Virus record (IMG/VR): IMGVR_UViG_3300045988_100792
Length of the DNA: 31,250 nucleotides
Reading direction: 5' to 3' (one strand)
DNA from: a virus
Lineage: Duplodnaviria > Heunggongvirae > Uroviricota > Caudoviricetes
Shown here: piece after piece, positions 1 through 31,250 of the stretch
How positions within the stretch are numbered: position 1 is the stretch's first letter
How the letters are laid out: every line of letters begins with the position of its first letter
The notes under the pieces: model-generated
What the model saw: the letters and a program-made list of their open reading frames with translations, nothing else
Databases searched by the model: none
Told to the model about the DNA's origin: nothing
Translations under genes and position numbers: made by a program

Positions 1-99
1 GCTGCGTGGCAGTGGTTTAAAAACCTGATTGCACCGGTCAAAGCCACCCGGGACACCCTGAACCGTTGCCGTGACACGGGCGTCATGTTCGGGCAGGCA
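1..99. repeat. Terminal inverted repeat, left copy (perfect reverse complement of 31152..31250)
   Basis: Reverse complement of nt 1..99 is identical to nt 31152..31250 by direct reading; identity ends exactly at nt 100. On the + strand it encodes the T fragment AAWQWFKNLIAPVKATRDTLNRCRDTGVMFGQA in the wrong orientation for this end. Confidence 0.9.
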
Positions 100-1916
100 A
101 AAGGGGCGCCCCCCCCTGCCACAACCGGCCAGCTAATCACCCCGATAGCAGTCATAACAGCACTGCCAACCGTCGTGAAGATTGCACCCATTGCGCCTGC
201 TGCCGCGATGATGGCATTGATGCCGGTGATAACCGGCCAGGCTACAAGACCAATTGCACCGATGATGCCAATAAGCGCCAGCGCGCCACCGGCAATGATG
301 CCAATGGTTGACGCCAGTGATTTGTTTTTCTGTATCCAGCCGTCGAGTTTTAACACATACTTTGTGGCCGTCTGTGTGAGCTTACGCAGTGCGCCTTCCT
401 GCTGGTCAAACAGGTCTGTCCCTACCGCCTCATAAGCGGACTGAAACTCCTTAAAGTCACCGCCGAGGTTGTCCTGCATGATATTTACCAGCTCGGCAGT
501 CTTCCCGTCTGAGGCTTTAAACGCAGCGGTCAGTTTGTCCAGCTTTCCGGTTGAGGCGGCAGTCATCAGCACGGCGGCGGCTGAGCTGGCCTCCTCCCCG
601 AAAATAGTTTTCATGTATTCAGCCTGCTGGGCAGTACCGAGCCGGTTTTTCTCAAAACTGGCCTGCATTTCTTTCAGAATGGTAAATACTGGCCGGGTGT
701 TTCCCTTGCTGTCTGAGGTTTTCACACCAAGCTCTTTGAGTGCATCCCATGCTTTTCCCGTCGGTGCCTGCAGACGGCTTAACACGGCACGGCTTCCCGT
801 CCCCGCCATTGAACCGGTAATTTTTGCATCATGCAGTGCCCCGACCATTGCGGCGGTTTCTTCAATGCTGACACCGGCATTTTTTGCCACAGGTGCGGCA
901 TAGGTCAGCGCATCGCTCATGCCGTCAAAATCGGCGGCGGTTTTGTTCATCGTCATGGAGAGAACATCCCCGATATGAGCGACCTTATCGTTTGAAAGCT
1001 GAAAGGCGGATTTCATCCCCATCAGCAGGGCGGCGTTTTCTTCCATCGTGCGGCGGTTCGCCAGCGCCATATTCAGCGTGACCGGCGTTGCCGCCTGAAT
1101 GGCATCAACATCCCCACCCGCTTTCGCGATGATTATCTGTGCACCGGCCGCATCATCCGCCGAGGCGGCGGTATTATCGCCGAGCTGGCGCGCCTGTTTG
1201 CGTAGTGCGGTCATTTCGGCGGAGTCTTTTGCCACTCCGAGCACGGCCTGCAATTCTGAGTTTTTCTGCGCAAACTCATAACCGGGCATCAGCAGCTTAA
1301 CTCCGGCCATCGTTCCCGCAGCAGCAATCCCCACACCGGCAGCGCCCACTGAGGCCATATTTCCGGCCAGCTCCTTTCCGGCCTGATAACGCTGTTTTAC
1401 TGCGTTAAGTTTTGCCTGTTGTGCACTGACACGCGCCAGCGCGTCACGCTGTCGGTTAAGCTGTGCGGTGGTTTCACTGATACGGTTTTTCAGTCCCTGC
1501 TCATCATGTGCAAGATTGCGGGTATTAATTCCCACAGCGGCCAGTTCCCGCTGCTGGCGTTTAACGGAATCCGTCAGGCGGTTATATTTCGCCTGTAAGT
1601 CCTCCGCCGCTCGCTTTGCGGATTCCAGCACTTTCGCCTGAGCACGGGTCGGACGTTCGGTGTTTTTAAACTGTGTGGCAAGGGCTTCGGCTTCCTGCCG
1701 TGCCTTTTCAAGTGCATGACCAGTCACGGCGAGCTGTGCGCTGGTCTTGCGGAATCCCTCAATACGGGATGCCTGACCGTTCAGCTCGCGCAGTGATTTT
1801 TGTGTTTCCCGGATATCCCCCGACAGCGACTTACTCGCTGTGCGGATGGATTTAAACGGGCGGGATGCCTGGTCAACAGCCCTGAGCAATACCTGTAATT
1901 TTACATTGTTACTCAT
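100..1916 (-). CDS. T: Tail tape measure protein gpT, N-terminal ~605 codons (partial, runs off window start)
   Basis: Minus-strand frame open from ATG 1916..1914 (MSNNVKLQVLLRAVDQASRPFKSIR...) to the window edge; A/Q/K-rich coiled-coil then Gly/Ala-rich hydrophobic segment typical of tape measure; directly downstream of E/E' as in P2. The + strand ORFs 85..1281 are antisense to it. Confidence 0.85.
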
Positions 1917-2336
1917 TCGTGTTTCCGCTTCGCCGGAGCGCCTTTTCGCGCCATGTGATGAGTTCGGTCAGGCTCATGGGATACAGTTCTGATGGCGGCC
2001 AGTGAAATATCACTGCCACATCCGCCATCAGGTCATCGACCGAGAGATTTTTCGGAAACGTCACTGCACCGAGTTCGGCGACAAAAAACCGACCACCTTA
2101 CCGGCCAGCGCCACAAGGTCAGGCAGTTCCAGTGCGGCGACTTCCTGCTCGGTCAGCATCGGTGCAGTCATGCGCGGCAGCACCTTAATCAGTGCATCGA
2201 CTTCGGAGTTCGCGACCGCAGCCAGACTGACACCGCGCAGCGTCCCGGCGTTAGGTTTCATCAGCGTGACCTGTTCGATAACCTGCTCACCACGTTTGAC
2301 CGGATTGTCCAGGGTAATGACGTTTTCTTTGTTCAT
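1909..2336 (-). CDS. E': gpE+E' -1 programmed frameshift product (about 142 aa)
   Basis: Slippery T-TTT-TTG on the minus strand at 2088..2082 (codons G-F-L of E). Hand translation of the -1 frame from there gives VAELGAVTFPKNLSVDDLMADVAVIFHWPPSELYPMSLTELITWREKALRRSGNTNE and stop TAA at 1911..1909, overlapping the T start by 8 nt. 85 + 57 = 142 aa, matching P2 E+E' as I recall it. Confidence 0.75.
2061..2336 (-). CDS. E: Tail assembly chaperone gpE (91 aa)
   Basis: 91-aa ORF MNKENVITLDNPVKRGEQ... between tube gene and T; same length and position as P2 E; carries the slippery heptamer near its 3' end. Confidence 0.88.
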   Translation of the reverse strand: MNKENVITLDNPVKRGEQVIEQVTLMKPNAGTLRGVSLAAVANSEVDALIKVLPRMTAPMLTEQEVAALELPDLVALAGKVVGFLSPNSVQ

Positions 2337-2392
2337 GGTTTTCTCACTTCTGAATCGGGGTTAACCGGTCAGCCAGGCTGACCGGATGACAA

Positions 2393-2911
2393 TTACAGGC
2401 CGATATTGCGGCGGTGTTGCCCCAGCCGGTCGACGCCGTTCACCTTCTCAATCATGTTGATGGTGTCGATTTCGACCAGCTCCTTACCGTCCATCGTCAG
2501 CCGGAAATAGGTGCAGACCACGGAGATTTTCGACTCGGTGTCTTCTCCCTGTTTACCCTCGCCGGTGTCGATTTCTTTCTGACGTCCACGCATGACCACC
2601 TCGACGGCCACCGTTTCGCCGGTATCGTCACGCTGGTAAGAGCCTGCAAAACGAATCGGTACGGCATCCACACCGGTTGCGGCGTAAAGCTCCCAGATAA
2701 CCGAATCCGGGAAGCCACCGAGCGACCACTCCATTGACAGCGCATCATCATCAAGGCCGAGGTCTACCGGTGCGCTGCCGTTCATCCCCGCACCGCGATA
2801 GTTTTCGAGCTTACGGGTCAGTTTTGGCAGCGTGACGGACTTTGCAACGCCCTGATAGCTGTAGCCGTTCAGAAAGACGTTCATTAACTTGAGTTTGCGC
2901 GGCATTGCCAT
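2393..2911 (-). CDS. FII: Tail tube protein gpFII (172 aa)
   Basis: 172-aa ORF immediately downstream of sheath gene; length and position match P2 FII. Confidence 0.88.
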   Translation of the reverse strand: MAMPRKLKLMNVFLNGYSYQGVAKSVTLPKLTRKLENYRGAGMNGSAPVDLGLDDDALSMEWSLGGFPDSVIWELYAATGVDAVPIRFAGSYQRDDTGETVAVEVVMRGRQKEIDTGEGKQGEDTESKISVVCTYFRLTMDGKELVEIDTINMIEKVNGVDRLGQHRRNIGL

Positions 2912-2923
2912 CGGTCAGGCTCC

Positions 2924-4114
2924 TTAATTGCTGTTAACCGAGGTGACCAGATTTGCCAGGTATTTATCGGTAATACGCTGGCGCAGGGTCAGATTTTCAA
3001 GAGGAGGCACCGGGGTATAGTCGTAGTCGATATACAGTTTGCCGGCCTTGAGGGTTTCCGCATCGTTGGACTCTTCGCTGAACCAGCATGTACCATCCAC
3101 GATATAACCGTTGTTTTTCAGTTCACGGAATTTGGCATTGATGCCGTCAATGATGTCGCGAATCAGCGTTGCGGTGATGGGCTTATCAATAGCCCACATG
3201 TGCGCCTCAGCCATCGTGTCGGCCAGTACCTGCGCGGTGCGGGTGTAACTTTCAAAGAGGAACAGCGGATCATCAGAGCAGGTACGGTTACCCCAGAAGC
3301 GGAAACCGTCGCGGCGAATCAGCGTAGTGACGCCTGACTCGTTAAGCAGGTCAGCATCAGTGCCCGGCTTCTGCAAATCCCAGAAGACGGATGCACTGAT
3401 GCCGGTAACACCGTTCACCCCGACGTTGGACAGCGTTTTATGCCAGCCCTGCTCCTGGTCGATTTTAGCGCGCAGACCCAGCGCACGGGCGGTGGCATAC
3501 GCGGTGGCGGTGGTACTGGTAACCGTATCCCATGCGAGGAAATCCGGCCAGATGACCATCAGCTCACGCTGGCTGAAATTCTGACGGTAGGCTTTTGCCT
3601 CGGAAATGGTCTTACAGCCCCATGCGCTGATATACCCGAATGCATTCAGTTCCTGGCATACCGATGCCAGTGCGACGGCGACCTCTTTGGTGTCCAGTCC
3701 CGGCACGCCGAGAATACGCGGTTTAACGCCGGTAACCGACTCAGCGCCCATCAGGGCTTTCAGTCCGGTGTACTGACCGTTTTCGTCGGTGGTGCCGATG
3801 ATATTGGAAACGGTCTGCGCGAGTTTCGTTTCTTCGTCGTCGCCGGTGCCGTCTTCCACACGCACGACAACGGTGACCGGTTTTGACTGGTCAGCGATGG
3901 CCTGCAGCGACGCCGCCAGCGTGCCTTTTTTACCGGCCTTTGCAATTGCGCTCTGCACATTGGTAATCAGCACAGGTTTATTGAGGGGGAAGGTTTCCGC
4001 ATCCGCATCGCTGGCCGTGCAGACCATGCCGACAATGGCAGTGGATACAGTGGAAATGACGCGGGTGCCGTCGTTAATCTCCAGCACCTGCACGCCGTGA
4101 TGATAGTCACTCAT
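2924..4114 (-). CDS. FI: Contractile tail sheath protein gpFI (396 aa)
   Basis: 396-aa ORF MSDYHHGVQVLEINDGTRVIS...; first gene of the FI-FII-E-T-U-D tail operon; length matches P2 FI. Confidence 0.9.
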   Translation of the reverse strand: MSDYHHGVQVLEINDGTRVISTVSTAIVGMVCTASDADAETFPLNKPVLITNVQSAIAKAGKKGTLAASLQAIADQSKPVTVVVRVEDGTGDDEETKLAQTVSNIIGTTDENGQYTGLKALMGAESVTGVKPRILGVPGLDTKEVAVALASVCQELNAFGYISAWGCKTISEAKAYRQNFSQRELMVIWPDFLAWDTVTSTTATAYATARALGLRAKIDQEQGWHKTLSNVGVNGVTGISASVFWDLQKPGTDADLLNESGVTTLIRRDGFRFWGNRTCSDDPLFLFESYTRTAQVLADTMAEAHMWAIDKPITATLIRDIIDGINAKFRELKNNGYIVDGTCWFSEESNDAETLKAGKLYIDYDYTPVPPLENLTLRQRITDKYLANLVTSVNSN

Positions 4115-4204
4115 CCGTTTAACTCCGTGGTTAATGGGTGCAACTATTTTCTGTTGTGCAGAGCATGAGACGCTATTTGACCTGGCTGGTCAGGGGATGA
4201 AACA

Positions 4205-4233
4205 ACAGACAAAGAAAAGGCGGGTAATCCGCC
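4205..4233 (-). terminator. Candidate rho-independent terminator (minus strand)
   Basis: GGCGG / CCGCC 5-bp stem (4219..4223 / 4229..4233) with loop GTAAT, followed on the minus strand by UUUUCUUUGUCUG. Short stem, so weak call. Confidence 0.3.
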
Positions 4234-4624
4234 AGCCTATCCTGATTTGTACTCACTCATTTTCCAACTGACAATTTACATAGCCCAAACGCTATCAAAT
4301 CTGACAGTCTGCTTTGAGCGAAAAGCGGACATTTAGTTGGCCGGCTTAATTAGAATGTAGTGAGGAACTAGGAACTGGGGCATAACCTCGCAACTGCGCA
4401 GCCCACCCCTCTAAGAAAAGGCTCAGTGTTAATTGAACGGCGACGATATGCTTGACGTGCTGAAGACTTTTCAGTCACGCTCTGACAAAATTTTCGATAA
4501 AATTAAATAGTTTCAATGGTATGATAAATAAATACTCTGGAATCGGGGTAAGGCTAGGGTGTCACCACCCCGACTTCCCCGCGGTTAAAACACGCTACCC
4601 TGTATGGTTAAATATTGAGGATAT

Positions 4625-5380
4625 ATGGCAGCAGAAACAGTAGTCACAGATGCAGCAGGTACATTAGATACAGCAATAACAATAATAGGTTTTATTGCCA
4701 CAATAGCCTCATTAGTACTCGCCATTGGGGCTATTTGGCTTTCTTTTGTTTTTTATAAAATGTCGAATGAGGCTTCTAAAGAGACAACTAAAGCAGCAAA
4801 AGACATCCAGGCAAGTGTCGAACGACTGGAAAAAATATTTGACAAGTTATATTCAGATACATTCTCTATGATGAGAGATACGGTAACGGATATGCGTCAG
4901 CACATATGGAAAAAACCCCATGCAGGAAGCTCTGATGAGATTCTCAACAATGAAGAAAAAATAAACAACCTCAAGAACAGCATTAGTCAGGAAATTATTT
5001 GCATCGTTGATGAAAAGCTTAAGTCCAATGGAGATAATGAAACTAAAATCAAAGAGTTAGAGAGTAAGATCAAGAAAGTTCTTGATAGTGGAATACAAAA
5101 AACCATTCGTTCACAAGCAGTACCTACAATCTTAATGCGTCGTAAAGCACTAAGTCTGATAAGGCGATATGAAAAGATTAAAGTGGAAGAACTATTGAGA
5201 AAAATGAACATTCTGTTCTCAGAGGATCATTCTTTTAACGATAATGAGTTCATGGAAGCATTATTTAATCTTCGTGAGAACGGATGGATAACATGGACCG
5301 GCCCCTCCGGAAGGATATCCTTAAACGATTATCTTCTTTACATTGGCGATGGCGAGAAAAATAAAGAGGCCAAGGAATAG
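4625..5380 (+). CDS. Hypothetical membrane-anchored coiled-coil protein (251 aa); cargo gene in the Z/fun-type slot
   Basis: Only + strand gene in a run of minus-strand late genes. GAGG at 4617..4620 just upstream of ATG 4625. Visibly AT-rich versus flanks. One hydrophobic helix TAITIIGFIATIASLVLAIGAIWLSFVFY near the N-terminus, then a K/E-rich heptad-like region and a C-terminal globular segment. No family recognised. Confidence 0.75.
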   Translation: MAAETVVTDAAGTLDTAITIIGFIATIASLVLAIGAIWLSFVFYKMSNEASKETTKAAKDIQASVERLEKIFDKLYSDTFSMMRDTVTDMRQHIWKKPHAGSSDEILNNEEKINNLKNSISQEIICIVDEKLKSNGDNETKIKELESKIKKVLDSGIQKTIRSQAVPTILMRRKALSLIRRYEKIKVEELLRKMNILFSEDHSFNDNEFMEALFNLRENGWITWTGPSGRISLNDYLLYIGDGEKNKEAKE

Positions 5381-5572
5381 CTCGCAAAATTTCGTTATTG
5401 TAAAGAGGCCGCAGTGAGATAGATCCTTGCTGCAGCCATTTTCATGAAGCGAACATTTCTAATGAGCTAGACTTAGCCATTCACTCTGCCCGTTTTTGGC
5501 ACAGAGCGGACTGTCAGATTAGTCTTTACTCTGTGCCATAGATATGTAAGCTCACACCAGAGCTCATACAAC

Positions 5573-6100
5573 TTATTGCGGCATTTCCGGCCATTCAGGA
5601 TTTGCAGGATCCACACGACTGACCAGAACGCTGTAACGCTCCCATGCATCCAGTCGGCTACGCTCCTCATCTGTTGCCATGTTCAGTCTGACCGCGCGCT
5701 CCAGCGGCAAAATCACGGATTCAGCATCTGCAAGAAGTCTGGCTTTCCGAATTTCTGCCTGCTGCTGTAATTCCTCTTCCGTATAAATGCGTTTAATCAC
5801 TTTGCCGTCCTTAAACATCCAGTTCCCTGAAATGTCCGCCCGCCGATTAGCAGTAATATCCGCCACTTCAACCACACTTAATCCATCCGGTCTGATAGCT
5901 GTCACATCCTTTTCCACATAGCGGATAATATTATCTTTGTCGTACGCTATTTTTATCGTGTCATCAGCAAAATACTTTTGTTGTTCGTACCAGTTCTTAC
6001 CATCTTCTGAAAAAAACCAGACAACATCAAAGTCCTTTGTCAATTGATATTGTTCAACCGTTTTTGGATTACCCGCCGTAATATTTTTTAAATGCTGCAT
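5573..6100 (-). CDS. G: Tail fibre assembly chaperone gpG (175 aa)
   Basis: 175-aa ORF directly downstream of the tail fibre gene H; length and position as P2 G. Confidence 0.85.
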
Positions 6101-6103
6101 AAA

Positions 6104-8350
6104 TTATACCTGCGCCACGTTATACCATGTCCCGTTAATGTATTTCTGCACTGGTCTGTAATATACGCCACCAATGTTATCGGCAGAGTTTGAGCCGGTA
6201 TCCTGAACAATAATGCCGGTATATACGCAACCTGACGGAGCCTGATGCGTCCATGTAGTACCATTATTTGCTGGTTTATATGTAGATGCACCGCCCAGCC
6301 GCATGTCTCTCACATAACGTGAATCTGACTCAGCTTTGGTGTATGCACCAACATCTCCCGCTGAGGGTTTTCGTGTTGTGGTATAGAAATCAGACCAGCC
6401 AGATTCAAAACCATAACCATCACGGGCTGACCTGTAAGATATACCGCCATTTTTATAATTCACACGAAACTGTACAGCCGGGCAGCTACCAGCATTTATA
6501 TTAAAGTGAAGAATTAATGCAGATGCTCCCCCAATCAGAGCGTTGTATGCGCCACTGTCCCAATTCCATCCAACGGCTGTATCACCATTAACCGTATTAC
6601 CTGTCTGCCGAAGTGCAAATGCACCGACATTTCTGGCATTAAGGGTAATATCTCCAGAACCATCAAAGGCAACACCTGCTATTTTCCTCGGTGTTTCGAG
6701 TTTTGAGGCTGTTGCAGCATTTCCTGAAAGGTTAGAAATAAATGGATGTGAGCAGTAATAACCGCGCCCATTTTTAAAATCCAGAATAGCCTGTGCGTTC
6801 GTGCTTTCTGTAGCGGGATTAGTTGCCCCCCACTTATATGTCGTTTGACCGACGACATAATCCTCTGTCGGAACAATAACCGTTAGCCCTTCCTCTGCAA
6901 GAATTTGCACAGGGAAAGCTCTGGCTTCAACATAAAAAACACTACATACATCATCATCTTTCAGGCTTGTAACAATGGAATGGATTGAACGCTCATTGGT
7001 CTGATACGTCCAGAAATAACCTGCCGCATATGAACCACGATCAGTCCATCCTCCGGGCATAACCATGCCATTAAACTCGCAGTTATTCATTACATAATCG
7101 CCGTTATAACAACCAGTGGAAATAACGACGCGGGATGCCATTTCTCCTGAAAGGCTGGCAGCACGGCGAAAGATAACGGGATACCACTTCCCGGCAACGA
7201 CATTTGCAGGGGCTGCAAACGAATACTTTCGCATTCCCTTTTTCTTATCCACTTCACCTTTGCTGTAAACATTAATGTTACTCAGGAAGCGTTCTTTATC
7301 AGGAATATCCGCACCGTTCTGATCTTTCTGAAGACGTTTTTCAGCATTGTCATTGGCAGACTTCACCGCTTTTGGTGTTGCGGCCAGCGTTTCAGAATCA
7401 CTGTTGGTGGCGCTACTTAGCTGGACAAGACCTTTTCGCGCTGTGGTGGCATCCTGTGCAGTGTATTTCCCGTTAGCAAGGTCATACGCTGTCTTAACCG
7501 CCTTTGGCGTTGCGGCCAGCGTTTCAGAATCGCTGTTGGTGGCACTACTGAGCTGAACAAGGCCTTTTCGCGCGGTGGTGGCATCCTGTGCAGTGTATTT
7601 CCCGTTAGCAAGGTCATATGCTGCTTTTACCGCTTTTGGTGTTGCGGCGAGCGTTTCAGACGTGCTGTTGGTGGCACTACTGAGCTGGACAAGACCTTTT
7701 CGCCCCGTGCTGGCGTCCTGAGCGGTATATTTTCCGTTAGCAAGGTCATATGCTGCTTTTACCGCTTTTGGTGTTGCGGCGAGTGTTTCAGACGTGCTGT
7801 TGGTCGCACTGCTTAACTGAGTAAAACCTTTGGCGGTCAGCGAGGCGTCCGGGTGACGTCGTGACTGTTCATGTTCTGCAATTTTGTCATCAACATAATC
7901 CTGCGTTGCCATCACCGTTGTGGTGTCAATGGTCAGCTCCACTGAGGCCACACTGCTGACGATGATGACCATACGGCAGGTCTGCGAACGCCCTGAGCCT
8001 TCGGCAAGGGCAGGCTTATAACTTTCGGCCATGTTCGCCACGGCAATTAACGTTCCCGCATCATCGTACAGGCCAAGCTCACGCATCCAGAAACCGCCCA
8101 CCTCCGGCGGAATAACCAGCTCTGCGATAATATAATTACTGTTTCGTTTGTCCTGGCTGATTTTGTTCAGCGCATGTCGCCAGACTTCGTGGATAAGCCC
8201 GGTCTGTCCGGCATCCGGGACAGGCAATTTACCACCGCCATCCCCGACGGCCATCGTGGTAATGTTGACCTTCCGCCCTCCCGGCGCGGTTGCCGCTGCC
8301 AGCTTTGCTGCACCGGCAGTGGTGATAACGGTTCTGAATTTTGTGCTCAT
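6104..8350 (-). CDS. H: Tail fibre protein gpH (748 aa) with internal tandem repeats
   Basis: N-terminus MSTKFRTVITTAGAAKLAAATAPGG... typical of P2-type H; four tandem copies of a 44-aa unit (LSSATNSxSETLAATPKAVKxAYDLANGKYTAQDA...); Gly/Tyr/Trp-rich C-terminal receptor-binding-like region. Longer than the 669 aa I recall for P2 H. Confidence 0.9.
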   Translation of the reverse strand: MSTKFRTVITTAGAAKLAAATAPGGRKVNITTMAVGDGGGKLPVPDAGQTGLIHEVWRHALNKISQDKRNSNYIIAELVIPPEVGGFWMRELGLYDDAGTLIAVANMAESYKPALAEGSGRSQTCRMVIIVSSVASVELTIDTTTVMATQDYVDDKIAEHEQSRRHPDASLTAKGFTQLSSATNSTSETLAATPKAVKAAYDLANGKYTAQDASTGRKGLVQLSSATNSTSETLAATPKAVKAAYDLANGKYTAQDATTARKGLVQLSSATNSDSETLAATPKAVKTAYDLANGKYTAQDATTARKGLVQLSSATNSDSETLAATPKAVKSANDNAEKRLQKDQNGADIPDKERFLSNINVYSKGEVDKKKGMRKYSFAAPANVVAGKWYPVIFRRAASLSGEMASRVVISTGCYNGDYVMNNCEFNGMVMPGGWTDRGSYAAGYFWTYQTNERSIHSIVTSLKDDDVCSVFYVEARAFPVQILAEEGLTVIVPTEDYVVGQTTYKWGATNPATESTNAQAILDFKNGRGYYCSHPFISNLSGNAATASKLETPRKIAGVAFDGSGDITLNARNVGAFALRQTGNTVNGDTAVGWNWDSGAYNALIGGASALILHFNINAGSCPAVQFRVNYKNGGISYRSARDGYGFESGWSDFYTTTRKPSAGDVGAYTKAESDSRYVRDMRLGGASTYKPANNGTTWTHQAPSGCVYTGIIVQDTGSNSADNIGGVYYRPVQKYINGTWYNVAQV
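7362..7860. repeat. Tandem 132-bp repeats inside H (about 4 copies)
   Basis: Near-identical 132-bp units beginning at 7381, 7513, 7645 and 7777 (cggccagcgtttcagaatc... / cggcgagcgtttcagacgtg...), with partial copies at both edges; in frame, giving the 44-aa protein repeat. Confidence 0.85.
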
Positions 8351-8360
8351 TATTCCTCAC

Positions 8361-8891
8361 TTATCCGGGGTAAACCGTAATTACATCGCCGTCGTAAGCC
8401 ACACAACCGGCGAACAGGTAGCCGGGAATGTCCCGGGTAATGTTCAGGCCAATAAGGTGGCGACTTGCAGGTTTGGCATCAGCAATCAGCCGTTCCATTT
8501 CCTGATACATTGCCTCTGTGATGCCACTTTCCAGTACACCAATATCAAGCCGGAAGGTGCCCGGCGGGTCACTGGTTTCCCACCACTCCGTCACGTTGAT
8601 GAGATAGCCGAGCGGCTCCACCACACGCCGGATTGCACCTATAGTGCCTTTATGACAGTGGATGAAATAGGCATCGCGGATAACGGCGCGTTTTGTCGCT
8701 TCCGGCCACTTTTCATCCCACCTGTCGACCGAAAACGCCCACGCCAGCCACGGCAGCAGATTTGCCGGACAGGTGTCCGGGTTCCACAGCTCACGAATAC
8801 TGACCGGCGTTTTTTCAATTTCCGCACAGGCTTTTGCGGCGGCGACCTCAAGCGGTGATGAGCCGGTCGGCAGCAGTCGCGAATCACTCAT
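8361..8891 (-). CDS. I: Baseplate assembly protein gpI (176 aa)
   Basis: 176-aa ORF between J and H; order and length as P2 I. Confidence 0.88.
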   Translation of the reverse strand: MSDSRLLPTGSSPLEVAAAKACAEIEKTPVSIRELWNPDTCPANLLPWLAWAFSVDRWDEKWPEATKRAVIRDAYFIHCHKGTIGAIRRVVEPLGYLINVTEWWETSDPPGTFRLDIGVLESGITEAMYQEMERLIADAKPASRHLIGLNITRDIPGYLFAGCVAYDGDVITVYPG

Positions 8892-9792
8892 CCGAGCCTC
8901 CGGTCACGACGCGGTATTCGGTACAGAAAGACGCCTGCGTACTGTTGAGCACGATGTCGGCCAGTGGTGCTGCCAGTTCGACACGCTGCACACCTTCCAC
9001 ATGCAAAGCGGCATAAATGGCAGACAGACGGATGTCGCGCCCCAGCCGGTGCTGTGCCGTGATATACGCTTCCAGTTTTTTCACGGCGGCAGCGCGGATG
9101 GGTTCGCTTTCGGGACCAGGGTAAAGGTAAAGCGTGGCGTTTATCTGGTATTCAACGATGGCGGCAGACTGCACGGTCACGCGGTCGGCCACCGGCCTGA
9201 CGTCCTCACCATTAAGGGCGTTACGCACCACGGCCAGCAGGTCTTCGGATGCAACACCGTTATTTTCACGTGACAGCACAGAGATGGTGACGCAGGCCGG
9301 AGACGGACTGGTGACAGAGATATCCGCGACACGCCCGTCGGCACTGCGACCATGATACTGATAGGCACCCACCGACCCGGCGACGCTTAAGCCCTCAAAC
9401 GCCTGCTGAATACGCAGACGATAATCGGTGTCAGACTCCATCACTGCCGGTGTCGGCGGAATGGTCGAATCATCTGCCGGGGTGATAGTCAGGCGCGTGG
9501 TGTTGTAATTGGCACCAATCACATCAAGGTCATTACCGGCTGCACAGGCCAGCATCACCGCCCGTGCAGCCTCATTCACACGCTGACGCCAGATAAGCTC
9601 ACGATAAGCATTTTCCTCCAGCAGTTTGACGAGAGGCTCGGATTCCAGCGTCAGGGTACGGGCGACCGCCTCCTGCTGGTCTTCCGGGTAAAGGGAAATC
9701 AGTGTCGCCTTGCGTTCGGCAAGAATGGTTTCAAAGTCCAGCTCCTCGACCACATCCGGTGCGGGTAGCTGGTTCAGGTCGATAATCGGCAT
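8884..9792 (-). CDS. J: Baseplate wedge protein gpJ (302 aa)
   Basis: 302-aa ORF MPIIDLNQLPAPDVVEELDFETIL...; order and length as P2 J. Confidence 0.88.
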   Translation of the reverse strand: MPIIDLNQLPAPDVVEELDFETILAERKATLISLYPEDQQEAVARTLTLESEPLVKLLEENAYRELIWRQRVNEAARAVMLACAAGNDLDVIGANYNTTRLTITPADDSTIPPTPAVMESDTDYRLRIQQAFEGLSVAGSVGAYQYHGRSADGRVADISVTSPSPACVTISVLSRENNGVASEDLLAVVRNALNGEDVRPVADRVTVQSAAIVEYQINATLYLYPGPESEPIRAAAVKKLEAYITAQHRLGRDIRLSAIYAALHVEGVQRVELAAPLADIVLNSTQASFCTEYRVVTGGSDE

Positions 9793-9796
9793 GGTT

Positions 9797-10144
9797 TCAA
9801 CTCACAGGGATGGTTAACGAAAGTGGCTGGCCGGTGTCGTTGTGCTGGCCGGTCAACGTGACCGTCATTCGCCCGTCAAAGCTGCGCGCCGTGGTGACGG
9901 ATGACAGGGTGACGCGGGGTTCCCATTTCAGCACTGCCATGTAACAGGCGACCTTAATCTGCAACTCAAGCGCCGGGGTCTGCGGCTGGTCAATCATTGA
10001 TGCCAGCAACGAGCCGTAATCACGACGCATCACCCGTGAGCCGACCGGCGTGCGCAGGATATCGCCGATACTCTGGCTGATATGCTCAAGGTCAGTGACA
10101 GTCAGGCCATTACTGCGATTCATTCCGAGATAACGCGCTGTCAT
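9797..10144 (-). CDS. W: Baseplate protein gpW (115 aa)
   Basis: 115-aa ORF between V and J; order and length as P2 W. Confidence 0.88.
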   Translation of the reverse strand: MTARYLGMNRSNGLTVTDLEHISQSIGDILRTPVGSRVMRRDYGSLLASMIDQPQTPALELQIKVACYMAVLKWEPRVTLSSVTTARSFDGRMTVTLTGQHNDTGQPLSLTIPVS

Positions 10145-10776
10145 AAAGGACTCCCGGTTGTGCCGCCGCTGTCGCCGGGGTGTTTGTGGGTATGCAGTAC
10201 CTTACCGTTTGATGAGAGTTCACCGCCGGTGTGTTCAATGTTGCCGCGCATCGTCCCGCCCTTCTGTACTTCCAGCGTGCCGGTAATCAGTCTGTTGGTG
10301 CAGACCACCTCCGGGGTGTCCAGGGTGATGCGGGTTGACGCTTTCACCATGACCACCGGCACCGTGGCGGTAACAGAATCAGAAGCCGTCACGCTGGCCG
10401 TTTTAATTCCGCTTACCGTCAGTGCACTGGTTTCAGGTTCATACTCAATCACCGCCCCGTCAGGGAAACGGATATGCAGGGCATCAGACGACGCAGACGG
10501 CGCAGGGTTATCGCCGGAATAAATCCCCGGCAGAACGAACGCCGTGTCGAGTTCACCGCCCACGGACAGAATCAGCACCTGTTCCCCCACGGAAGGTGCC
10601 CACCATGTGCGCGAACGTCCTGCGCGATGGGTCAGCCACTGAAGCCAGTCGGTGCACATGCCGCCGGTCTGCACACGGCAGCGACCGGCGTTAAGGTCGG
10701 TTTCGACGATAACGCCGGTGCGGATCATGTTGCGCAGTGCGCGCGCGAGTTCCTGAATATTTGCGAGAGTGTTCAT
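10141..10776 (-). CDS. V: Baseplate spike protein gpV (211 aa)
   Basis: 211-aa ORF, first gene after the S-V intergenic region; order and length as P2 V. Confidence 0.88.
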   Translation of the reverse strand: MNTLANIQELARALRNMIRTGVIVETDLNAGRCRVQTGGMCTDWLQWLTHRAGRSRTWWAPSVGEQVLILSVGGELDTAFVLPGIYSGDNPAPSASSDALHIRFPDGAVIEYEPETSALTVSGIKTASVTASDSVTATVPVVMVKASTRITLDTPEVVCTNRLITGTLEVQKGGTMRGNIEHTGGELSSNGKVLHTHKHPGDSGGTTGSPL

Positions 10777-10842
10777 AACGGGAAGGATGCCGCCGGGTCA
10801 TACCGGCGGCAATGTGACGATGAGGTGTCGGGAATGGCACAA
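10777..10842 (-). promoter_or_regulatory. S-V intergenic region with perfect 8-bp-stem inverted repeat; expected position of late promoter PV
   Basis: GCCGCCGG (10789..10796) / CCGGCGGC (10803..10810) with 6-nt loop, directly upstream of the V start. Promoter call is by position only; no clear TGT-N12-ACA dyad found by eye. Confidence 0.3.
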
Positions 10843-11295
10843 CTAACGGTCGAGGTGAGACAGGATAATCTCTTCAATCATCTGCACATCCTTACCGGTA
10901 AAGCCGAGCAAAGGACGCGCCGGATAATCAATTTTCTTACCGTCTTTCCGGGTTTCTTCCGACAGACCAAACTGATGCACGCTGGCGATTTTCGGTGACT
11001 TCCCGCCGTAAAATTCCATTGATGCCTGTTCCGGGCTGGCGCGGATATGCAAAAAACGACTGGTGATAAGTTTCGCAAACATTTTTCGCTTAACGCGACC
11101 GGTCTTTTTTCTGGCGCTCTGCTGCTGGCGTGGCGCGTAGGGTGTGCCGTCCGGGGCTTTCTGTGCCATCACCCGACGCTGCTGACTCTGCCGCAGACGT
11201 TTTGCCAGTTCGGCGCTCAGTCGCCGACGCCCTGACGGTGACAGCGATTCAACCAGTCCGGTCAGCCGGTCTTCAAAACGCTTAAACTCATTCAT
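10843..11295 (-). CDS. S: Tail completion protein gpS (150 aa)
   Basis: 150-aa ORF; order and length as P2 S. Confidence 0.88.
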   Translation of the reverse strand: MNEFKRFEDRLTGLVESLSPSGRRRLSAELAKRLRQSQQRRVMAQKAPDGTPYAPRQQQSARKKTGRVKRKMFAKLITSRFLHIRASPEQASMEFYGGKSPKIASVHQFGLSEETRKDGKKIDYPARPLLGFTGKDVQMIEEIILSHLDR

Positions 11296-11755
11296 CCCAC
11301 TTGCTCACCAGTTCGCCATTGATATAAAGCTCCATCGGGCGGGTGACCGGCTCCGGCGGCGTGGGTTCCGGGATATTCTTCACATGCAGCGCACCGTCAA
11401 CCTCACTGACCAGCGTGCGCTCGGTCAGCATCAGGCTGATACTGATATCAAAGCTGCTGTCATTGTTGATGTCTGCATAAAACGTGAAGCCCTTTTTCTG
11501 GCCTGCGTCGGTGGTCATGATGTCGGGCTGATTTTCCCGCAGCCACGCCAGCACCGGCACGATGAGCAGGTCAAAATCACCGGTAAAGTCGGTCACAATG
11601 ACATTGAGCGTGTAACGCTTTTCGAATGACAGCGACGTCGCCAGTGTGGAGGCAATACTCCCGTTATCCACGAATATCCGCAGCATATCGGGGTTAGTTT
11701 TCAGCACCGTGACGGCATCAGTCAGCGCCCTGCGCAGGCTGTCGGGTTTGAGCAT
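11288..11755 (-). CDS. R: Tail completion protein gpR (155 aa)
   Basis: 155-aa ORF; order and length as P2 R. Confidence 0.88.
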   Translation of the reverse strand: MLKPDSLRRALTDAVTVLKTNPDMLRIFVDNGSIASTLATSLSFEKRYTLNVIVTDFTGDFDLLIVPVLAWLRENQPDIMTTDAGQKKGFTFYADINNDSSFDISISLMLTERTLVSEVDGALHVKNIPEPTPPEPVTRPMELYINGELVSKWDE

Positions 11756-12008
11756 CGTTTTCGTCCTGACAGTGTTTAATCATTTTTACCTGGCTGGCAC
11801 AGCGCGCCAGCGCGTTCTCAAGCTGCCGGATATCGGCACTTAAATCACCGTTCGTCTGCGGGTCGCTGCCCGGCATCGGGCAAAGACTCACTTTCGGGCA
11901 GGCGTTGTGGACAATCACTGGCATCGGTGCAGGCGGGGCGCTGGTGCAACCGGCGCACAGCATCAGGCAGGTCAGCGCCGTACCAGCGGCGAAAATCTTC
12001 GTTTTCAT
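11718..12008 (-). CDS. lysC: o-spanin-like outer-membrane lipoprotein LysC (Rz1-like), embedded in alternate frame
   Basis: ORF in a different frame overlapping the 3' part of lysB and the 5' end of R. N-terminus MKTKIFAAGTALTCLMLCAGC looks like a lipoprotein signal with lipobox-type Cys; Pro-rich mature part. Confidence 0.65.
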   Translation of the reverse strand: MKTKIFAAGTALTCLMLCAGCTSAPPAPMPVIVHNACPKVSLCPMPGSDPQTNGDLSADIRQLENALARCASQVKMIKHCQDENDAQTRQPAQGAD

Positions 12009-12288
12009 TCAGTAACCTCGTGATGGTTTTCTCGCGCTGTGCTTCACGTTTCGCGGCGTTCTCCAGCTCCTGACGCAGTGCCACCTGCGCCAGCTCGTTT
12101 TTGTCTGCCCTGGTAAGGGCAACATGAAGCTGGTTTTTCAGCATGGTGATGGTCGTCTGCTGTTCACTGGCGACGTTGTTCGCCCTGTCCAGCGAGGCGC
12201 GCAGGCTGGCGTTTTCATGCTTCGCCAGAAACAGCCCCGCCACCGCCAGCGATAACAACACGACCAGCACAATCATCAGCTTTGACAT
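11845..12288 (-). CDS. lysB: i-spanin-like protein LysB (Rz-like)
   Basis: N-terminal TM helix LMIVLVVLLSLAVAGLFLA followed by a charged coiled-coil region; downstream of lysA with lysC embedded. True start may be a few codons inside the listed ORF. Confidence 0.78.
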   Translation of the reverse strand: MSKLMIVLVVLLSLAVAGLFLAKHENASLRASLDRANNVASEQQTTITMLKNQLHVALTRADKNELAQVALRQELENAAKREAQREKTITRLLNENEDFRRWYGADLPDAVRRLHQRPACTDASDCPQRLPESESLPDAGQRPADER

Positions 12289-12701
12289 GGTTCCCGCCCC
12301 TCAAAACGCTGACGGCAGGCTTTACGTATCAGCCGGAAGAACACCGACGCCACAAGATAAATCAGCGCGGTAAAAATCCACCCGGCAGCGACCAGCGCGA
12401 TAAACGTCGCCACCATCACCACCAGAGCCGCCGCCCGTCTGCGCCACCGCACCGGCTGCAAAAACAGCGACGTGACAATCTTCACGGCCAGCGATTCCGG
12501 CGGCAGCTCCCGCCCGTAGCGTTCCAGCACATACTCAGTGGCATACACGCCGACACCACCGGCAACCACACAGATAACCGTCGCCAGAATCGCCCAGGTG
12601 GCGACAAAACTGACGGCCACGCTCTGCGGGTAAATCAGGGACAGTGCCAGCATCAGCGCCAGCGACACGTTCAGCATCAGTGAAAGGGATAATTTCTTCA
12701 T
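12276..12701 (-). CDS. lysA: Lysis timing / holin-antiholin-like membrane protein LysA (141 aa)
   Basis: Multi-TM small protein (LSLSLMLNVSLALMLALSLIY..., LVVMVATFIALVAAGWIFTALIYLV) between K and lysB, as in P2. Confidence 0.75.
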   Translation of the reverse strand: MKKLSLSLMLNVSLALMLALSLIYPQSVAVSFVATWAILATVICVVAGGVGVYATEYVLERYGRELPPESLAVKIVTSLFLQPVRWRRRAAALVVMVATFIALVAAGWIFTALIYLVASVFFRLIRKACRQRFEGREPCQS

Positions 12702-12715
12702 GGTGTTTACTCCGT

Positions 12716-13213
12716 TTAAGCCGGTACGCCGCCAGCGGTACGCCAGACGGTGACCAGTTTTTCCAGTGAATGCTCACGCTGACCGTAACCGGCACCCGGC
12801 AGGGACGCCCAGATATTGCGACAGCGTGAAATGGCGCGCTCAATGCGTCCCGCCCGGATGTCATCCAGCGCACCGCGTTCGCGGATCAACTGAATGGCAA
12901 GTCTGTCCTGTGACAACGGACTGAAATCCGGCAGGGCAAGCTGTTTGCGGTAATGCGGCCAGAACAGGTAAAGCTGCTGATAGCGACCGGAGGCCGTGGA
13001 TTTTTCACCGCGACGGTTAAACACCTTCGCCGGTCGGCCATGTGCGAACGGGTGGTCACTGTAGTCGGTGAAAATTTCCGGCTTCCCGTCCAGTCCGGTG
13101 ACTATCACGTCATAGCCCCGGTTTTTCGTCAGCGGATGGTTTGCCGTCCCTTCGGACACGGCCAGCATGTCGAGAAAGGCGGCGATATTCTGATGCGTGT
13201 TAATAACCGGCAT
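12716..13213 (-). CDS. K: Endolysin gpK (165 aa)
   Basis: 165-aa ORF downstream of the holin; order and length as P2 K. Confidence 0.85.
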   Translation of the reverse strand: MPVINTHQNIAAFLDMLAVSEGTANHPLTKNRGYDVIVTGLDGKPEIFTDYSDHPFAHGRPAKVFNRRGEKSTASGRYQQLYLFWPHYRKQLALPDFSPLSQDRLAIQLIRERGALDDIRAGRIERAISRCRNIWASLPGAGYGQREHSLEKLVTVWRTAGGVPA

Positions 13214-13494
13214 TACGGTTTCCCCCTGCCCTTAAAGCGGCGCTGAATGGCAATCTCAATCACCTGATAACCGGCGATACCCAGCATGGAGCCGATACCG
13301 CACACCGCAGGCAGTGACAGGTCAGGAAACTGCACCAGAACAACACCGGCAACCATCGAGACAAAACCACCGAGCAACATGCGCCCGATAAACAGACGCG
13401 GGGTGATGGGTTCACCACCGGCAAGCACCTTACCGACAACAATCAGCACCCCAATCATGAAAAGCGACAGGACGCTTTTTTCTTCTGCTGTCAT
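13213..13494 (-). CDS. Y: Holin gpY (93 aa)
   Basis: 93-aa protein with hydrophobic helices (LSLFMIGVLIVVGKVLAGG..., MLLGGFVSMVAGVVLV) and charged C-terminus; start codon overlaps the K stop. Confidence 0.85.
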   Translation of the reverse strand: MTAEEKSVLSLFMIGVLIVVGKVLAGGEPITPRLFIGRMLLGGFVSMVAGVVLVQFPDLSLPAVCGIGSMLGIAGYQVIEIAIQRRFKGRGKP

Positions 13495-13497
13495 GCG

Positions 13498-13701
13498 TTA
13501 CTCCCACAGATTGACAGTTTCAGCCACGGGCGCGGTCTGAACGTCGGGCAGTTCGACGGCGGTGCCGTGCGGCAGCACCGCGCCCAGTTCAGCCAGTCCC
13601 GGATTTGCGGCGAGCACGGTCTCAACCACGCCCTCAGTGCGCCCGTAATACCGGACACAAATGGCGTCGAGCGTGTCGCCCTGTAGCGCAAAGGTCTTCA
13701 T
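13498..13701 (-). CDS. X: Tail protein gpX (67 aa, LysM-like)
   Basis: Start taken at the internal ATG giving MKTFALQGDTLDAICVRYYGRTEGVVETVLAANPGL... (67 aa, as P2 X); its ATG overlaps the L stop. The listed 90-aa ORF is an upstream extension. Confidence 0.78.
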   Translation of the reverse strand: MKTFALQGDTLDAICVRYYGRTEGVVETVLAANPGLAELGAVLPHGTAVELPDVQTAPVAETVNLWE

Positions 13702-14210
13702 CAGATTTGACTCACGATGCAGCGCGGCTTGTCCTGGATACGCGCCACCGCCCAGCGCATATCCCGCCACAGCTCATCAATGGTGCTGTCAATGCTGTCG
13801 GCCTTCTTGTCGCCCTTGGCACTGGCATCCACGCCGCGGTAACGCTCATAAAGCGACGCGGTCGCCATCGCACACACGGCGCGCTCGTAGTAAAAAACTT
13901 TGATGCTTTCACCGTCGATGTCGTCCGCCGGAACGTCCGCCAGACGCGTAAAACCGGCGGCAATTTTCTGTTCGCGGTACTCGTACAGCTCCGCATTCGT
14001 CTCCGCCATGCCTGACTTGATGGCCTCACGCAGACGGGCGGGGGCGACGGTCTGCTCAAGGCGCATACGTTCCCGGACGCGCTTCGGGTCGATATCGGGA
14101 AAAAAGAACGTGTTTTTAATCACCGGCTCGTCGCCTGCCGGTTGCGGGATGACCACCGTACCCTCACCGGACACGGGAGCCTCCTTTCGCGGAATAATCA
14201 GCGTCATCAT
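13701..14210 (-). CDS. L: Head completion protein gpL (169 aa)
   Basis: Start taken at ATGATG 14210..14205 with AGAGG 5-6 nt upstream, giving 169 aa as in P2 L; the listed 189-aa ORF is an upstream extension. Confidence 0.83.
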   Translation of the reverse strand: MMTLIIPRKEAPVSGEGTVVIPQPAGDEPVIKNTFFFPDIDPKRVRERMRLEQTVAPARLREAIKSGMAETNAELYEYREQKIAAGFTRLADVPADDIDGESIKVFYYERAVCAMATASLYERYRGVDASAKGDKKADSIDSTIDELWRDMRWAVARIQDKPRCIVSQI

Positions 14211-14309
14211 GACTACCTCTGAAAAGTCGGGCGGTGGACGCCGGTGCAGTGTCAGGTGATTCACCCTCACTGACCGGCGTGCCGCCCTGGCGCGGGGCGC
14301 ATTCGGTTG

Positions 14310-15053
14310 TTAACTGGCTTTCTTTTTCGGGCGTCCACGTTTTGCCGGTGTCACGCTCCGGGTCTTACGCGTGGCACGGGTGGCCGCTTTGGGCTGCGGC
14401 TCCGGCTTCGGTTTCAGCTCCCGCTCCAGTCGTTCAATCTCTTTTTTGACGCCTGCCTGACAGTCGAGCTGTGTCGCACGTTGCAGGTGAGCCAGCGCAC
14501 CGGCGGCATCACCAGCGTCACGCAGAAACAGACCGGTGATTTTGTGCAGCTTTGCGCGCACTTCATCAGGCATGTCAGCCGTGGCGGTCAGTTCGAGGGT
14601 GTCCGTCAGCAGGCGGGTATCCACAGACTCACCGGCAGCGTGAGCGCGCATGGCCGCGAGCGCCACCTCCTCGGTGAACATGTACGGCGGGGTACGGCGG
14701 TGTTTACCCGGCATGGTCAGACCGTATTTCAGGGCATAACGGGCAATCTCCAGCGCACCGGCAATATCGCCGGTATCCAGACGCCACAGCATGACCGTCA
14801 TCAGAATGTCATCCTGTGCACCTTTGCCCTGCTCCAGCACACCGTTCACCCACGGCAACCAGAACGGCAGCAGTTCGCGCTTTTTCGCGGCCTTAAGCTC
14901 TTTTGAATAAATCGCTTTCAGTGTGCGCTGGTCTGCGGCGAGCTTAACCAGCATCTGCTCATAGACAGTTGCATGTCGCAGCGGGGCGGCTTCCCGCTGC
15001 GCGGTCATCGCTGCCGAGACCCGCATCATGTGGCGCTGTGCGGGACTCGTCAT
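14310..15053 (-). CDS. M: Terminase small (endonuclease) subunit gpM (247 aa)
   Basis: 247-aa ORF with basic K/R-rich C-terminal tail (PAKRGRPKKKAS); order and length as P2 M. Confidence 0.88.
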   Translation of the reverse strand: MTSPAQRHMMRVSAAMTAQREAAPLRHATVYEQMLVKLAADQRTLKAIYSKELKAAKKRELLPFWLPWVNGVLEQGKGAQDDILMTVMLWRLDTGDIAGALEIARYALKYGLTMPGKHRRTPPYMFTEEVALAAMRAHAAGESVDTRLLTDTLELTATADMPDEVRAKLHKITGLFLRDAGDAAGALAHLQRATQLDCQAGVKKEIERLERELKPKPEPQPKAATRATRKTRSVTPAKRGRPKKKAS

Positions 15054-15056
15054 CGG

Positions 15057-16130
15057 TTACGCTCCCGGCTCTGCGGTCGCCCTGGCCGGTGTGGAGAAAT
15101 CACCGACCTTAATTTTTTCCACCAGGCAACCGGCGGCGTAGTCTTCCACCACGTAATCAATATTCATTGACTCGTAGTTCTCCACGCGGTCGAGTTTCGG
15201 ATTTTCCTCAATCACGCGGCGATGGCTGTCATCCATGTAGTAGATGGACAGGTTTTCCAGCTTCGTGATGAGCATCGCATCTGCCGGGAAGTACGGGACG
15301 CGCACTGCCGGCAGGTTACCGATGCGTTTCTGGCTGATGATGACGTCAGCGGCCAGCATTTCGCTGTTGTCCTGTTCCTTGTTAACGATGGGGAAATACT
15401 TGTCCGCCAGTAGCTGACGTCCCACAATCACCACAAGGTCAGGGTCTTCCTGATACCACGGTTCAATCAGGTTGTTGGTCGCATCCATCACCAGTGCATC
15501 GAGGCTGGCATAATCACCGCCCTTACCCACGCGGATGACCTCAGAGGTGGTGTGCCCTTCCTCGTCAGTGACCTTGCTCATCACGCGCGCCGGGGCTTCA
15601 TTGCGGTATTTCTGCAGCCAGCCGACCGCCACATCCTGCAGCATCGGATTGCTGTTGCGGTCAGAGGTTTCGGCACGCTTCACGCCGTTAAAACCGGCCA
15701 TGATGAAATCAAGGGACTGGCGTTTGATAATGGCGTTACGGATACGGAGCTGGAAATCCTGATAACGCGCCCACAGGTCAAGCGTTTTGTAGCGGATATA
15801 AAAATCGAAGTTAATCTGGTCGCATTCGTACTTGTTTGACGCCAGCTTCGAGAAGTCCTTCGGCTGACGCTCGGTGCCACCGGCGGTGTCGGTGGTGCTG
15901 GCGATGGAGCCGGTGACACCGATGCCAATTTTTTCCCCTTTCATTTCGCTGACCGGCACAATATTGATGCGGGTCAGAAAGTCAGAGGACTCCTGCATGG
16001 TGTTCATCAGGGTCTGGGTGACCGACGGTTCAACGGTGAATTTTTTCGACACATCACCGGCGTCGATGCCGTTCAGCTCGGCAACACGGGACAGGTAGGC
16101 ATTAAATTTAAAGCGGGTTTCCTGGCGCAT
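15057..16130 (-). CDS. N: Major capsid protein gpN (357 aa)
   Basis: 357-aa ORF MRQETRFKFNAYLSRVAELNGID...; order and length as P2 N. Confidence 0.9.
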   Translation of the reverse strand: MRQETRFKFNAYLSRVAELNGIDAGDVSKKFTVEPSVTQTLMNTMQESSDFLTRINIVPVSEMKGEKIGIGVTGSIASTTDTAGGTERQPKDFSKLASNKYECDQINFDFYIRYKTLDLWARYQDFQLRIRNAIIKRQSLDFIMAGFNGVKRAETSDRNSNPMLQDVAVGWLQKYRNEAPARVMSKVTDEEGHTTSEVIRVGKGGDYASLDALVMDATNNLIEPWYQEDPDLVVIVGRQLLADKYFPIVNKEQDNSEMLAADVIISQKRIGNLPAVRVPYFPADAMLITKLENLSIYYMDDSHRRVIEENPKLDRVENYESMNIDYVVEDYAAGCLVEKIKVGDFSTPARATAEPGA

Positions 16131-16188
16131 AGTTTTTCCTGAAATTAAGGGTTAATCGTGAAGGTTTTCCCGGACTGACTGACGCCGG

Positions 16189-17043
16189 TCAGCAGTTCGT
16201 CATCAGGGCGTCACCGCCACCGCCGGTGGCCTTGCTGCGGCGCTGCTGGGTCAGACTTTCGGTGTGGTCGAGACTGTTTTTCAGGCGGGTGAATGCCTGA
16301 CTGGTTTCATCCGCCCTGTCAGTCACATCCTGCTTAAGTGCGGAAAAGGCGGTTTCCATCTCAGCAAGGCGCTGCTCAGTGGCGCTCAGTTTTTCCTGCA
16401 CATGCTCAGCGACAGCGGTCACCGCTTCATGCACGTCATTCAGACGGGCGTCATCGCTGGCCTGTTTGCGGCCAAAAATGGATTTCACCTTTTCGGTCAG
16501 GGCTGTGAACACGGTTTCAGGCAGGTCTTCAAATTCCAGCTCAACAGGCGTTGCCACTGAAATCAGGTTTTCAGGGCTTAATTTGAAGCGGTTCAGAGGG
16601 TTGTGTTTTGCCGTGCGGCAGAATTCCAGGTATTCCGTGCCGAGGCTTGCCGGGTCATCGGTGACGGCCAGACCCACCAGATAACATTTGCCGGTATTGG
16701 CAAAGTTCGGCTGAATTTCCATTGAGGTATAGACCTTCTGCGCGGCCTTGTTCATCGCGATAAGGTCATCGGTCGGGGTGATTTTCGCAAACAGCGCCCA
16801 TTTGCCTTTCAGCGCCGAATCATCGTCAATCTTTTCGGCCTTCAGTTCGACCACATCGCCATAACGCTTAAAAATACCGTCAGGCAGGATGCCGCGCAGA
16901 TGTTCCAGGTTAATGCGGCAACCATAGACTCGCGGGTCAAAGGTTTCGGCCATTTCCTGAATATCCTGCGCACTGATGACACGCCCGTCACAGGTGTCAC
17001 CCTCAACGCCGATACGAAAGAATTTTGAGACTTTTTTTGCCAT
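16189..17043 (-). CDS. O: Capsid scaffold protein gpO (284 aa)
   Basis: Start taken at MAKKVSKFFRIGVEG... giving 284 aa as in P2 O; the listed 306-aa ORF is an upstream extension. Confidence 0.85.
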   Translation of the reverse strand: MAKKVSKFFRIGVEGDTCDGRVISAQDIQEMAETFDPRVYGCRINLEHLRGILPDGIFKRYGDVVELKAEKIDDDSALKGKWALFAKITPTDDLIAMNKAAQKVYTSMEIQPNFANTGKCYLVGLAVTDDPASLGTEYLEFCRTAKHNPLNRFKLSPENLISVATPVELEFEDLPETVFTALTEKVKSIFGRKQASDDARLNDVHEAVTAVAEHVQEKLSATEQRLAEMETAFSALKQDVTDRADETSQAFTRLKNSLDHTESLTQQRRSKATGGGGDALMTNC

Positions 17044-17216
17044 TGTCAGGAGTCCTGAATAGTGATTAGAGGAGTCACATGTCGGCATCAGTTTCCCGAC
17101 GATGCGCATCTTCCGCCATCAGTCCCGGATGGCTTATCACTGACACAACAGCACCTTAGCGAATCGCGGGGCGCGACTCAGTAGCCTTGCCGTGTATTCA
17201 TCACGGCGAGGTATTC
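17044..17216. promoter_or_regulatory. Divergent late promoter region (PO leftward, PP rightward), Ogr-dependent by analogy
   Basis: Intergenic between divergently transcribed O and P, where P2 carries PO and PP. Call is by position only; no promoter elements were mapped. Confidence 0.35.
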
Positions 17217-18989
17217 ATGACCATCACCACAGACACCACTCTTTTGCACGACCCGCGTCGTCAGGCGGCGCTGCTGTACTGGCAGGGGTTTTCCGTGCCG
17301 CAGATTGCCGCCATGTTGCAGATGAAACGCCCGACGGTGCAGAGCTGGAAACAGCGCGACGGCTGGGACAGCGTTGCCCCCATCAGCCGTGTCGAAATGA
17401 GTCTGGAAGCGCGGCTGACCCAGCTCATTATCAAACCGCAGAAAACCGGCGGTGACTTCAAGGAAATTGACCTGCTCGGACGCCAGATTGAACGACTGGC
17501 ACGGGTAAACCGCTACAGCCAGACCGGCAACGAGGCAGACCTTAATCCGAACGTCGCTAACCGCAACAAAGGCGGGCGTCGCAAACCGAAAAAGAATTTT
17601 TTCAGCGACGAGGCTATCGAAAAGCTGGAGCAGATTTTCTTTGAGCAGTCTTTCGAATATCAGTTGCACTGGTATCGCGCCGGGCTTGAGCACCGCATCC
17701 GCGATATCCTGAAATCCCGCCAGATTGGCGCGACGTTTTATTTTTCCCGCGAGGCGCTGCTGCGCGCCCTGAAAACAGGTCATAACCAGATTTTTCTGTC
17801 GGCCAGTAAAACGCAGGCGTATGTGTTCCGCGAATACATCATCGCCTTTGCCCGTCTGGTTGACGTTGACCTGACCGGTGACCCGATTGTCCTGGGCAAT
17901 AACGGCGCAAAACTGATTTTTCTCGGCACCAACTCCAACACCGCGCAGAGCCATAACGGCGACCTGTACGTCGACGAGATTTTCTGGATCCCGAATTTTC
18001 AGGTACTGCGTAAGGTGGCATCAGGTATGGCCTCACAGAGTCACCTGCGCTCGACCTATTTCTCCACCCCGTCCACGCTGGCGCACGACGCCTACCCGTT
18101 CTGGTCGGGTGAACTGTTCAACCGGGGACGCGCCAGCGCCGCCGAACGCGTGGAAATCGACGTCAGTCATAACGCCCTTGCCGGAGGTCTTCTCTGTGCG
18201 GACGGCCAGTGGCGGCAGATTGTCACCATTGAGGATGCCCTGAAAGGTGGCTGCACGCTGTTCGACATTGAGCAGCTTAAACGCGAAAACAGCGCCGACG
18301 ATTTTAAAAACCTGTTCATGTGTGAATTTGTTGACGACAAGGCATCGGTGTTCCCGTTCGAGGAGCTGCAACGCTGCATGGTCGACACGCTGGAAGAATG
18401 GGAAGACTATGCACCCTTTGCCGCCAATCCGTTCGGCTCCCGCCCGGTATGGATTGGTTACGACCCGTCACACCGTGGCGACAGCGCCGGATGCGTGGTA
18501 CTGGCACCGCCGGTGGTGGCCGGAGGCAAATTCAGAATACTTGAGCGTCACCAGTGGAAAGGCATGGACTTTGCCACCCAGGCTGAATCCATCCGAAAAC
18601 TCACCGAAAAATATAACGTCGAATACATCGGTATTGATGCCACCGGCCTCGGTGTCGGCGTGTTCCAGCTCGTGCGCTCGTTCTATCCCGCCGCGCGCGA
18701 TATCCGCTACACACCGGAAATGAAAACCGCAATGGTGCTCAAGGCAAAAGACGTTATCCGTCGTGGCTGTCTGGAATATGACGTCAGCGCCACCGACATC
18801 ACCAGCTCGTTTATGGCTATCCGCAAGACCATGACCAGCAGCGGACGCAGCGCCACCTATGAGGCCAGCCGCAGCGAGGAAGCCAGCCACGCCGACCTCG
18901 CCTGGGCGACCATGCACGCCCTGTTAAATGAGCCACTCACCGCCGGTATCAGCACCCCGCTGACATCCACCATTCTGGAGTTTTACTGA
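17217..18989 (+). CDS. P: Terminase large (ATPase) subunit gpP (590 aa)
   Basis: Start at ATG 17217 (MTITTDTTLLHD...) with GAGG 7 nt upstream gives 590 aa as in P2 P; stop overlaps the Q start (ATGA). Confidence 0.9.
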   Translation: MTITTDTTLLHDPRRQAALLYWQGFSVPQIAAMLQMKRPTVQSWKQRDGWDSVAPISRVEMSLEARLTQLIIKPQKTGGDFKEIDLLGRQIERLARVNRYSQTGNEADLNPNVANRNKGGRRKPKKNFFSDEAIEKLEQIFFEQSFEYQLHWYRAGLEHRIRDILKSRQIGATFYFSREALLRALKTGHNQIFLSASKTQAYVFREYIIAFARLVDVDLTGDPIVLGNNGAKLIFLGTNSNTAQSHNGDLYVDEIFWIPNFQVLRKVASGMASQSHLRSTYFSTPSTLAHDAYPFWSGELFNRGRASAAERVEIDVSHNALAGGLLCADGQWRQIVTIEDALKGGCTLFDIEQLKRENSADDFKNLFMCEFVDDKASVFPFEELQRCMVDTLEEWEDYAPFAANPFGSRPVWIGYDPSHRGDSAGCVVLAPPVVAGGKFRILERHQWKGMDFATQAESIRKLTEKYNVEYIGIDATGLGVGVFQLVRSFYPAARDIRYTPEMKTAMVLKAKDVIRRGCLEYDVSATDITSSFMAIRKTMTSSGRSATYEASRSEEASHADLAWATMHALLNEPLTAGISTPLTSTILEFY

Positions 18990-20023
18990 TGAGCAAGAAA
19001 AAAGGGAAAACACCGCAACCTGCGGCAAAAACAATCACCGCCAGCGCCCCGAAAATGGAGGCATTCACCTTTGGCGAACCGGTGCCGGTACTCGACCGCC
19101 GTGACATTCTGGATTACGTCGAGTGCATCAGTAACGGCATATGGTATGAGCCGCCGGTCAGCTTTACCGGTCTGGCGAAAAGCCTGCGTGCTGCCGTGCA
19201 TCACAGCTCGCCGATTTACGTCAAACGCAATATTCTGGCCTCGACATTTATCCCGCATCCGTGGCTTTCCCAGCAGGATTTCAGCCGCTTTGTGCTGGAT
19301 TTTCTGGTGTTCGGTAATGCGTTTCTGGAAAAGCGTTACAGCACCACCGGTAAGGTCATCAGACTGGAAACCTCACCGGCAAAATATACCCGCCGTGGCG
19401 TGGAGGAGGATGTTTACTGGTGGGTGCCGTCCTTCAACGAGCCGACAGCCTTCACGCCCGGCTCCGTGTTTCACCTGCTGGAGCCGGATATTAATCAGGA
19501 GCTGTACGGCCTGCCGGAATACCTCAGCGCCCTTAACTCTGCCTGGCTGAATGAGTCGGCCACGCTGTTCCGCCGAAAGTATTACGAAAACGGCGCACAT
19601 GCCGGATACATCATGTACGTCACCGATGCCGTGCAGGATCGCAACGATATCGAAATGCTTCGCGAAAACATGGTGAAGTCGAAAGGCCGCAACAACTTTA
19701 AAAACCTGTTTCTCTATGCACCGCAGGGAAAACCAGATGGAATAAAAATTATCCCGCTCAGTGAAGTGGCAACAAAGGACGATTTTTTTAATATCAAAAA
19801 AGCCAGCGCCGCTGACCTGCTGGACGCGCACCGCATCCCCTTTCAGTTGATGGGCGGCAAGCCGGAGAACGTCGGGTCGCTGGGCGATATTGAGAAAGTG
19901 GCAAAGGTCTTTGTCCGCAATGAGCTTATCCCGTTACAGGACAGGATCCGCGAGATAAACGGCTGGCTCGGTCAGGAGGTCATCCGCTTTAAAAACTACT
20001 CACTGGACACTGACAACGGCTGA
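18989..20023 (+). CDS. Q: Portal protein gpQ (344 aa)
   Basis: 344-aa ORF MSKKKGKTPQPAAKTITASAPKMEAFTFGEP...; translationally coupled to P; order and length as P2 Q. Confidence 0.9.
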   Translation: MSKKKGKTPQPAAKTITASAPKMEAFTFGEPVPVLDRRDILDYVECISNGIWYEPPVSFTGLAKSLRAAVHHSSPIYVKRNILASTFIPHPWLSQQDFSRFVLDFLVFGNAFLEKRYSTTGKVIRLETSPAKYTRRGVEEDVYWWVPSFNEPTAFTPGSVFHLLEPDINQELYGLPEYLSALNSAWLNESATLFRRKYYENGAHAGYIMYVTDAVQDRNDIEMLRENMVKSKGRNNFKNLFLYAPQGKPDGIKIIPLSEVATKDDFFNIKKASAADLLDAHRIPFQLMGGKPENVGSLGDIEKVAKVFVRNELIPLQDRIREINGWLGQEVIRFKNYSLDTDNG

Positions 20024-20027
20024 ACAT

Positions 20028-20051
20028 CGCCGCCTGCGGGCGGCTTTTTTA
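20028..20051 (+). terminator. Rho-independent terminator after Q
   Basis: GC stem GCCGCC...GGCGGC followed by TTTTTT (20045..20050), 5 nt after the Q stop. Confidence 0.6.
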
Positions 20052-20193
20052 CACCCCGTCATCACGCCCTCACACGCTCACCACCGCACAAAACACCCCG
20101 CAGACACACCAGCGCCCCCGGCGCACAATCCAAACGCCGTCACGACGCGCTCAGACGCTGAAAAAATAAAATCAGCACCACCGCCAGCGCGCA

Positions 20194-20212
20194 GTGCTTT
20201 CCCCGCCTCGCC
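20194..20212. other. cos: cos cohesive-end sequence (19 nt)
   Basis: gtgctttccccgcctcgcc is the reverse complement of GGCGAGGCGGGGAAAGCAC, which I recall as the P2 19-nt cohesive end; about 170 nt beyond the Q stop, where cos lies in P2. It is uncut and contiguous here. Confidence 0.6.
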
Positions 20213-20337
20213 CGCCCGCTTCATGGGGCGGTTTTAATGCAGTTGCATGAGTCCATTAAAAGCACATCAGTACTGGCAAAATAAAGATGCAGAAATTAAT
20301 CCTTGAAGATGCAAAAAAATGCAACGCAACGCACCTC

Positions 20338-21036
20338 TTACGGTTTCGTCAATACAGACTTAAATTTATCATTAAATGGCTTAATTTGAGGTAATGTTAA
20401 TTTTTTTACAAATGTTTTTGTCGTTGTGTGAACTACGACACTACCTTCTCCAAGAGTATTCCCCTGACATTCTTTTACGAACCCCTCATCAGTTACTGAT
20501 GCGGTAATGCTCTCTGGAATTATAAGCGTCAATATATCACCATAGTCTTCTAAAACATGCGGTAACTTGCCAGAGATAAGCGTCCCGGGGTTTACCAATA
20601 TATTCATTGCTTTATTATTAGAAAATTGCAAAACAACCGATTGAATATTACTCCTTACTTTTCTTTTGTTTGTTATGGTTATTGATATTGCTGTATCTGT
20701 AGTGCTAGGTAAGTACATTGATGGCATTAACACCATGCTATATCGAATAGCAATTTCTTCTGAATTTTCCTTTAGCGAACGGTGTGCCAACAACAATGAT
20801 GTCGCAACAGCAGAAAATGCTCCCACCCCAGAAACCCAAGTACCCAACATGGTCAAAAAAGGTATTGTAATTAATTGGTATTTAGTGTCACCATTCAAAC
20901 CAATACCACTATAACCCACGTAACACCCTATAAAAAAGAATAGACAAGCCGTTATTAAAACAAATAACAAATGCATAGAACTTATACTTTTAAACTTCAG
21001 CAACAAACCTCTTAAAATATATTTACATCTATTCAT
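20338..21036 (-). CDS. Hypothetical 2-TM membrane protein (232 aa); cargo gene in the tin/old-type slot
   Basis: AT-rich ORF; hydrophobic helices MHLLFVLITACLFFFIGCYVGY and LITIPFLTMLGTWVSGVGAFSAVATSLLLA, then a ~145-aa Ser/Thr/Val-rich soluble domain. Start uncertain (weak RBS at both candidate ATGs). No family recognised. Confidence 0.68.
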   Translation of the reverse strand: MNRCKYILRGLLLKFKSISSMHLLFVLITACLFFFIGCYVGYSGIGLNGDTKYQLITIPFLTMLGTWVSGVGAFSAVATSLLLAHRSLKENSEEIAIRYSMVLMPSMYLPSTTDTAISITITNKRKVRSNIQSVVLQFSNNKAMNILVNPGTLISGKLPHVLEDYGDILTLIIPESITASVTDEGFVKECQGNTLGEGSVVVHTTTKTFVKKLTLPQIKPFNDKFKSVLTKP

Positions 21037-21134
21037 TTTCTAATCTCACATTAAAACCAGACACCAATTTTTGCTAGTCACTATTTTTATGATTGCCAGC
21101 ATAAATGCTGGCATCTTTATCATTCTGGCACAGT

Positions 21135-21866
21135 TCACTCACTTATAATTGATACAACCTCACCTGTTTCTACATTGACACGCGCAGCAATCGTCTGTTT
21201 CACCACTCCGCCATAAGCATTAGTTCCGCGAAACGTGGTTTTCACAATGGCATGCGGGTCTTTATTCAAAACCAGATGATATACCGTTGACACATGTTTA
21301 TAAGATGAATCATCGTTCATATTATCTTTAATTAGTTTTTCCAATGGACGATAAGAACCATCCCAACCACTAAAATTACTCTGAAATGTATCAAGATTGA
21401 TTTTATTGTTTAGTGAACTCGGGTCATTTTCATAATCATTAAAGCACCACCCAAGAACATCACCGAGTTTCAACTCATCATCTTTGGTAAATGTATACTC
21501 ACTCATGCAGGCATAAAACGCATCTGACGCGGTGGCTGGAACTTCCTTAAAATCAATGTAACTATTCACAATATCGTGTCGTGTTTTCTTTGACTCGTTC
21601 CGATATTCCTTGAGTGTTTTTTCACCATATTCGAATGTTTTTTGGACTTTGTGTTCTGCAACGGTTGATGTTTCAGTTTTAGCAACTGGCTGGCTTTTTT
21701 CTGTTGGATAGAGTATTGAACCAATTATGCTCAATACAAAACCTCCTCCGAGATAAACCGCACTTGCACGTTTGCGGTTTGGCATTCGCACCAGTGATGG
21801 CTTGATTAACCCGATGAAGAAAGCAACGAAAAAAGCGAGTGATAGAAAAGCGATTATAGTATCCAT
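21135..21866 (-). CDS. Hypothetical 2-TM membrane protein (243 aa); cargo gene in the tin/old-type slot
   Basis: Start taken at ATG 21866 (MDTIIAFLSLAFFVAFFIGLI...) with AAGGA about 7 nt upstream. Second hydrophobic helix LGGGFVLSIIGSILY, then a ~190-aa soluble domain rich in D/N/K/Y. AT-rich. No family recognised. Confidence 0.7.
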   Translation of the reverse strand: MDTIIAFLSLAFFVAFFIGLIKPSLVRMPNRKRASAVYLGGGFVLSIIGSILYPTEKSQPVAKTETSTVAEHKVQKTFEYGEKTLKEYRNESKKTRHDIVNSYIDFKEVPATASDAFYACMSEYTFTKDDELKLGDVLGWCFNDYENDPSSLNNKINLDTFQSNFSGWDGSYRPLEKLIKDNMNDDSSYKHVSTVYHLVLNKDPHAIVKTTFRGTNAYGGVVKQTIAARVNVETGEVVSIISE

Positions 21867-22295
21867 AGCTATCCTTTTTGCATCATCCACATAAAAAATC
21901 AACCTCATGTTAGCAACAGGATGCTTACTTTTGAATATTTGTAAGTTGTTAGCTCTCCAACCTAACTCCTTTCAACCGTCAAAAACCAGCACCAACGTAG
22001 TAAAAATATGTCTGTCAACTAACGTCTCGCTTCGCTCGTTGTTCAACCCCGCCAGCCCTGAAAACAAGTTTCACGACTGGCGGTGTTCTCTATCGTCTGC
22101 GTGGTGGTGGCGCAACTCTGGACTGACCGATATAGTTAAGCCGCCCGTAATTATCCCGTACTATTTCGGCACACCCGACCAGCTCATCGGGCGTCAGATT
22201 TTCGTTGACCATAATCCGCTGTAAACGCTGAACAATAGCCATCAGCTTGATATTTTTAGTTTTATGGTGCGGTATCTCGCCTGGTATTCTGTGCA

Positions 22296-22748
22296 TTATC
22301 CAAGCCACCCGTTTTGCTGTGCACGCTCCATCTGTTCATCTGAATAGTTCCATGCTCCATCCGTGGCGACCATTGCCCCGCCAGACATCCCCGTCTCTGG
22401 TTCATACATAACAGCAAGGCCGAGCTGATGCATAATTTCATGATTAATTCTGAATACCAGGCCACGCTCACTAAGTTCTTTCCAGTTCACAATCTCATAT
22501 GCGCCTGTATTAAGCAGCTCAATACTTAGCAAGACATAGTCTTCCAGCCAGTCTGACAGGTCAGTAACATCTGTTATCCGGGCTTCAACCTTTCGCCCCG
22601 TAAACACACCCTGCCCCCATTCATGCAAAATCAACGTGTCCCCGCGCTCATAATTACGGTCATTTTTCCGAAACTCTGCGCGTTTCTTTCCTTCCAGCAC
22701 AAGGTCAAAATATTTTGCGTGCAGCTTTACCTCGTGAATTTTTGCCAT
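22296..22748 (-). CDS. ASCH-domain protein (about 150 aa) translationally coupled to A
   Basis: ATG overlaps the A stop (ATGA). Contains the ASCH signature GxKxxExR as GKKRAEFR; occupies the position of P2 orf91 but is longer, with a C-terminal extension containing HEIMH. Confidence 0.72.
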   Translation of the reverse strand: MAKIHEVKLHAKYFDLVLEGKKRAEFRKNDRNYERGDTLILHEWGQGVFTGRKVEARITDVTDLSDWLEDYVLLSIELLNTGAYEIVNWKELSERGLVFRINHEIMHQLGLAVMYEPETGMSGGAMVATDGAWNYSDEQMERAQQNGWLG

Positions 22749-25033
22749 CATTTCCACTCCATTACTGTTGAGAATCCCGGCCACTCATCAGCGACCGGAT
22801 ACGTGAATTTTTTCCCGTCATAATTTACGGTCGCGCCACGCGCCTGCGCCTCAAGCTCCCATCGCTGCGGCCTGATACCGTTCTGAGCAAGGTCAACGCG
22901 GATACGGGTAATTTGCATTCTTTCCGACCGGGTCAGTCTGGCCGATGGTGCAATTTCATGTGGTTTTAACGGGCTTCCGTTTCTTTGTTGACGGTTTGGC
23001 GTTCTCAGGTCGTGTTTTAATGCACCCCTGAGCGCCCTCACGACCTCCGGGTCATTCCATTCGATAACACCATCATCAACCAGATTAAGCACTGCTGCGG
23101 CGTGTTCAGAAGGCGTGGGAGCCGGTGACGAAGTATCACCACCGGTGAGCTTTCCACAGTTATTGACAGGACTCCGAGGCGCGGCGATGCCGCTTTTTAA
23201 CGTCAAAGGCTCAACGACCGGCACTTTCGGCACAATGCGCCAGTCCGTCGTTCTGGTGATATGAATATGACGCGCGCCGAGATGCGGCGCGTAAATGCCG
23301 ACCACTCTCTCGACCTCTTCCTCGTACTCGTTAACGTCATCCGACGGGCTACGGGCGACTCTGACAGTCTGACAATCGCGCGGAACATTTGCCCCACCCT
23401 GCGCGCTGATATACAACGCAAAATCACCACTGTCTGCGGCGGCGCGTGCAGCCTCGACGCGCTCGTCAAACTCATCAGCAATGCTGACGCCGCGAGGCAA
23501 TTTGCGTAGTTCACGGTAAGCCCCCATTGTCGGCAGACCAACCGTTTTAAATTGCGGAATGCGCCACGTTGACGCCCATGCGGTAACAGCAGCAGCTGTG
23601 TCTTTCAGCGGCCTACCGGTATCATTATCGAGCTGACCATCCAGTGCATAGCCGTCGATGTTTTTTGAGATGTATTTCGCGATATACCCCGCAGCACCGC
23701 CCCGATTAAGGTGTTTTGCCTGAAAACGGTTTCGCGCGGCTCCTCTTTCGTCGCCATCCTCTTTGAGCGCATAGCGACGCATGATTTCGATAATCTGGTT
23801 ACGCTGGCGCGGATTACAAAAAAGCATCATATGCCAGTGCGGCGTTCCGTCGTGGTGTGGCTCGACGACACGCAAACCGTAGACCTGTAAATCATTATCC
23901 TTGAATGCCGTGCGCATCAGGCTCCAGATACGGCAGAGATAACGCTGCGCATCCTTTGGATTAAATGCCTCATCGTTCCAGCCGTGATTTAGCTGGACGG
24001 TTTTACTTTCGCCTTTTCCAACCTGACGTGTCGGGTGATACTTTGACGGCGCGGTCAGCGTGATAAACATCCCCACATCACCCTCTGCTGCGGCGTAACG
24101 CTCAATACCGGCAATGGTGTTCATCAGCTCCATCCGGCGAATTTCAGGATTAGAAATACTGCCCATCACCTTACTGATAAGGTCGATGCGCTCGCCGGTT
24201 TCCCTGTTTTCGAGATCACACGATTTAAGAAATTCCAGATTTGCCTGGCGGCGTGCACGCACATCACGAATGGCATGTTTACTGGCATAAGGAGAACGGT
24301 CTTTATTGACCTCCCCGACAGCAATCAGTAACGCCTCATGCCAGCGCATACGCTGGCCTTTAAGCTGACTAATCCACCACTCATCGTTAAACAGACGGGC
24401 AATGGCAGAATATGCCTGCCTCGTGGTCATCTGCCCTTTACGGTATTTTTTCCAGTAGAGAGGGGAAATATTGAAAGCTCGTGCAGCGCCAGCAACATGA
24501 CCATACAGGTGAGCCTGTGCCTCATCCGTAAACAGCGATTCTTTCTCGCCATGCGCATCCACCCAGGCATCGCAGAGTTCCTCATACATCATGAAAAGCT
24601 GCGATGAGATACGGGCGGCAAACTTTTTCAGCTCCTTGTCATTCATCCCCGGCAGACGCGCATAATGGTCACGCTCTGCCAGAAACAGCAACGACGCGTC
24701 GGTGTTCATTTCATGGCGCTGATTCACACGCTCAATGCGCGGCCATAAACGACGCTGAAAAGTGGATGTGAGAAAATAAAACCCGTGCACCGGGCTTTTA
24801 TTGCGCCGGATGTAGTCATAGCGTGAAGTAAACAGCGAGCGCAAAAAGTAAGGCAGGCGGTTAATCGTGGATAAAACACCTTGCACCTGACGCATCTCGT
24901 CACGTGTAAGGGGTCTTTCGCGCCCGACGGCCTCGCGTGGCGCGTTCCATGCATAAGCACCGGTAAACGCCTTACCGGTGCCTGCGGCAAATGCTGACGG
25001 AGGGACAAAACGCCCGGAGGCTTTAACGGCCAT
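22748..25033 (-). CDS. A: Replication initiation endonuclease gpA (761 aa, rolling-circle)
   Basis: Start taken at MAVKASGRFVPPSAF... giving 761 aa as in P2 A; last and largest gene of the cox-B-A early operon. Confidence 0.9.
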   Translation of the reverse strand: MAVKASGRFVPPSAFAAGTGKAFTGAYAWNAPREAVGRERPLTRDEMRQVQGVLSTINRLPYFLRSLFTSRYDYIRRNKSPVHGFYFLTSTFQRRLWPRIERVNQRHEMNTDASLLFLAERDHYARLPGMNDKELKKFAARISSQLFMMYEELCDAWVDAHGEKESLFTDEAQAHLYGHVAGAARAFNISPLYWKKYRKGQMTTRQAYSAIARLFNDEWWISQLKGQRMRWHEALLIAVGEVNKDRSPYASKHAIRDVRARRQANLEFLKSCDLENRETGERIDLISKVMGSISNPEIRRMELMNTIAGIERYAAAEGDVGMFITLTAPSKYHPTRQVGKGESKTVQLNHGWNDEAFNPKDAQRYLCRIWSLMRTAFKDNDLQVYGLRVVEPHHDGTPHWHMMLFCNPRQRNQIIEIMRRYALKEDGDERGAARNRFQAKHLNRGGAAGYIAKYISKNIDGYALDGQLDNDTGRPLKDTAAAVTAWASTWRIPQFKTVGLPTMGAYRELRKLPRGVSIADEFDERVEAARAAADSGDFALYISAQGGANVPRDCQTVRVARSPSDDVNEYEEEVERVVGIYAPHLGARHIHITRTTDWRIVPKVPVVEPLTLKSGIAAPRSPVNNCGKLTGGDTSSPAPTPSEHAAAVLNLVDDGVIEWNDPEVVRALRGALKHDLRTPNRQQRNGSPLKPHEIAPSARLTRSERMQITRIRVDLAQNGIRPQRWELEAQARGATVNYDGKKFTYPVADEWPGFSTVMEWK

Positions 25034-25298
25034 ATGAGCCAAAAGCCTCTGAACAACGCTTGCTGAGTTGCTCAACCTGCGCGTTTAAATCAGCAAAAGA
25101 CTTTGCGCTTCCGGTCAGAATATCGTGATGCATCAGGCCGGAAACGAGCTGGCTTAATTTCGGGTAATAACCAACCACCGACAGCCATTCCTGACCGGCG
25201 TTTTTACCGCTTTCCGCTCTCTTTTTCTCGTGGAGAATAAACTGAAAGCTGTCACTGGTAACGACATAACGTTCGCCAATTTCGATACGAATACTCAT
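25023..25298 (-). CDS. Early-operon small protein (P2 orf83-position)
   Basis: 91-aa ORF immediately upstream of A, overlapping its start; identified by position only. Confidence 0.65.
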   Translation of the reverse strand: MSIRIEIGERYVVTSDSFQFILHEKKRAESGKNAGQEWLSVVGYYPKLSQLVSGLMHHDILTGSAKSFADLNAQVEQLSKRCSEAFGSYGR

Positions 25299-25519
25299 GC
25301 CATTCTCCGGTAATGTTTGTTTTTTGCTTCAAAGACTGACTGACAGGAAACACAACGCGTGGCTGACGGATAAGCCGCACGACGGGCAGCAGGTATTGGC
25401 GCGTCACACTCTTCGCAAACCAGCGCAGAAGCACCGCAATGTTTTACCCTTGCCGCGTTAATCTGGCGCTCCAGTAATTCAGCCTGTTGTTCCTGAATAA
25501 AATCTACGTTGTCCGGCAT
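25295..25519 (-). CDS. TraR/DksA-type C4 zinc-finger protein (P2 orf82-position)
   Basis: 74 aa with two Cys pairs, CEECD and CVSCQ, spaced as in the TraR/DksA zinc finger. Confidence 0.72.
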   Translation of the reverse strand: MPDNVDFIQEQQAELLERQINAARVKHCGASALVCEECDAPIPAARRAAYPSATRCVSCQSVFEAKNKHYRRMA

Positions 25520-25824
25520 TACCAGTTCCTTTTGTCGTTAAGGTTTTTAAATTCATCAGCGCAATAACTGGCAATTTCTGTCGTTAATTTCGTCAGTTCA
25601 TCCACGGAGGAGATTTGCTTGTGAAATACAGCGCGTTTAACAAGTAAATTGACCACATCAGACAGGAGATTTAATTCGTTCTGATAAATCGCGATAACAG
25701 ACTCAGTTATTTCGCGTTTTTCTTTATCAAGACCAAGTTGAATAAGAGACAAATCGCCATTTTTCATAACGGCGATTTTTAGGGCGTTATTCAGTAATAC
25801 AACTGAACGAGAACAGGACATCAA
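25519..25824 (-). CDS. Early-operon hypothetical protein (101 aa, AT-rich)
   Basis: ORF in operon context between B and A; noticeably AT-rich; no motif recognised. Confidence 0.6.
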
Positions 25825-26045
25825 AGCACCTCCCCGCGAGACAATCCGATATTGTGAAATTTTTCCGACTCCTGACTGAGCAGCTCGACTATCTCCACGC
25901 GGGATAACTCCGCCTTTGTGATGTGGCGAATCATGGCGTCAAGATGAGAAGAAAAGCGCGTCGCAGCGTCGGCCTGTGCTTCGGTTCTGGCCTGTTGCAG
26001 CATTAATGCGTATATACCGCACTGATTTTCAGAAACTGTATGCAT
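25821..26045 (-). CDS. Early-operon hypothetical protein (74 aa)
   Basis: Small ORF tightly packed (4-nt overlap) with the downstream gene; position as the P2 small early ORFs. Confidence 0.6.
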
Positions 26046-26108
26046 GACTTTCTCCAGGCAAAAAGAAGCCCCGCACGATTAAGTGCGTTAAAAACTCTGG
26101 TTAATTAT

Positions 26109-26609
26109 TTAATGCAGATATTGCTCTGGTTTTACCGACGTCAGAATTGTCGGTGCATACTCAAACAGGCTGAATAATTCACGTAATGCACGGAACAAAG
26201 CATCACGCCAGTAACATGATTCTTCATTAATTCGCCAGTATGGCTGGTTGAATTCTTTTTCAGTCAGTCGTGCGTGCATAAATAAAGTGCGACGCTGACT
26301 GACTGTTAAAAAACTAATATATGCATACTCACTTGCGCCAACCTGACGGCGTTTTGAGAATGCGCCACGCAATTCATCAATTGCACAAACCAGCCGTTCA
26401 CGTTCGACGTCGTTCATTTCTTCAAAACGCATCGTTGCGTGACGTTGTTTTAACTGCGCATGAAAGCAAACTGTTAGCCGTTCGCGCTCCATCATCTGAT
26501 TATAATAATCACATGTATCCTGCCAGCGAGGAACGGCAAGATGCTTACCAATTATCCGGCGCATAGCTGCTGGCTGTTTTTCAACGAGATTGAGCGTCAT
26601 CACTGTCAT
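26109..26609 (-). CDS. B: Replication protein gpB (166 aa, helicase-loader-like)
   Basis: 166-aa ORF MTVMTLNLVEKQPAAMRRIIGKH...; order and length as P2 B. Confidence 0.85.
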   Translation of the reverse strand: MTVMTLNLVEKQPAAMRRIIGKHLAVPRWQDTCDYYNQMMERERLTVCFHAQLKQRHATMRFEEMNDVERERLVCAIDELRGAFSKRRQVGASEYAYISFLTVSQRRTLFMHARLTEKEFNQPYWRINEESCYWRDALFRALRELFSLFEYAPTILTSVKPEQYLH

Positions 26610-26800
26610 TTCCAGGCCCTCCGGCTTTTCAGAAAGGTCAGAGCCTTTTTTAACGGACTCTGTTTTTTGGTGCGGATAATGATTCCCTTACGCCCCTTAC
26701 CGTGGGTGATGGTGAAGTCAATCGCCCTGGGGCTTTCGTTACGCAGTAACTGAGCAATACAACGAGGCTCATTCATACGGTTCTCCTTAACGTGGTTCAC
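26606..26800 (-). CDS. Early-operon small protein (P2 orf78-position)
   Basis: 64-aa basic ORF between cox and B, overlapping both neighbours. Confidence 0.55.
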   Translation of the reverse strand: MNHVKENRMNEPRCIAQLLRNESPRAIDFTITHGKGRKGIIIRTKKQSPLKKALTFLKSRRAWK

Positions 26801-27062
26801 CGAGACCTAACCACATCAACCAGCCGTCACGAATCTCTTTAGGGCGGCTTTCATAAGCCAGTTTTAGTCCGTTATTCCATGCCGGAAGGTATACCCAATA
26901 TTCACCTGCACGACCTGAAGCTGATTGTGGATCGGTCATATCAATTACAGGCAGCTTTCCTTTATCGATCATCCGACGAACCGCTCCTGTCGATTTTCCT
27001 ATTAGTTTTGCGAACTCCTGATAAGGAATCGCATCAGTCATGAGTGTTACTTGCTTGCTCAT
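26787..27062 (-). CDS. cox: Cox: excisionase and repressor of Pc (91 aa)
   Basis: 91-aa first gene of the early operon, divergent from C; sequence MSKQVTLMTDAIPYQEFAKLIGKSTGAVRRMIDKGKLPV... has an HTH-like segment; length as P2 Cox. Confidence 0.88.
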   Translation of the reverse strand: MSKQVTLMTDAIPYQEFAKLIGKSTGAVRRMIDKGKLPVIDMTDPQSASGRAGEYWVYLPAWNNGLKLAYESRPKEIRDGWLMWLGLGEPR

Positions 27063-27075
27063 GTCGTCCTCTAGC

Positions 27076-27184
27076 CCTCATGAATTGCGTTTAATGTCTT
27101 ATAATGCCTTTTAGTGCCCACATCCAAGCACTAAACAATCTACATCTAAACTAAATACTATTGAGATCTAAACACCATGTCAAA
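27076..27184. promoter_or_regulatory. Pe/Pc face-to-face switch with C operator direct repeats
   Basis: + strand TATAAT at 27100..27105 (Pc, towards C). On the minus strand, TTGACA (RC of 27179..27184), an 18-nt spacer and TAGTAT (RC of 27155..27160) form Pe towards cox. ATCTAAAC direct repeats at 27144..27151 and 27166..27173 (22-bp spacing) flank the Pe -10. Predicted transcripts converge and overlap by about 35-40 nt. Confidence 0.6.
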
Positions 27185-27476
27185 CACGATAAGCGAGAAG
27201 ATAGTCTTAATGCGAAAATCAGAGTATTTGAGCAGACAACAACTTGCTGATTTAACAGGGGTTCCGTATGGCACGCTGAGTTACTATGAAAGTGGTCGTT
27301 CAACACCTCCAACAGATGTCATGATGAACATCCTGCAGACCCCACAATTCACCAAATACACTTTATGGTTCATGACCAATCAGATCGCTCCTGAGTCCGG
27401 GCAAATTGCGCCCGCTCTCGCACACTTTGGGCAAAACGAAACAACGTCGCCCCACTCCGGTCAAAAGACTGGTTAA
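27177..27476 (+). CDS. C: Immunity repressor C (99 aa)
   Basis: 99-aa ORF MSNTISEKIVLMRKSEYLSRQQLADLTGVPYGTLSYYESGRS... with an HTH; divergent from cox and upstream of int, as P2 C. Confidence 0.9.
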   Translation: MSNTISEKIVLMRKSEYLSRQQLADLTGVPYGTLSYYESGRSTPPTDVMMNILQTPQFTKYTLWFMTNQIAPESGQIAPALAHFGQNETTSPHSGQKTG

Positions 27477-27591
27477 CAATTCATCGTGAATATATTCATC
27501 ACAAGTGCCTACTATTGGTGGCTAAATTTCAGCCACCACGAAAAAAGCGATTAGTAGTCGCAAAAAAACACACCACTCGGAGGGTTTTCTG

Positions 27592-28605
27592 ATGGCAATC
27601 AAAAAACTCGATGATGGTCGATATGAAGTGGACATCCGCCCTACTGGACGTAATGGAAAACGCATCCGTAGGAAGTTTGATAAGAAAAGCGAAGCTGTCG
27701 CTTTCGAGAAATACACGTTGTACAACCACCACAATAAAGAATGGCTATCAAAACCAACAGACAAGCGACGTCTGTCGGAGCTGACACAGATCTGGTGGGA
27801 TTTAAAGGGTAAACACGAAGAGCATGGGAAATCTAATCTTGGAAAAATTGAAATCTTCACAAAAATAACGAATGACCCATGCGCATTTCAAATTACGAAA
27901 TCGCTTATCAGCCAGTACTGCGCCACCCGAAGAAGTCAGGGTATTAAACCTTCGAGTATCAATCGTGATTTAACATGTATTAGCGGCATGTTTACAGCCC
28001 TGATTGAAGCGGAGTTATTCTTTGGTGAGCACCCTATCAGAGGGACAAAAAGGCTTAAGGAGGAAAAACCAGACACAGGCTATCTCACGCAGGAAGAAAT
28101 TGCCTTACTGCTTGCTGCTCTTGACGGCGACAACAAAAAGATTGCGATTCTTTGCCTGAGTACTGGAGCACGTTGGGGAGAAGCAGCTCGTTTGAAAGCA
28201 GAAAATATCATCCATAACCGCGTCACGTTTGTTAAAACGAAAACAAACAAACCACGCACCGTCCCGATCTCAGAGGCTGTTGCCAAAATGATCGCGGATA
28301 ACAAACGAGGTTTTTTATTCCCTGATGCTGATTACCCTCGCTTCAGACGAACAATGAAAGCAATAAAACCGGATTTGCCAATGGGGCAAGCCACACATGC
28401 ACTAAGGCACAGCTTTGCCACTCATTTCATGATTAATGGAGGAAGTATTATCACGCTACAACGGATACTAGGTCACACGCGGATTGAGCAAACTATGGTT
28501 TACGCTCATTTTGCGCCAGAGTACCTTCAGGACGCCATTTCTCTTAATCCGCTAAGAGGTGGTACTGAGGCCGAGAGTGTCCACACAGTGTCCACAGTAG
28601 AGTAA
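27592..28605 (+). CDS. int: Tyrosine integrase (337 aa)
   Basis: 337-aa ORF with a C-terminal catalytic region containing HxxRHSFATH... and LGHTRIEQTMVYAH (R, H-x-x-R and Y signature of tyrosine recombinases); adjacent to the attP core. Confidence 0.92.
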   Translation: MAIKKLDDGRYEVDIRPTGRNGKRIRRKFDKKSEAVAFEKYTLYNHHNKEWLSKPTDKRRLSELTQIWWDLKGKHEEHGKSNLGKIEIFTKITNDPCAFQITKSLISQYCATRRSQGIKPSSINRDLTCISGMFTALIEAELFFGEHPIRGTKRLKEEKPDTGYLTQEEIALLLAALDGDNKKIAILCLSTGARWGEAARLKAENIIHNRVTFVKTKTNKPRTVPISEAVAKMIADNKRGFLFPDADYPRFRRTMKAIKPDLPMGQATHALRHSFATHFMINGGSIITLQRILGHTRIEQTMVYAHFAPEYLQDAISLNPLRGGTEAESVHTVSTVE

Positions 28606-28684
28606 CGTTTAAGGGCTTTCAGTGGTAATTTATGCCGCTCAAACCCGCATTGTACCGTTGAAAGCCCCTACTGGTGACACCCTA

Positions 28685-28711
28685 AATCTCCCTTACACGG
28701 GCTTATTTTTT
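28685..28711. other. attP: attP core (27 bp)
   Basis: aatctcccttacacgggcttatttttt is the reverse complement of AAAAAATAAGCCCGTGTAAGGGAGATT, which I recall as the P2 attP/attB core; lies between int and ogr as in P2 and is not interrupted by host DNA. Confidence 0.6.
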
Positions 28712-28782
28712 ACGCGTAATTCAATGAAATAAAAGGATTTATTTCTGGTCACGTCCACACATTGACCACATCGACAAAAAAA

Positions 28783-28810
28783 GCCCCTCGACTGAGGGGC
28801 TTTCTGTTTG
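28783..28810. terminator. Bidirectional rho-independent terminator between attP and ogr
   Basis: GCCCCTC / GAGGGGC 7-bp stem with loop GACT, flanked by AAAAAAA on the 5' side (+ strand) and TTTCTGTTTG on the 3' side; 4 nt downstream of the ogr stop on the minus strand. Confidence 0.65.
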
Positions 28811-28813
28811 TAA

Positions 28814-29032
28814 TTACATCCACATAATTTGCTGCCCTGACGGTAACGGGTGCGGCCTTACGGCGTGGACTTCTCCCGGCTTTACGATGTATCGCTGTAC
28901 CGACTCATAAGTGATGAACGTGGCGCTGCAATTCACGTTCTGACACTGGTGATAACGCTCTTTTGTCGTGTCAGTGATATAGCGGCTTGTACGCGCATGT
29001 GCGGCATGCTGGCATAAAGGACAATGAAACAT
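28814..29032 (-). CDS. ogr: Late transcription activator Ogr (72 aa, Cys4 zinc finger)
   Basis: Start taken at MFHCPLCQHAAHARTSRYITDTTKERYHQCQNVNCSATF... (CxxC...CxxxxC zinc finger); 72 aa as P2 Ogr; the listed 93-aa ORF is an upstream extension. Confidence 0.85.
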   Translation of the reverse strand: MFHCPLCQHAAHARTSRYITDTTKERYHQCQNVNCSATFITYESVQRYIVKPGEVHAVRPHPLPSGQQIMWM

Positions 29033-29113
29033 CGCGAGCACCTCTTCCGGTTTTGTTGATGGTGCCATTTTAGTTAATTTATCCTTATAAAACAAATAGA
29101 TAAAATAAAAACA

Positions 29114-30277
29114 TCACTCATCATCTTCTGTTTCGTACTCCACATCAGAAAGCCTGACCTCAAGCTCCAGGGACGTCGTGAAGCCGCTATTATTCAGAAA
29201 ATGTGTCACCTTAGTGATTGTCCAGTCCTGCTCGTCTATGACGCGCTTAAAGCCTGACACTTTAACCGGTGTTTCCGTGTAAATATCAGCCCGACCAGTA
29301 GCCAGGCTGATGGAGAACTCCGCAACACCCCGTTGCAATTTATCCCACTTCGCCTGAGCGGCGCGCATGGCCTGCGCTTTTGTGGCATATACCGTGGTCA
29401 GGGCAAAAACGTTGTCAGCCTCACCGGCCATGTATTCACCTTCGCGCGTTTCCGGTACTTTTGGCGCTTTCTTCTGCGTGACCGGTTTTGCTTTCGGGTG
29501 CTCCAGTGCGCGCAGGTGTTTTTCTTTCTTTTTGCGTTTCAGTTTTACCTTCTGCTTTTGCGGCTTCGGGTCTTTGGTGTGAAGCCACTTTGCCGTTACG
29601 CCGGTATAGGCTCCACGGTCAGCAATCGCAAAATGGTGGCGGTCGCCGTCGCTGCGGGTTATGGTGACCTGCGGGATTTTTTTACCGCTGGCCGTCACCC
29701 CCTGCCCCGCTTTGAGAAACAGCAGTTTTCCCATTTTTACCGACACCTCACCGCCGTTGCGTTCTGCAAGACGGGTCAGAAATTTCGCATCGGACTCCTG
29801 CGACTGGTCGATGTGTGGAATTTTTATTCCGGCCAGTGACGGAGCAACACTGGCTTCCAGCCTGTTACGGGAGGCTATCGCCTCAACAATCGCACCGAGC
29901 GTGGTGTCATGCCAGGAGCCTTCCCGGCGGGAATTGAGCGTCCCGCGAAAATCTGCACTCCGGGCGCGGATGGTGACCACATCTGGCGCGCCCCGGTGTT
30001 CAACCTCATCAACGGTAAATTTCCCCTTGCATACCAGGGCAAAACCTTTCCAGCCGATATACACCGTCAGGACAGCGCCACGAACCGGCAGCCCGACCTG
30101 CCCGTCGGCATCGTTCAGTTCAATATCAAGCTGGTCAGCCTCAAAGCCCCGGTTATCCGTCAGGGTCATGCTCATCAGACGGTCGCTGATATTGCCGGTA
30201 ATATCCCTGCTGTCGAGCATCAGCATGTAATCCGGCGTCAGCGTACTGCCTGCATCAAATGTCAGCGCATCCAGCAT
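29114..30277 (-). CDS. D: Tail protein gpD (387 aa)
   Basis: 387-aa ORF, last gene of the tail operon before ogr; order and length as P2 D. Confidence 0.88.
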   Translation of the reverse strand: MLDALTFDAGSTLTPDYMLMLDSRDITGNISDRLMSMTLTDNRGFEADQLDIELNDADGQVGLPVRGAVLTVYIGWKGFALVCKGKFTVDEVEHRGAPDVVTIRARSADFRGTLNSRREGSWHDTTLGAIVEAIASRNRLEASVAPSLAGIKIPHIDQSQESDAKFLTRLAERNGGEVSVKMGKLLFLKAGQGVTASGKKIPQVTITRSDGDRHHFAIADRGAYTGVTAKWLHTKDPKPQKQKVKLKRKKKEKHLRALEHPKAKPVTQKKAPKVPETREGEYMAGEADNVFALTTVYATKAQAMRAAQAKWDKLQRGVAEFSISLATGRADIYTETPVKVSGFKRVIDEQDWTITKVTHFLNNSGFTTSLELEVRLSDVEYETEDDE

Positions 30278-30756
30278 TATCCCGCCCCCGTCATACCCGT
30301 GAATTTAGTCGCCATACTGCCAGCCTTACCGATGAGCGATTCTGCCTGTTTACCGATATCGCCATAAAGCGCGGCCAGTGACTCATCAACGCGGGTGAGC
30401 GACAGCGTAAAATCAATTTTCCGTGGTGTGCCGTCTGCAAAGAAAATACTCCCTGTTTCACTCACCCTGCCGATGACATACATGCCGTAAATCATGCCGG
30501 TGCCATCCAGCAACGGCCACGCCCGGCCTTCCTCTGCCATCAGTCTGAGCGTGGTCATCGTCAGCTTGCCGCCGGTCAGTTCGGGATAAAGCACACCGGC
30601 AAGCGTGATGTTTTCCTCACCCACACCGAGAAACTGAAAGGCATCCCGTTTACCGATACGGGAATTTGACGGCCAGCGATAATCTGATTCACGCTGCATG
30701 GTCTGGTGTGGCAGCGTCTGGCGCATAAAAACAAACATACCTAACGCGAGCATCAT
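30277..30756 (-). CDS. U: Tail protein gpU (159 aa)
   Basis: 159-aa ORF between T and D; start overlaps... the D start codon overlaps the U stop; order and length as P2 U. Confidence 0.88.
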   Translation of the reverse strand: MMLALGMFVFMRQTLPHQTMQRESDYRWPSNSRIGKRDAFQFLGVGEENITLAGVLYPELTGGKLTMTTLRLMAEEGRAWPLLDGTGMIYGMYVIGRVSETGSIFFADGTPRKIDFTLSLTRVDESLAALYGDIGKQAESLIGKAGSMATKFTGMTGAG

Positions 30757-30770
30757 TTTTCGTCACCTCC

Positions 30771-31250
30771 TTAACCGTCATGCATCATGCTGGCACGGGC
30801 GCGCGCACGTTTATCCCGCTCGTATTTTTCGAGCGCATCCTGTAACTGGCGGTCAAGCTGTGTCCCCGGTGCAGTACCACCCGTCAGGCTGATGTGATAT
30901 TCGTTTTTACTCTGGTCCACATAAGAGCGGCCAGCCGGTGCCGTGACCGGCTGATAAGCCTGATAGCCTGCATAAGAGCTGGCCGCCGGAATATAACCAC
31001 CGGTGCCATACGTGGCGGCATGAGTTCTGGCGGCGGTCTGGTCAAGTGTGTCTGACTCTTTGTTGATGACCCCGAGCTTTTCCAGTACCCAGTCAATGCC
31101 GCTGCGTAATTTGTTGAACGCATTAAGCGGCAGCATCAGCGCGTCAGCCAGTGCCTGCCCGAACATGACGCCCGTGTCACGGCAACGGTTCAGGGTGTCC
31201 CGGGTGGCTTTGACCGGTGCAATCAGGTTTTTAAACCACTGCCACGCAGC
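30771..31250 (-). CDS. T: Tail tape measure protein gpT, C-terminal about 160 codons (partial, enters from beyond window end)
   Basis: Minus-strand frame open from the window end to the stop at 30771; hand translation from 31250 gives AAWQWFKNLIAPVKATRDTLNRCRDTGVMFGQALADALML... with no in-frame stop, so the listed ATG at 31166 is internal. Immediately upstream of U. Confidence 0.85.
   Translation of the reverse strand, partial: AAWQWFKNLIAPVKATRDTLNRCRDTGVMFGQALADALMLPLNAFNKLRSGIDWVLEKLGVINKESDTLDQTAARTHAATYGTGGYIPAASSYAGYQAYQPVTAPAGRSYVDQSKNEYHISLTGGTAPGTQLDRQLQDALEKYERDKRARARASMMHDG
31152..31250. repeat. Terminal inverted repeat, right copy (reverse complement of 1..99)
   Basis: Perfect 99-nt reverse-complement identity with nt 1..99; here the sequence is in its native context inside the T C-terminal coding region. 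Confidence 0.9.

Follow-up and report, generated by a model that had tools for sequence, protein, structure and literature searches.

Bacteriophage P2 (AF063097 / NC_001895) carries linear DNA with 19-nt cohesive ends in its virions, and the genome circularises at cos once it has been injected. Integration is the work of the P2 Int protein, through recombination between the 27-nt attP core and the host site, while replication begins with nicking by gpA of the ori inside gene A and leads to circular monomers, which the terminase (P and M) cuts at cos. Two further genomes of this type are public. The record of Escherichia phage 9W (OM475431.1) runs unbroken through cos and attP and has a 320-nt direct terminal redundancy around cos; the record of Peduovirus P22H4 (LR595869.1 / NC_049385.1) is opened inside the cos 19-mer, with remnants of adapters left on either end. 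The phage analysed here is not described in the paper in which P22H4 is mentioned (PMC12945033).

The DNA that we analysed, a stretch of 31250 nt referred to below as the window, is a P2-type (Peduovirus) coliphage genome, rotated and presented on the reverse strand. Matches to 38 of the 42 P2 proteins were found in it by tblastn, at 74–100% identity and in the P2 order, and the gene content and order of P2 are present (Q P; O N M L X Y K lysABC R S V W J I H G; FI FII E T U D ogr; int C; cox B A). Across 31146 collinear bases, the junction discussed below excluded, the window differs from 9W by only four transitions and from P22H4 by only five. Even with three junction errors added to these five substitutions the nucleotide identity is above the 95% used to delimit species; judged by its sequence, the window phage is a P2-type temperate coliphage of the same species as P22H4 and 9W. 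All three genomes share the same cargo genes at both moron loci, a 748-aa H, the cos and attP sites and an 815-aa T frame. The 31146 collinear bases together with 156 bases missing from the window make 31302, which is the length of the 9W record (31622) minus its 320-nt terminal redundancy. With two near-identical genomes already public, the phage is a known and ordinary one.

All four differences from 9W that lie outside the junction are transitions, and the two that were checked are natural alleles, since the FII variant E164G occurs on other natural contigs and position 27154 has the P2 wild-type base. Sequencing error was therefore rejected as the source of these four differences.

Comparison with P2 itself gives ∼96–98% nucleotide identity over ∼80% of the genome. 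The two agree in gene order, in the cos 19-mer, in the core and arms of attP and in the length of T. Int (337 aa; 27592–28605, plus strand) is 99.7% identical to P2 Int, while Cox and the immunity repressor C (27177–27476) are 100% identical to their P2 counterparts; C and the Pe/Pc operator region with its O1/O2 8-mers together occupy 27063–27476 (plus strand). The equivalent of the ori nick site lies at ∼23175 in gene A (22748–25033, minus strand), where 41 of 41 bases equal those around P2 position 29892. The two phages differ in G, which is only 74% identical to P2 G, and in the tail fibre protein H, which is longer than that of P2 and diverges after residue 251. The window lacks P2 orf30, and in place of fun(Z), tin and old it has other ORFs to which no function was assigned.

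Most of the remaining genes lie on the minus strand. Gene E (2061–2336), located by tblastn and from the 9W annotation, has an E+E′ frameshift extension that runs on to about 1909; it is followed by FII (tail tube, 2393–2911) and FI (tail sheath, 2924–4114), both found by tblastn with the P2 proteins. The tail fibre, baseplate and tail completion genes G, H, I, J, W, V, S and R occupy 5573–11755, without orf30 among them. Next come the lysis genes lysC, lysB, lysA, K and Y (11718–13494) and tail gene X with head genes L, M, N and O (13498–17109). The plus-strand genes P (terminase ATPase) and Q (portal) span 17217–20023. On the minus strand again are orf83, orf82, orf81, orf80, B, orf78 and cox (25023–27062) and, in 28814–30756, ogr (28814–29032), D (29114–30277) and U (30277–30756). 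A search of the window with Rfam gave no match at the gathering threshold.

The two cargo modules stand where P2 carries its own accessory genes. At the Z/fun locus, a plus-strand module (4330–5489) takes the place of P2 15357–17432 and carries a 251-aa ORF (4625–5380) with no function assigned. At the tin/old locus, a minus-strand module (20242–22527) takes the place of P2 30540–33545 and contains ORFs of 232 aa (20338–21036), 257 aa (21135–21908) and 68 aa (22090–22296), as well as the C-terminal part of a 151-aa ASCH/DUF3850 ORF (22296–22751) whose N-terminal 75 residues match P2 orf91. For three of the cargo proteins PADLOC, Pfam and NCBIfam returned nothing significant, and PHROGs matched the cargo proteins only to families of unknown function.

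Both sites at which a P2-type genome is normally opened are unbroken in the window. The cos 19-mer GGCGAGGCGGGGAAAGCAC (20194–20212, minus strand) is uncut, with P2-like flanks on both sides (20000–20241); it is exact and unique, is identical to P2 cosL/cosR and had no match in shuffled sequences. The contiguity of Q, cos and cargo at 20.0–20.3 kb that the original prediction described holds in detail, with Q ending at 20023 and the first cargo ORF starting at 20338. A complete attP region (28566–28812, minus strand), with P arm, IHF site, core, Cox sites and P′ arm, was delimited by alignment to P2 24255–24500; over its 247 nt it departs from P2 only in an indel of one base, an offset of one terminal base and six substitutions, all of which lie within or next to the IHF site. 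The 27-nt core (28685–28711) is exact, unique and identical to P2 24356–24382, with no match in 100 shuffles. It lies between int and ogr as had been claimed for 27.6–29.0 kb, and phage DNA, not host DNA, flanks it on both sides, as is also the case for cos.

In five integrated relatives, homology to the window stops exactly at the left edge of the core (28684/28685), and in none of the 2243 complete E. coli genomes that match the window are int, attP and ogr contiguous. We thus agree with the earlier proposal of non-integrated, cos-joined DNA: on the comparisons made, the arrangement in the window is that of such DNA and not of a prophage. Since cos and attP are both unbroken, the source of the reads would have been either the circular form, excised or replicating, or virion DNA in which the cos ends were annealed. 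Both fit the sequence, which does not by itself separate them.

Multiple P2 lysogens are known from the classical literature, and the window could in principle be a collapsed or internal stretch of an array of at least two tandem prophage copies in a bacterial chromosome. In such an array attP is formed anew between neighbouring copies and cos stays uncut, which would give int-attP-ogr and Q-cos-cargo contiguity without host DNA over a window of genome length. It is a highly improbable source of the window, and we rejected it. Besides the absence of a contiguous attP from all 2243 matching genomes, a window taken from inside an array should be collinear from end to end and lack only ∼52 nt, whereas 156 nt are missing, 104 nt are non-collinear and the ends form an inverted repeat. 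Collapse of an array during short-read assembly would also be expected to break the sequence at the att core, not inside T.

The ends of the window fall inside gene T, the tail tape measure gene, which is split between them as originally reported. The 3′ part (residues 657–815 and the stop codon in P2/9W numbering) occupies 30771–31250 and the 5′ part runs from 1916 downwards, both on the minus strand. The 5′ part had been followed down to position 100. Our alignments show it to be exact only as far as 117 (residue 600) and collinear only from 105; within 117–1916, residues 1–600 are 98.5% identical to P2 gpT and identical to 9W. T has 815 aa in P2, 9W and P22H4, which bears out the length given for P2 in the original prediction. 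Relative to these three genomes the window lacks 156 nt, that is, 52 codons in frame (0 mod 3), and four further codons are corrupted. The previous estimate of a gap of about 150 nt was close, while the statement that its length was 1 mod 3 (151 nt) was wrong, having arisen from counting 100–104 as part of T. The missing piece is identical in 9W and P22H4 and has 57% GC, and we found no feature in it that would explain a drop in coverage. The absent and corrupted codons most likely represent an assembly gap.

Positions 1–99 (plus strand) are not collinear with the genome. They are the reverse complement of 31152–31250 (minus strand), the last 99 nt of the T 3′ part, and tblastn accordingly finds P2 T residues 657–689 a second time at 1–99 on the plus strand. 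The window thus has an inverted terminal repeat of 99 nt, 100% complementary and placed exactly at its two ends; the original prediction did not mention it. Between the left arm and T lies a 17-nt junction, AAAGGGGCGCCCCCCCC (100–116), of which 100–104 match nothing; in the T sequence of 105–116, next to these five unmatched bases, C has replaced the original base by transversion at 109, 112 and 115. A 10-nt palindrome, GGGGCGCCCC, is found at 103–112. A 45-mer across the junction had no exact match in the viral, metagenome and genome contig collections, and a BLAST search with positions 1–400 found no record spanning it among phages, plasmids and 5426 E. coli genomes. Exact-protein matching with the ORF that crosses the junction, with the variant of the 232-aa protein specific to the window and with FII E164G likewise led only to contigs other than the source.

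These ends do not support the view that the window is an assembly closed into a circle and then opened at an arbitrary point of T. In that case the ends should abut or overlap directly; the window has no direct terminal repeat of at least 8 nt, and 156 nt are missing between its ends. The inverted repeat, the error-like junction and the absent 156 nt point instead to a failure of assembly in T. That the genome is circular across T would follow only from 9W, P22H4 and P2, in which T is intact; as far as the sequence goes, the window itself does not close.

The window is very probably a whole contig from a short-read de Bruijn assembly of non-integrated P2-type phage DNA, with ends that are an artefact of that assembly. 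According to this explanation, assembly would have failed in the 156-nt stretch of T and left the contig unclosed, and a chimeric or low-quality read path would have joined T at ∼105–117 to the reverse complement of the opposite contig end. The long unique path through the graph would then start and end on one and the same 99-mer vertex, in opposite orientations, and this shared vertex would appear as an inverted terminal repeat of k-mer length (a k = 99 de Bruijn hairpin). Whereas the identity of the phage, the intact cos and attP, the 156-nt gap, the inverted repeat and the junk are shown by the sequence, the identity of the window with a whole contig is inferred, and the assembler and its k of 99 are guesses. 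The figure of 31250 nt resembles a preset window size; if it is one, a whole contig of just that length would be an unexplained coincidence.

The round length, and the fact that the repeat is perfect and exactly terminal, would also suit an addition of the inverted 99 nt after assembly (by padding, scaffolding, polishing or data handling) to an underlying contig of 100–31250 or 117–31250. We consider this very unlikely: the junk at 100–116 resembles read error and not padding, and no common tool known to us adds a reverse complement as padding.

Alternatively, the inverted end could be real, and the window could come from a rearranged, defective or snap-back P2-type genome, produced for example by strand switching during rolling-circle replication. 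The perfect repeat and the palindrome in the junction fit such an event, as does the T reading frame, which runs across the junction as far as the end of the window without a stop codon. We find this scarcely credible, however, because the arms are as long as a k-mer in standard use by assemblers and end exactly where the contig does, and the junction bears the signature of errors, with its three transversions to C and five orphan bases. T is moreover essential, so that tails could not form, and the junction occurs in no other sequence of any collection searched. That an inverted copy of the T 3′ part was truly joined to T at codon 600–604 is on the same evidence exceedingly doubtful, and there is hardly any prospect that a real inverted end with a palindromic junction is a defective by-product of replication or packaging that was abundant enough to assemble.

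The probable assembly artefact bears on how such contigs are classified. CheckV, IMG/VR and MetaVR apply an ITR flag, denoting a putatively complete linear genome, to contigs whose two ends carry the same sequence, inverted, over 20 nt or more, and under these rules the window would carry it (PMC8116208, PMC12807716). In a test by CheckV, only 33% of contigs with inverted terminal repeats were >90% complete (PMC8116208), and contigs of this kind in gut viromes are suspected artefacts (PMC9610469). The window resembles ITR-flagged contigs in having an inverted repeat at both ends. Genuine ITR phages have protein-primed ends. Those of the window phage are cohesive, and its replicon is of the gpA rolling-circle type, with the replication genes A and B and the ori of P2. 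A genuine repeat of this type would be expected in relatives, at true termini and together with genes for protein priming. In the window its arms lie inside the essential gene T, and the repeat is absent from 9W, P22H4 and P2, all of which have an intact T.

Biologically there is little new in the phage, its cos and attP sites or its circular intermediate, which are those of the P2 of the textbooks; the practical lesson is one of quality control. Any tool for which a terminal inverted repeat no shorter than 20 nt suffices would label the window a complete linear ITR genome. It is in fact the genome of a cos phage that lacks 156 nt of an essential gene and has 116 bad bases at one end, 104 of them non-collinear and 12 error-laden. 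Because the reading frame is open through the junction, a gene caller would in addition report a false, chimeric T protein.

The window carries a P2-type (Peduovirus) genome on the reverse strand, and the phage is already known: BLAST against phage records gave a rounded 100% identity to Escherichia phage 9W (OM475431.1) and Peduovirus P22H4 (LR595869.1) from base 105 to the window end. Base-by-base comparison outside the first 116 bases left four differences from 9W and five from P22H4. Those from 9W (at 2421, 17260, 20504 and 27154) are all transitions. Two were checked: the FII variant at 2421 is also present on other natural contigs, and the window base at 27154 is that of wild-type P2. 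Three of the four are non-synonymous (FII E164G, P H15R and I178T in a 232-aa cargo protein); position 27154 falls in the interval from O1 to O2, immediately past the Pe −10, and there both 9W and P22H4 have C. The 9W record has a 320-nt direct terminal redundancy across cos, giving a unique length of 31302 nt. The P22H4 record has non-phage ends (1-29 and 31333-31342), with a start, CGTGGGCTCGGAGATGTGTATAAGAGACAG, that we take to be a Nextera adapter remnant and a 3′ end reading CTGTCTCTTA; its phage sequence is opened within the cos 19-mer (GGCGAGGCG / GGGAAAGCAC).

Of the 42 annotated proteins of P2, tblastn located 38 in the window, in P2 order and at 74-100% identity; orf30, fun(Z), tin and old, all non-essential, had no match. 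The lowest identity, 74%, is that of G, and the tail fibre H has 748 aa vs 669 aa in P2, diverging past residue 251; within gene H (6104-8350, minus strand), a 132-nt (44-codon) unit is repeated in tandem 3.4 times at 7361-7810, the copies 90% matching. Where P2 has orf30, between S and V, a 66-nt spacer is left (10777-10842). The Z/fun moron locus (4330-5489) holds other cargo, a 251-aa ORF (4625-5380, plus strand) with a hydrophobic N-terminal stretch; its protein had no significant match in Pfam, PADLOC or NCBIfam, falls in PHROG 36054, a family without assigned function, and recurs unchanged at this position in numerous E. coli prophages (143 index blocks). The cargo is bounded by an inverted repeat of 34 nt that is imperfect (4298-4331 and 5487-5520, 82% complementary), both arms lying in P2-conserved flanks at the very edges of the replaced segment. 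Beside cos, the tin/old locus (20242-22527) is replaced by minus-strand ORFs of 232 aa (20338-21036) and 257 aa (21135-21908), both with a hydrophobic N-terminal stretch, and of 68 aa (22090-22296). These three had no significant match in Pfam, PADLOC v2 or NCBIfam and fall in PHROGs without assigned function; they are candidate defence genes, since P2 has its phage-exclusion genes tin and old there.

P2 virion DNA is linear with 19-nt cohesive ends and circularises at cos. Int and IHF recombine the attP core with the host site, Cox and C decide between lysis and lysogeny at the Pe/Pc operators, gpA nicks ori, and the terminase (P, M) cuts circular monomers at cos. The window contains Int (27592-28605), Cox (26787-27062), the immunity repressor C (27177-27476; 100% identical to P2 C, and present though unannotated in the 9W record), the operators (27063-27176), gpA (22748-25033) with the equivalent of the ori nick site at ∼23175 (41 of 41 bases identical to P2), P (17217-18989) and M (14310-15053).

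The P2 cohesive-end 19-mer GGCGAGGCGGGGAAAGCAC, identical to cosL/cosR in the P2 record, occurs as a single exact copy (20194-20212, minus strand) with P2-like sequence on either side; Q ends at 20023, and the first cargo ORF lies from 20338 on. The attP core AAAAAATAAGCCCGTGTAAGGGAGATT is likewise present in one exact copy (28685-28711); neither was matched in 100 shuffles. The 247 nt around the core align with the annotated P2 attP region (P arm, IHF site, core, Cox sites and P′ arm), from which they depart by an indel of one base, an offset of one terminal base and six substitutions, all within the IHF site or next to it. The integrity of attP was tested against integrated prophages that share the 251-aa cargo gene. 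Five (L004, L006, L009, L011 and L012) are identical to the window from ogr across the core, and this identity ends exactly at 28684/28685, with host DNA beyond. Among the 2243 complete E. coli genomes matching a 501-nt int-attP-ogr probe, none has the contiguous arrangement, and P2-int prophages match the probe to at most 8 nt past the core. The window therefore represents a non-integrated arrangement, which also makes its origin from a tandem lysogen unlikely. With cos and attP both intact, the reads derive either from circular DNA or from virion DNA whose ends had annealed, two sources that cannot be told apart by sequence.

The core of the original prediction, a P2-type genome with unbroken attP and cos and with the tail tape-measure gene T split across the ends, is thus borne out, as is its non-integrated form; a circle cleanly opened inside T it is not. 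A repeat search, in which bases 1-99 proved 100% complementary to 31152-31250, revealed an inverted repeat that the prediction had overlooked. By tblastn, P2 T residues 657-689 are accordingly matched twice, on the minus strand at the right end and on the plus strand at 1-99. The repeat is exactly 99 nt, because base 100 mismatches; there is no match for bases 100-104 (AAAGG), at 105-116 the window has GGCGCCCCCCCC in place of GGCGGCCACCAC in 9W and P22H4 (three transversions, each to C), and identity to both is exact from 117 onward, so the 5′ part of T does not reach 100 as had been proposed. The T frame stays open through this junk up to the window end, giving a false tail (...AGGGAPFACPNMTPVSRQ...). 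No direct terminal repeat of at least 8 nt was found in the window.

Both 9W and P22H4 have the same 156 nt between window positions 31250 and 105, corresponding to T residues 605-656, identical in P2. The sums close in codons (604 + 52 + 159 = 815, as T has in P2, 9W and P22H4) and in bases (31146 collinear bases + 156 = 31302, or the 31622 of 9W minus its redundancy), and the gap is therefore in frame (0 mod 3). The predicted size of about 150 nt was a good estimate; the predicted remainder of 1 mod 3 (151 nt) was wrong, bases 100-104 having been miscounted as T.

No record spanning window 1-400 was found in 5426 complete E. coli genomes, 50,697 phage records and 72,556 plasmids; T is matched in 1573 of the 5426 genomes, always beginning at 105 or 106. 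Collections of viral, metagenome and genome contigs contain no copy of a 45-mer spanning the junction. The junction differences, transversions to one base, adjoin the orphan bases; all other window differences are transitions. The arm length equals a k-mer size common among de Bruijn assemblers (99, or k = 100 with overlaps of 99 nt). Most likely, we infer, the inverted end is an assembly artefact. The true path across the 156-nt stretch would have lost coverage or been clipped, and a chimeric or low-quality read path would have joined T at ∼105-117 to the other end, the sequence finishing at 31250, in reverse complement. The long unique path would then begin and finish on one 99-mer vertex in opposite orientations, and the assembler would print that vertex at both ends. 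The position of the repeat exactly at both ends argues that the window is the whole contig, the agreement of its length with a round window size (31250) being an unexplained coincidence.

CheckV and MetaVR take identical inverted repeats of ∼20 nt or longer at contig ends to indicate that a genome is complete (PMC8116208; PMC12807716). In CheckV's own test just 33% of inverted-repeat contigs were >90% complete (PMC8116208), and a gut-virome study notes that contigs with inverted terminal repeats outnumber what biology predicts and may be artefacts (PMC9610469). The window is a clear worked example of such a contig.

Follow-up and report, generated by a model that had tools for sequence, protein, structure and literature searches.

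The DNA analysed here, a stretch of 31,250 nt that we call the window, begins and ends with a perfect 99-nt inverted repeat, and we consider it very probable that these inverted ends were made by a de Bruijn-graph short-read assembler and are not a structure of phage DNA. The feature itself is almost certainly not real, the phage being an ordinary P2-like virus. The initial annotation had proposed an assembly artefact with palindromic contig ends, and this is now supported by the collinearity of relatives, by a junction that is absent from the relatives and collections searched, by a tape-measure gene T that can be restored and by a graph model which, at k=99, yields the contig exactly.

In direct comparison nt 1..99 equal the reverse complement of 31152..31250 at 99 of 99 positions with no mismatch, and the first mismatch between the arms is at nt 100, beyond which the ends are unrelated, just as had been annotated. 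The loss of identity is abrupt and both arms are flush with the contig termini (base 1 and base 31250). A repeat search over the whole window revealed this pair as the sole long inverted repeat, the runners-up being 36 nt at 75% and 34 nt at 82%, while in 31 kb chance would produce ~1e-51 such perfect 99-nt pairs. The two arms are not equivalent. The right one (31152..31250, minus strand) lies inside the authentic C-terminal part of T and is collinear with T of the closest reference genome (LR595869.1), so it is the genuine arm. The left one (1..99, plus strand) repeats the right end in inverted form and out of place; it maps to reference 20286..20384 with its orientation reversed against the remainder of the window, and it spells T codons ~657-689 in sense on the plus strand, while T itself is on the minus strand. 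The earlier view of a right copy in its proper context and a misplaced left copy is thus borne out. The non-genomic stretch at the left end is 115 nt long, not 99, as nt 100..115 are likewise not reference sequence. Arms at the very termini with 100% identity, one of them out of genomic context, and relatives that are collinear are what is expected of a terminal inverted repeat (ITR) created by an assembler.

A megablast search of 50,697 phage records matched both window ends to P2-like phages, the best matches being Peduovirus P22H4 (LR595869.1 / NC_049385.1) and Escherichia phage 9W (OM475431.1), at 99.9-100%. In the whole-record alignment with P22H4, which serves as our reference, window 105..20204 corresponds to 20129..30 and window 20204..31250 to 31332..20286, both on the minus strand, with 99.97% and 99.98% identity; only window 1..99 aligns on the plus strand (20286..20384), inverted relative to everything else. 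What we take to be the joined 19-nt cohesive-end (cos) sequence of P2, GGCGAGGCGGGGAAAGCAC, is matched exactly and in single copy at 20194..20212 (minus strand), where both ends of the reference also map, and what we take to be the 27-nt core of P2 attP is matched exactly and is intact at 28685..28711 (minus strand), between int and ogr. The genes are in P2 order and, with the 19-nt cos and an attP core placed between int and ogr, mark the genome as a Peduovirus. Judged from its sequence, the window is a circularly permuted, nearly complete P2-like genome opened inside T. Since the attP core between int and ogr is intact, the DNA is evidently in an excised, circular or virion form and not a prophage, and since cos and attP are both internal and intact, the window ends are not the natural ends of the phage; the real virion ends are at cos (20194..20212), internal to the window. 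Beyond the junction, just five scattered transitions separate the window from P22H4 (window 2421, 6256, 17260, 20504 and 27154), so its source is apparently a very close but non-identical isolate or sample. The P22H4 record LR595869.1 itself opens with CGTGGGCTCGGAGATGTGTATAAGAGACAG (1..30) and closes with CTGTCTCTTA (31333..31342); these 39 nt are not in the window and are presumably remnants of Nextera transposase adapters, joined straight to the two cos halves.

In P22H4 the T coding sequence spans 18318..20765 and encodes 815 aa. Its authentic N-terminal part, codons 1-600, is found at window 116..1916 (minus strand), collinear with reference 18318..20118 and identical in protein through ...VISWPVVA, and its authentic C-terminal part, the last 159 codons and the stop, is found at 30771..31250 (minus strand), 100% identical to P22H4, with the protein identical from AAWQWFKNL to the stop. 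Read in T sense, the order at the junction is the reference up to 20118, then a 16-nt filler (window 115..100), then the antisense of 20384 down to 20286 (window 99..1). Missing from the window is reference 20119..20285, that is 167 nt or 56 codons of T. The initial annotation had the inverted T codons joined to the N-terminal part of T in a frame-less fashion; the join is there, but the T frame stays open through the filler and the inverted arm to the contig end, over 38 junk codons without a stop. It had also predicted that an inverted duplication would disrupt T, and T is indeed split, with the 56 codons lost and the junk tail gained. Swapping window 1..115 for the 167 reference bases results in a circle of 31,302 nt with an 815-aa T identical to that of the reference, and 99.5% of this restored genome is present in the window. 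The check originally suggested, to remove nt 1..99 and add the missing segment, therefore succeeds in restoring T, but only if the trim is extended from 99 to 115 nt (99 + 16 of filler) when the 167 nt are added.

The filler (window 100..115, minus strand) is a degraded copy of reference 20119..20134, reading GGGGGGGCGCCCCTTT in T sense where the reference has TGGTGGCCGCCATTGT. Ten of the 16 bases agree with the reference (P ~0.0016), and each of the six miscalls equals the reference base either one or two positions before it (joint chance 0.0055). [quoted passage not shown] Such lagging-strand dephasing triggered by GGC is known in Illumina reads, where it is reported to be direction-specific and to be a main reason for variable coverage (Nakamura et al., 2011, PMC3141275). 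The filler fits a product of GGC-triggered dephasing of this kind, as read from six miscalls in one contig.

The relatives have the ordinary arrangement. In ten prophage loci, taken from NCBI, ENA and JGI assemblies, T is 815 aa long throughout, and the loci are collinear and gap-free over reference 20000..20500, with 94-100% identity. Among 100 IMG/VR loci with a T match, full-length T is covered by one alignment in 75, while in the other 25 it is shortened, mostly where the fetched locus or contig ends; none of these 100 related loci has inverted ends. A look-up of the partial T product beginning at the contig end gave no record. No record spanning the junction exists among the 50,697 phage records, and the junction is absent from all 5,426 complete E. 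coli genomes, 942 of which hold this T region. Exact-pattern scans of viral, metagenome and genome contig collections returned no match either to the junction or to the 16-nt filler; in the viral contigs, which include at least 120 P2-like contigs, a control scan with the reference-allele pattern was also empty, because the only near-identical contig there starts 8 nt inside the pattern.

Other assemblies also break in this part of T. The integrated-prophage contig IMGVR_UViG_3300028995_000008 (our loci L012, 1..11749, and L139, 1..11810) matches the window over 11.7 kb with 99.95% identity and ends inside T at reference 20126, with the correct sequence, 8 nt from the window breakpoint. At its other side (L139) it parts from the window at 28719, just past the att core, and continues 427 nt further in what is presumably host DNA. 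Reference 20089 is the end point of a second whole contig (L092), and one allele (L090) diverges at 20090. Given these independent contig ends at 20126 and 20089 and the divergence at 20090, T around reference 20089-20126 looks like a zone in which assemblies break recurrently. Sequence-specific, GGC-triggered errors could be the cause, or mosaicism of alleles. Polymorphism in T is densest at reference 18970-19800 and merely moderate near 20090-20130; a mosaic boundary is a possible cause of the break.

How could a normal genome be written out with inverted ends then? In the mechanism that we propose, the real molecule would be a normal P2-like genome, and the graph path through reference 20119..20285 would have been broken or lost, at a site where Illumina reads in the forward direction may dephase after GGC and where the related assemblies also break. 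A single erroneous read path would then fuse the degraded tail of a T-sense read, ending at reference ~20134, to antisense sequence starting 250 nt downstream (20384). The strand switch might come from a forward read to which its mate was appended without being reverse-complemented, or from a physically inverted chimeric fragment. A dephased forward tail followed by clean antisense would be just what a forward read plus its un-reversed mate should look like, and the implied insert would be a few hundred bases. SRA spots exported unsplit have this form, read 1 followed by un-reversed read 2; a literature search on un-split read pairs returned no citable statement. In a graph that merges strands, the switch path would attach to the same side of a k-mer (reference 20286..20384) as the true downstream sequence, and the whole genome would become a loop that exits and re-enters one side of one k-mer node. 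With short dead ends clipped from the graph, the loop would be output as a contig that starts and ends with that k-mer, in opposite orientations, and so has an ITR of exactly k = 99 (or k-1, in a node-centric graph with k = 100). Assemblers usually prune a path that has just one or a few erroneous reads behind it, and its survival here would need low local coverage, which we assume. The assembler and its k, the reason for the loss of the 167-nt path and the read-level origin of the strand switch are what we infer from this pattern.

We simulated the graph step with a small canonical-k-mer de Bruijn graph of the restored circle, in which the strand-switch path was copied from the window's own junction. 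With that junction supplied as input, k=99 and the 167-nt segment broken, the graph gave one long unitig identical to the window, 31,250 nt long with an ITR of 99 nt. The same simulation gave an ITR of 77 at k=77 and of 127 at k=127. The gap alone resulted in a linear contig without inverted ends, the strand switch without the gap in three unitigs with no inverted ends, and the clean circle in a cycle. As the junction was an input, the model shows that a gap and a strand switch together would suffice and would explain the exact length of the repeat, and it is not proof of the history. MEGAHIT and IDBA-UD are in practice run with a maximal k of 99, and a node-centric graph with k=100 would likewise give 99-nt ends.

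It is in the origin of the strand-switching reads, and only there, that the explanation just given has a related competitor. The switch may have been a physical inverted chimera, formed by template switching during multiple displacement amplification (MDA) or library preparation, faithfully sequenced and then assembled through the same graph step; we regard this origin as possible but doubtful. The form of the junction is a classic one, being inverted with a short intervening deletion (249 nt), and an inverted join with a deletion between the segments characterises 85% of MDA chimeras, which mostly link segments that lie within 10 kb of each other (Lasken and Stockwell, 2007, PMC1855051). Our join, from reference ~20134 to 20384, has this orientation, this spacing and the deletion. 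Moreover, a chimera formed before fragmentation could give several overlapping reads, and such a path would be better able to survive pruning. The complementarity at the junction amounts to a possible 3-nt microhomology (GCC, reference 20136..20138 against the start of the inverted arm), which is weak; 2-21 nt are characteristic of MDA chimeras. The hairpin potential of the region is also ordinary (z = 0.20), and on this local folding value a hairpin-driven fold-back was rejected. Template switching leaves unexplained the six miscalls within the 16 nt before the junction, every one of which copies a preceding base.

Replicating phage DNA does undergo strand-switch rearrangements, and the sample might truly have held rearranged, defective P2-like genomes with an inverted junction in T that the contig reports correctly. 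We consider this very unlikely. The arms have the length of a standard assembler k and lie flush with the contig ends; a true fold-back molecule would keep the 167-nt segment in its other arm, yet the window lacks it; T is destroyed, yet the remaining genome is only five scattered transitions away from an isolated phage; and the junction was found nowhere else that we searched. A narrower form of this idea, a sub-population of P2-like genomes with a real fold-back rearrangement at the GGC-rich site in T, is extremely improbable to us. If it were true, the site would be a recurrent hotspot of breakage or template switching, and the ends of independent assemblies at this place would then be explained as well.

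Still less can be said for the 99-nt repeat as the genuine ITR of a linear replicon of the protein-primed phage type, to which we give next to no credence: the contig formally passes the rule of CheckV and MetaVR that an ITR of at least 20-21 bp marks a putatively complete genome, but it is a P2-type genome with joined cos and attP inside it, the supposed ends fall within an essential gene that lacks 56 codons, phages that are 99.97-99.98% identical to it end at cos and have their T intact, and by CheckV's own account only 33.2% of ITR contigs are of high quality. The internal cos at 20194..20212 together with the split T refutes an ITR-ended linear genome, and the genes annotated in the near-identical reference include a P2-type replication protein and terminase and include neither a terminal protein nor a protein-primed DNA polymerase. 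An invertible segment of the Gin/Cin/Hin type is likewise excluded, as the arms are at the contig ends, one of them stands in for 167 nt of T and the near-identical reference has no annotated invertase.

Apart from the junction, the window carries accessory regions and repeats. A 251-aa accessory ORF (4625..5380) sits between the tail-fibre assembly gene and the tail sheath gene FI, which is the Z/fun position of P2; it is flanked by an inverted repeat pair (4298..4331 / 5487..5520; 34 nt, 82% complementary) and is unchanged in many E. coli prophages, and a look-up of it yielded prophage contigs only. Three further accessory ORFs (20338..21036, 21135..21908 and 22296..22784, all on the minus strand) lie between cos and the replication gene, at the old/tin position. 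The old/tin region of P2 is a hotspot for defence genes, and these ORFs could be uncharacterised cargo. Pfam and PADLOC scans, which covered five accessory ORFs, were uninformative for four of them. The 251-aa ORF has no Pfam match above threshold and no PADLOC match, two of the three ORFs at the old/tin position have no match in Pfam or PADLOC, and the third contains DUF3850/ASCH and DUF7415 domains. The tail-fibre gene (6104..8350, minus strand) has internal direct repeats at 7361..7831, where ~340-nt copies with ~89% identity are offset by 132 nt and therefore represent a tandem repeat with a unit of ~132 nt.

What is at stake in practice is the completeness of the genome. For CheckV and MetaVR an ITR that reaches 20-21 bp points to a putatively complete genome, although CheckV urges caution with such contigs. 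By rules based on ITRs the contig would be labelled "ITR, putatively complete", while in fact it is without 167 nt of real sequence, has 115 spurious nt added and has its essential T split into two partial products, one of them with a junk tail. An ITR length equal to a common assembler k, combined with one arm out of context, would be a simple flag for this class of error, and the existence of such a class agrees with the rate of about one third reported by CheckV for high quality among ITR contigs.

The records closest to the window, P22H4 and Escherichia phage 9W, share with it a near-identical genome, the gene order and all of T, U, D, ogr, int, cos and attP; they differ in being linear from cos with an intact 815-aa T, whereas the window is permuted and carries the loss and the spurious bases described above. 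The miscalls before the junction have the same pattern as the GGC-triggered errors of Illumina reads (Nakamura et al., 2011, PMC3141275), but are just six in number and come from one contig. Compared with the inverted "mirror-image" chimeras of MDA (PMC1855051), the error-laden 16 nt before the junction are atypical of the class, and the 99-nt length would be set by the assembler; "mirror-image" artefacts have also been noted in the curation of Borg genomes (PMC11208441). With the k-length direct repeats that de Bruijn assemblers leave on contigs of circular genomes, the inverted ends have in common that the repeat stands at both termini, would have the length k (which it tracks in the simulation), holds no biological information and has one copy to be trimmed. 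They differ in orientation, which would result from re-entry on the same side of a k-mer after a strand switch, and in the loss of 167 nt of real sequence, so that simple trimming, which suffices for the direct repeats, fails to close the genome here.

Follow-up and report, generated by a model that had tools for sequence, protein, structure and literature searches.

The window analyzed here, a stretch of viral DNA of 31,250 nucleotides, contains a single open reading frame (ORF) in the gap between the late genes FI and G, at positions 4625–5380 of the + strand. It starts with ATG, encodes 251 amino acids and is a real gene. The phage that carries it is Peduovirus P22H4 (also Escherichia phage 9W), whose record (P22H4 / LR595869) is itself cited in two papers. 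Both neighbors belong to the phage backbone and lie on the − strand: the FI tail sheath gene to the left (2924–4114; a 396-aa ORF that the phage 9W annotation calls tail sheath monomer GpFI) and the tail fiber assembly gene G to the right (5573–6100; a 175-aa ORF labeled GpG in phage 9W).

The first-pass annotation of this region had described a lone + strand ORF of 251 aa opposite the flanking late genes, preceded by GAGG and AT-rich in composition, and these points are borne out. The gene runs against both FI and G, GAGG is found at 4617–4620 (4 nt ahead of the ATG), and the computed GC content is 0.37 for the ORF (GC3 0.35) and 0.39 for the cargo as a whole; by comparison, FI stands at 0.56, G at 0.45 and the entire window at 0.52. 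Its dimensions require adjustment. The 1.46-kb insertion it described does hold a real gene, but only ∼1.16 kb (about 4331–5487, + strand, 39% GC) is variable cargo that is not common to other P2-like phages; the remainder is P2 backbone, and conserved P2-like sequence flanks the cargo at 4100–4330 and 5490–5700. Similarly, the upstream non-coding region is a gap of 510 nt rather than the 480 nt given, and its first ∼216 nt are backbone.

Boundaries and expression signals of the cassette

Two related hairpins delimit the cargo. The left boundary element (4298–4331) consists of AATCTGACA and hairpin L (4307–4330; GTCTGCTTT-GAGCGA-AAAGCGGAC) and is the last conserved backbone before the cargo. 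The right boundary element (5487–5538) consists of hairpin R (5488–5511; GCCCGTTTT-TGGCAC-AGAGCGGAC) and TGTCAGATT. A 34-nt inverted repeat pairs the left element with positions 5487–5520 (82% complementary), and the hairpin pattern has two matches where 0.01 would be expected. In consensus form, hairpins L and R read GTCCGCTTT-GAGCGA-AAAGCGGAC and GTCCGCTTY-TGGCAC-ARAGCGGAC. Homology between the window and phages Wphi, P24C9, P2-EC67 and P2 stops at 4329–4333, right at the cargo side of hairpin L, and restarts at 5484–5497, making the right element the first conserved backbone after the cargo. In the annotation of AJ512685, the left element appears as the ‘right inverted repeat’ and the right element as the ‘left inverted repeat’.

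The right element overlaps an alternative 10-bp hairpin (5497–5506/5529–5538), the arms of which, TGGCACAGAG and CTCTGTGCCA, form an exact inverted repeat with a folding energy of −27.9 kcal/mol (z −4.0, equaled by 0/200 shuffles). This repeat at 5497–5538 had been noted earlier downstream of the gene, with an implied link to it; its sequence is as described, but it forms part of the hotspot boundary in the backbone. We also rejected it as the gene's terminator because it lies in backbone sequence and neither strand of it shows a U-run, and the real terminator is located at 5407–5445. Hairpins L and R bound the cargo of P2-like hotspots and of some lambdoid ones and, in L062, separate adjacent cassettes. 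They are not a universal feature of the lambdoid hokD–DUF977 hotspot, where three other cargo variants lack them.

Between the hairpins, the gene is accompanied by its own candidate expression signals. A conserved regulatory region (4425–4525, + strand) contains an imperfect palindrome (CGTGCTGAA..TTCAGTCACG; ∼4456–4479), a 20-codon upstream ORF (4448–4510, + strand) that is interrupted by a stop in Serratia oryzae, and an extended −10 sequence, TGgTATGAT (4517–4525, + strand), a predicted promoter element that is retained in 4/4 aligned cassettes. Compared with a copy on a Klebsiella plasmid, this region is 81.5% identical, versus 77% for codons 1–95 of the coding sequence and 66% for the rest. 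A generic promoter scan returned sites no more numerous than in shuffled sequences. The predicted 5′ leader of ∼90 nt (4532–4624, + strand) contains the GAGG as its Shine–Dalgarno sequence, and its conservation reaches Pectobacterium (nhmmer E 1.6e-8). A structured leader or riboswitch was considered and set aside, given a fold z-score of −0.33, no covariation support and no Rfam match; a search of Rfam over positions 4000–5700 returned nothing at E ≤ 1.

Downstream, an intrinsic terminator (5407–5445, + strand) is formed by a 12-pair hairpin (5407–5437) followed by the U-run AUUUUCAU. Its fold of −17.7 kcal/mol (z −3.0) was equaled by 0/200 shuffles. Five cassettes retain the terminator; the differences among them comprise one compensatory A-U/U-A pair and several G-U changes on one side only. 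Two backbone features on the − strand lie to the left of the cargo. The late promoter pF (4138–4211), assigned by homology, has a predicted start at ∼4138–4140 and a predicted activator site at ∼4183–4211; these positions were transferred from the annotation of the P2 record (where the activator site lies 69–97 nt, and the start 26 nt, upstream of FI) via an 81% alignment of window positions 4100–4329 with L013 3667–3434. Reading toward FI, a small G+C hairpin with a T-run behind it (4219–4233; −12.9 kcal/mol, z −1.8) scores as a terminator-like site in a consensus scan and might conceivably act as an insulator against read-through from the cargo. The gene is a solo, AT-rich cargo gene for a membrane-anchored protein and, from these signals, is predicted to be independently transcribed. 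The anatomy of the region, together with the mobility described below, marks it as a self-contained accessory cassette, a probable ‘moron’, in the Z/fun hotspot.

The 251-aa protein and its family

The protein can be divided into an N-terminal tail (residues 1–16), a transmembrane (TM) helix (17–44), a conserved juxtamembrane helix (45–95), variable helices (106–163), a winged helix (166–240) and a charged tail. As the first-pass annotation had proposed, there is one N-terminal hydrophobic helix, and residues 17–44 are the sole hydrophobic segment (Kyte–Doolittle peak 2.39). The gene is predicted to encode a single-pass inner-membrane protein. Basic residues number zero before this segment and four among the 16 residues after it, and some homologs carry a C-terminal OST-HTH domain; on these grounds we infer that the short N-terminus is periplasmic and the C-terminus cytoplasmic. 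The middle of the protein, labeled ‘coiled-coil’ previously, is at most a candidate coiled coil. Both AF2 models make this segment helical, with low confidence (pLDDT 50–60), a second run with 108 sequences was no better for the central helices, and a crude test of a/d positions in 28-residue windows gave a best p of ∼0.06 (residues 52–79 and 73–100) and was non-significant elsewhere.

The C-terminal domain has the winged-helix fold, with three helices and a β-hairpin wing in the order H-S-H-H-S-S and structural similarity to solved winged helices. Sequence matches fall below the curated Pfam thresholds, at 18.6 bits for MCM4_WHD (PF21128, E 0.002; cut-off 24.4) and, for a homolog, 24.2 bits for PF25212 (cut-off 27.6). 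The putative recognition helix, NEFMEALFNLREN, is acidic, and DNA binding is thus not favored. The top structural matches include the cullin WHB and RPA32 domains, in which winged helices serve as protein-binding modules.

The statement that no family could be recognized holds for curated libraries only. The protein has hundreds of homologs and matches the profile phrog_36054 over its full length (E 2.8e-176, residues 1–251 of 251 positions), a family listed as ‘unknown function’. No significant family was found in Pfam, NCBIfam or PADLOC, and PHROGs returned this self-like family only. The curated profile libraries also gave no homology to structural or morphogenetic proteins. Among the known and candidate defense models of PADLOC-DB 2.0.0, the best match was PDC-M49B (E 0.42, 9.2 bits), which is not significant, and hhalign comparison of the family alignment with P2 Fun(Z) gave a probability of 0.05–0.1% (E 0.79). 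None of the Pfam hits was to a SieB, Imm, holin or spanin family, and the Pfam scan at E ≤ 10 listed neither DUF4041 nor a GIY-YIG nuclease; a PHROG Rz-like spanin matched at E 1.1. The DefensePredictor supplementary files gave no match to the accessions or to the peptide motif, and we found no paper that mentions the protein accessions or the PHROG.

Sequence conservation in the family is uneven, and the protein can be described as two-speed. On average, pairs of sequences are 70% identical in the TM helix, 73% in residues 45–60 and 86% in residues 61–95, against 27% in both the linker and the winged helix; residues 17–95 are thus 70–86% identical across the family and the rest ∼27%. Near-invariance of the membrane module extends from Enterobacterales to Actinomycetota, Bacillota and a sequence source-labeled Methanoregula; the invariant residues include R67, E69, D73, Y76, D78, D89, R91, H93 and W95. 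The family comprises ∼700 clusters at 50% identity, among which the architecture is constant. We found no fusion of the N-terminal module to an effector domain and no effector-domain swapping, only short forms consisting of the N-terminal module alone and two OST-HTH extensions.

Genomic contexts of the gene

The slot between G and FI had been equated with the Z/fun position of P2, and the P2 record agrees: fun(Z), which blocks T5, occupies this slot in P2 and, like the present gene, is oriented against the late genes. The cassette lies inside the conserved repeats, and the content of this position varies among P2-like phages, as expected of Z/fun hotspot cargo. The Z/fun locus has been described as a second defense-enriched hotspot with three validated PD systems (PMC9519451; bioRxiv 10.1101/2024.10.15.618418).

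The cassette also occurs in a second type of phage hotspot. A lambdoid prophage of Escherichia coli 1506D011 carries a cassette with 97.6% identity to window positions 4306–5538, and a cassette of 97.6–99.3% identity is found between hokD and the DUF977 gene of a lambdoid prophage; in another strain, the two hairpins of this hotspot enclose a SMODS and SLATT pair instead. Further copies of the gene are found in another P2-like hotspot (Hafnia), in a Serratia prophage between small-terminase and portal-side genes, next to inovirus prophages and antitoxin-like genes (Alcaligenes and Pectobacterium), at prophage ends (Citrobacter) and on IncF plasmids. The gene is solo in every one of these contexts, whether the cassette is near-identical or merely related. 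A mobility pattern of this kind has been reported for P2 defense genes (bioRxiv 10.64898/2026.02.27.708500).

On a broader scale, the distribution among species is patchy (24/100,044, across many phyla), and the family is rare in viral contigs (8/2.9 million). At 22 non-enterobacterial loci, the 120 nearest ORFs are mainly housekeeping; they include three radical SAM proteins, two transporters, two methyltransferases and one each of DAHP synthase, GidA and polyphosphate kinase, and PADLOC-model matches, tallied over all 22 loci together, are few. We therefore discarded guilt by association in distant genomes as support for a defense function.

Possible function and relation to known systems

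We consider an anti-phage role plausible since the slot is a documented defense hotspot. In the reading we prefer, to which we would assign a probability of roughly 35%, a single protein expressed from the prophage combines a winged-helix sensor with a membrane effector. The protein would sit in the inner membrane, on the inner face of which its fast-evolving winged helix may recognize nucleic acid or protein of an invader. Self-association of the invariant TM and juxtamembrane module would follow, and the resulting damage to, or blockage of, the membrane would abort or exclude the infection. Counted in favor are the slot itself, the second lambdoid slot, the mobility and patchy distribution, the two rates of divergence within the protein, its probable cytoplasmic C-terminus, the winged-helix fold and the independent expression signals. 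[quoted passage not shown] The near-invariance of the TM and juxtamembrane segments could equally result from binding to a universal host membrane partner. A bolder version, which we regard as unlikely, is that the family represents a new class of one-polypeptide immune proteins, with a diversifying winged-helix sensor, a near-invariant oligomerizing TM/juxtamembrane module and a hairpin-ended cassette carried in P2-like, lambdoid and plasmid hotspots. The module common to Enterobacterales, Actinomycetota, Bacillota and archaea would, in that case, oligomerize and breach or block the membrane.

The housekeeping neighbors outside Enterobacterales fit an accessory membrane protein that has no part in defense, and so do the constant architecture without effector swapping in ∼700 clusters and the existence of short forms. 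Such a protein might confer stress tolerance on the membrane or envelope, tether DNA or the genome of the element, or, as a winged-helix regulator tethered to the membrane, target host genes or the conserved palindrome upstream of its own gene. When distant copies are compared, the upstream region with its imperfect palindrome has diverged less than the coding sequence, which would be expected if the gene is regulated or autoregulated. We find this doubtful, because a patchy distribution (in 24 species) and ties of the Enterobacterales copies to phage hotspots, plasmids and prophage ends are better suited to a conflict or cargo gene than to physiology, and a fast-diverging C-terminal half is unexpected in a housekeeping regulator. 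A block to genome entry without cell death is a rather improbable alternative. From its place at the inner membrane, the cytoplasmic winged helix would attach to the end of the incoming DNA or to ejected proteins such as the tape measure, and injection or circularization would fail, in the manner of SNIPE minus its nuclease or of superinfection exclusion of the Ltp or HK97 gp15 type. The predicted topology agrees with the experimental topology of SNIPE (PMC13190303), the gene is prophage-borne, and both the acidic recognition helix and the protein-binding winged helices among the top structural matches are consistent with this idea. Entry blockers, however, are usually narrow and specific for a host or phage partner, whereas the membrane module here is near-invariant across phyla; many homologs lie outside prophages, and the protein has no nuclease or other DNA-destroying activity.

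It is also conceivable, though very improbable, that the cassette is a selfish stabilization element, with a hok-like membrane toxin restrained by the leader and upstream region and no direct anti-phage role. The small size of this membrane protein, its very conserved TM helix, a conserved and possibly regulatory upstream region and leader, and the proximity of hokD and antitoxin-like genes in several contexts would suit such an element. Yet searches for an antitoxin partner, an antisense RNA or an Rfam match found none, the leader shows neither covariation nor unusual stability, and a protein of 251 residues with a folded cytoplasmic domain does not resemble a type I toxin; the gene is adjacent to hokD by virtue of where the hotspot lies, not through linkage.

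If the protein proves to be anti-phage, as in the sensor–effector reading we prefer, a compact, enzyme-free, single-gene system would be added to the cargo of the Z/fun hotspot, itself the less explored one, and there would be a handle on an unannotated family of ∼700 clusters with a membrane module unusually conserved across phyla. If it does not, the case is a warning that occupancy of a defense hotspot is insufficient as evidence of defense. Whatever the function, the cassette reveals how P2 hotspot cargo is packaged, with two related hairpins enclosing the regulatory region, the gene and its terminator, and the sharing of this cargo among lambdoid and other prophages and plasmids bears on how accessory and defense genes are swapped among mobile elements.

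Among known systems, P2 fun(Z) and other Z/fun cargo have in common with the cassette the G–FI slot, the orientation, the same inverted-repeat hairpins and AT-rich foreign DNA. Fun(Z), in contrast, has 527 aa and no sequence relationship to the 251-aa protein, and the PD systems represented in PADLOC are likewise unrelated. Within the winged-helix superfamily, which includes MarR, PadR and ROK regulators, cullin WHB, the RPA32 C-terminal domain and Z-α, the sequence matches all lie below curated cut-offs, and the domain here differs in being tethered to the membrane through an N-terminal anchor. In abortive infection by RexAB-type and other membrane effectors, a prophage encodes a cytoplasmic sensor that is expressed in lysogeny and coupled to a membrane-acting module. 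The logic we propose for the 251-aa protein would be the same, but both parts would reside in one polypeptide with a single TM helix, with no homology and no sign of channel activity.

SNIPE (PD-lambda-1), a membrane-bound nuclease that acts at genome injection, was identified by functional screening of the E. coli pangenome, most of the systems from that screen being located in mobile elements (PMC13190303; PMC9519451). Its topology was shown experimentally, with the N-terminus out, a single pass and a cytoplasmic nucleic-acid-binding part (PMC13190303). The 251-aa protein resembles it as a single gene with one N-terminal TM helix, a predicted periplasmic N-terminus, an elongated cytoplasmic part and a domain of nucleic-acid-binding type, but it differs in lacking DUF4041 and GIY-YIG, its cytoplasmic globular domain being a 75-aa winged helix. 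Finally, the cassette resembles the morons of lambdoid phages, which consist of a promoter, gene and terminator between backbone genes, in its deviant base composition, its own terminator, a promoter-like element and its insertion between two late operons. It differs in ending in two related 24-nt hairpins, an arrangement more regular than the classical description of a moron.

Limits of the cassette in the G/FI slot

The element lying between the tail fiber assembly gene G (5573..6100, − strand) and the sheath gene FI (2924..4114, − strand) is a real, conserved, independently terminated and mobile single-gene cassette. As the first-pass annotation described, its gene occupies 4625..5380 on the + strand and encodes 251 amino acids; the GAGG that it placed just before the ATG lies four nucleotides 5′ of it. 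The AT-rich composition noted there is borne out by a computed GC content of 0.37 in the ORF (GC3 0.35), when FI has 0.56, G 0.45 and the window as a whole 0.52. The 1,458-bp interval 4115–5572 is 100% identical in Peduovirus P22H4 (LR595869/NC_049385) and Escherichia phage 9W.

This initial description was accurate overall, but its boundary details require revision. Alignment to four P2-like phages with other cargo (Wphi, P24C9, P2-EC67 and P2) places 4100–4330 and about 5490–5700 in the conserved backbone and limits the variable part to about 4331–5487. The ∼100 nt adjoining FI are the counterpart of the annotated P2 pF late promoter. In P2, transcription starts 26 nt upstream of FI and the activator site lies 69–97 nt upstream of it; mapped by alignment, these fall at about 4138–4140 and about 4183–4211, respectively. 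A 45-aa ORF at 4134–4271 (+), listed as a hypothetical protein in the phage 9W annotation, sits on conserved backbone over this region and is probably not a gene, since pF accounts for its conservation.

Two 24-nt hairpins form the exact limits of the cargo: L on the left (4307–4330, GTCTGCTTT-GAGCGA-AAAGCGGAC) and R on the right (5488–5511, GCCCGTTTT-TGGCAC-AGAGCGGAC). They have a common stem (GTCCGCTTT/AAAGCGGAC) and unlike loops, and their outward flanks, AATCTGACA and TGTCAGATT, jointly constitute a 34-nt inverted repeat that is 82% complementary. The hairpin pattern matches twice, versus 0.01 matches expected by chance, and in GenBank record AJ512685 the elements are labeled right (L) and left (R) inverted repeat of a ‘Z-region’. 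The inverted repeat reported earlier (5497–5506/5529–5538) has no mismatches, and its fold is much more stable than those of shuffled sequences (z −4.0). It forms an alternative hairpin (5497–5538) that overlaps R and is kept in all P2-like phages compared, with no U-run on either strand. We also note that in P24C9 the same slot is filled by two genes on the late-gene strand (L015 4277–5583), annotated as a YfbT-like (HAD) phosphatase and a NUDIX hydrolase, which possibly constitute a two-gene system.

Cassette ends, mobility and distribution

The hokD–DUF977 interval of Qin/Rac-like lambdoid prophages (L002 7400–9800) is a second variable hotspot, and a lambdoid prophage copy there is 97.6% identical across window positions 4306–5538, both hairpins included (L002 8002–8025 and 9194–9217). 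Other cargo at this locus comprises QueH, a methyltransferase, an alpha/beta hydrolase, DUF7167, DUF5677 and SMODS+SLATT. The SMODS nucleotidyltransferase and SLATT pair of E. coli 2013C-4991 is bounded by the same hairpins (L056 4603–4626 and 7600–7623); three other cargo variants lack them. A query including the interval finds matches in 4,839 of 5,426 E. coli genomes, some over hokD alone. Four such hairpins (5656, 6876, 7817 and 8698) part a row of small single-gene units in the viral contig L062, whose copy has 98% amino acid identity, and the Citrobacter, Serratia oryzae and Hafnia copies have degenerate versions at both ends. The occurrence of the hairpins around lambdoid cargo, the L062 units and these three copies suggests that they behave as cassette ends common to unrelated phage backbones; they look like shared ends or crossover points. 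The title of Nilsson et al. 2004 (Mol Biol Evol 21:1) ties this locus to site-specific recombination, and the behavior of the hairpins may in part have been described already.

The family is rare and patchy, with carriers among 10 of 5,426 complete E. coli genomes, 3 of 50,697 phage records (two phages), 3 of 72,556 plasmids (Klebsiella IncF, adjoining an ISNCY transposase), 8 of 2.9 million IMG/VR viral contigs and 24 of 100,044 species genomes. The 24 species belong to Gamma-, Beta- and Alphaproteobacteria, Bacteroidota, Desulfobacterota, Actinomycetota, Bacillota, Zixibacteria and Campylobacterales, and one homolog has the source label Methanoregula. The gene is solo in all contexts examined. 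In Enterobacterales it is carried by mobile elements, including the G/FI hotspot of P2-like prophages. A Hafnia P2-like prophage (L063 5183–8103; 84% amino acid identity) has it on the late-gene strand at the junction of S (tail completion) and V (baseplate), and thus neither slot nor orientation is fixed. In Serratia marcescens prophages it is flanked by the small-terminase gene on one side and, on the other, by the probable large-terminase ORF that precedes the portal gene; in Citrobacter koseri it is found at prophage ends, and in Pectobacterium and Alcaligenes it adjoins inovirus prophages and antitoxin-like genes.

Outside Enterobacterales the gene mostly sits among ordinary genes, as in Limnohabitans, with sulfur-transporter-like genes (next to efp) on one side and earP on the other. 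When up to three neighboring ORFs to the left and three to the right of the gene were pooled over 22 species loci (120 ORFs), Pfam matches were mostly housekeeping: radical SAM (three), sugar/MFS transporters (two), methyltransferases (two) and one each of DAHP synthase, GidA, ALAD and polyphosphate kinase. Few of the 120 matched PADLOC models (mads, AbiLi, PD-T4-6, PDC-S06).

Regulatory region and terminator

A ∼290-nt non-coding stretch 5′ of the ORF travels with the gene and can be aligned in the copies from Citrobacter koseri (89% amino acid identity), Serratia oryzae (80%), Hafnia (84%) and the Klebsiella IncF plasmid (58%). When the plasmid copy is compared with the window, positions −200 to −101 (4425–4524) prove better conserved, at 81.5% identity, than the coding sequence, with 77% for codons 1–95 and 66% for the remainder. 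An extended −10 element, TGgTATGAT (4517–4525, +), is kept in the four cassettes retaining this region, which also contains an imperfect palindrome, CGTGCTGAA..TTCAGTCACG (about 4456–4479), possibly an operator. The Citrobacter and Klebsiella copies both preserve a 20-codon upstream ORF (4448–4510, +; MLDVLKTFQSRSDKIFDKIK), which a stop breaks in that of S. oryzae. It has the pentapeptide KIFDK in common with the invariant motif ERLEKIFDKLY of the main protein, probably by chance. The ∼90-nt leader is conserved in sequence out to Pectobacterium; neither covariation nor unusual fold stability was found in it, and an Rfam search gave no match.

A 12-pair hairpin (5407–5437) followed by AUUUUCAU begins 30 nt past the stop codon (−17.7 kcal/mol, z −3.0) and is the terminator of the cassette gene. 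Five cassettes retain it, and one of its base pairs shows a compensatory change. A second, partial copy of the upstream region lies ∼410 nt 3′ of the gene on the Klebsiella plasmid (L028 8138–8236; nhmmer E 2.7e-4) and may be the remnant of an adjoining cassette.

A two-speed membrane protein and its possible role

The cassette product is anchored in the membrane and has a winged helix towards its C-terminus. Residues 17–44 are its sole hydrophobic segment, in agreement with the single N-terminal hydrophobic helix recognized in the first-pass annotation. Basic residues are absent from the 16 positions before this segment and number four in the 16 after it, and two homologs have an OST-HTH domain added C-terminally (E about 1e-10); together these features point to a probable N-out, C-in topology. 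The label ‘coiled coil’ stays unproven because a crude heptad test was not significant. Two AlphaFold2 models, one built from 35 sequences and the other from 108 (mean pLDDT 67–68), both contain one long helix (residues 5–95), low-confidence helices at 106–133 and 139–163, and a C-terminal helix-strand-helix-helix-strand-strand domain at 166–240, with pLDDT 74–88 over most of this domain and about 66–73 at residues 201–210.

That no family could be recognized holds for Pfam, NCBIfam and PADLOC, where searches with the protein gave nothing significant, but not for PHROGs, where phrog_36054 (‘unknown function’) matches over the full length. Relatives form 351 clusters at 90% identity and 700 representatives at 50% identity (E ≤ 1e-3), 270 of them at E ≤ 1e-30; the best 150 of the 700 are all 150–309 aa and match across most of their length. 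Conservation is sharply bimodal: mean pairwise identity is 70% in the TM helix, 73% at residues 45–60 and 86% at 61–95, versus 27% in both the linker helices and the winged helix. Residues invariant among 108 sequences include R67, L68, E69, F72, L75, Y76, D78, T79, F80, M82, M83, T86, V87, D89, M90, R91 and W95. A search with residues 1–100 found only short forms carrying the N-terminal module alone and no enzymatic-domain fusions. In Thiorhodospira sibirica the gene is represented by two separate ORFs of 113 and 110 aa (L031 7980–8654), probably a frameshifted pseudogene.

We propose an anti-phage role, in which the variable C-terminal part would be a sensor and the conserved N-terminal part a membrane-acting module. 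In its favor are the occupation of two hotspots, the way the gene moves, its patchy distribution and this two-speed evolution. The cassette's hotspot is regarded in the literature as defense-enriched (PMC9519451; bioRxiv 10.1101/2024.10.15.618418; 10.64898/2026.02.27.708500), and the original proposal of an abortive-infection or exclusion protein is reasonable, if unproven. Counting against an anti-phage role are the lack of homology to any defense protein in PADLOC and of an enzymatic or proven pore motif, the housekeeping neighbors in distant taxa and the acidic putative recognition helix. A non-defense membrane or regulatory function is one rival explanation and a toxic stabilization element another; a third is a non-lethal block to genome entry, with a SNIPE-like topology and no nuclease.

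The slot and the type of element are well known, and the protein family is uncharacterized. One parallel is SNIPE (PMC13190303), whose topology resembles that proposed here for the cassette protein, but whose nuclease the cassette protein lacks.

Follow-up and report, generated by a model that had tools for sequence, protein, structure and literature searches.

Separable accessory cargo in a P2-like phage: an Orf97-family gene and a divergent PHROG 16957 gene between gpA and cos

The window, that is, the whole 31,250-nucleotide stretch of Caudoviricetes DNA analysed here, carries two accessory ORFs between gpA and cos, hereafter gene 1 and gene 2 (Table 1). An ORF check of the window placed both on the minus strand and bore out the coordinates and shared strand given in the initial annotation, and the assignment to the slot between gpA/ASCH and cos was also correct, judging from the positions of gpA, the ASCH/DUF3850 gene, the cos core, and the portal gene Q. 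Gene 1 is not the immediate neighbour of the ASCH gene, because the 68-aa ORF and a 67-nt stem-loop, referred to below as the boundary element, intervene. The GC contents of genes 1 and 2 were 0.389 and 0.345, respectively, against 0.521 for the window, in line with the AT-richness described before. The flanking genes Q and A had values of 0.535 and 0.536, and the variable block (20268-22016) one of 0.367. The conserved backbone restarts at approximately 20255-20267, and the flank similarity to other P2-like phages spans positions 20000-20267 of the window.

Table 1. Features of the gpA-cos slot and its flanks, in window coordinates
Feature	Position	Strand	Description
Portal gene Q	18989-20023	+	
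P2-type cos core	20194-20212	-	GGCGAGGCGGGGAAAGCAC, 19 nt, end of the slot; exact match, 0 expected by chance
Gene 2	20338-21036	-	Divergent PHROG 16957 member, 232 aa
Intergenic hairpin	21094-21113	-	TGCCAGCATTTATGCTGGCA, 8-bp stem, just past the gene 1 stop codon; -15.2 kcal/mol, z = -4.5
Gene 1	21135-21866	-	Orthologue of coliphage 186 orf97, 243 aa
Leader upstream of gene 1	21867-22018	-	AT-rich, GC 0.42
Boundary element	22019-22085	-	Conserved, 67 nt; 15-bp stem, 5-nt loop, then GGGGTTGAACAACGAGC...CGTTAG; found by sequence comparison
68-aa ORF	22090-22296		Between gene 1 and the ASCH gene
ASCH/DUF3850 gene	22296-22784	-	
gpA	22748-25075	-	

Escherichia phage 9W and Peduovirus P22H4 carry this locus with 100% DNA identity. 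A 2.4-kb query including the backbone flanks was matched in 2178 of 5426 complete E. coli genomes (~40%), among which gene 1 was present in 92 and the present gene 2 allele in 6. These counts support the earlier description of the genes as non-core, horizontally acquired hotspot cargo, and a comparison of the slot across P2-like phages agreed with it, both genes being sporadic and swappable rather than core. The gpA-cos hotspot holds non-essential, swappable genes that exclude phages, including P2 tin and old, and partition systems and toxins are among its non-defence cargo (PMC9122126). Approximately half of P2-like elements lack any complete recognised system (bioRxiv 10.64898/2026.02.27.708500), and the present arrangement corresponds to an unannotated one listed by Rousset et al. 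(2022) as 'DUF3850/ASCH + hypothetical x3'. Overall, the locus is ordinary hotspot cargo.

Neither protein had been recognised as a member of a known family, a view that did not hold: gene 1 belongs to the Orf97 family (PHROG 3403, E = 1e-145), while gene 2 matched PHROG 16957 (E = 4.5e-14) and PHROG 23429 (E = 1.8e-80). The gene 1 product was 77.6% identical to 186 Orf97 (NP_052294, UniProt Q37850) over residues 1-241 (tblastn, E = 1e-117). Its start was placed at 21866, not 21908: in the longer ORF, the PHROG 3403 alignment begins only at residue 15, an AAGGA motif lies 6 nt upstream of 21866, and the homologues are also 243 aa long. Homologues formed at least 159 clusters across Enterobacterales, and the family range additionally covers Vibrio phage VHML and one Helicobacter phage. 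The RefSeq record of 186 Orf97 carries the note 'expression from plasmid blocks 186 infection', which lends direct support to the superinfection-exclusion role proposed earlier for gene 1; the sole source of this phenotype is the database note, on a plasmid-expressed protein with 78% identity. As far as the literature could be searched, no later paper mentioning the phenotype was found, nor was a mechanism of Orf97 described in the literature reached; the one mention found in work on orf97, tum, and 186 exclusion was made in passing and groups orf97 with the antirepressor (PMC5322425). Tying gene 1 to Orf97 revives a phenotype missed by the later literature (as searchable) and by defence databases.

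The gene 1 product and 186 Orf97 share full-length homology and a 243-aa architecture with two transmembrane (TM) helices, and their genes are both the last or second-to-last before cos. The settings differ, in that 186 orf97 occupies the distal position in the p95 tum-orf97 operon under LexA control, whereas gene 1 lacks both tum and a LexA box and sits on a P2-type backbone downstream of the ASCH gene, the 68-aa ORF, and the boundary element. This P2-type (ASCH) context was common to 21 of the 80 Orf97-family loci, and the tum operon context is therefore not defining for the protein family.

The AT-rich cargo starts directly after the boundary element, the position of which relative to orf97 and gene 2 was compared in 15 loci and in the 80 IMG/VR loci. 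Its predicted RNA fold reached -27.9 kcal/mol (z = -3.5; z = -4.0 for the copy in phage 186), and an Rfam scan of positions 19800-22800 returned no family, the boundary element included. The last ~40 nt of the leader resemble the 186 tum-orf97 spacer, with the 5' arm of terminator t95a missing. In 186-type phages, orf97 lies within the LexA-repressed tum operon, and its product is therefore synthesised upon induction but not in a quiet lysogen. LexA control of this kind was rejected for gene 1, upstream of which no LexA box (CTGT-N8-ACAG, with at most one mismatch) was found. No sigma-70-like site scoring at least 9/12 was present on the coding strand of positions 21867-22100. These findings gave no support to the lysogenic conversion put forward in the initial annotation, in the sense of expression from the prophage. 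The intergenic hairpin occupies the place that a second copy of the boundary element takes in other phages; lacking a U-tract in the sense orientation, it may represent an RNA-stability element or an incomplete terminator.

Each protein had been described as an N-terminal hydrophobic hairpin followed by a soluble domain, and this layout was recovered with two clear hydrophobic segments in gene 1 and with one clear and one borderline segment in gene 2. In gene 1, the segments cover residues 3-21 and 34-52 (Kyte-Doolittle 2.69 and 1.81, respectively) and are joined by a K/R-rich loop with a net charge of +4.6; the N-terminal end is acidic. The predicted topology is N-out/C-out, in the order TM1, basic cytoplasmic loop, TM2, variable linker, and periplasmic domain (residues 78-243); judged by these sequence features, it is likely an inner-membrane protein whose two termini lie outside. 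In the AlphaFold model, the periplasmic domain comprises a helical module resembling HdeA/HdeB and, after it, a cystatin-like cone. Two cysteines, C120 and C141, were invariant in all 36 sequences of an Orf97-family alignment and lie on adjacent predicted helices, and the modelled module may thus be stabilised by a disulfide between them. The acid-stress chaperones HdeA and HdeB were the best structural match and could be superposed on the model. Their likeness to gene 1, and that of the type VI amidase immunity proteins Tai4/Rap1a, is one of fold only (5-16% identity): Pfam HdeA did not match gene 1 at E <= 1, and the family profile had no match among PDB sequences. Unlike all of these proteins, gene 1 is predicted to be membrane-tethered and to carry the additional cystatin-like cone.

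By analogy with the phenotype recorded for its homologue, gene 1 would stop infection by 186/P2-type phages, and we infer that it blocks their entry from the periplasmic side. The periplasmic domain may bind or hold an incoming tail or ejection component at the membrane surface, candidate targets being the tape measure, the tip protein, and the wall-degrading activity; capture of such a component would keep the phage DNA out of the cytoplasm, as with T4 Sp/Imm, P22 SieA, and HK97 gp15. The recorded phenotype is hereby paired with a concrete structural hypothesis, namely a modelled periplasmic binder that a disulfide would stabilise.

The gene 2 relatives that were tested all mapped to PHROG 16957. 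This uncharacterised family comprises 321 clusters at 50% identity, and the allele in the window represents its most divergent branch: identity was 16-26% with the majority of members and 50% with the copy in Salmonella phage PHB48, and the protein carries a basic N-terminal extension of 18 residues. The protein consists of a basic N-terminus, TM1 (residues 23-41), a short loop, TM2 (55-84, containing MLGTWVSG), a beta-sandwich (~95-212), and a C-terminal helix. The hydrophobicity of residues 23-41 was clear (2.52), and that of the long segment 55-84 was borderline (~1.5); the latter, which AlphaFold models as a helix, is better conserved in the family than any other part. In the family alignment, M63, G65, W67, and S69 were invariant, and an MLGGW-type helix, with the conserved motif MLGGWxSGxATLxAV rich in small residues, precedes the beta-rich domain. 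Pairwise identity amounted to 68% in TM2 and to 28% in both the sandwich and the predicted periplasmic loop. From the weak charge bias of the N-terminus (+1.8), the loop (-1), and the stretch after TM2 (-0.4), the soluble domain is probably cytoplasmic.

The fold of gene 2 is a non-enzymatic beta-sandwich, to which KirBac3.1 aligned over 164 residues. KirBac-type channels combine two TM helices with a cytoplasmic Ig-like domain, as predicted for gene 2, and this analogy is architectural only, as is the generic sandwich likeness to the luminal domains of TRAP-alpha and TMEM106B. A Kir-type two-TM channel was ruled out, since the inter-helix loop of ~13-17 residues contains neither the Kir pore loop nor a selectivity filter. 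Relatives of gene 2 occur as an accessory gene in many unrelated prophages at typical moron positions, including after an S24 repressor, near the integrase, between lysis and terminase genes, in the head-gene cluster, and beside restriction-modification genes.

Gene 2 therefore appears to be a separate moron encoding a membrane-anchored binder that acts alone. The conserved hairpin would tether the fast-evolving beta-sandwich at the cytoplasmic face of the membrane, where a phage (or host) protein would be recognised by the variable domain, while oligomerisation of the conserved helices would disturb the membrane in the style of an abortive-infection effector; this is the reading we rank as most likely. 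Only slightly less likely is a block that acts from the inner face on an early step of entry. Spelled out in full, gene 2 would block entry instead of acting as an abortive-infection effector, with a conserved hairpin that occupies or masks either the injection channel or a conserved host factor of the inner membrane; the variable parts would set the specificity, and infected cells would survive. Taken jointly, these statements form a possible reading that we hold only tentatively. Most described single-gene prophage exclusion membrane proteins (T4 Imm, P22 SieA, and HK97 gp15) block DNA entry (review PMC11436027), a conserved membrane protein of the host, if contacted by TM2, could account for the conservation of this helix, and the predicted periplasmic loop is as variable as the sandwich. 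On the other hand, the predicted cytoplasmic position of the large variable domain would keep it apart from the incoming tail, and a TM motif of small residues joined to a variable soluble domain fits a conserved effector with a variable sensor.

Searches of PADLOC-DB 2.0.0, which includes P2-hotspot systems described up to 2023, returned no family for either protein at E <= 1, so that the proposed defence role found no match among known defence models; ten distant relatives of gene 2 gave no PADLOC family either. Scans of both proteins against Pfam, NCBIfam, and PADLOC yielded nothing above noise, the weak matches to EpuA, Perilipin, and DUF families being hydrophobic or low-complexity noise. 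With the family profiles, Orf97 had no match among PDB sequences and gene 2 had one, which was rejected as a chance TM match. The lack of a PADLOC match is one of the points that would fit both genes serving something other than phage exclusion, for instance the induction or lysis programme of the phage itself, or the fitness of the host by means of a tethered HdeA-like chaperone that protects the envelope during SOS or acid stress. The top structural match of gene 1, the operon shared by 186-type orf97 and the SOS-controlled antirepressor tum, and the non-defence cargo of the hotspot (PMC9122126) point in the same direction. We nevertheless consider this explanation unlikely, given the block of 186 infection recorded for Orf97, the sporadic and swappable rather than core occurrence of both genes, and the spacer after orf97 in phage 186, which is free of cargo; gene 2 is therefore dispensable for the phage cycle.

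The initial annotation treated the two genes as one module or pair, of the toxin-immunity type for example. The proteins are indeed unrelated to each other, as it had stated (BLASTP E = 1.2; hhalign probability 2.8%), and the genes proved separable, with no obligate co-occurrence in 80 Orf97 loci and 25 gene-2-family loci. A gene 2 relative was located downstream of Orf97 in only 21 of the 80 viral contigs from IMG/VR (59 were without one), and Orf97 was missing from 13 of the 25 contigs with the gene 2 family, as well as from the Enterobacter L015 prophage. Orf97 is unaccompanied in phage 186 and E. coli G47-1, and unrelated cargo follows it in other phages and strains; among these followers, a SIR2_2 protein in Serratia was the only one with a match, the 260-, 224-, and 429-aa proteins of other strains belonging to no Pfam or PADLOC family. 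Genes 1 and 2 are thus not an obligate pair. They share a strand and are separated here by 98 nt without a boundary element, and co-transcription, or even cooperation, is therefore conceivable. A single co-dependent system (a toxin-immunity pair, or a membrane effector served by a sensor in the periplasm) would further accord with the 21 viral contigs and the many Klebsiella 186-like prophages in which a family member follows Orf97, and with the adjacency of Orf97 in all six E. coli genomes carrying the present gene 2 allele. It is improbable, however, in view of the solitary Orf97 copies and unrelated followers, the loci that hold one family without the other, the recombination-boundary element found between the two genes in nearly all co-occurrences, and the predicted placement of the soluble domains on opposite sides of the membrane. 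Finally, although AT-rich DNA gives long ORFs and some records annotate spurious-looking opposite-strand ORFs here, the notion that the genes are chance reading frames in AT-rich spacer DNA is refuted by hundreds of homologues whose protein sequences remain conserved at identities as low as 23-55%, invariant columns such as the cysteine pair, and confident AlphaFold models of both proteins (pLDDT 82 and 77).

On balance, we regard it as reasonably probable that the interval is a stack of two accessory cassettes, each a single gene and independent of the other, in the gpA-cos hotspot of this P2-like phage, gene 1 acting as an Orf97-type entry block and gene 2 being a separate PHROG 16957 moron. 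Through its conserved membrane helix and variable sandwich, PHROG 16957 is defined as a candidate defence family in many unrelated prophages. It is conceivable, though at this stage speculative, that PHROG 16957 represents a new, widespread single-protein membrane defence family with a hypervariable Ig-like cytoplasmic domain as sensor of a phage protein and a conserved small-residue helix that oligomerises into a lethal or entry-blocking assembly in the membrane, that Orf97 is an HdeA-like periplasmic 'holdase' tethered to the inner membrane and catching unfolded tape-measure or ejection proteins of incoming P2/186-type phages, and that the boundary element is a recombination site for cassette shuffling. 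If true, the Orf97 holdase would be a new exclusion mechanism; to our knowledge, none within the P2/186 phage family has been described before. The gpA-cos slot of P2-like prophages is a proven reservoir of anti-phage genes, and both genes are single and short and therefore easy to clone and test. The question is relevant to phage therapy and typing because P2/186-type prophages shape the phage infectivity of E. coli, Klebsiella, and Salmonella strains.

Among known systems, T4 Imm and Sp, P22 SieA, and HK97 gp15 are small phage-encoded inner-membrane proteins that stop the DNA entry of related phages, and they serve as the working model for gene 1. T4 Sp works in the periplasm against the tail-borne lysozyme (review PMC11436027). 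With regard to the features of this class, both genes are non-core, and their TM helices and inner-membrane location are predicted; the folds differ from that of gene 1, which shares no sequence similarity with these proteins (Pfam and PHROG annotation), and the entry block by gene 1 is a proposal. P2 tin and old occupy the same gpA-cos hotspot as genes 1 and 2 and are likewise non-essential and swappable, with no sequence relationship to them according to the PADLOC and Pfam searches. Tin and Old are soluble cytoplasmic proteins, the former a poison of the T-even single-stranded DNA-binding protein and the latter an ATPase-nuclease. Unlike them, genes 1 and 2 are predicted to encode membrane proteins.

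The two AT-rich membrane-protein ORFs placed by the initial annotation in the slot between gpA and cos, here gene 1 and gene 2, were confirmed, with GC contents of 0.389 and 0.345, respectively; the window as a whole has 0.521 and the flanking genes ~0.535. The region 20000–22400 was 100% identical to Escherichia phage 9W (OM475431) and Peduovirus P22H4 (LR595869), and the orientation of the window was the reverse of the standard P2 map. Similarity to other P2-like phages ended at ~22017 and ~20267, delimiting a variable cargo of ~1.75 kb with a GC content of 0.367. The gpA–gpQ slot is a recognised hotspot (PMC9122126; 10.64898/2026.02.27.708500), and the present arrangement is listed in Table S5A of Rousset et al. 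only as ‘DUF3850/ASCH + hypothetical + hypothetical + hypothetical’. Two hydrophobic helices had been described in each protein; both were clear in gene 1, while in gene 2 only one was clear, the other being a long borderline stretch. The proteins were mutually unrelated, as proposed (BLASTP E = 1.2; hhalign probability, 2.8%).

Features of the two cargo slots in the window
Feature	Coordinates	Strand	Description
gpA	22748–25075	-	
ASCH/DUF3850 gene	22296–22784	-	
68-aa ORF	22090–22296	-	MHRIPGEIPHHKTKNIKLMAIVQRLQ...PPPRRR
Boundary element	22019–22085	-	67 nt: 15-bp stem, 5-nt loop, then GGGGTTGAACAACGAGC...CGTTAG
Gene 1 (orf97)	21135–21866	-	243 aa
Alternative hairpin	21094–21113		
Gene 2	20338–21036	-	
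P2-type cos core	20194–20212		
Portal Q	18989–20023	+	terminase beyond
Z/fun-slot cargo gene	4625–5380	+	251 aa; GC ~0.38

The 68-aa ORF was conserved in P2-type backbones just ahead of the boundary element and had no Pfam family; in Salmonella phage PHB48, a copy separated orf97 from the gene 2 homologue. An AT-rich cargo gene was also present in the Z/fun slot, the second hotspot of P2 (from tail sheath FI to tail-fibre assembly G); its product combined a single TM helix at the N-terminus with a C-terminal part of coiled-coil or winged-helix-like character, with no PADLOC match and only sub-threshold Pfam matches.

Neither protein had initially been assigned to a known family, which did not hold for either. 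Gene 1 was 77.6% identical over its whole length to orf97 of coliphage 186 (tblastn against phage genomes), and its start codon at 21866 was concordant with the PHROG profile, with the lengths of the homologues, and with a ribosome-binding site (AAGGA). Further copies were found by tblastn in 186-like phages of Yersinia, Salmonella, Erwinia, and Klebsiella, in a Helicobacter phage, and in Vibrio phage VHML (ORF47, 44% identity). The RefSeq record of 186 puts orf97 at the distal end of the LexA-controlled p95 operon, 3' of the antirepressor gene tum, with the note ‘expression from plasmid blocks 186 infection’; a search of the later literature found no discussion of this phenotype. All copies were labelled ‘hypothetical protein’ except the 186 entry and ‘Orf97’ of P22H4. 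By homology, gene 1 is a member of a family that has a name and an exclusion phenotype on record but has been neglected. In 186-type phages, orf97, together with gene 2 where present, lay within the SOS operon and would therefore be made on induction and not in the quiet lysogen. The window had no tum and no LexA box upstream of gene 1, and no sigma-70-like site matching at least 9/12 positions occurred in the 230 nt upstream; its genes could use their own weak promoter or read-through from the early operon.

Close relatives of gene 2 were confined to E. coli and uncommon there (14 clusters; 6 of 5426 complete genomes). A profile search retrieved 46 clusters in Klebsiella, Salmonella, Citrobacter, Serratia, and Enterobacter, and an exhaustive HMMER search yielded 321 clusters at 50% identity. 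All relatives tested mapped to PHROG 16957, with no Pfam or PADLOC match; gene 2 is a member of this uncharacterised PHROG. The borderline hydrophobic stretch was the best-conserved part of the family: the second helix (consensus MLGGWVSGxATLAAVxVSL) was 68% identical family-wide and the soluble domain 28%, and many distant relatives retained just these two parts. The N-terminus had a charge of +1.8, with five basic residues in the first 16 of the window protein, and this charge bias suggests, with only moderate confidence, an N-in, C-in topology with a cytoplasmic soluble domain. In the predicted structure (pLDDT 77), a beta-sandwich lay between a helical hairpin and a terminal helix. Some RefSeq/PGAP copies (P0008–P0012 among others) begin at an internal GTG (193 aa), so that the first TM helix, conserved in the family, is lost; this start call is probably wrong. 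PHB48 shared the basic N-terminal extension, which was conserved at the protein level. A neighbouring 157-aa protein in another locus (L023, 1089–1562, minus strand) had an N-terminal helix (FWTALSSIGTIGAVLVALFLP) resembling the conserved gene 2 helix and was not detected by the family HMM; from this likeness, the small-residue helix may be a membrane anchor shared by several moron families.

The two genes had been read as one module for lysogenic conversion, but they are not a pair. In phage 186 and E. coli G47-1, orf97 was followed directly by the cos-proximal spacer, and in other E. coli prophages by unrelated proteins of 260, 224, or 429 aa. Among 80 Orf97 contigs from IMG/VR (59 of the 186 type, with tum upstream, and 21 of the P2 type, with ASCH upstream), a gene-2-family member lay 3' of Orf97 in 21, approximately nine had no cargo and a portal gene ~490 nt away, and the remainder carried other cargo. 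Conversely, Orf97 was upstream in 12 of 25 gene-2-family contigs, the other 13 being GC-rich unrelated phages without it. More distant relatives of gene 2 were found in several settings: downstream of an S24 repressor gene, close to an integrase, in the interval from the lysis to the terminase genes, within a cluster of head genes, or adjoining genes for restriction-modification. A P2-like prophage of Enterobacter asburiae had a gene 2 relative without Orf97, preceded by a perfect LexA box (TACTGTATGTGCATACAGTA) and an 86-aa gene (L015, 4640–5669); since this operon, predicted to be SOS-controlled, replaces tum-orf97, its 86-aa protein, of unknown family, may be an unrecognised antirepressor. 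A Serratia marcescens prophage remnant (L013, 5806–8874), a decayed P2-like element, stacked three cassettes: orf97, a gene 2 relative, and a SIR2_2 protein of 1022 aa, for which PADLOC gave weak matches to the SIR2 modules of pAgo-associated proteins.

The boundary element, which was conserved, supported separate cassettes as well, lying between orf97 and gene 2 in most phages with both genes. It was directly 5' of the cargo in the window and 3' of orf97 in phage 186, and cargo always started immediately after ‘CGTTAG’. The middle copy was absent only in the window-type allele (L030, L031, and the window), where a different hairpin took its place; with this exception, the element marked every cassette junction of the gpA–cos hotspot in P2- and 186-type phages. 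Further sites were found in L005 (~4345–4410), and cores in L004 (821–840) and L008 (4927–4946). In the stem of the element, the window and 186 differed by G-U and compensatory changes, and the element had no Rfam match. It has the look of the hotspot's recombination junction, and could be a recombination site or an RNA element. Separately, DNA similarity between orf97 alleles with different downstream cargo ended 10–43 nt before the stop codon (window 21135–21180), and the last few residues varied between lineages; cargo swaps thus appear to recombine inside the orf97 3' end.

Overall, the initial interpretation is partly supported: neither gene is core, neither is a known defence protein, and we class the locus as hotspot-borne phage-exclusion cargo, an already known kind. 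Two independent cassettes combined with exclusion by Orf97 is a reading that we somewhat favour. The potential for two new mechanisms is real but unproven, and it seems rather unlikely that both are new as described.

In an alignment of 36 Orf97 family members (52–79% identity to the query), the N-terminus was acidic and the inter-helix loop had a net charge of +4.6, which under the positive-inside rule predicts both termini outside and a periplasmic C-terminal domain. A variable linker (25% pairwise identity) preceded a conserved domain (57–71%) whose two cysteines were invariant in 36/36 sequences, a pair compatible with a periplasmic disulfide. The AlphaFold model (mean pLDDT 82; >90 across most of residues 80–240) had a helical module (85–163) and then a four-stranded sheet with one helix packed against it (173–242), with no catalytic motif apparent. 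HdeA/HdeB and Tai4/Rap1a, to which the likeness is one of fold only, are all small proteins of the periplasm with other proteins as their binding partners, Rap1a and Tai4 being inhibitors of wall-degrading amidases. Orf97 may be a membrane-tethered periplasmic binder that would intercept some component of the tail or of the ejection machinery of an incoming phage, for which the closest functional analogues would be T4 Sp and Imm, P22 SieA, and HK97 gp15.
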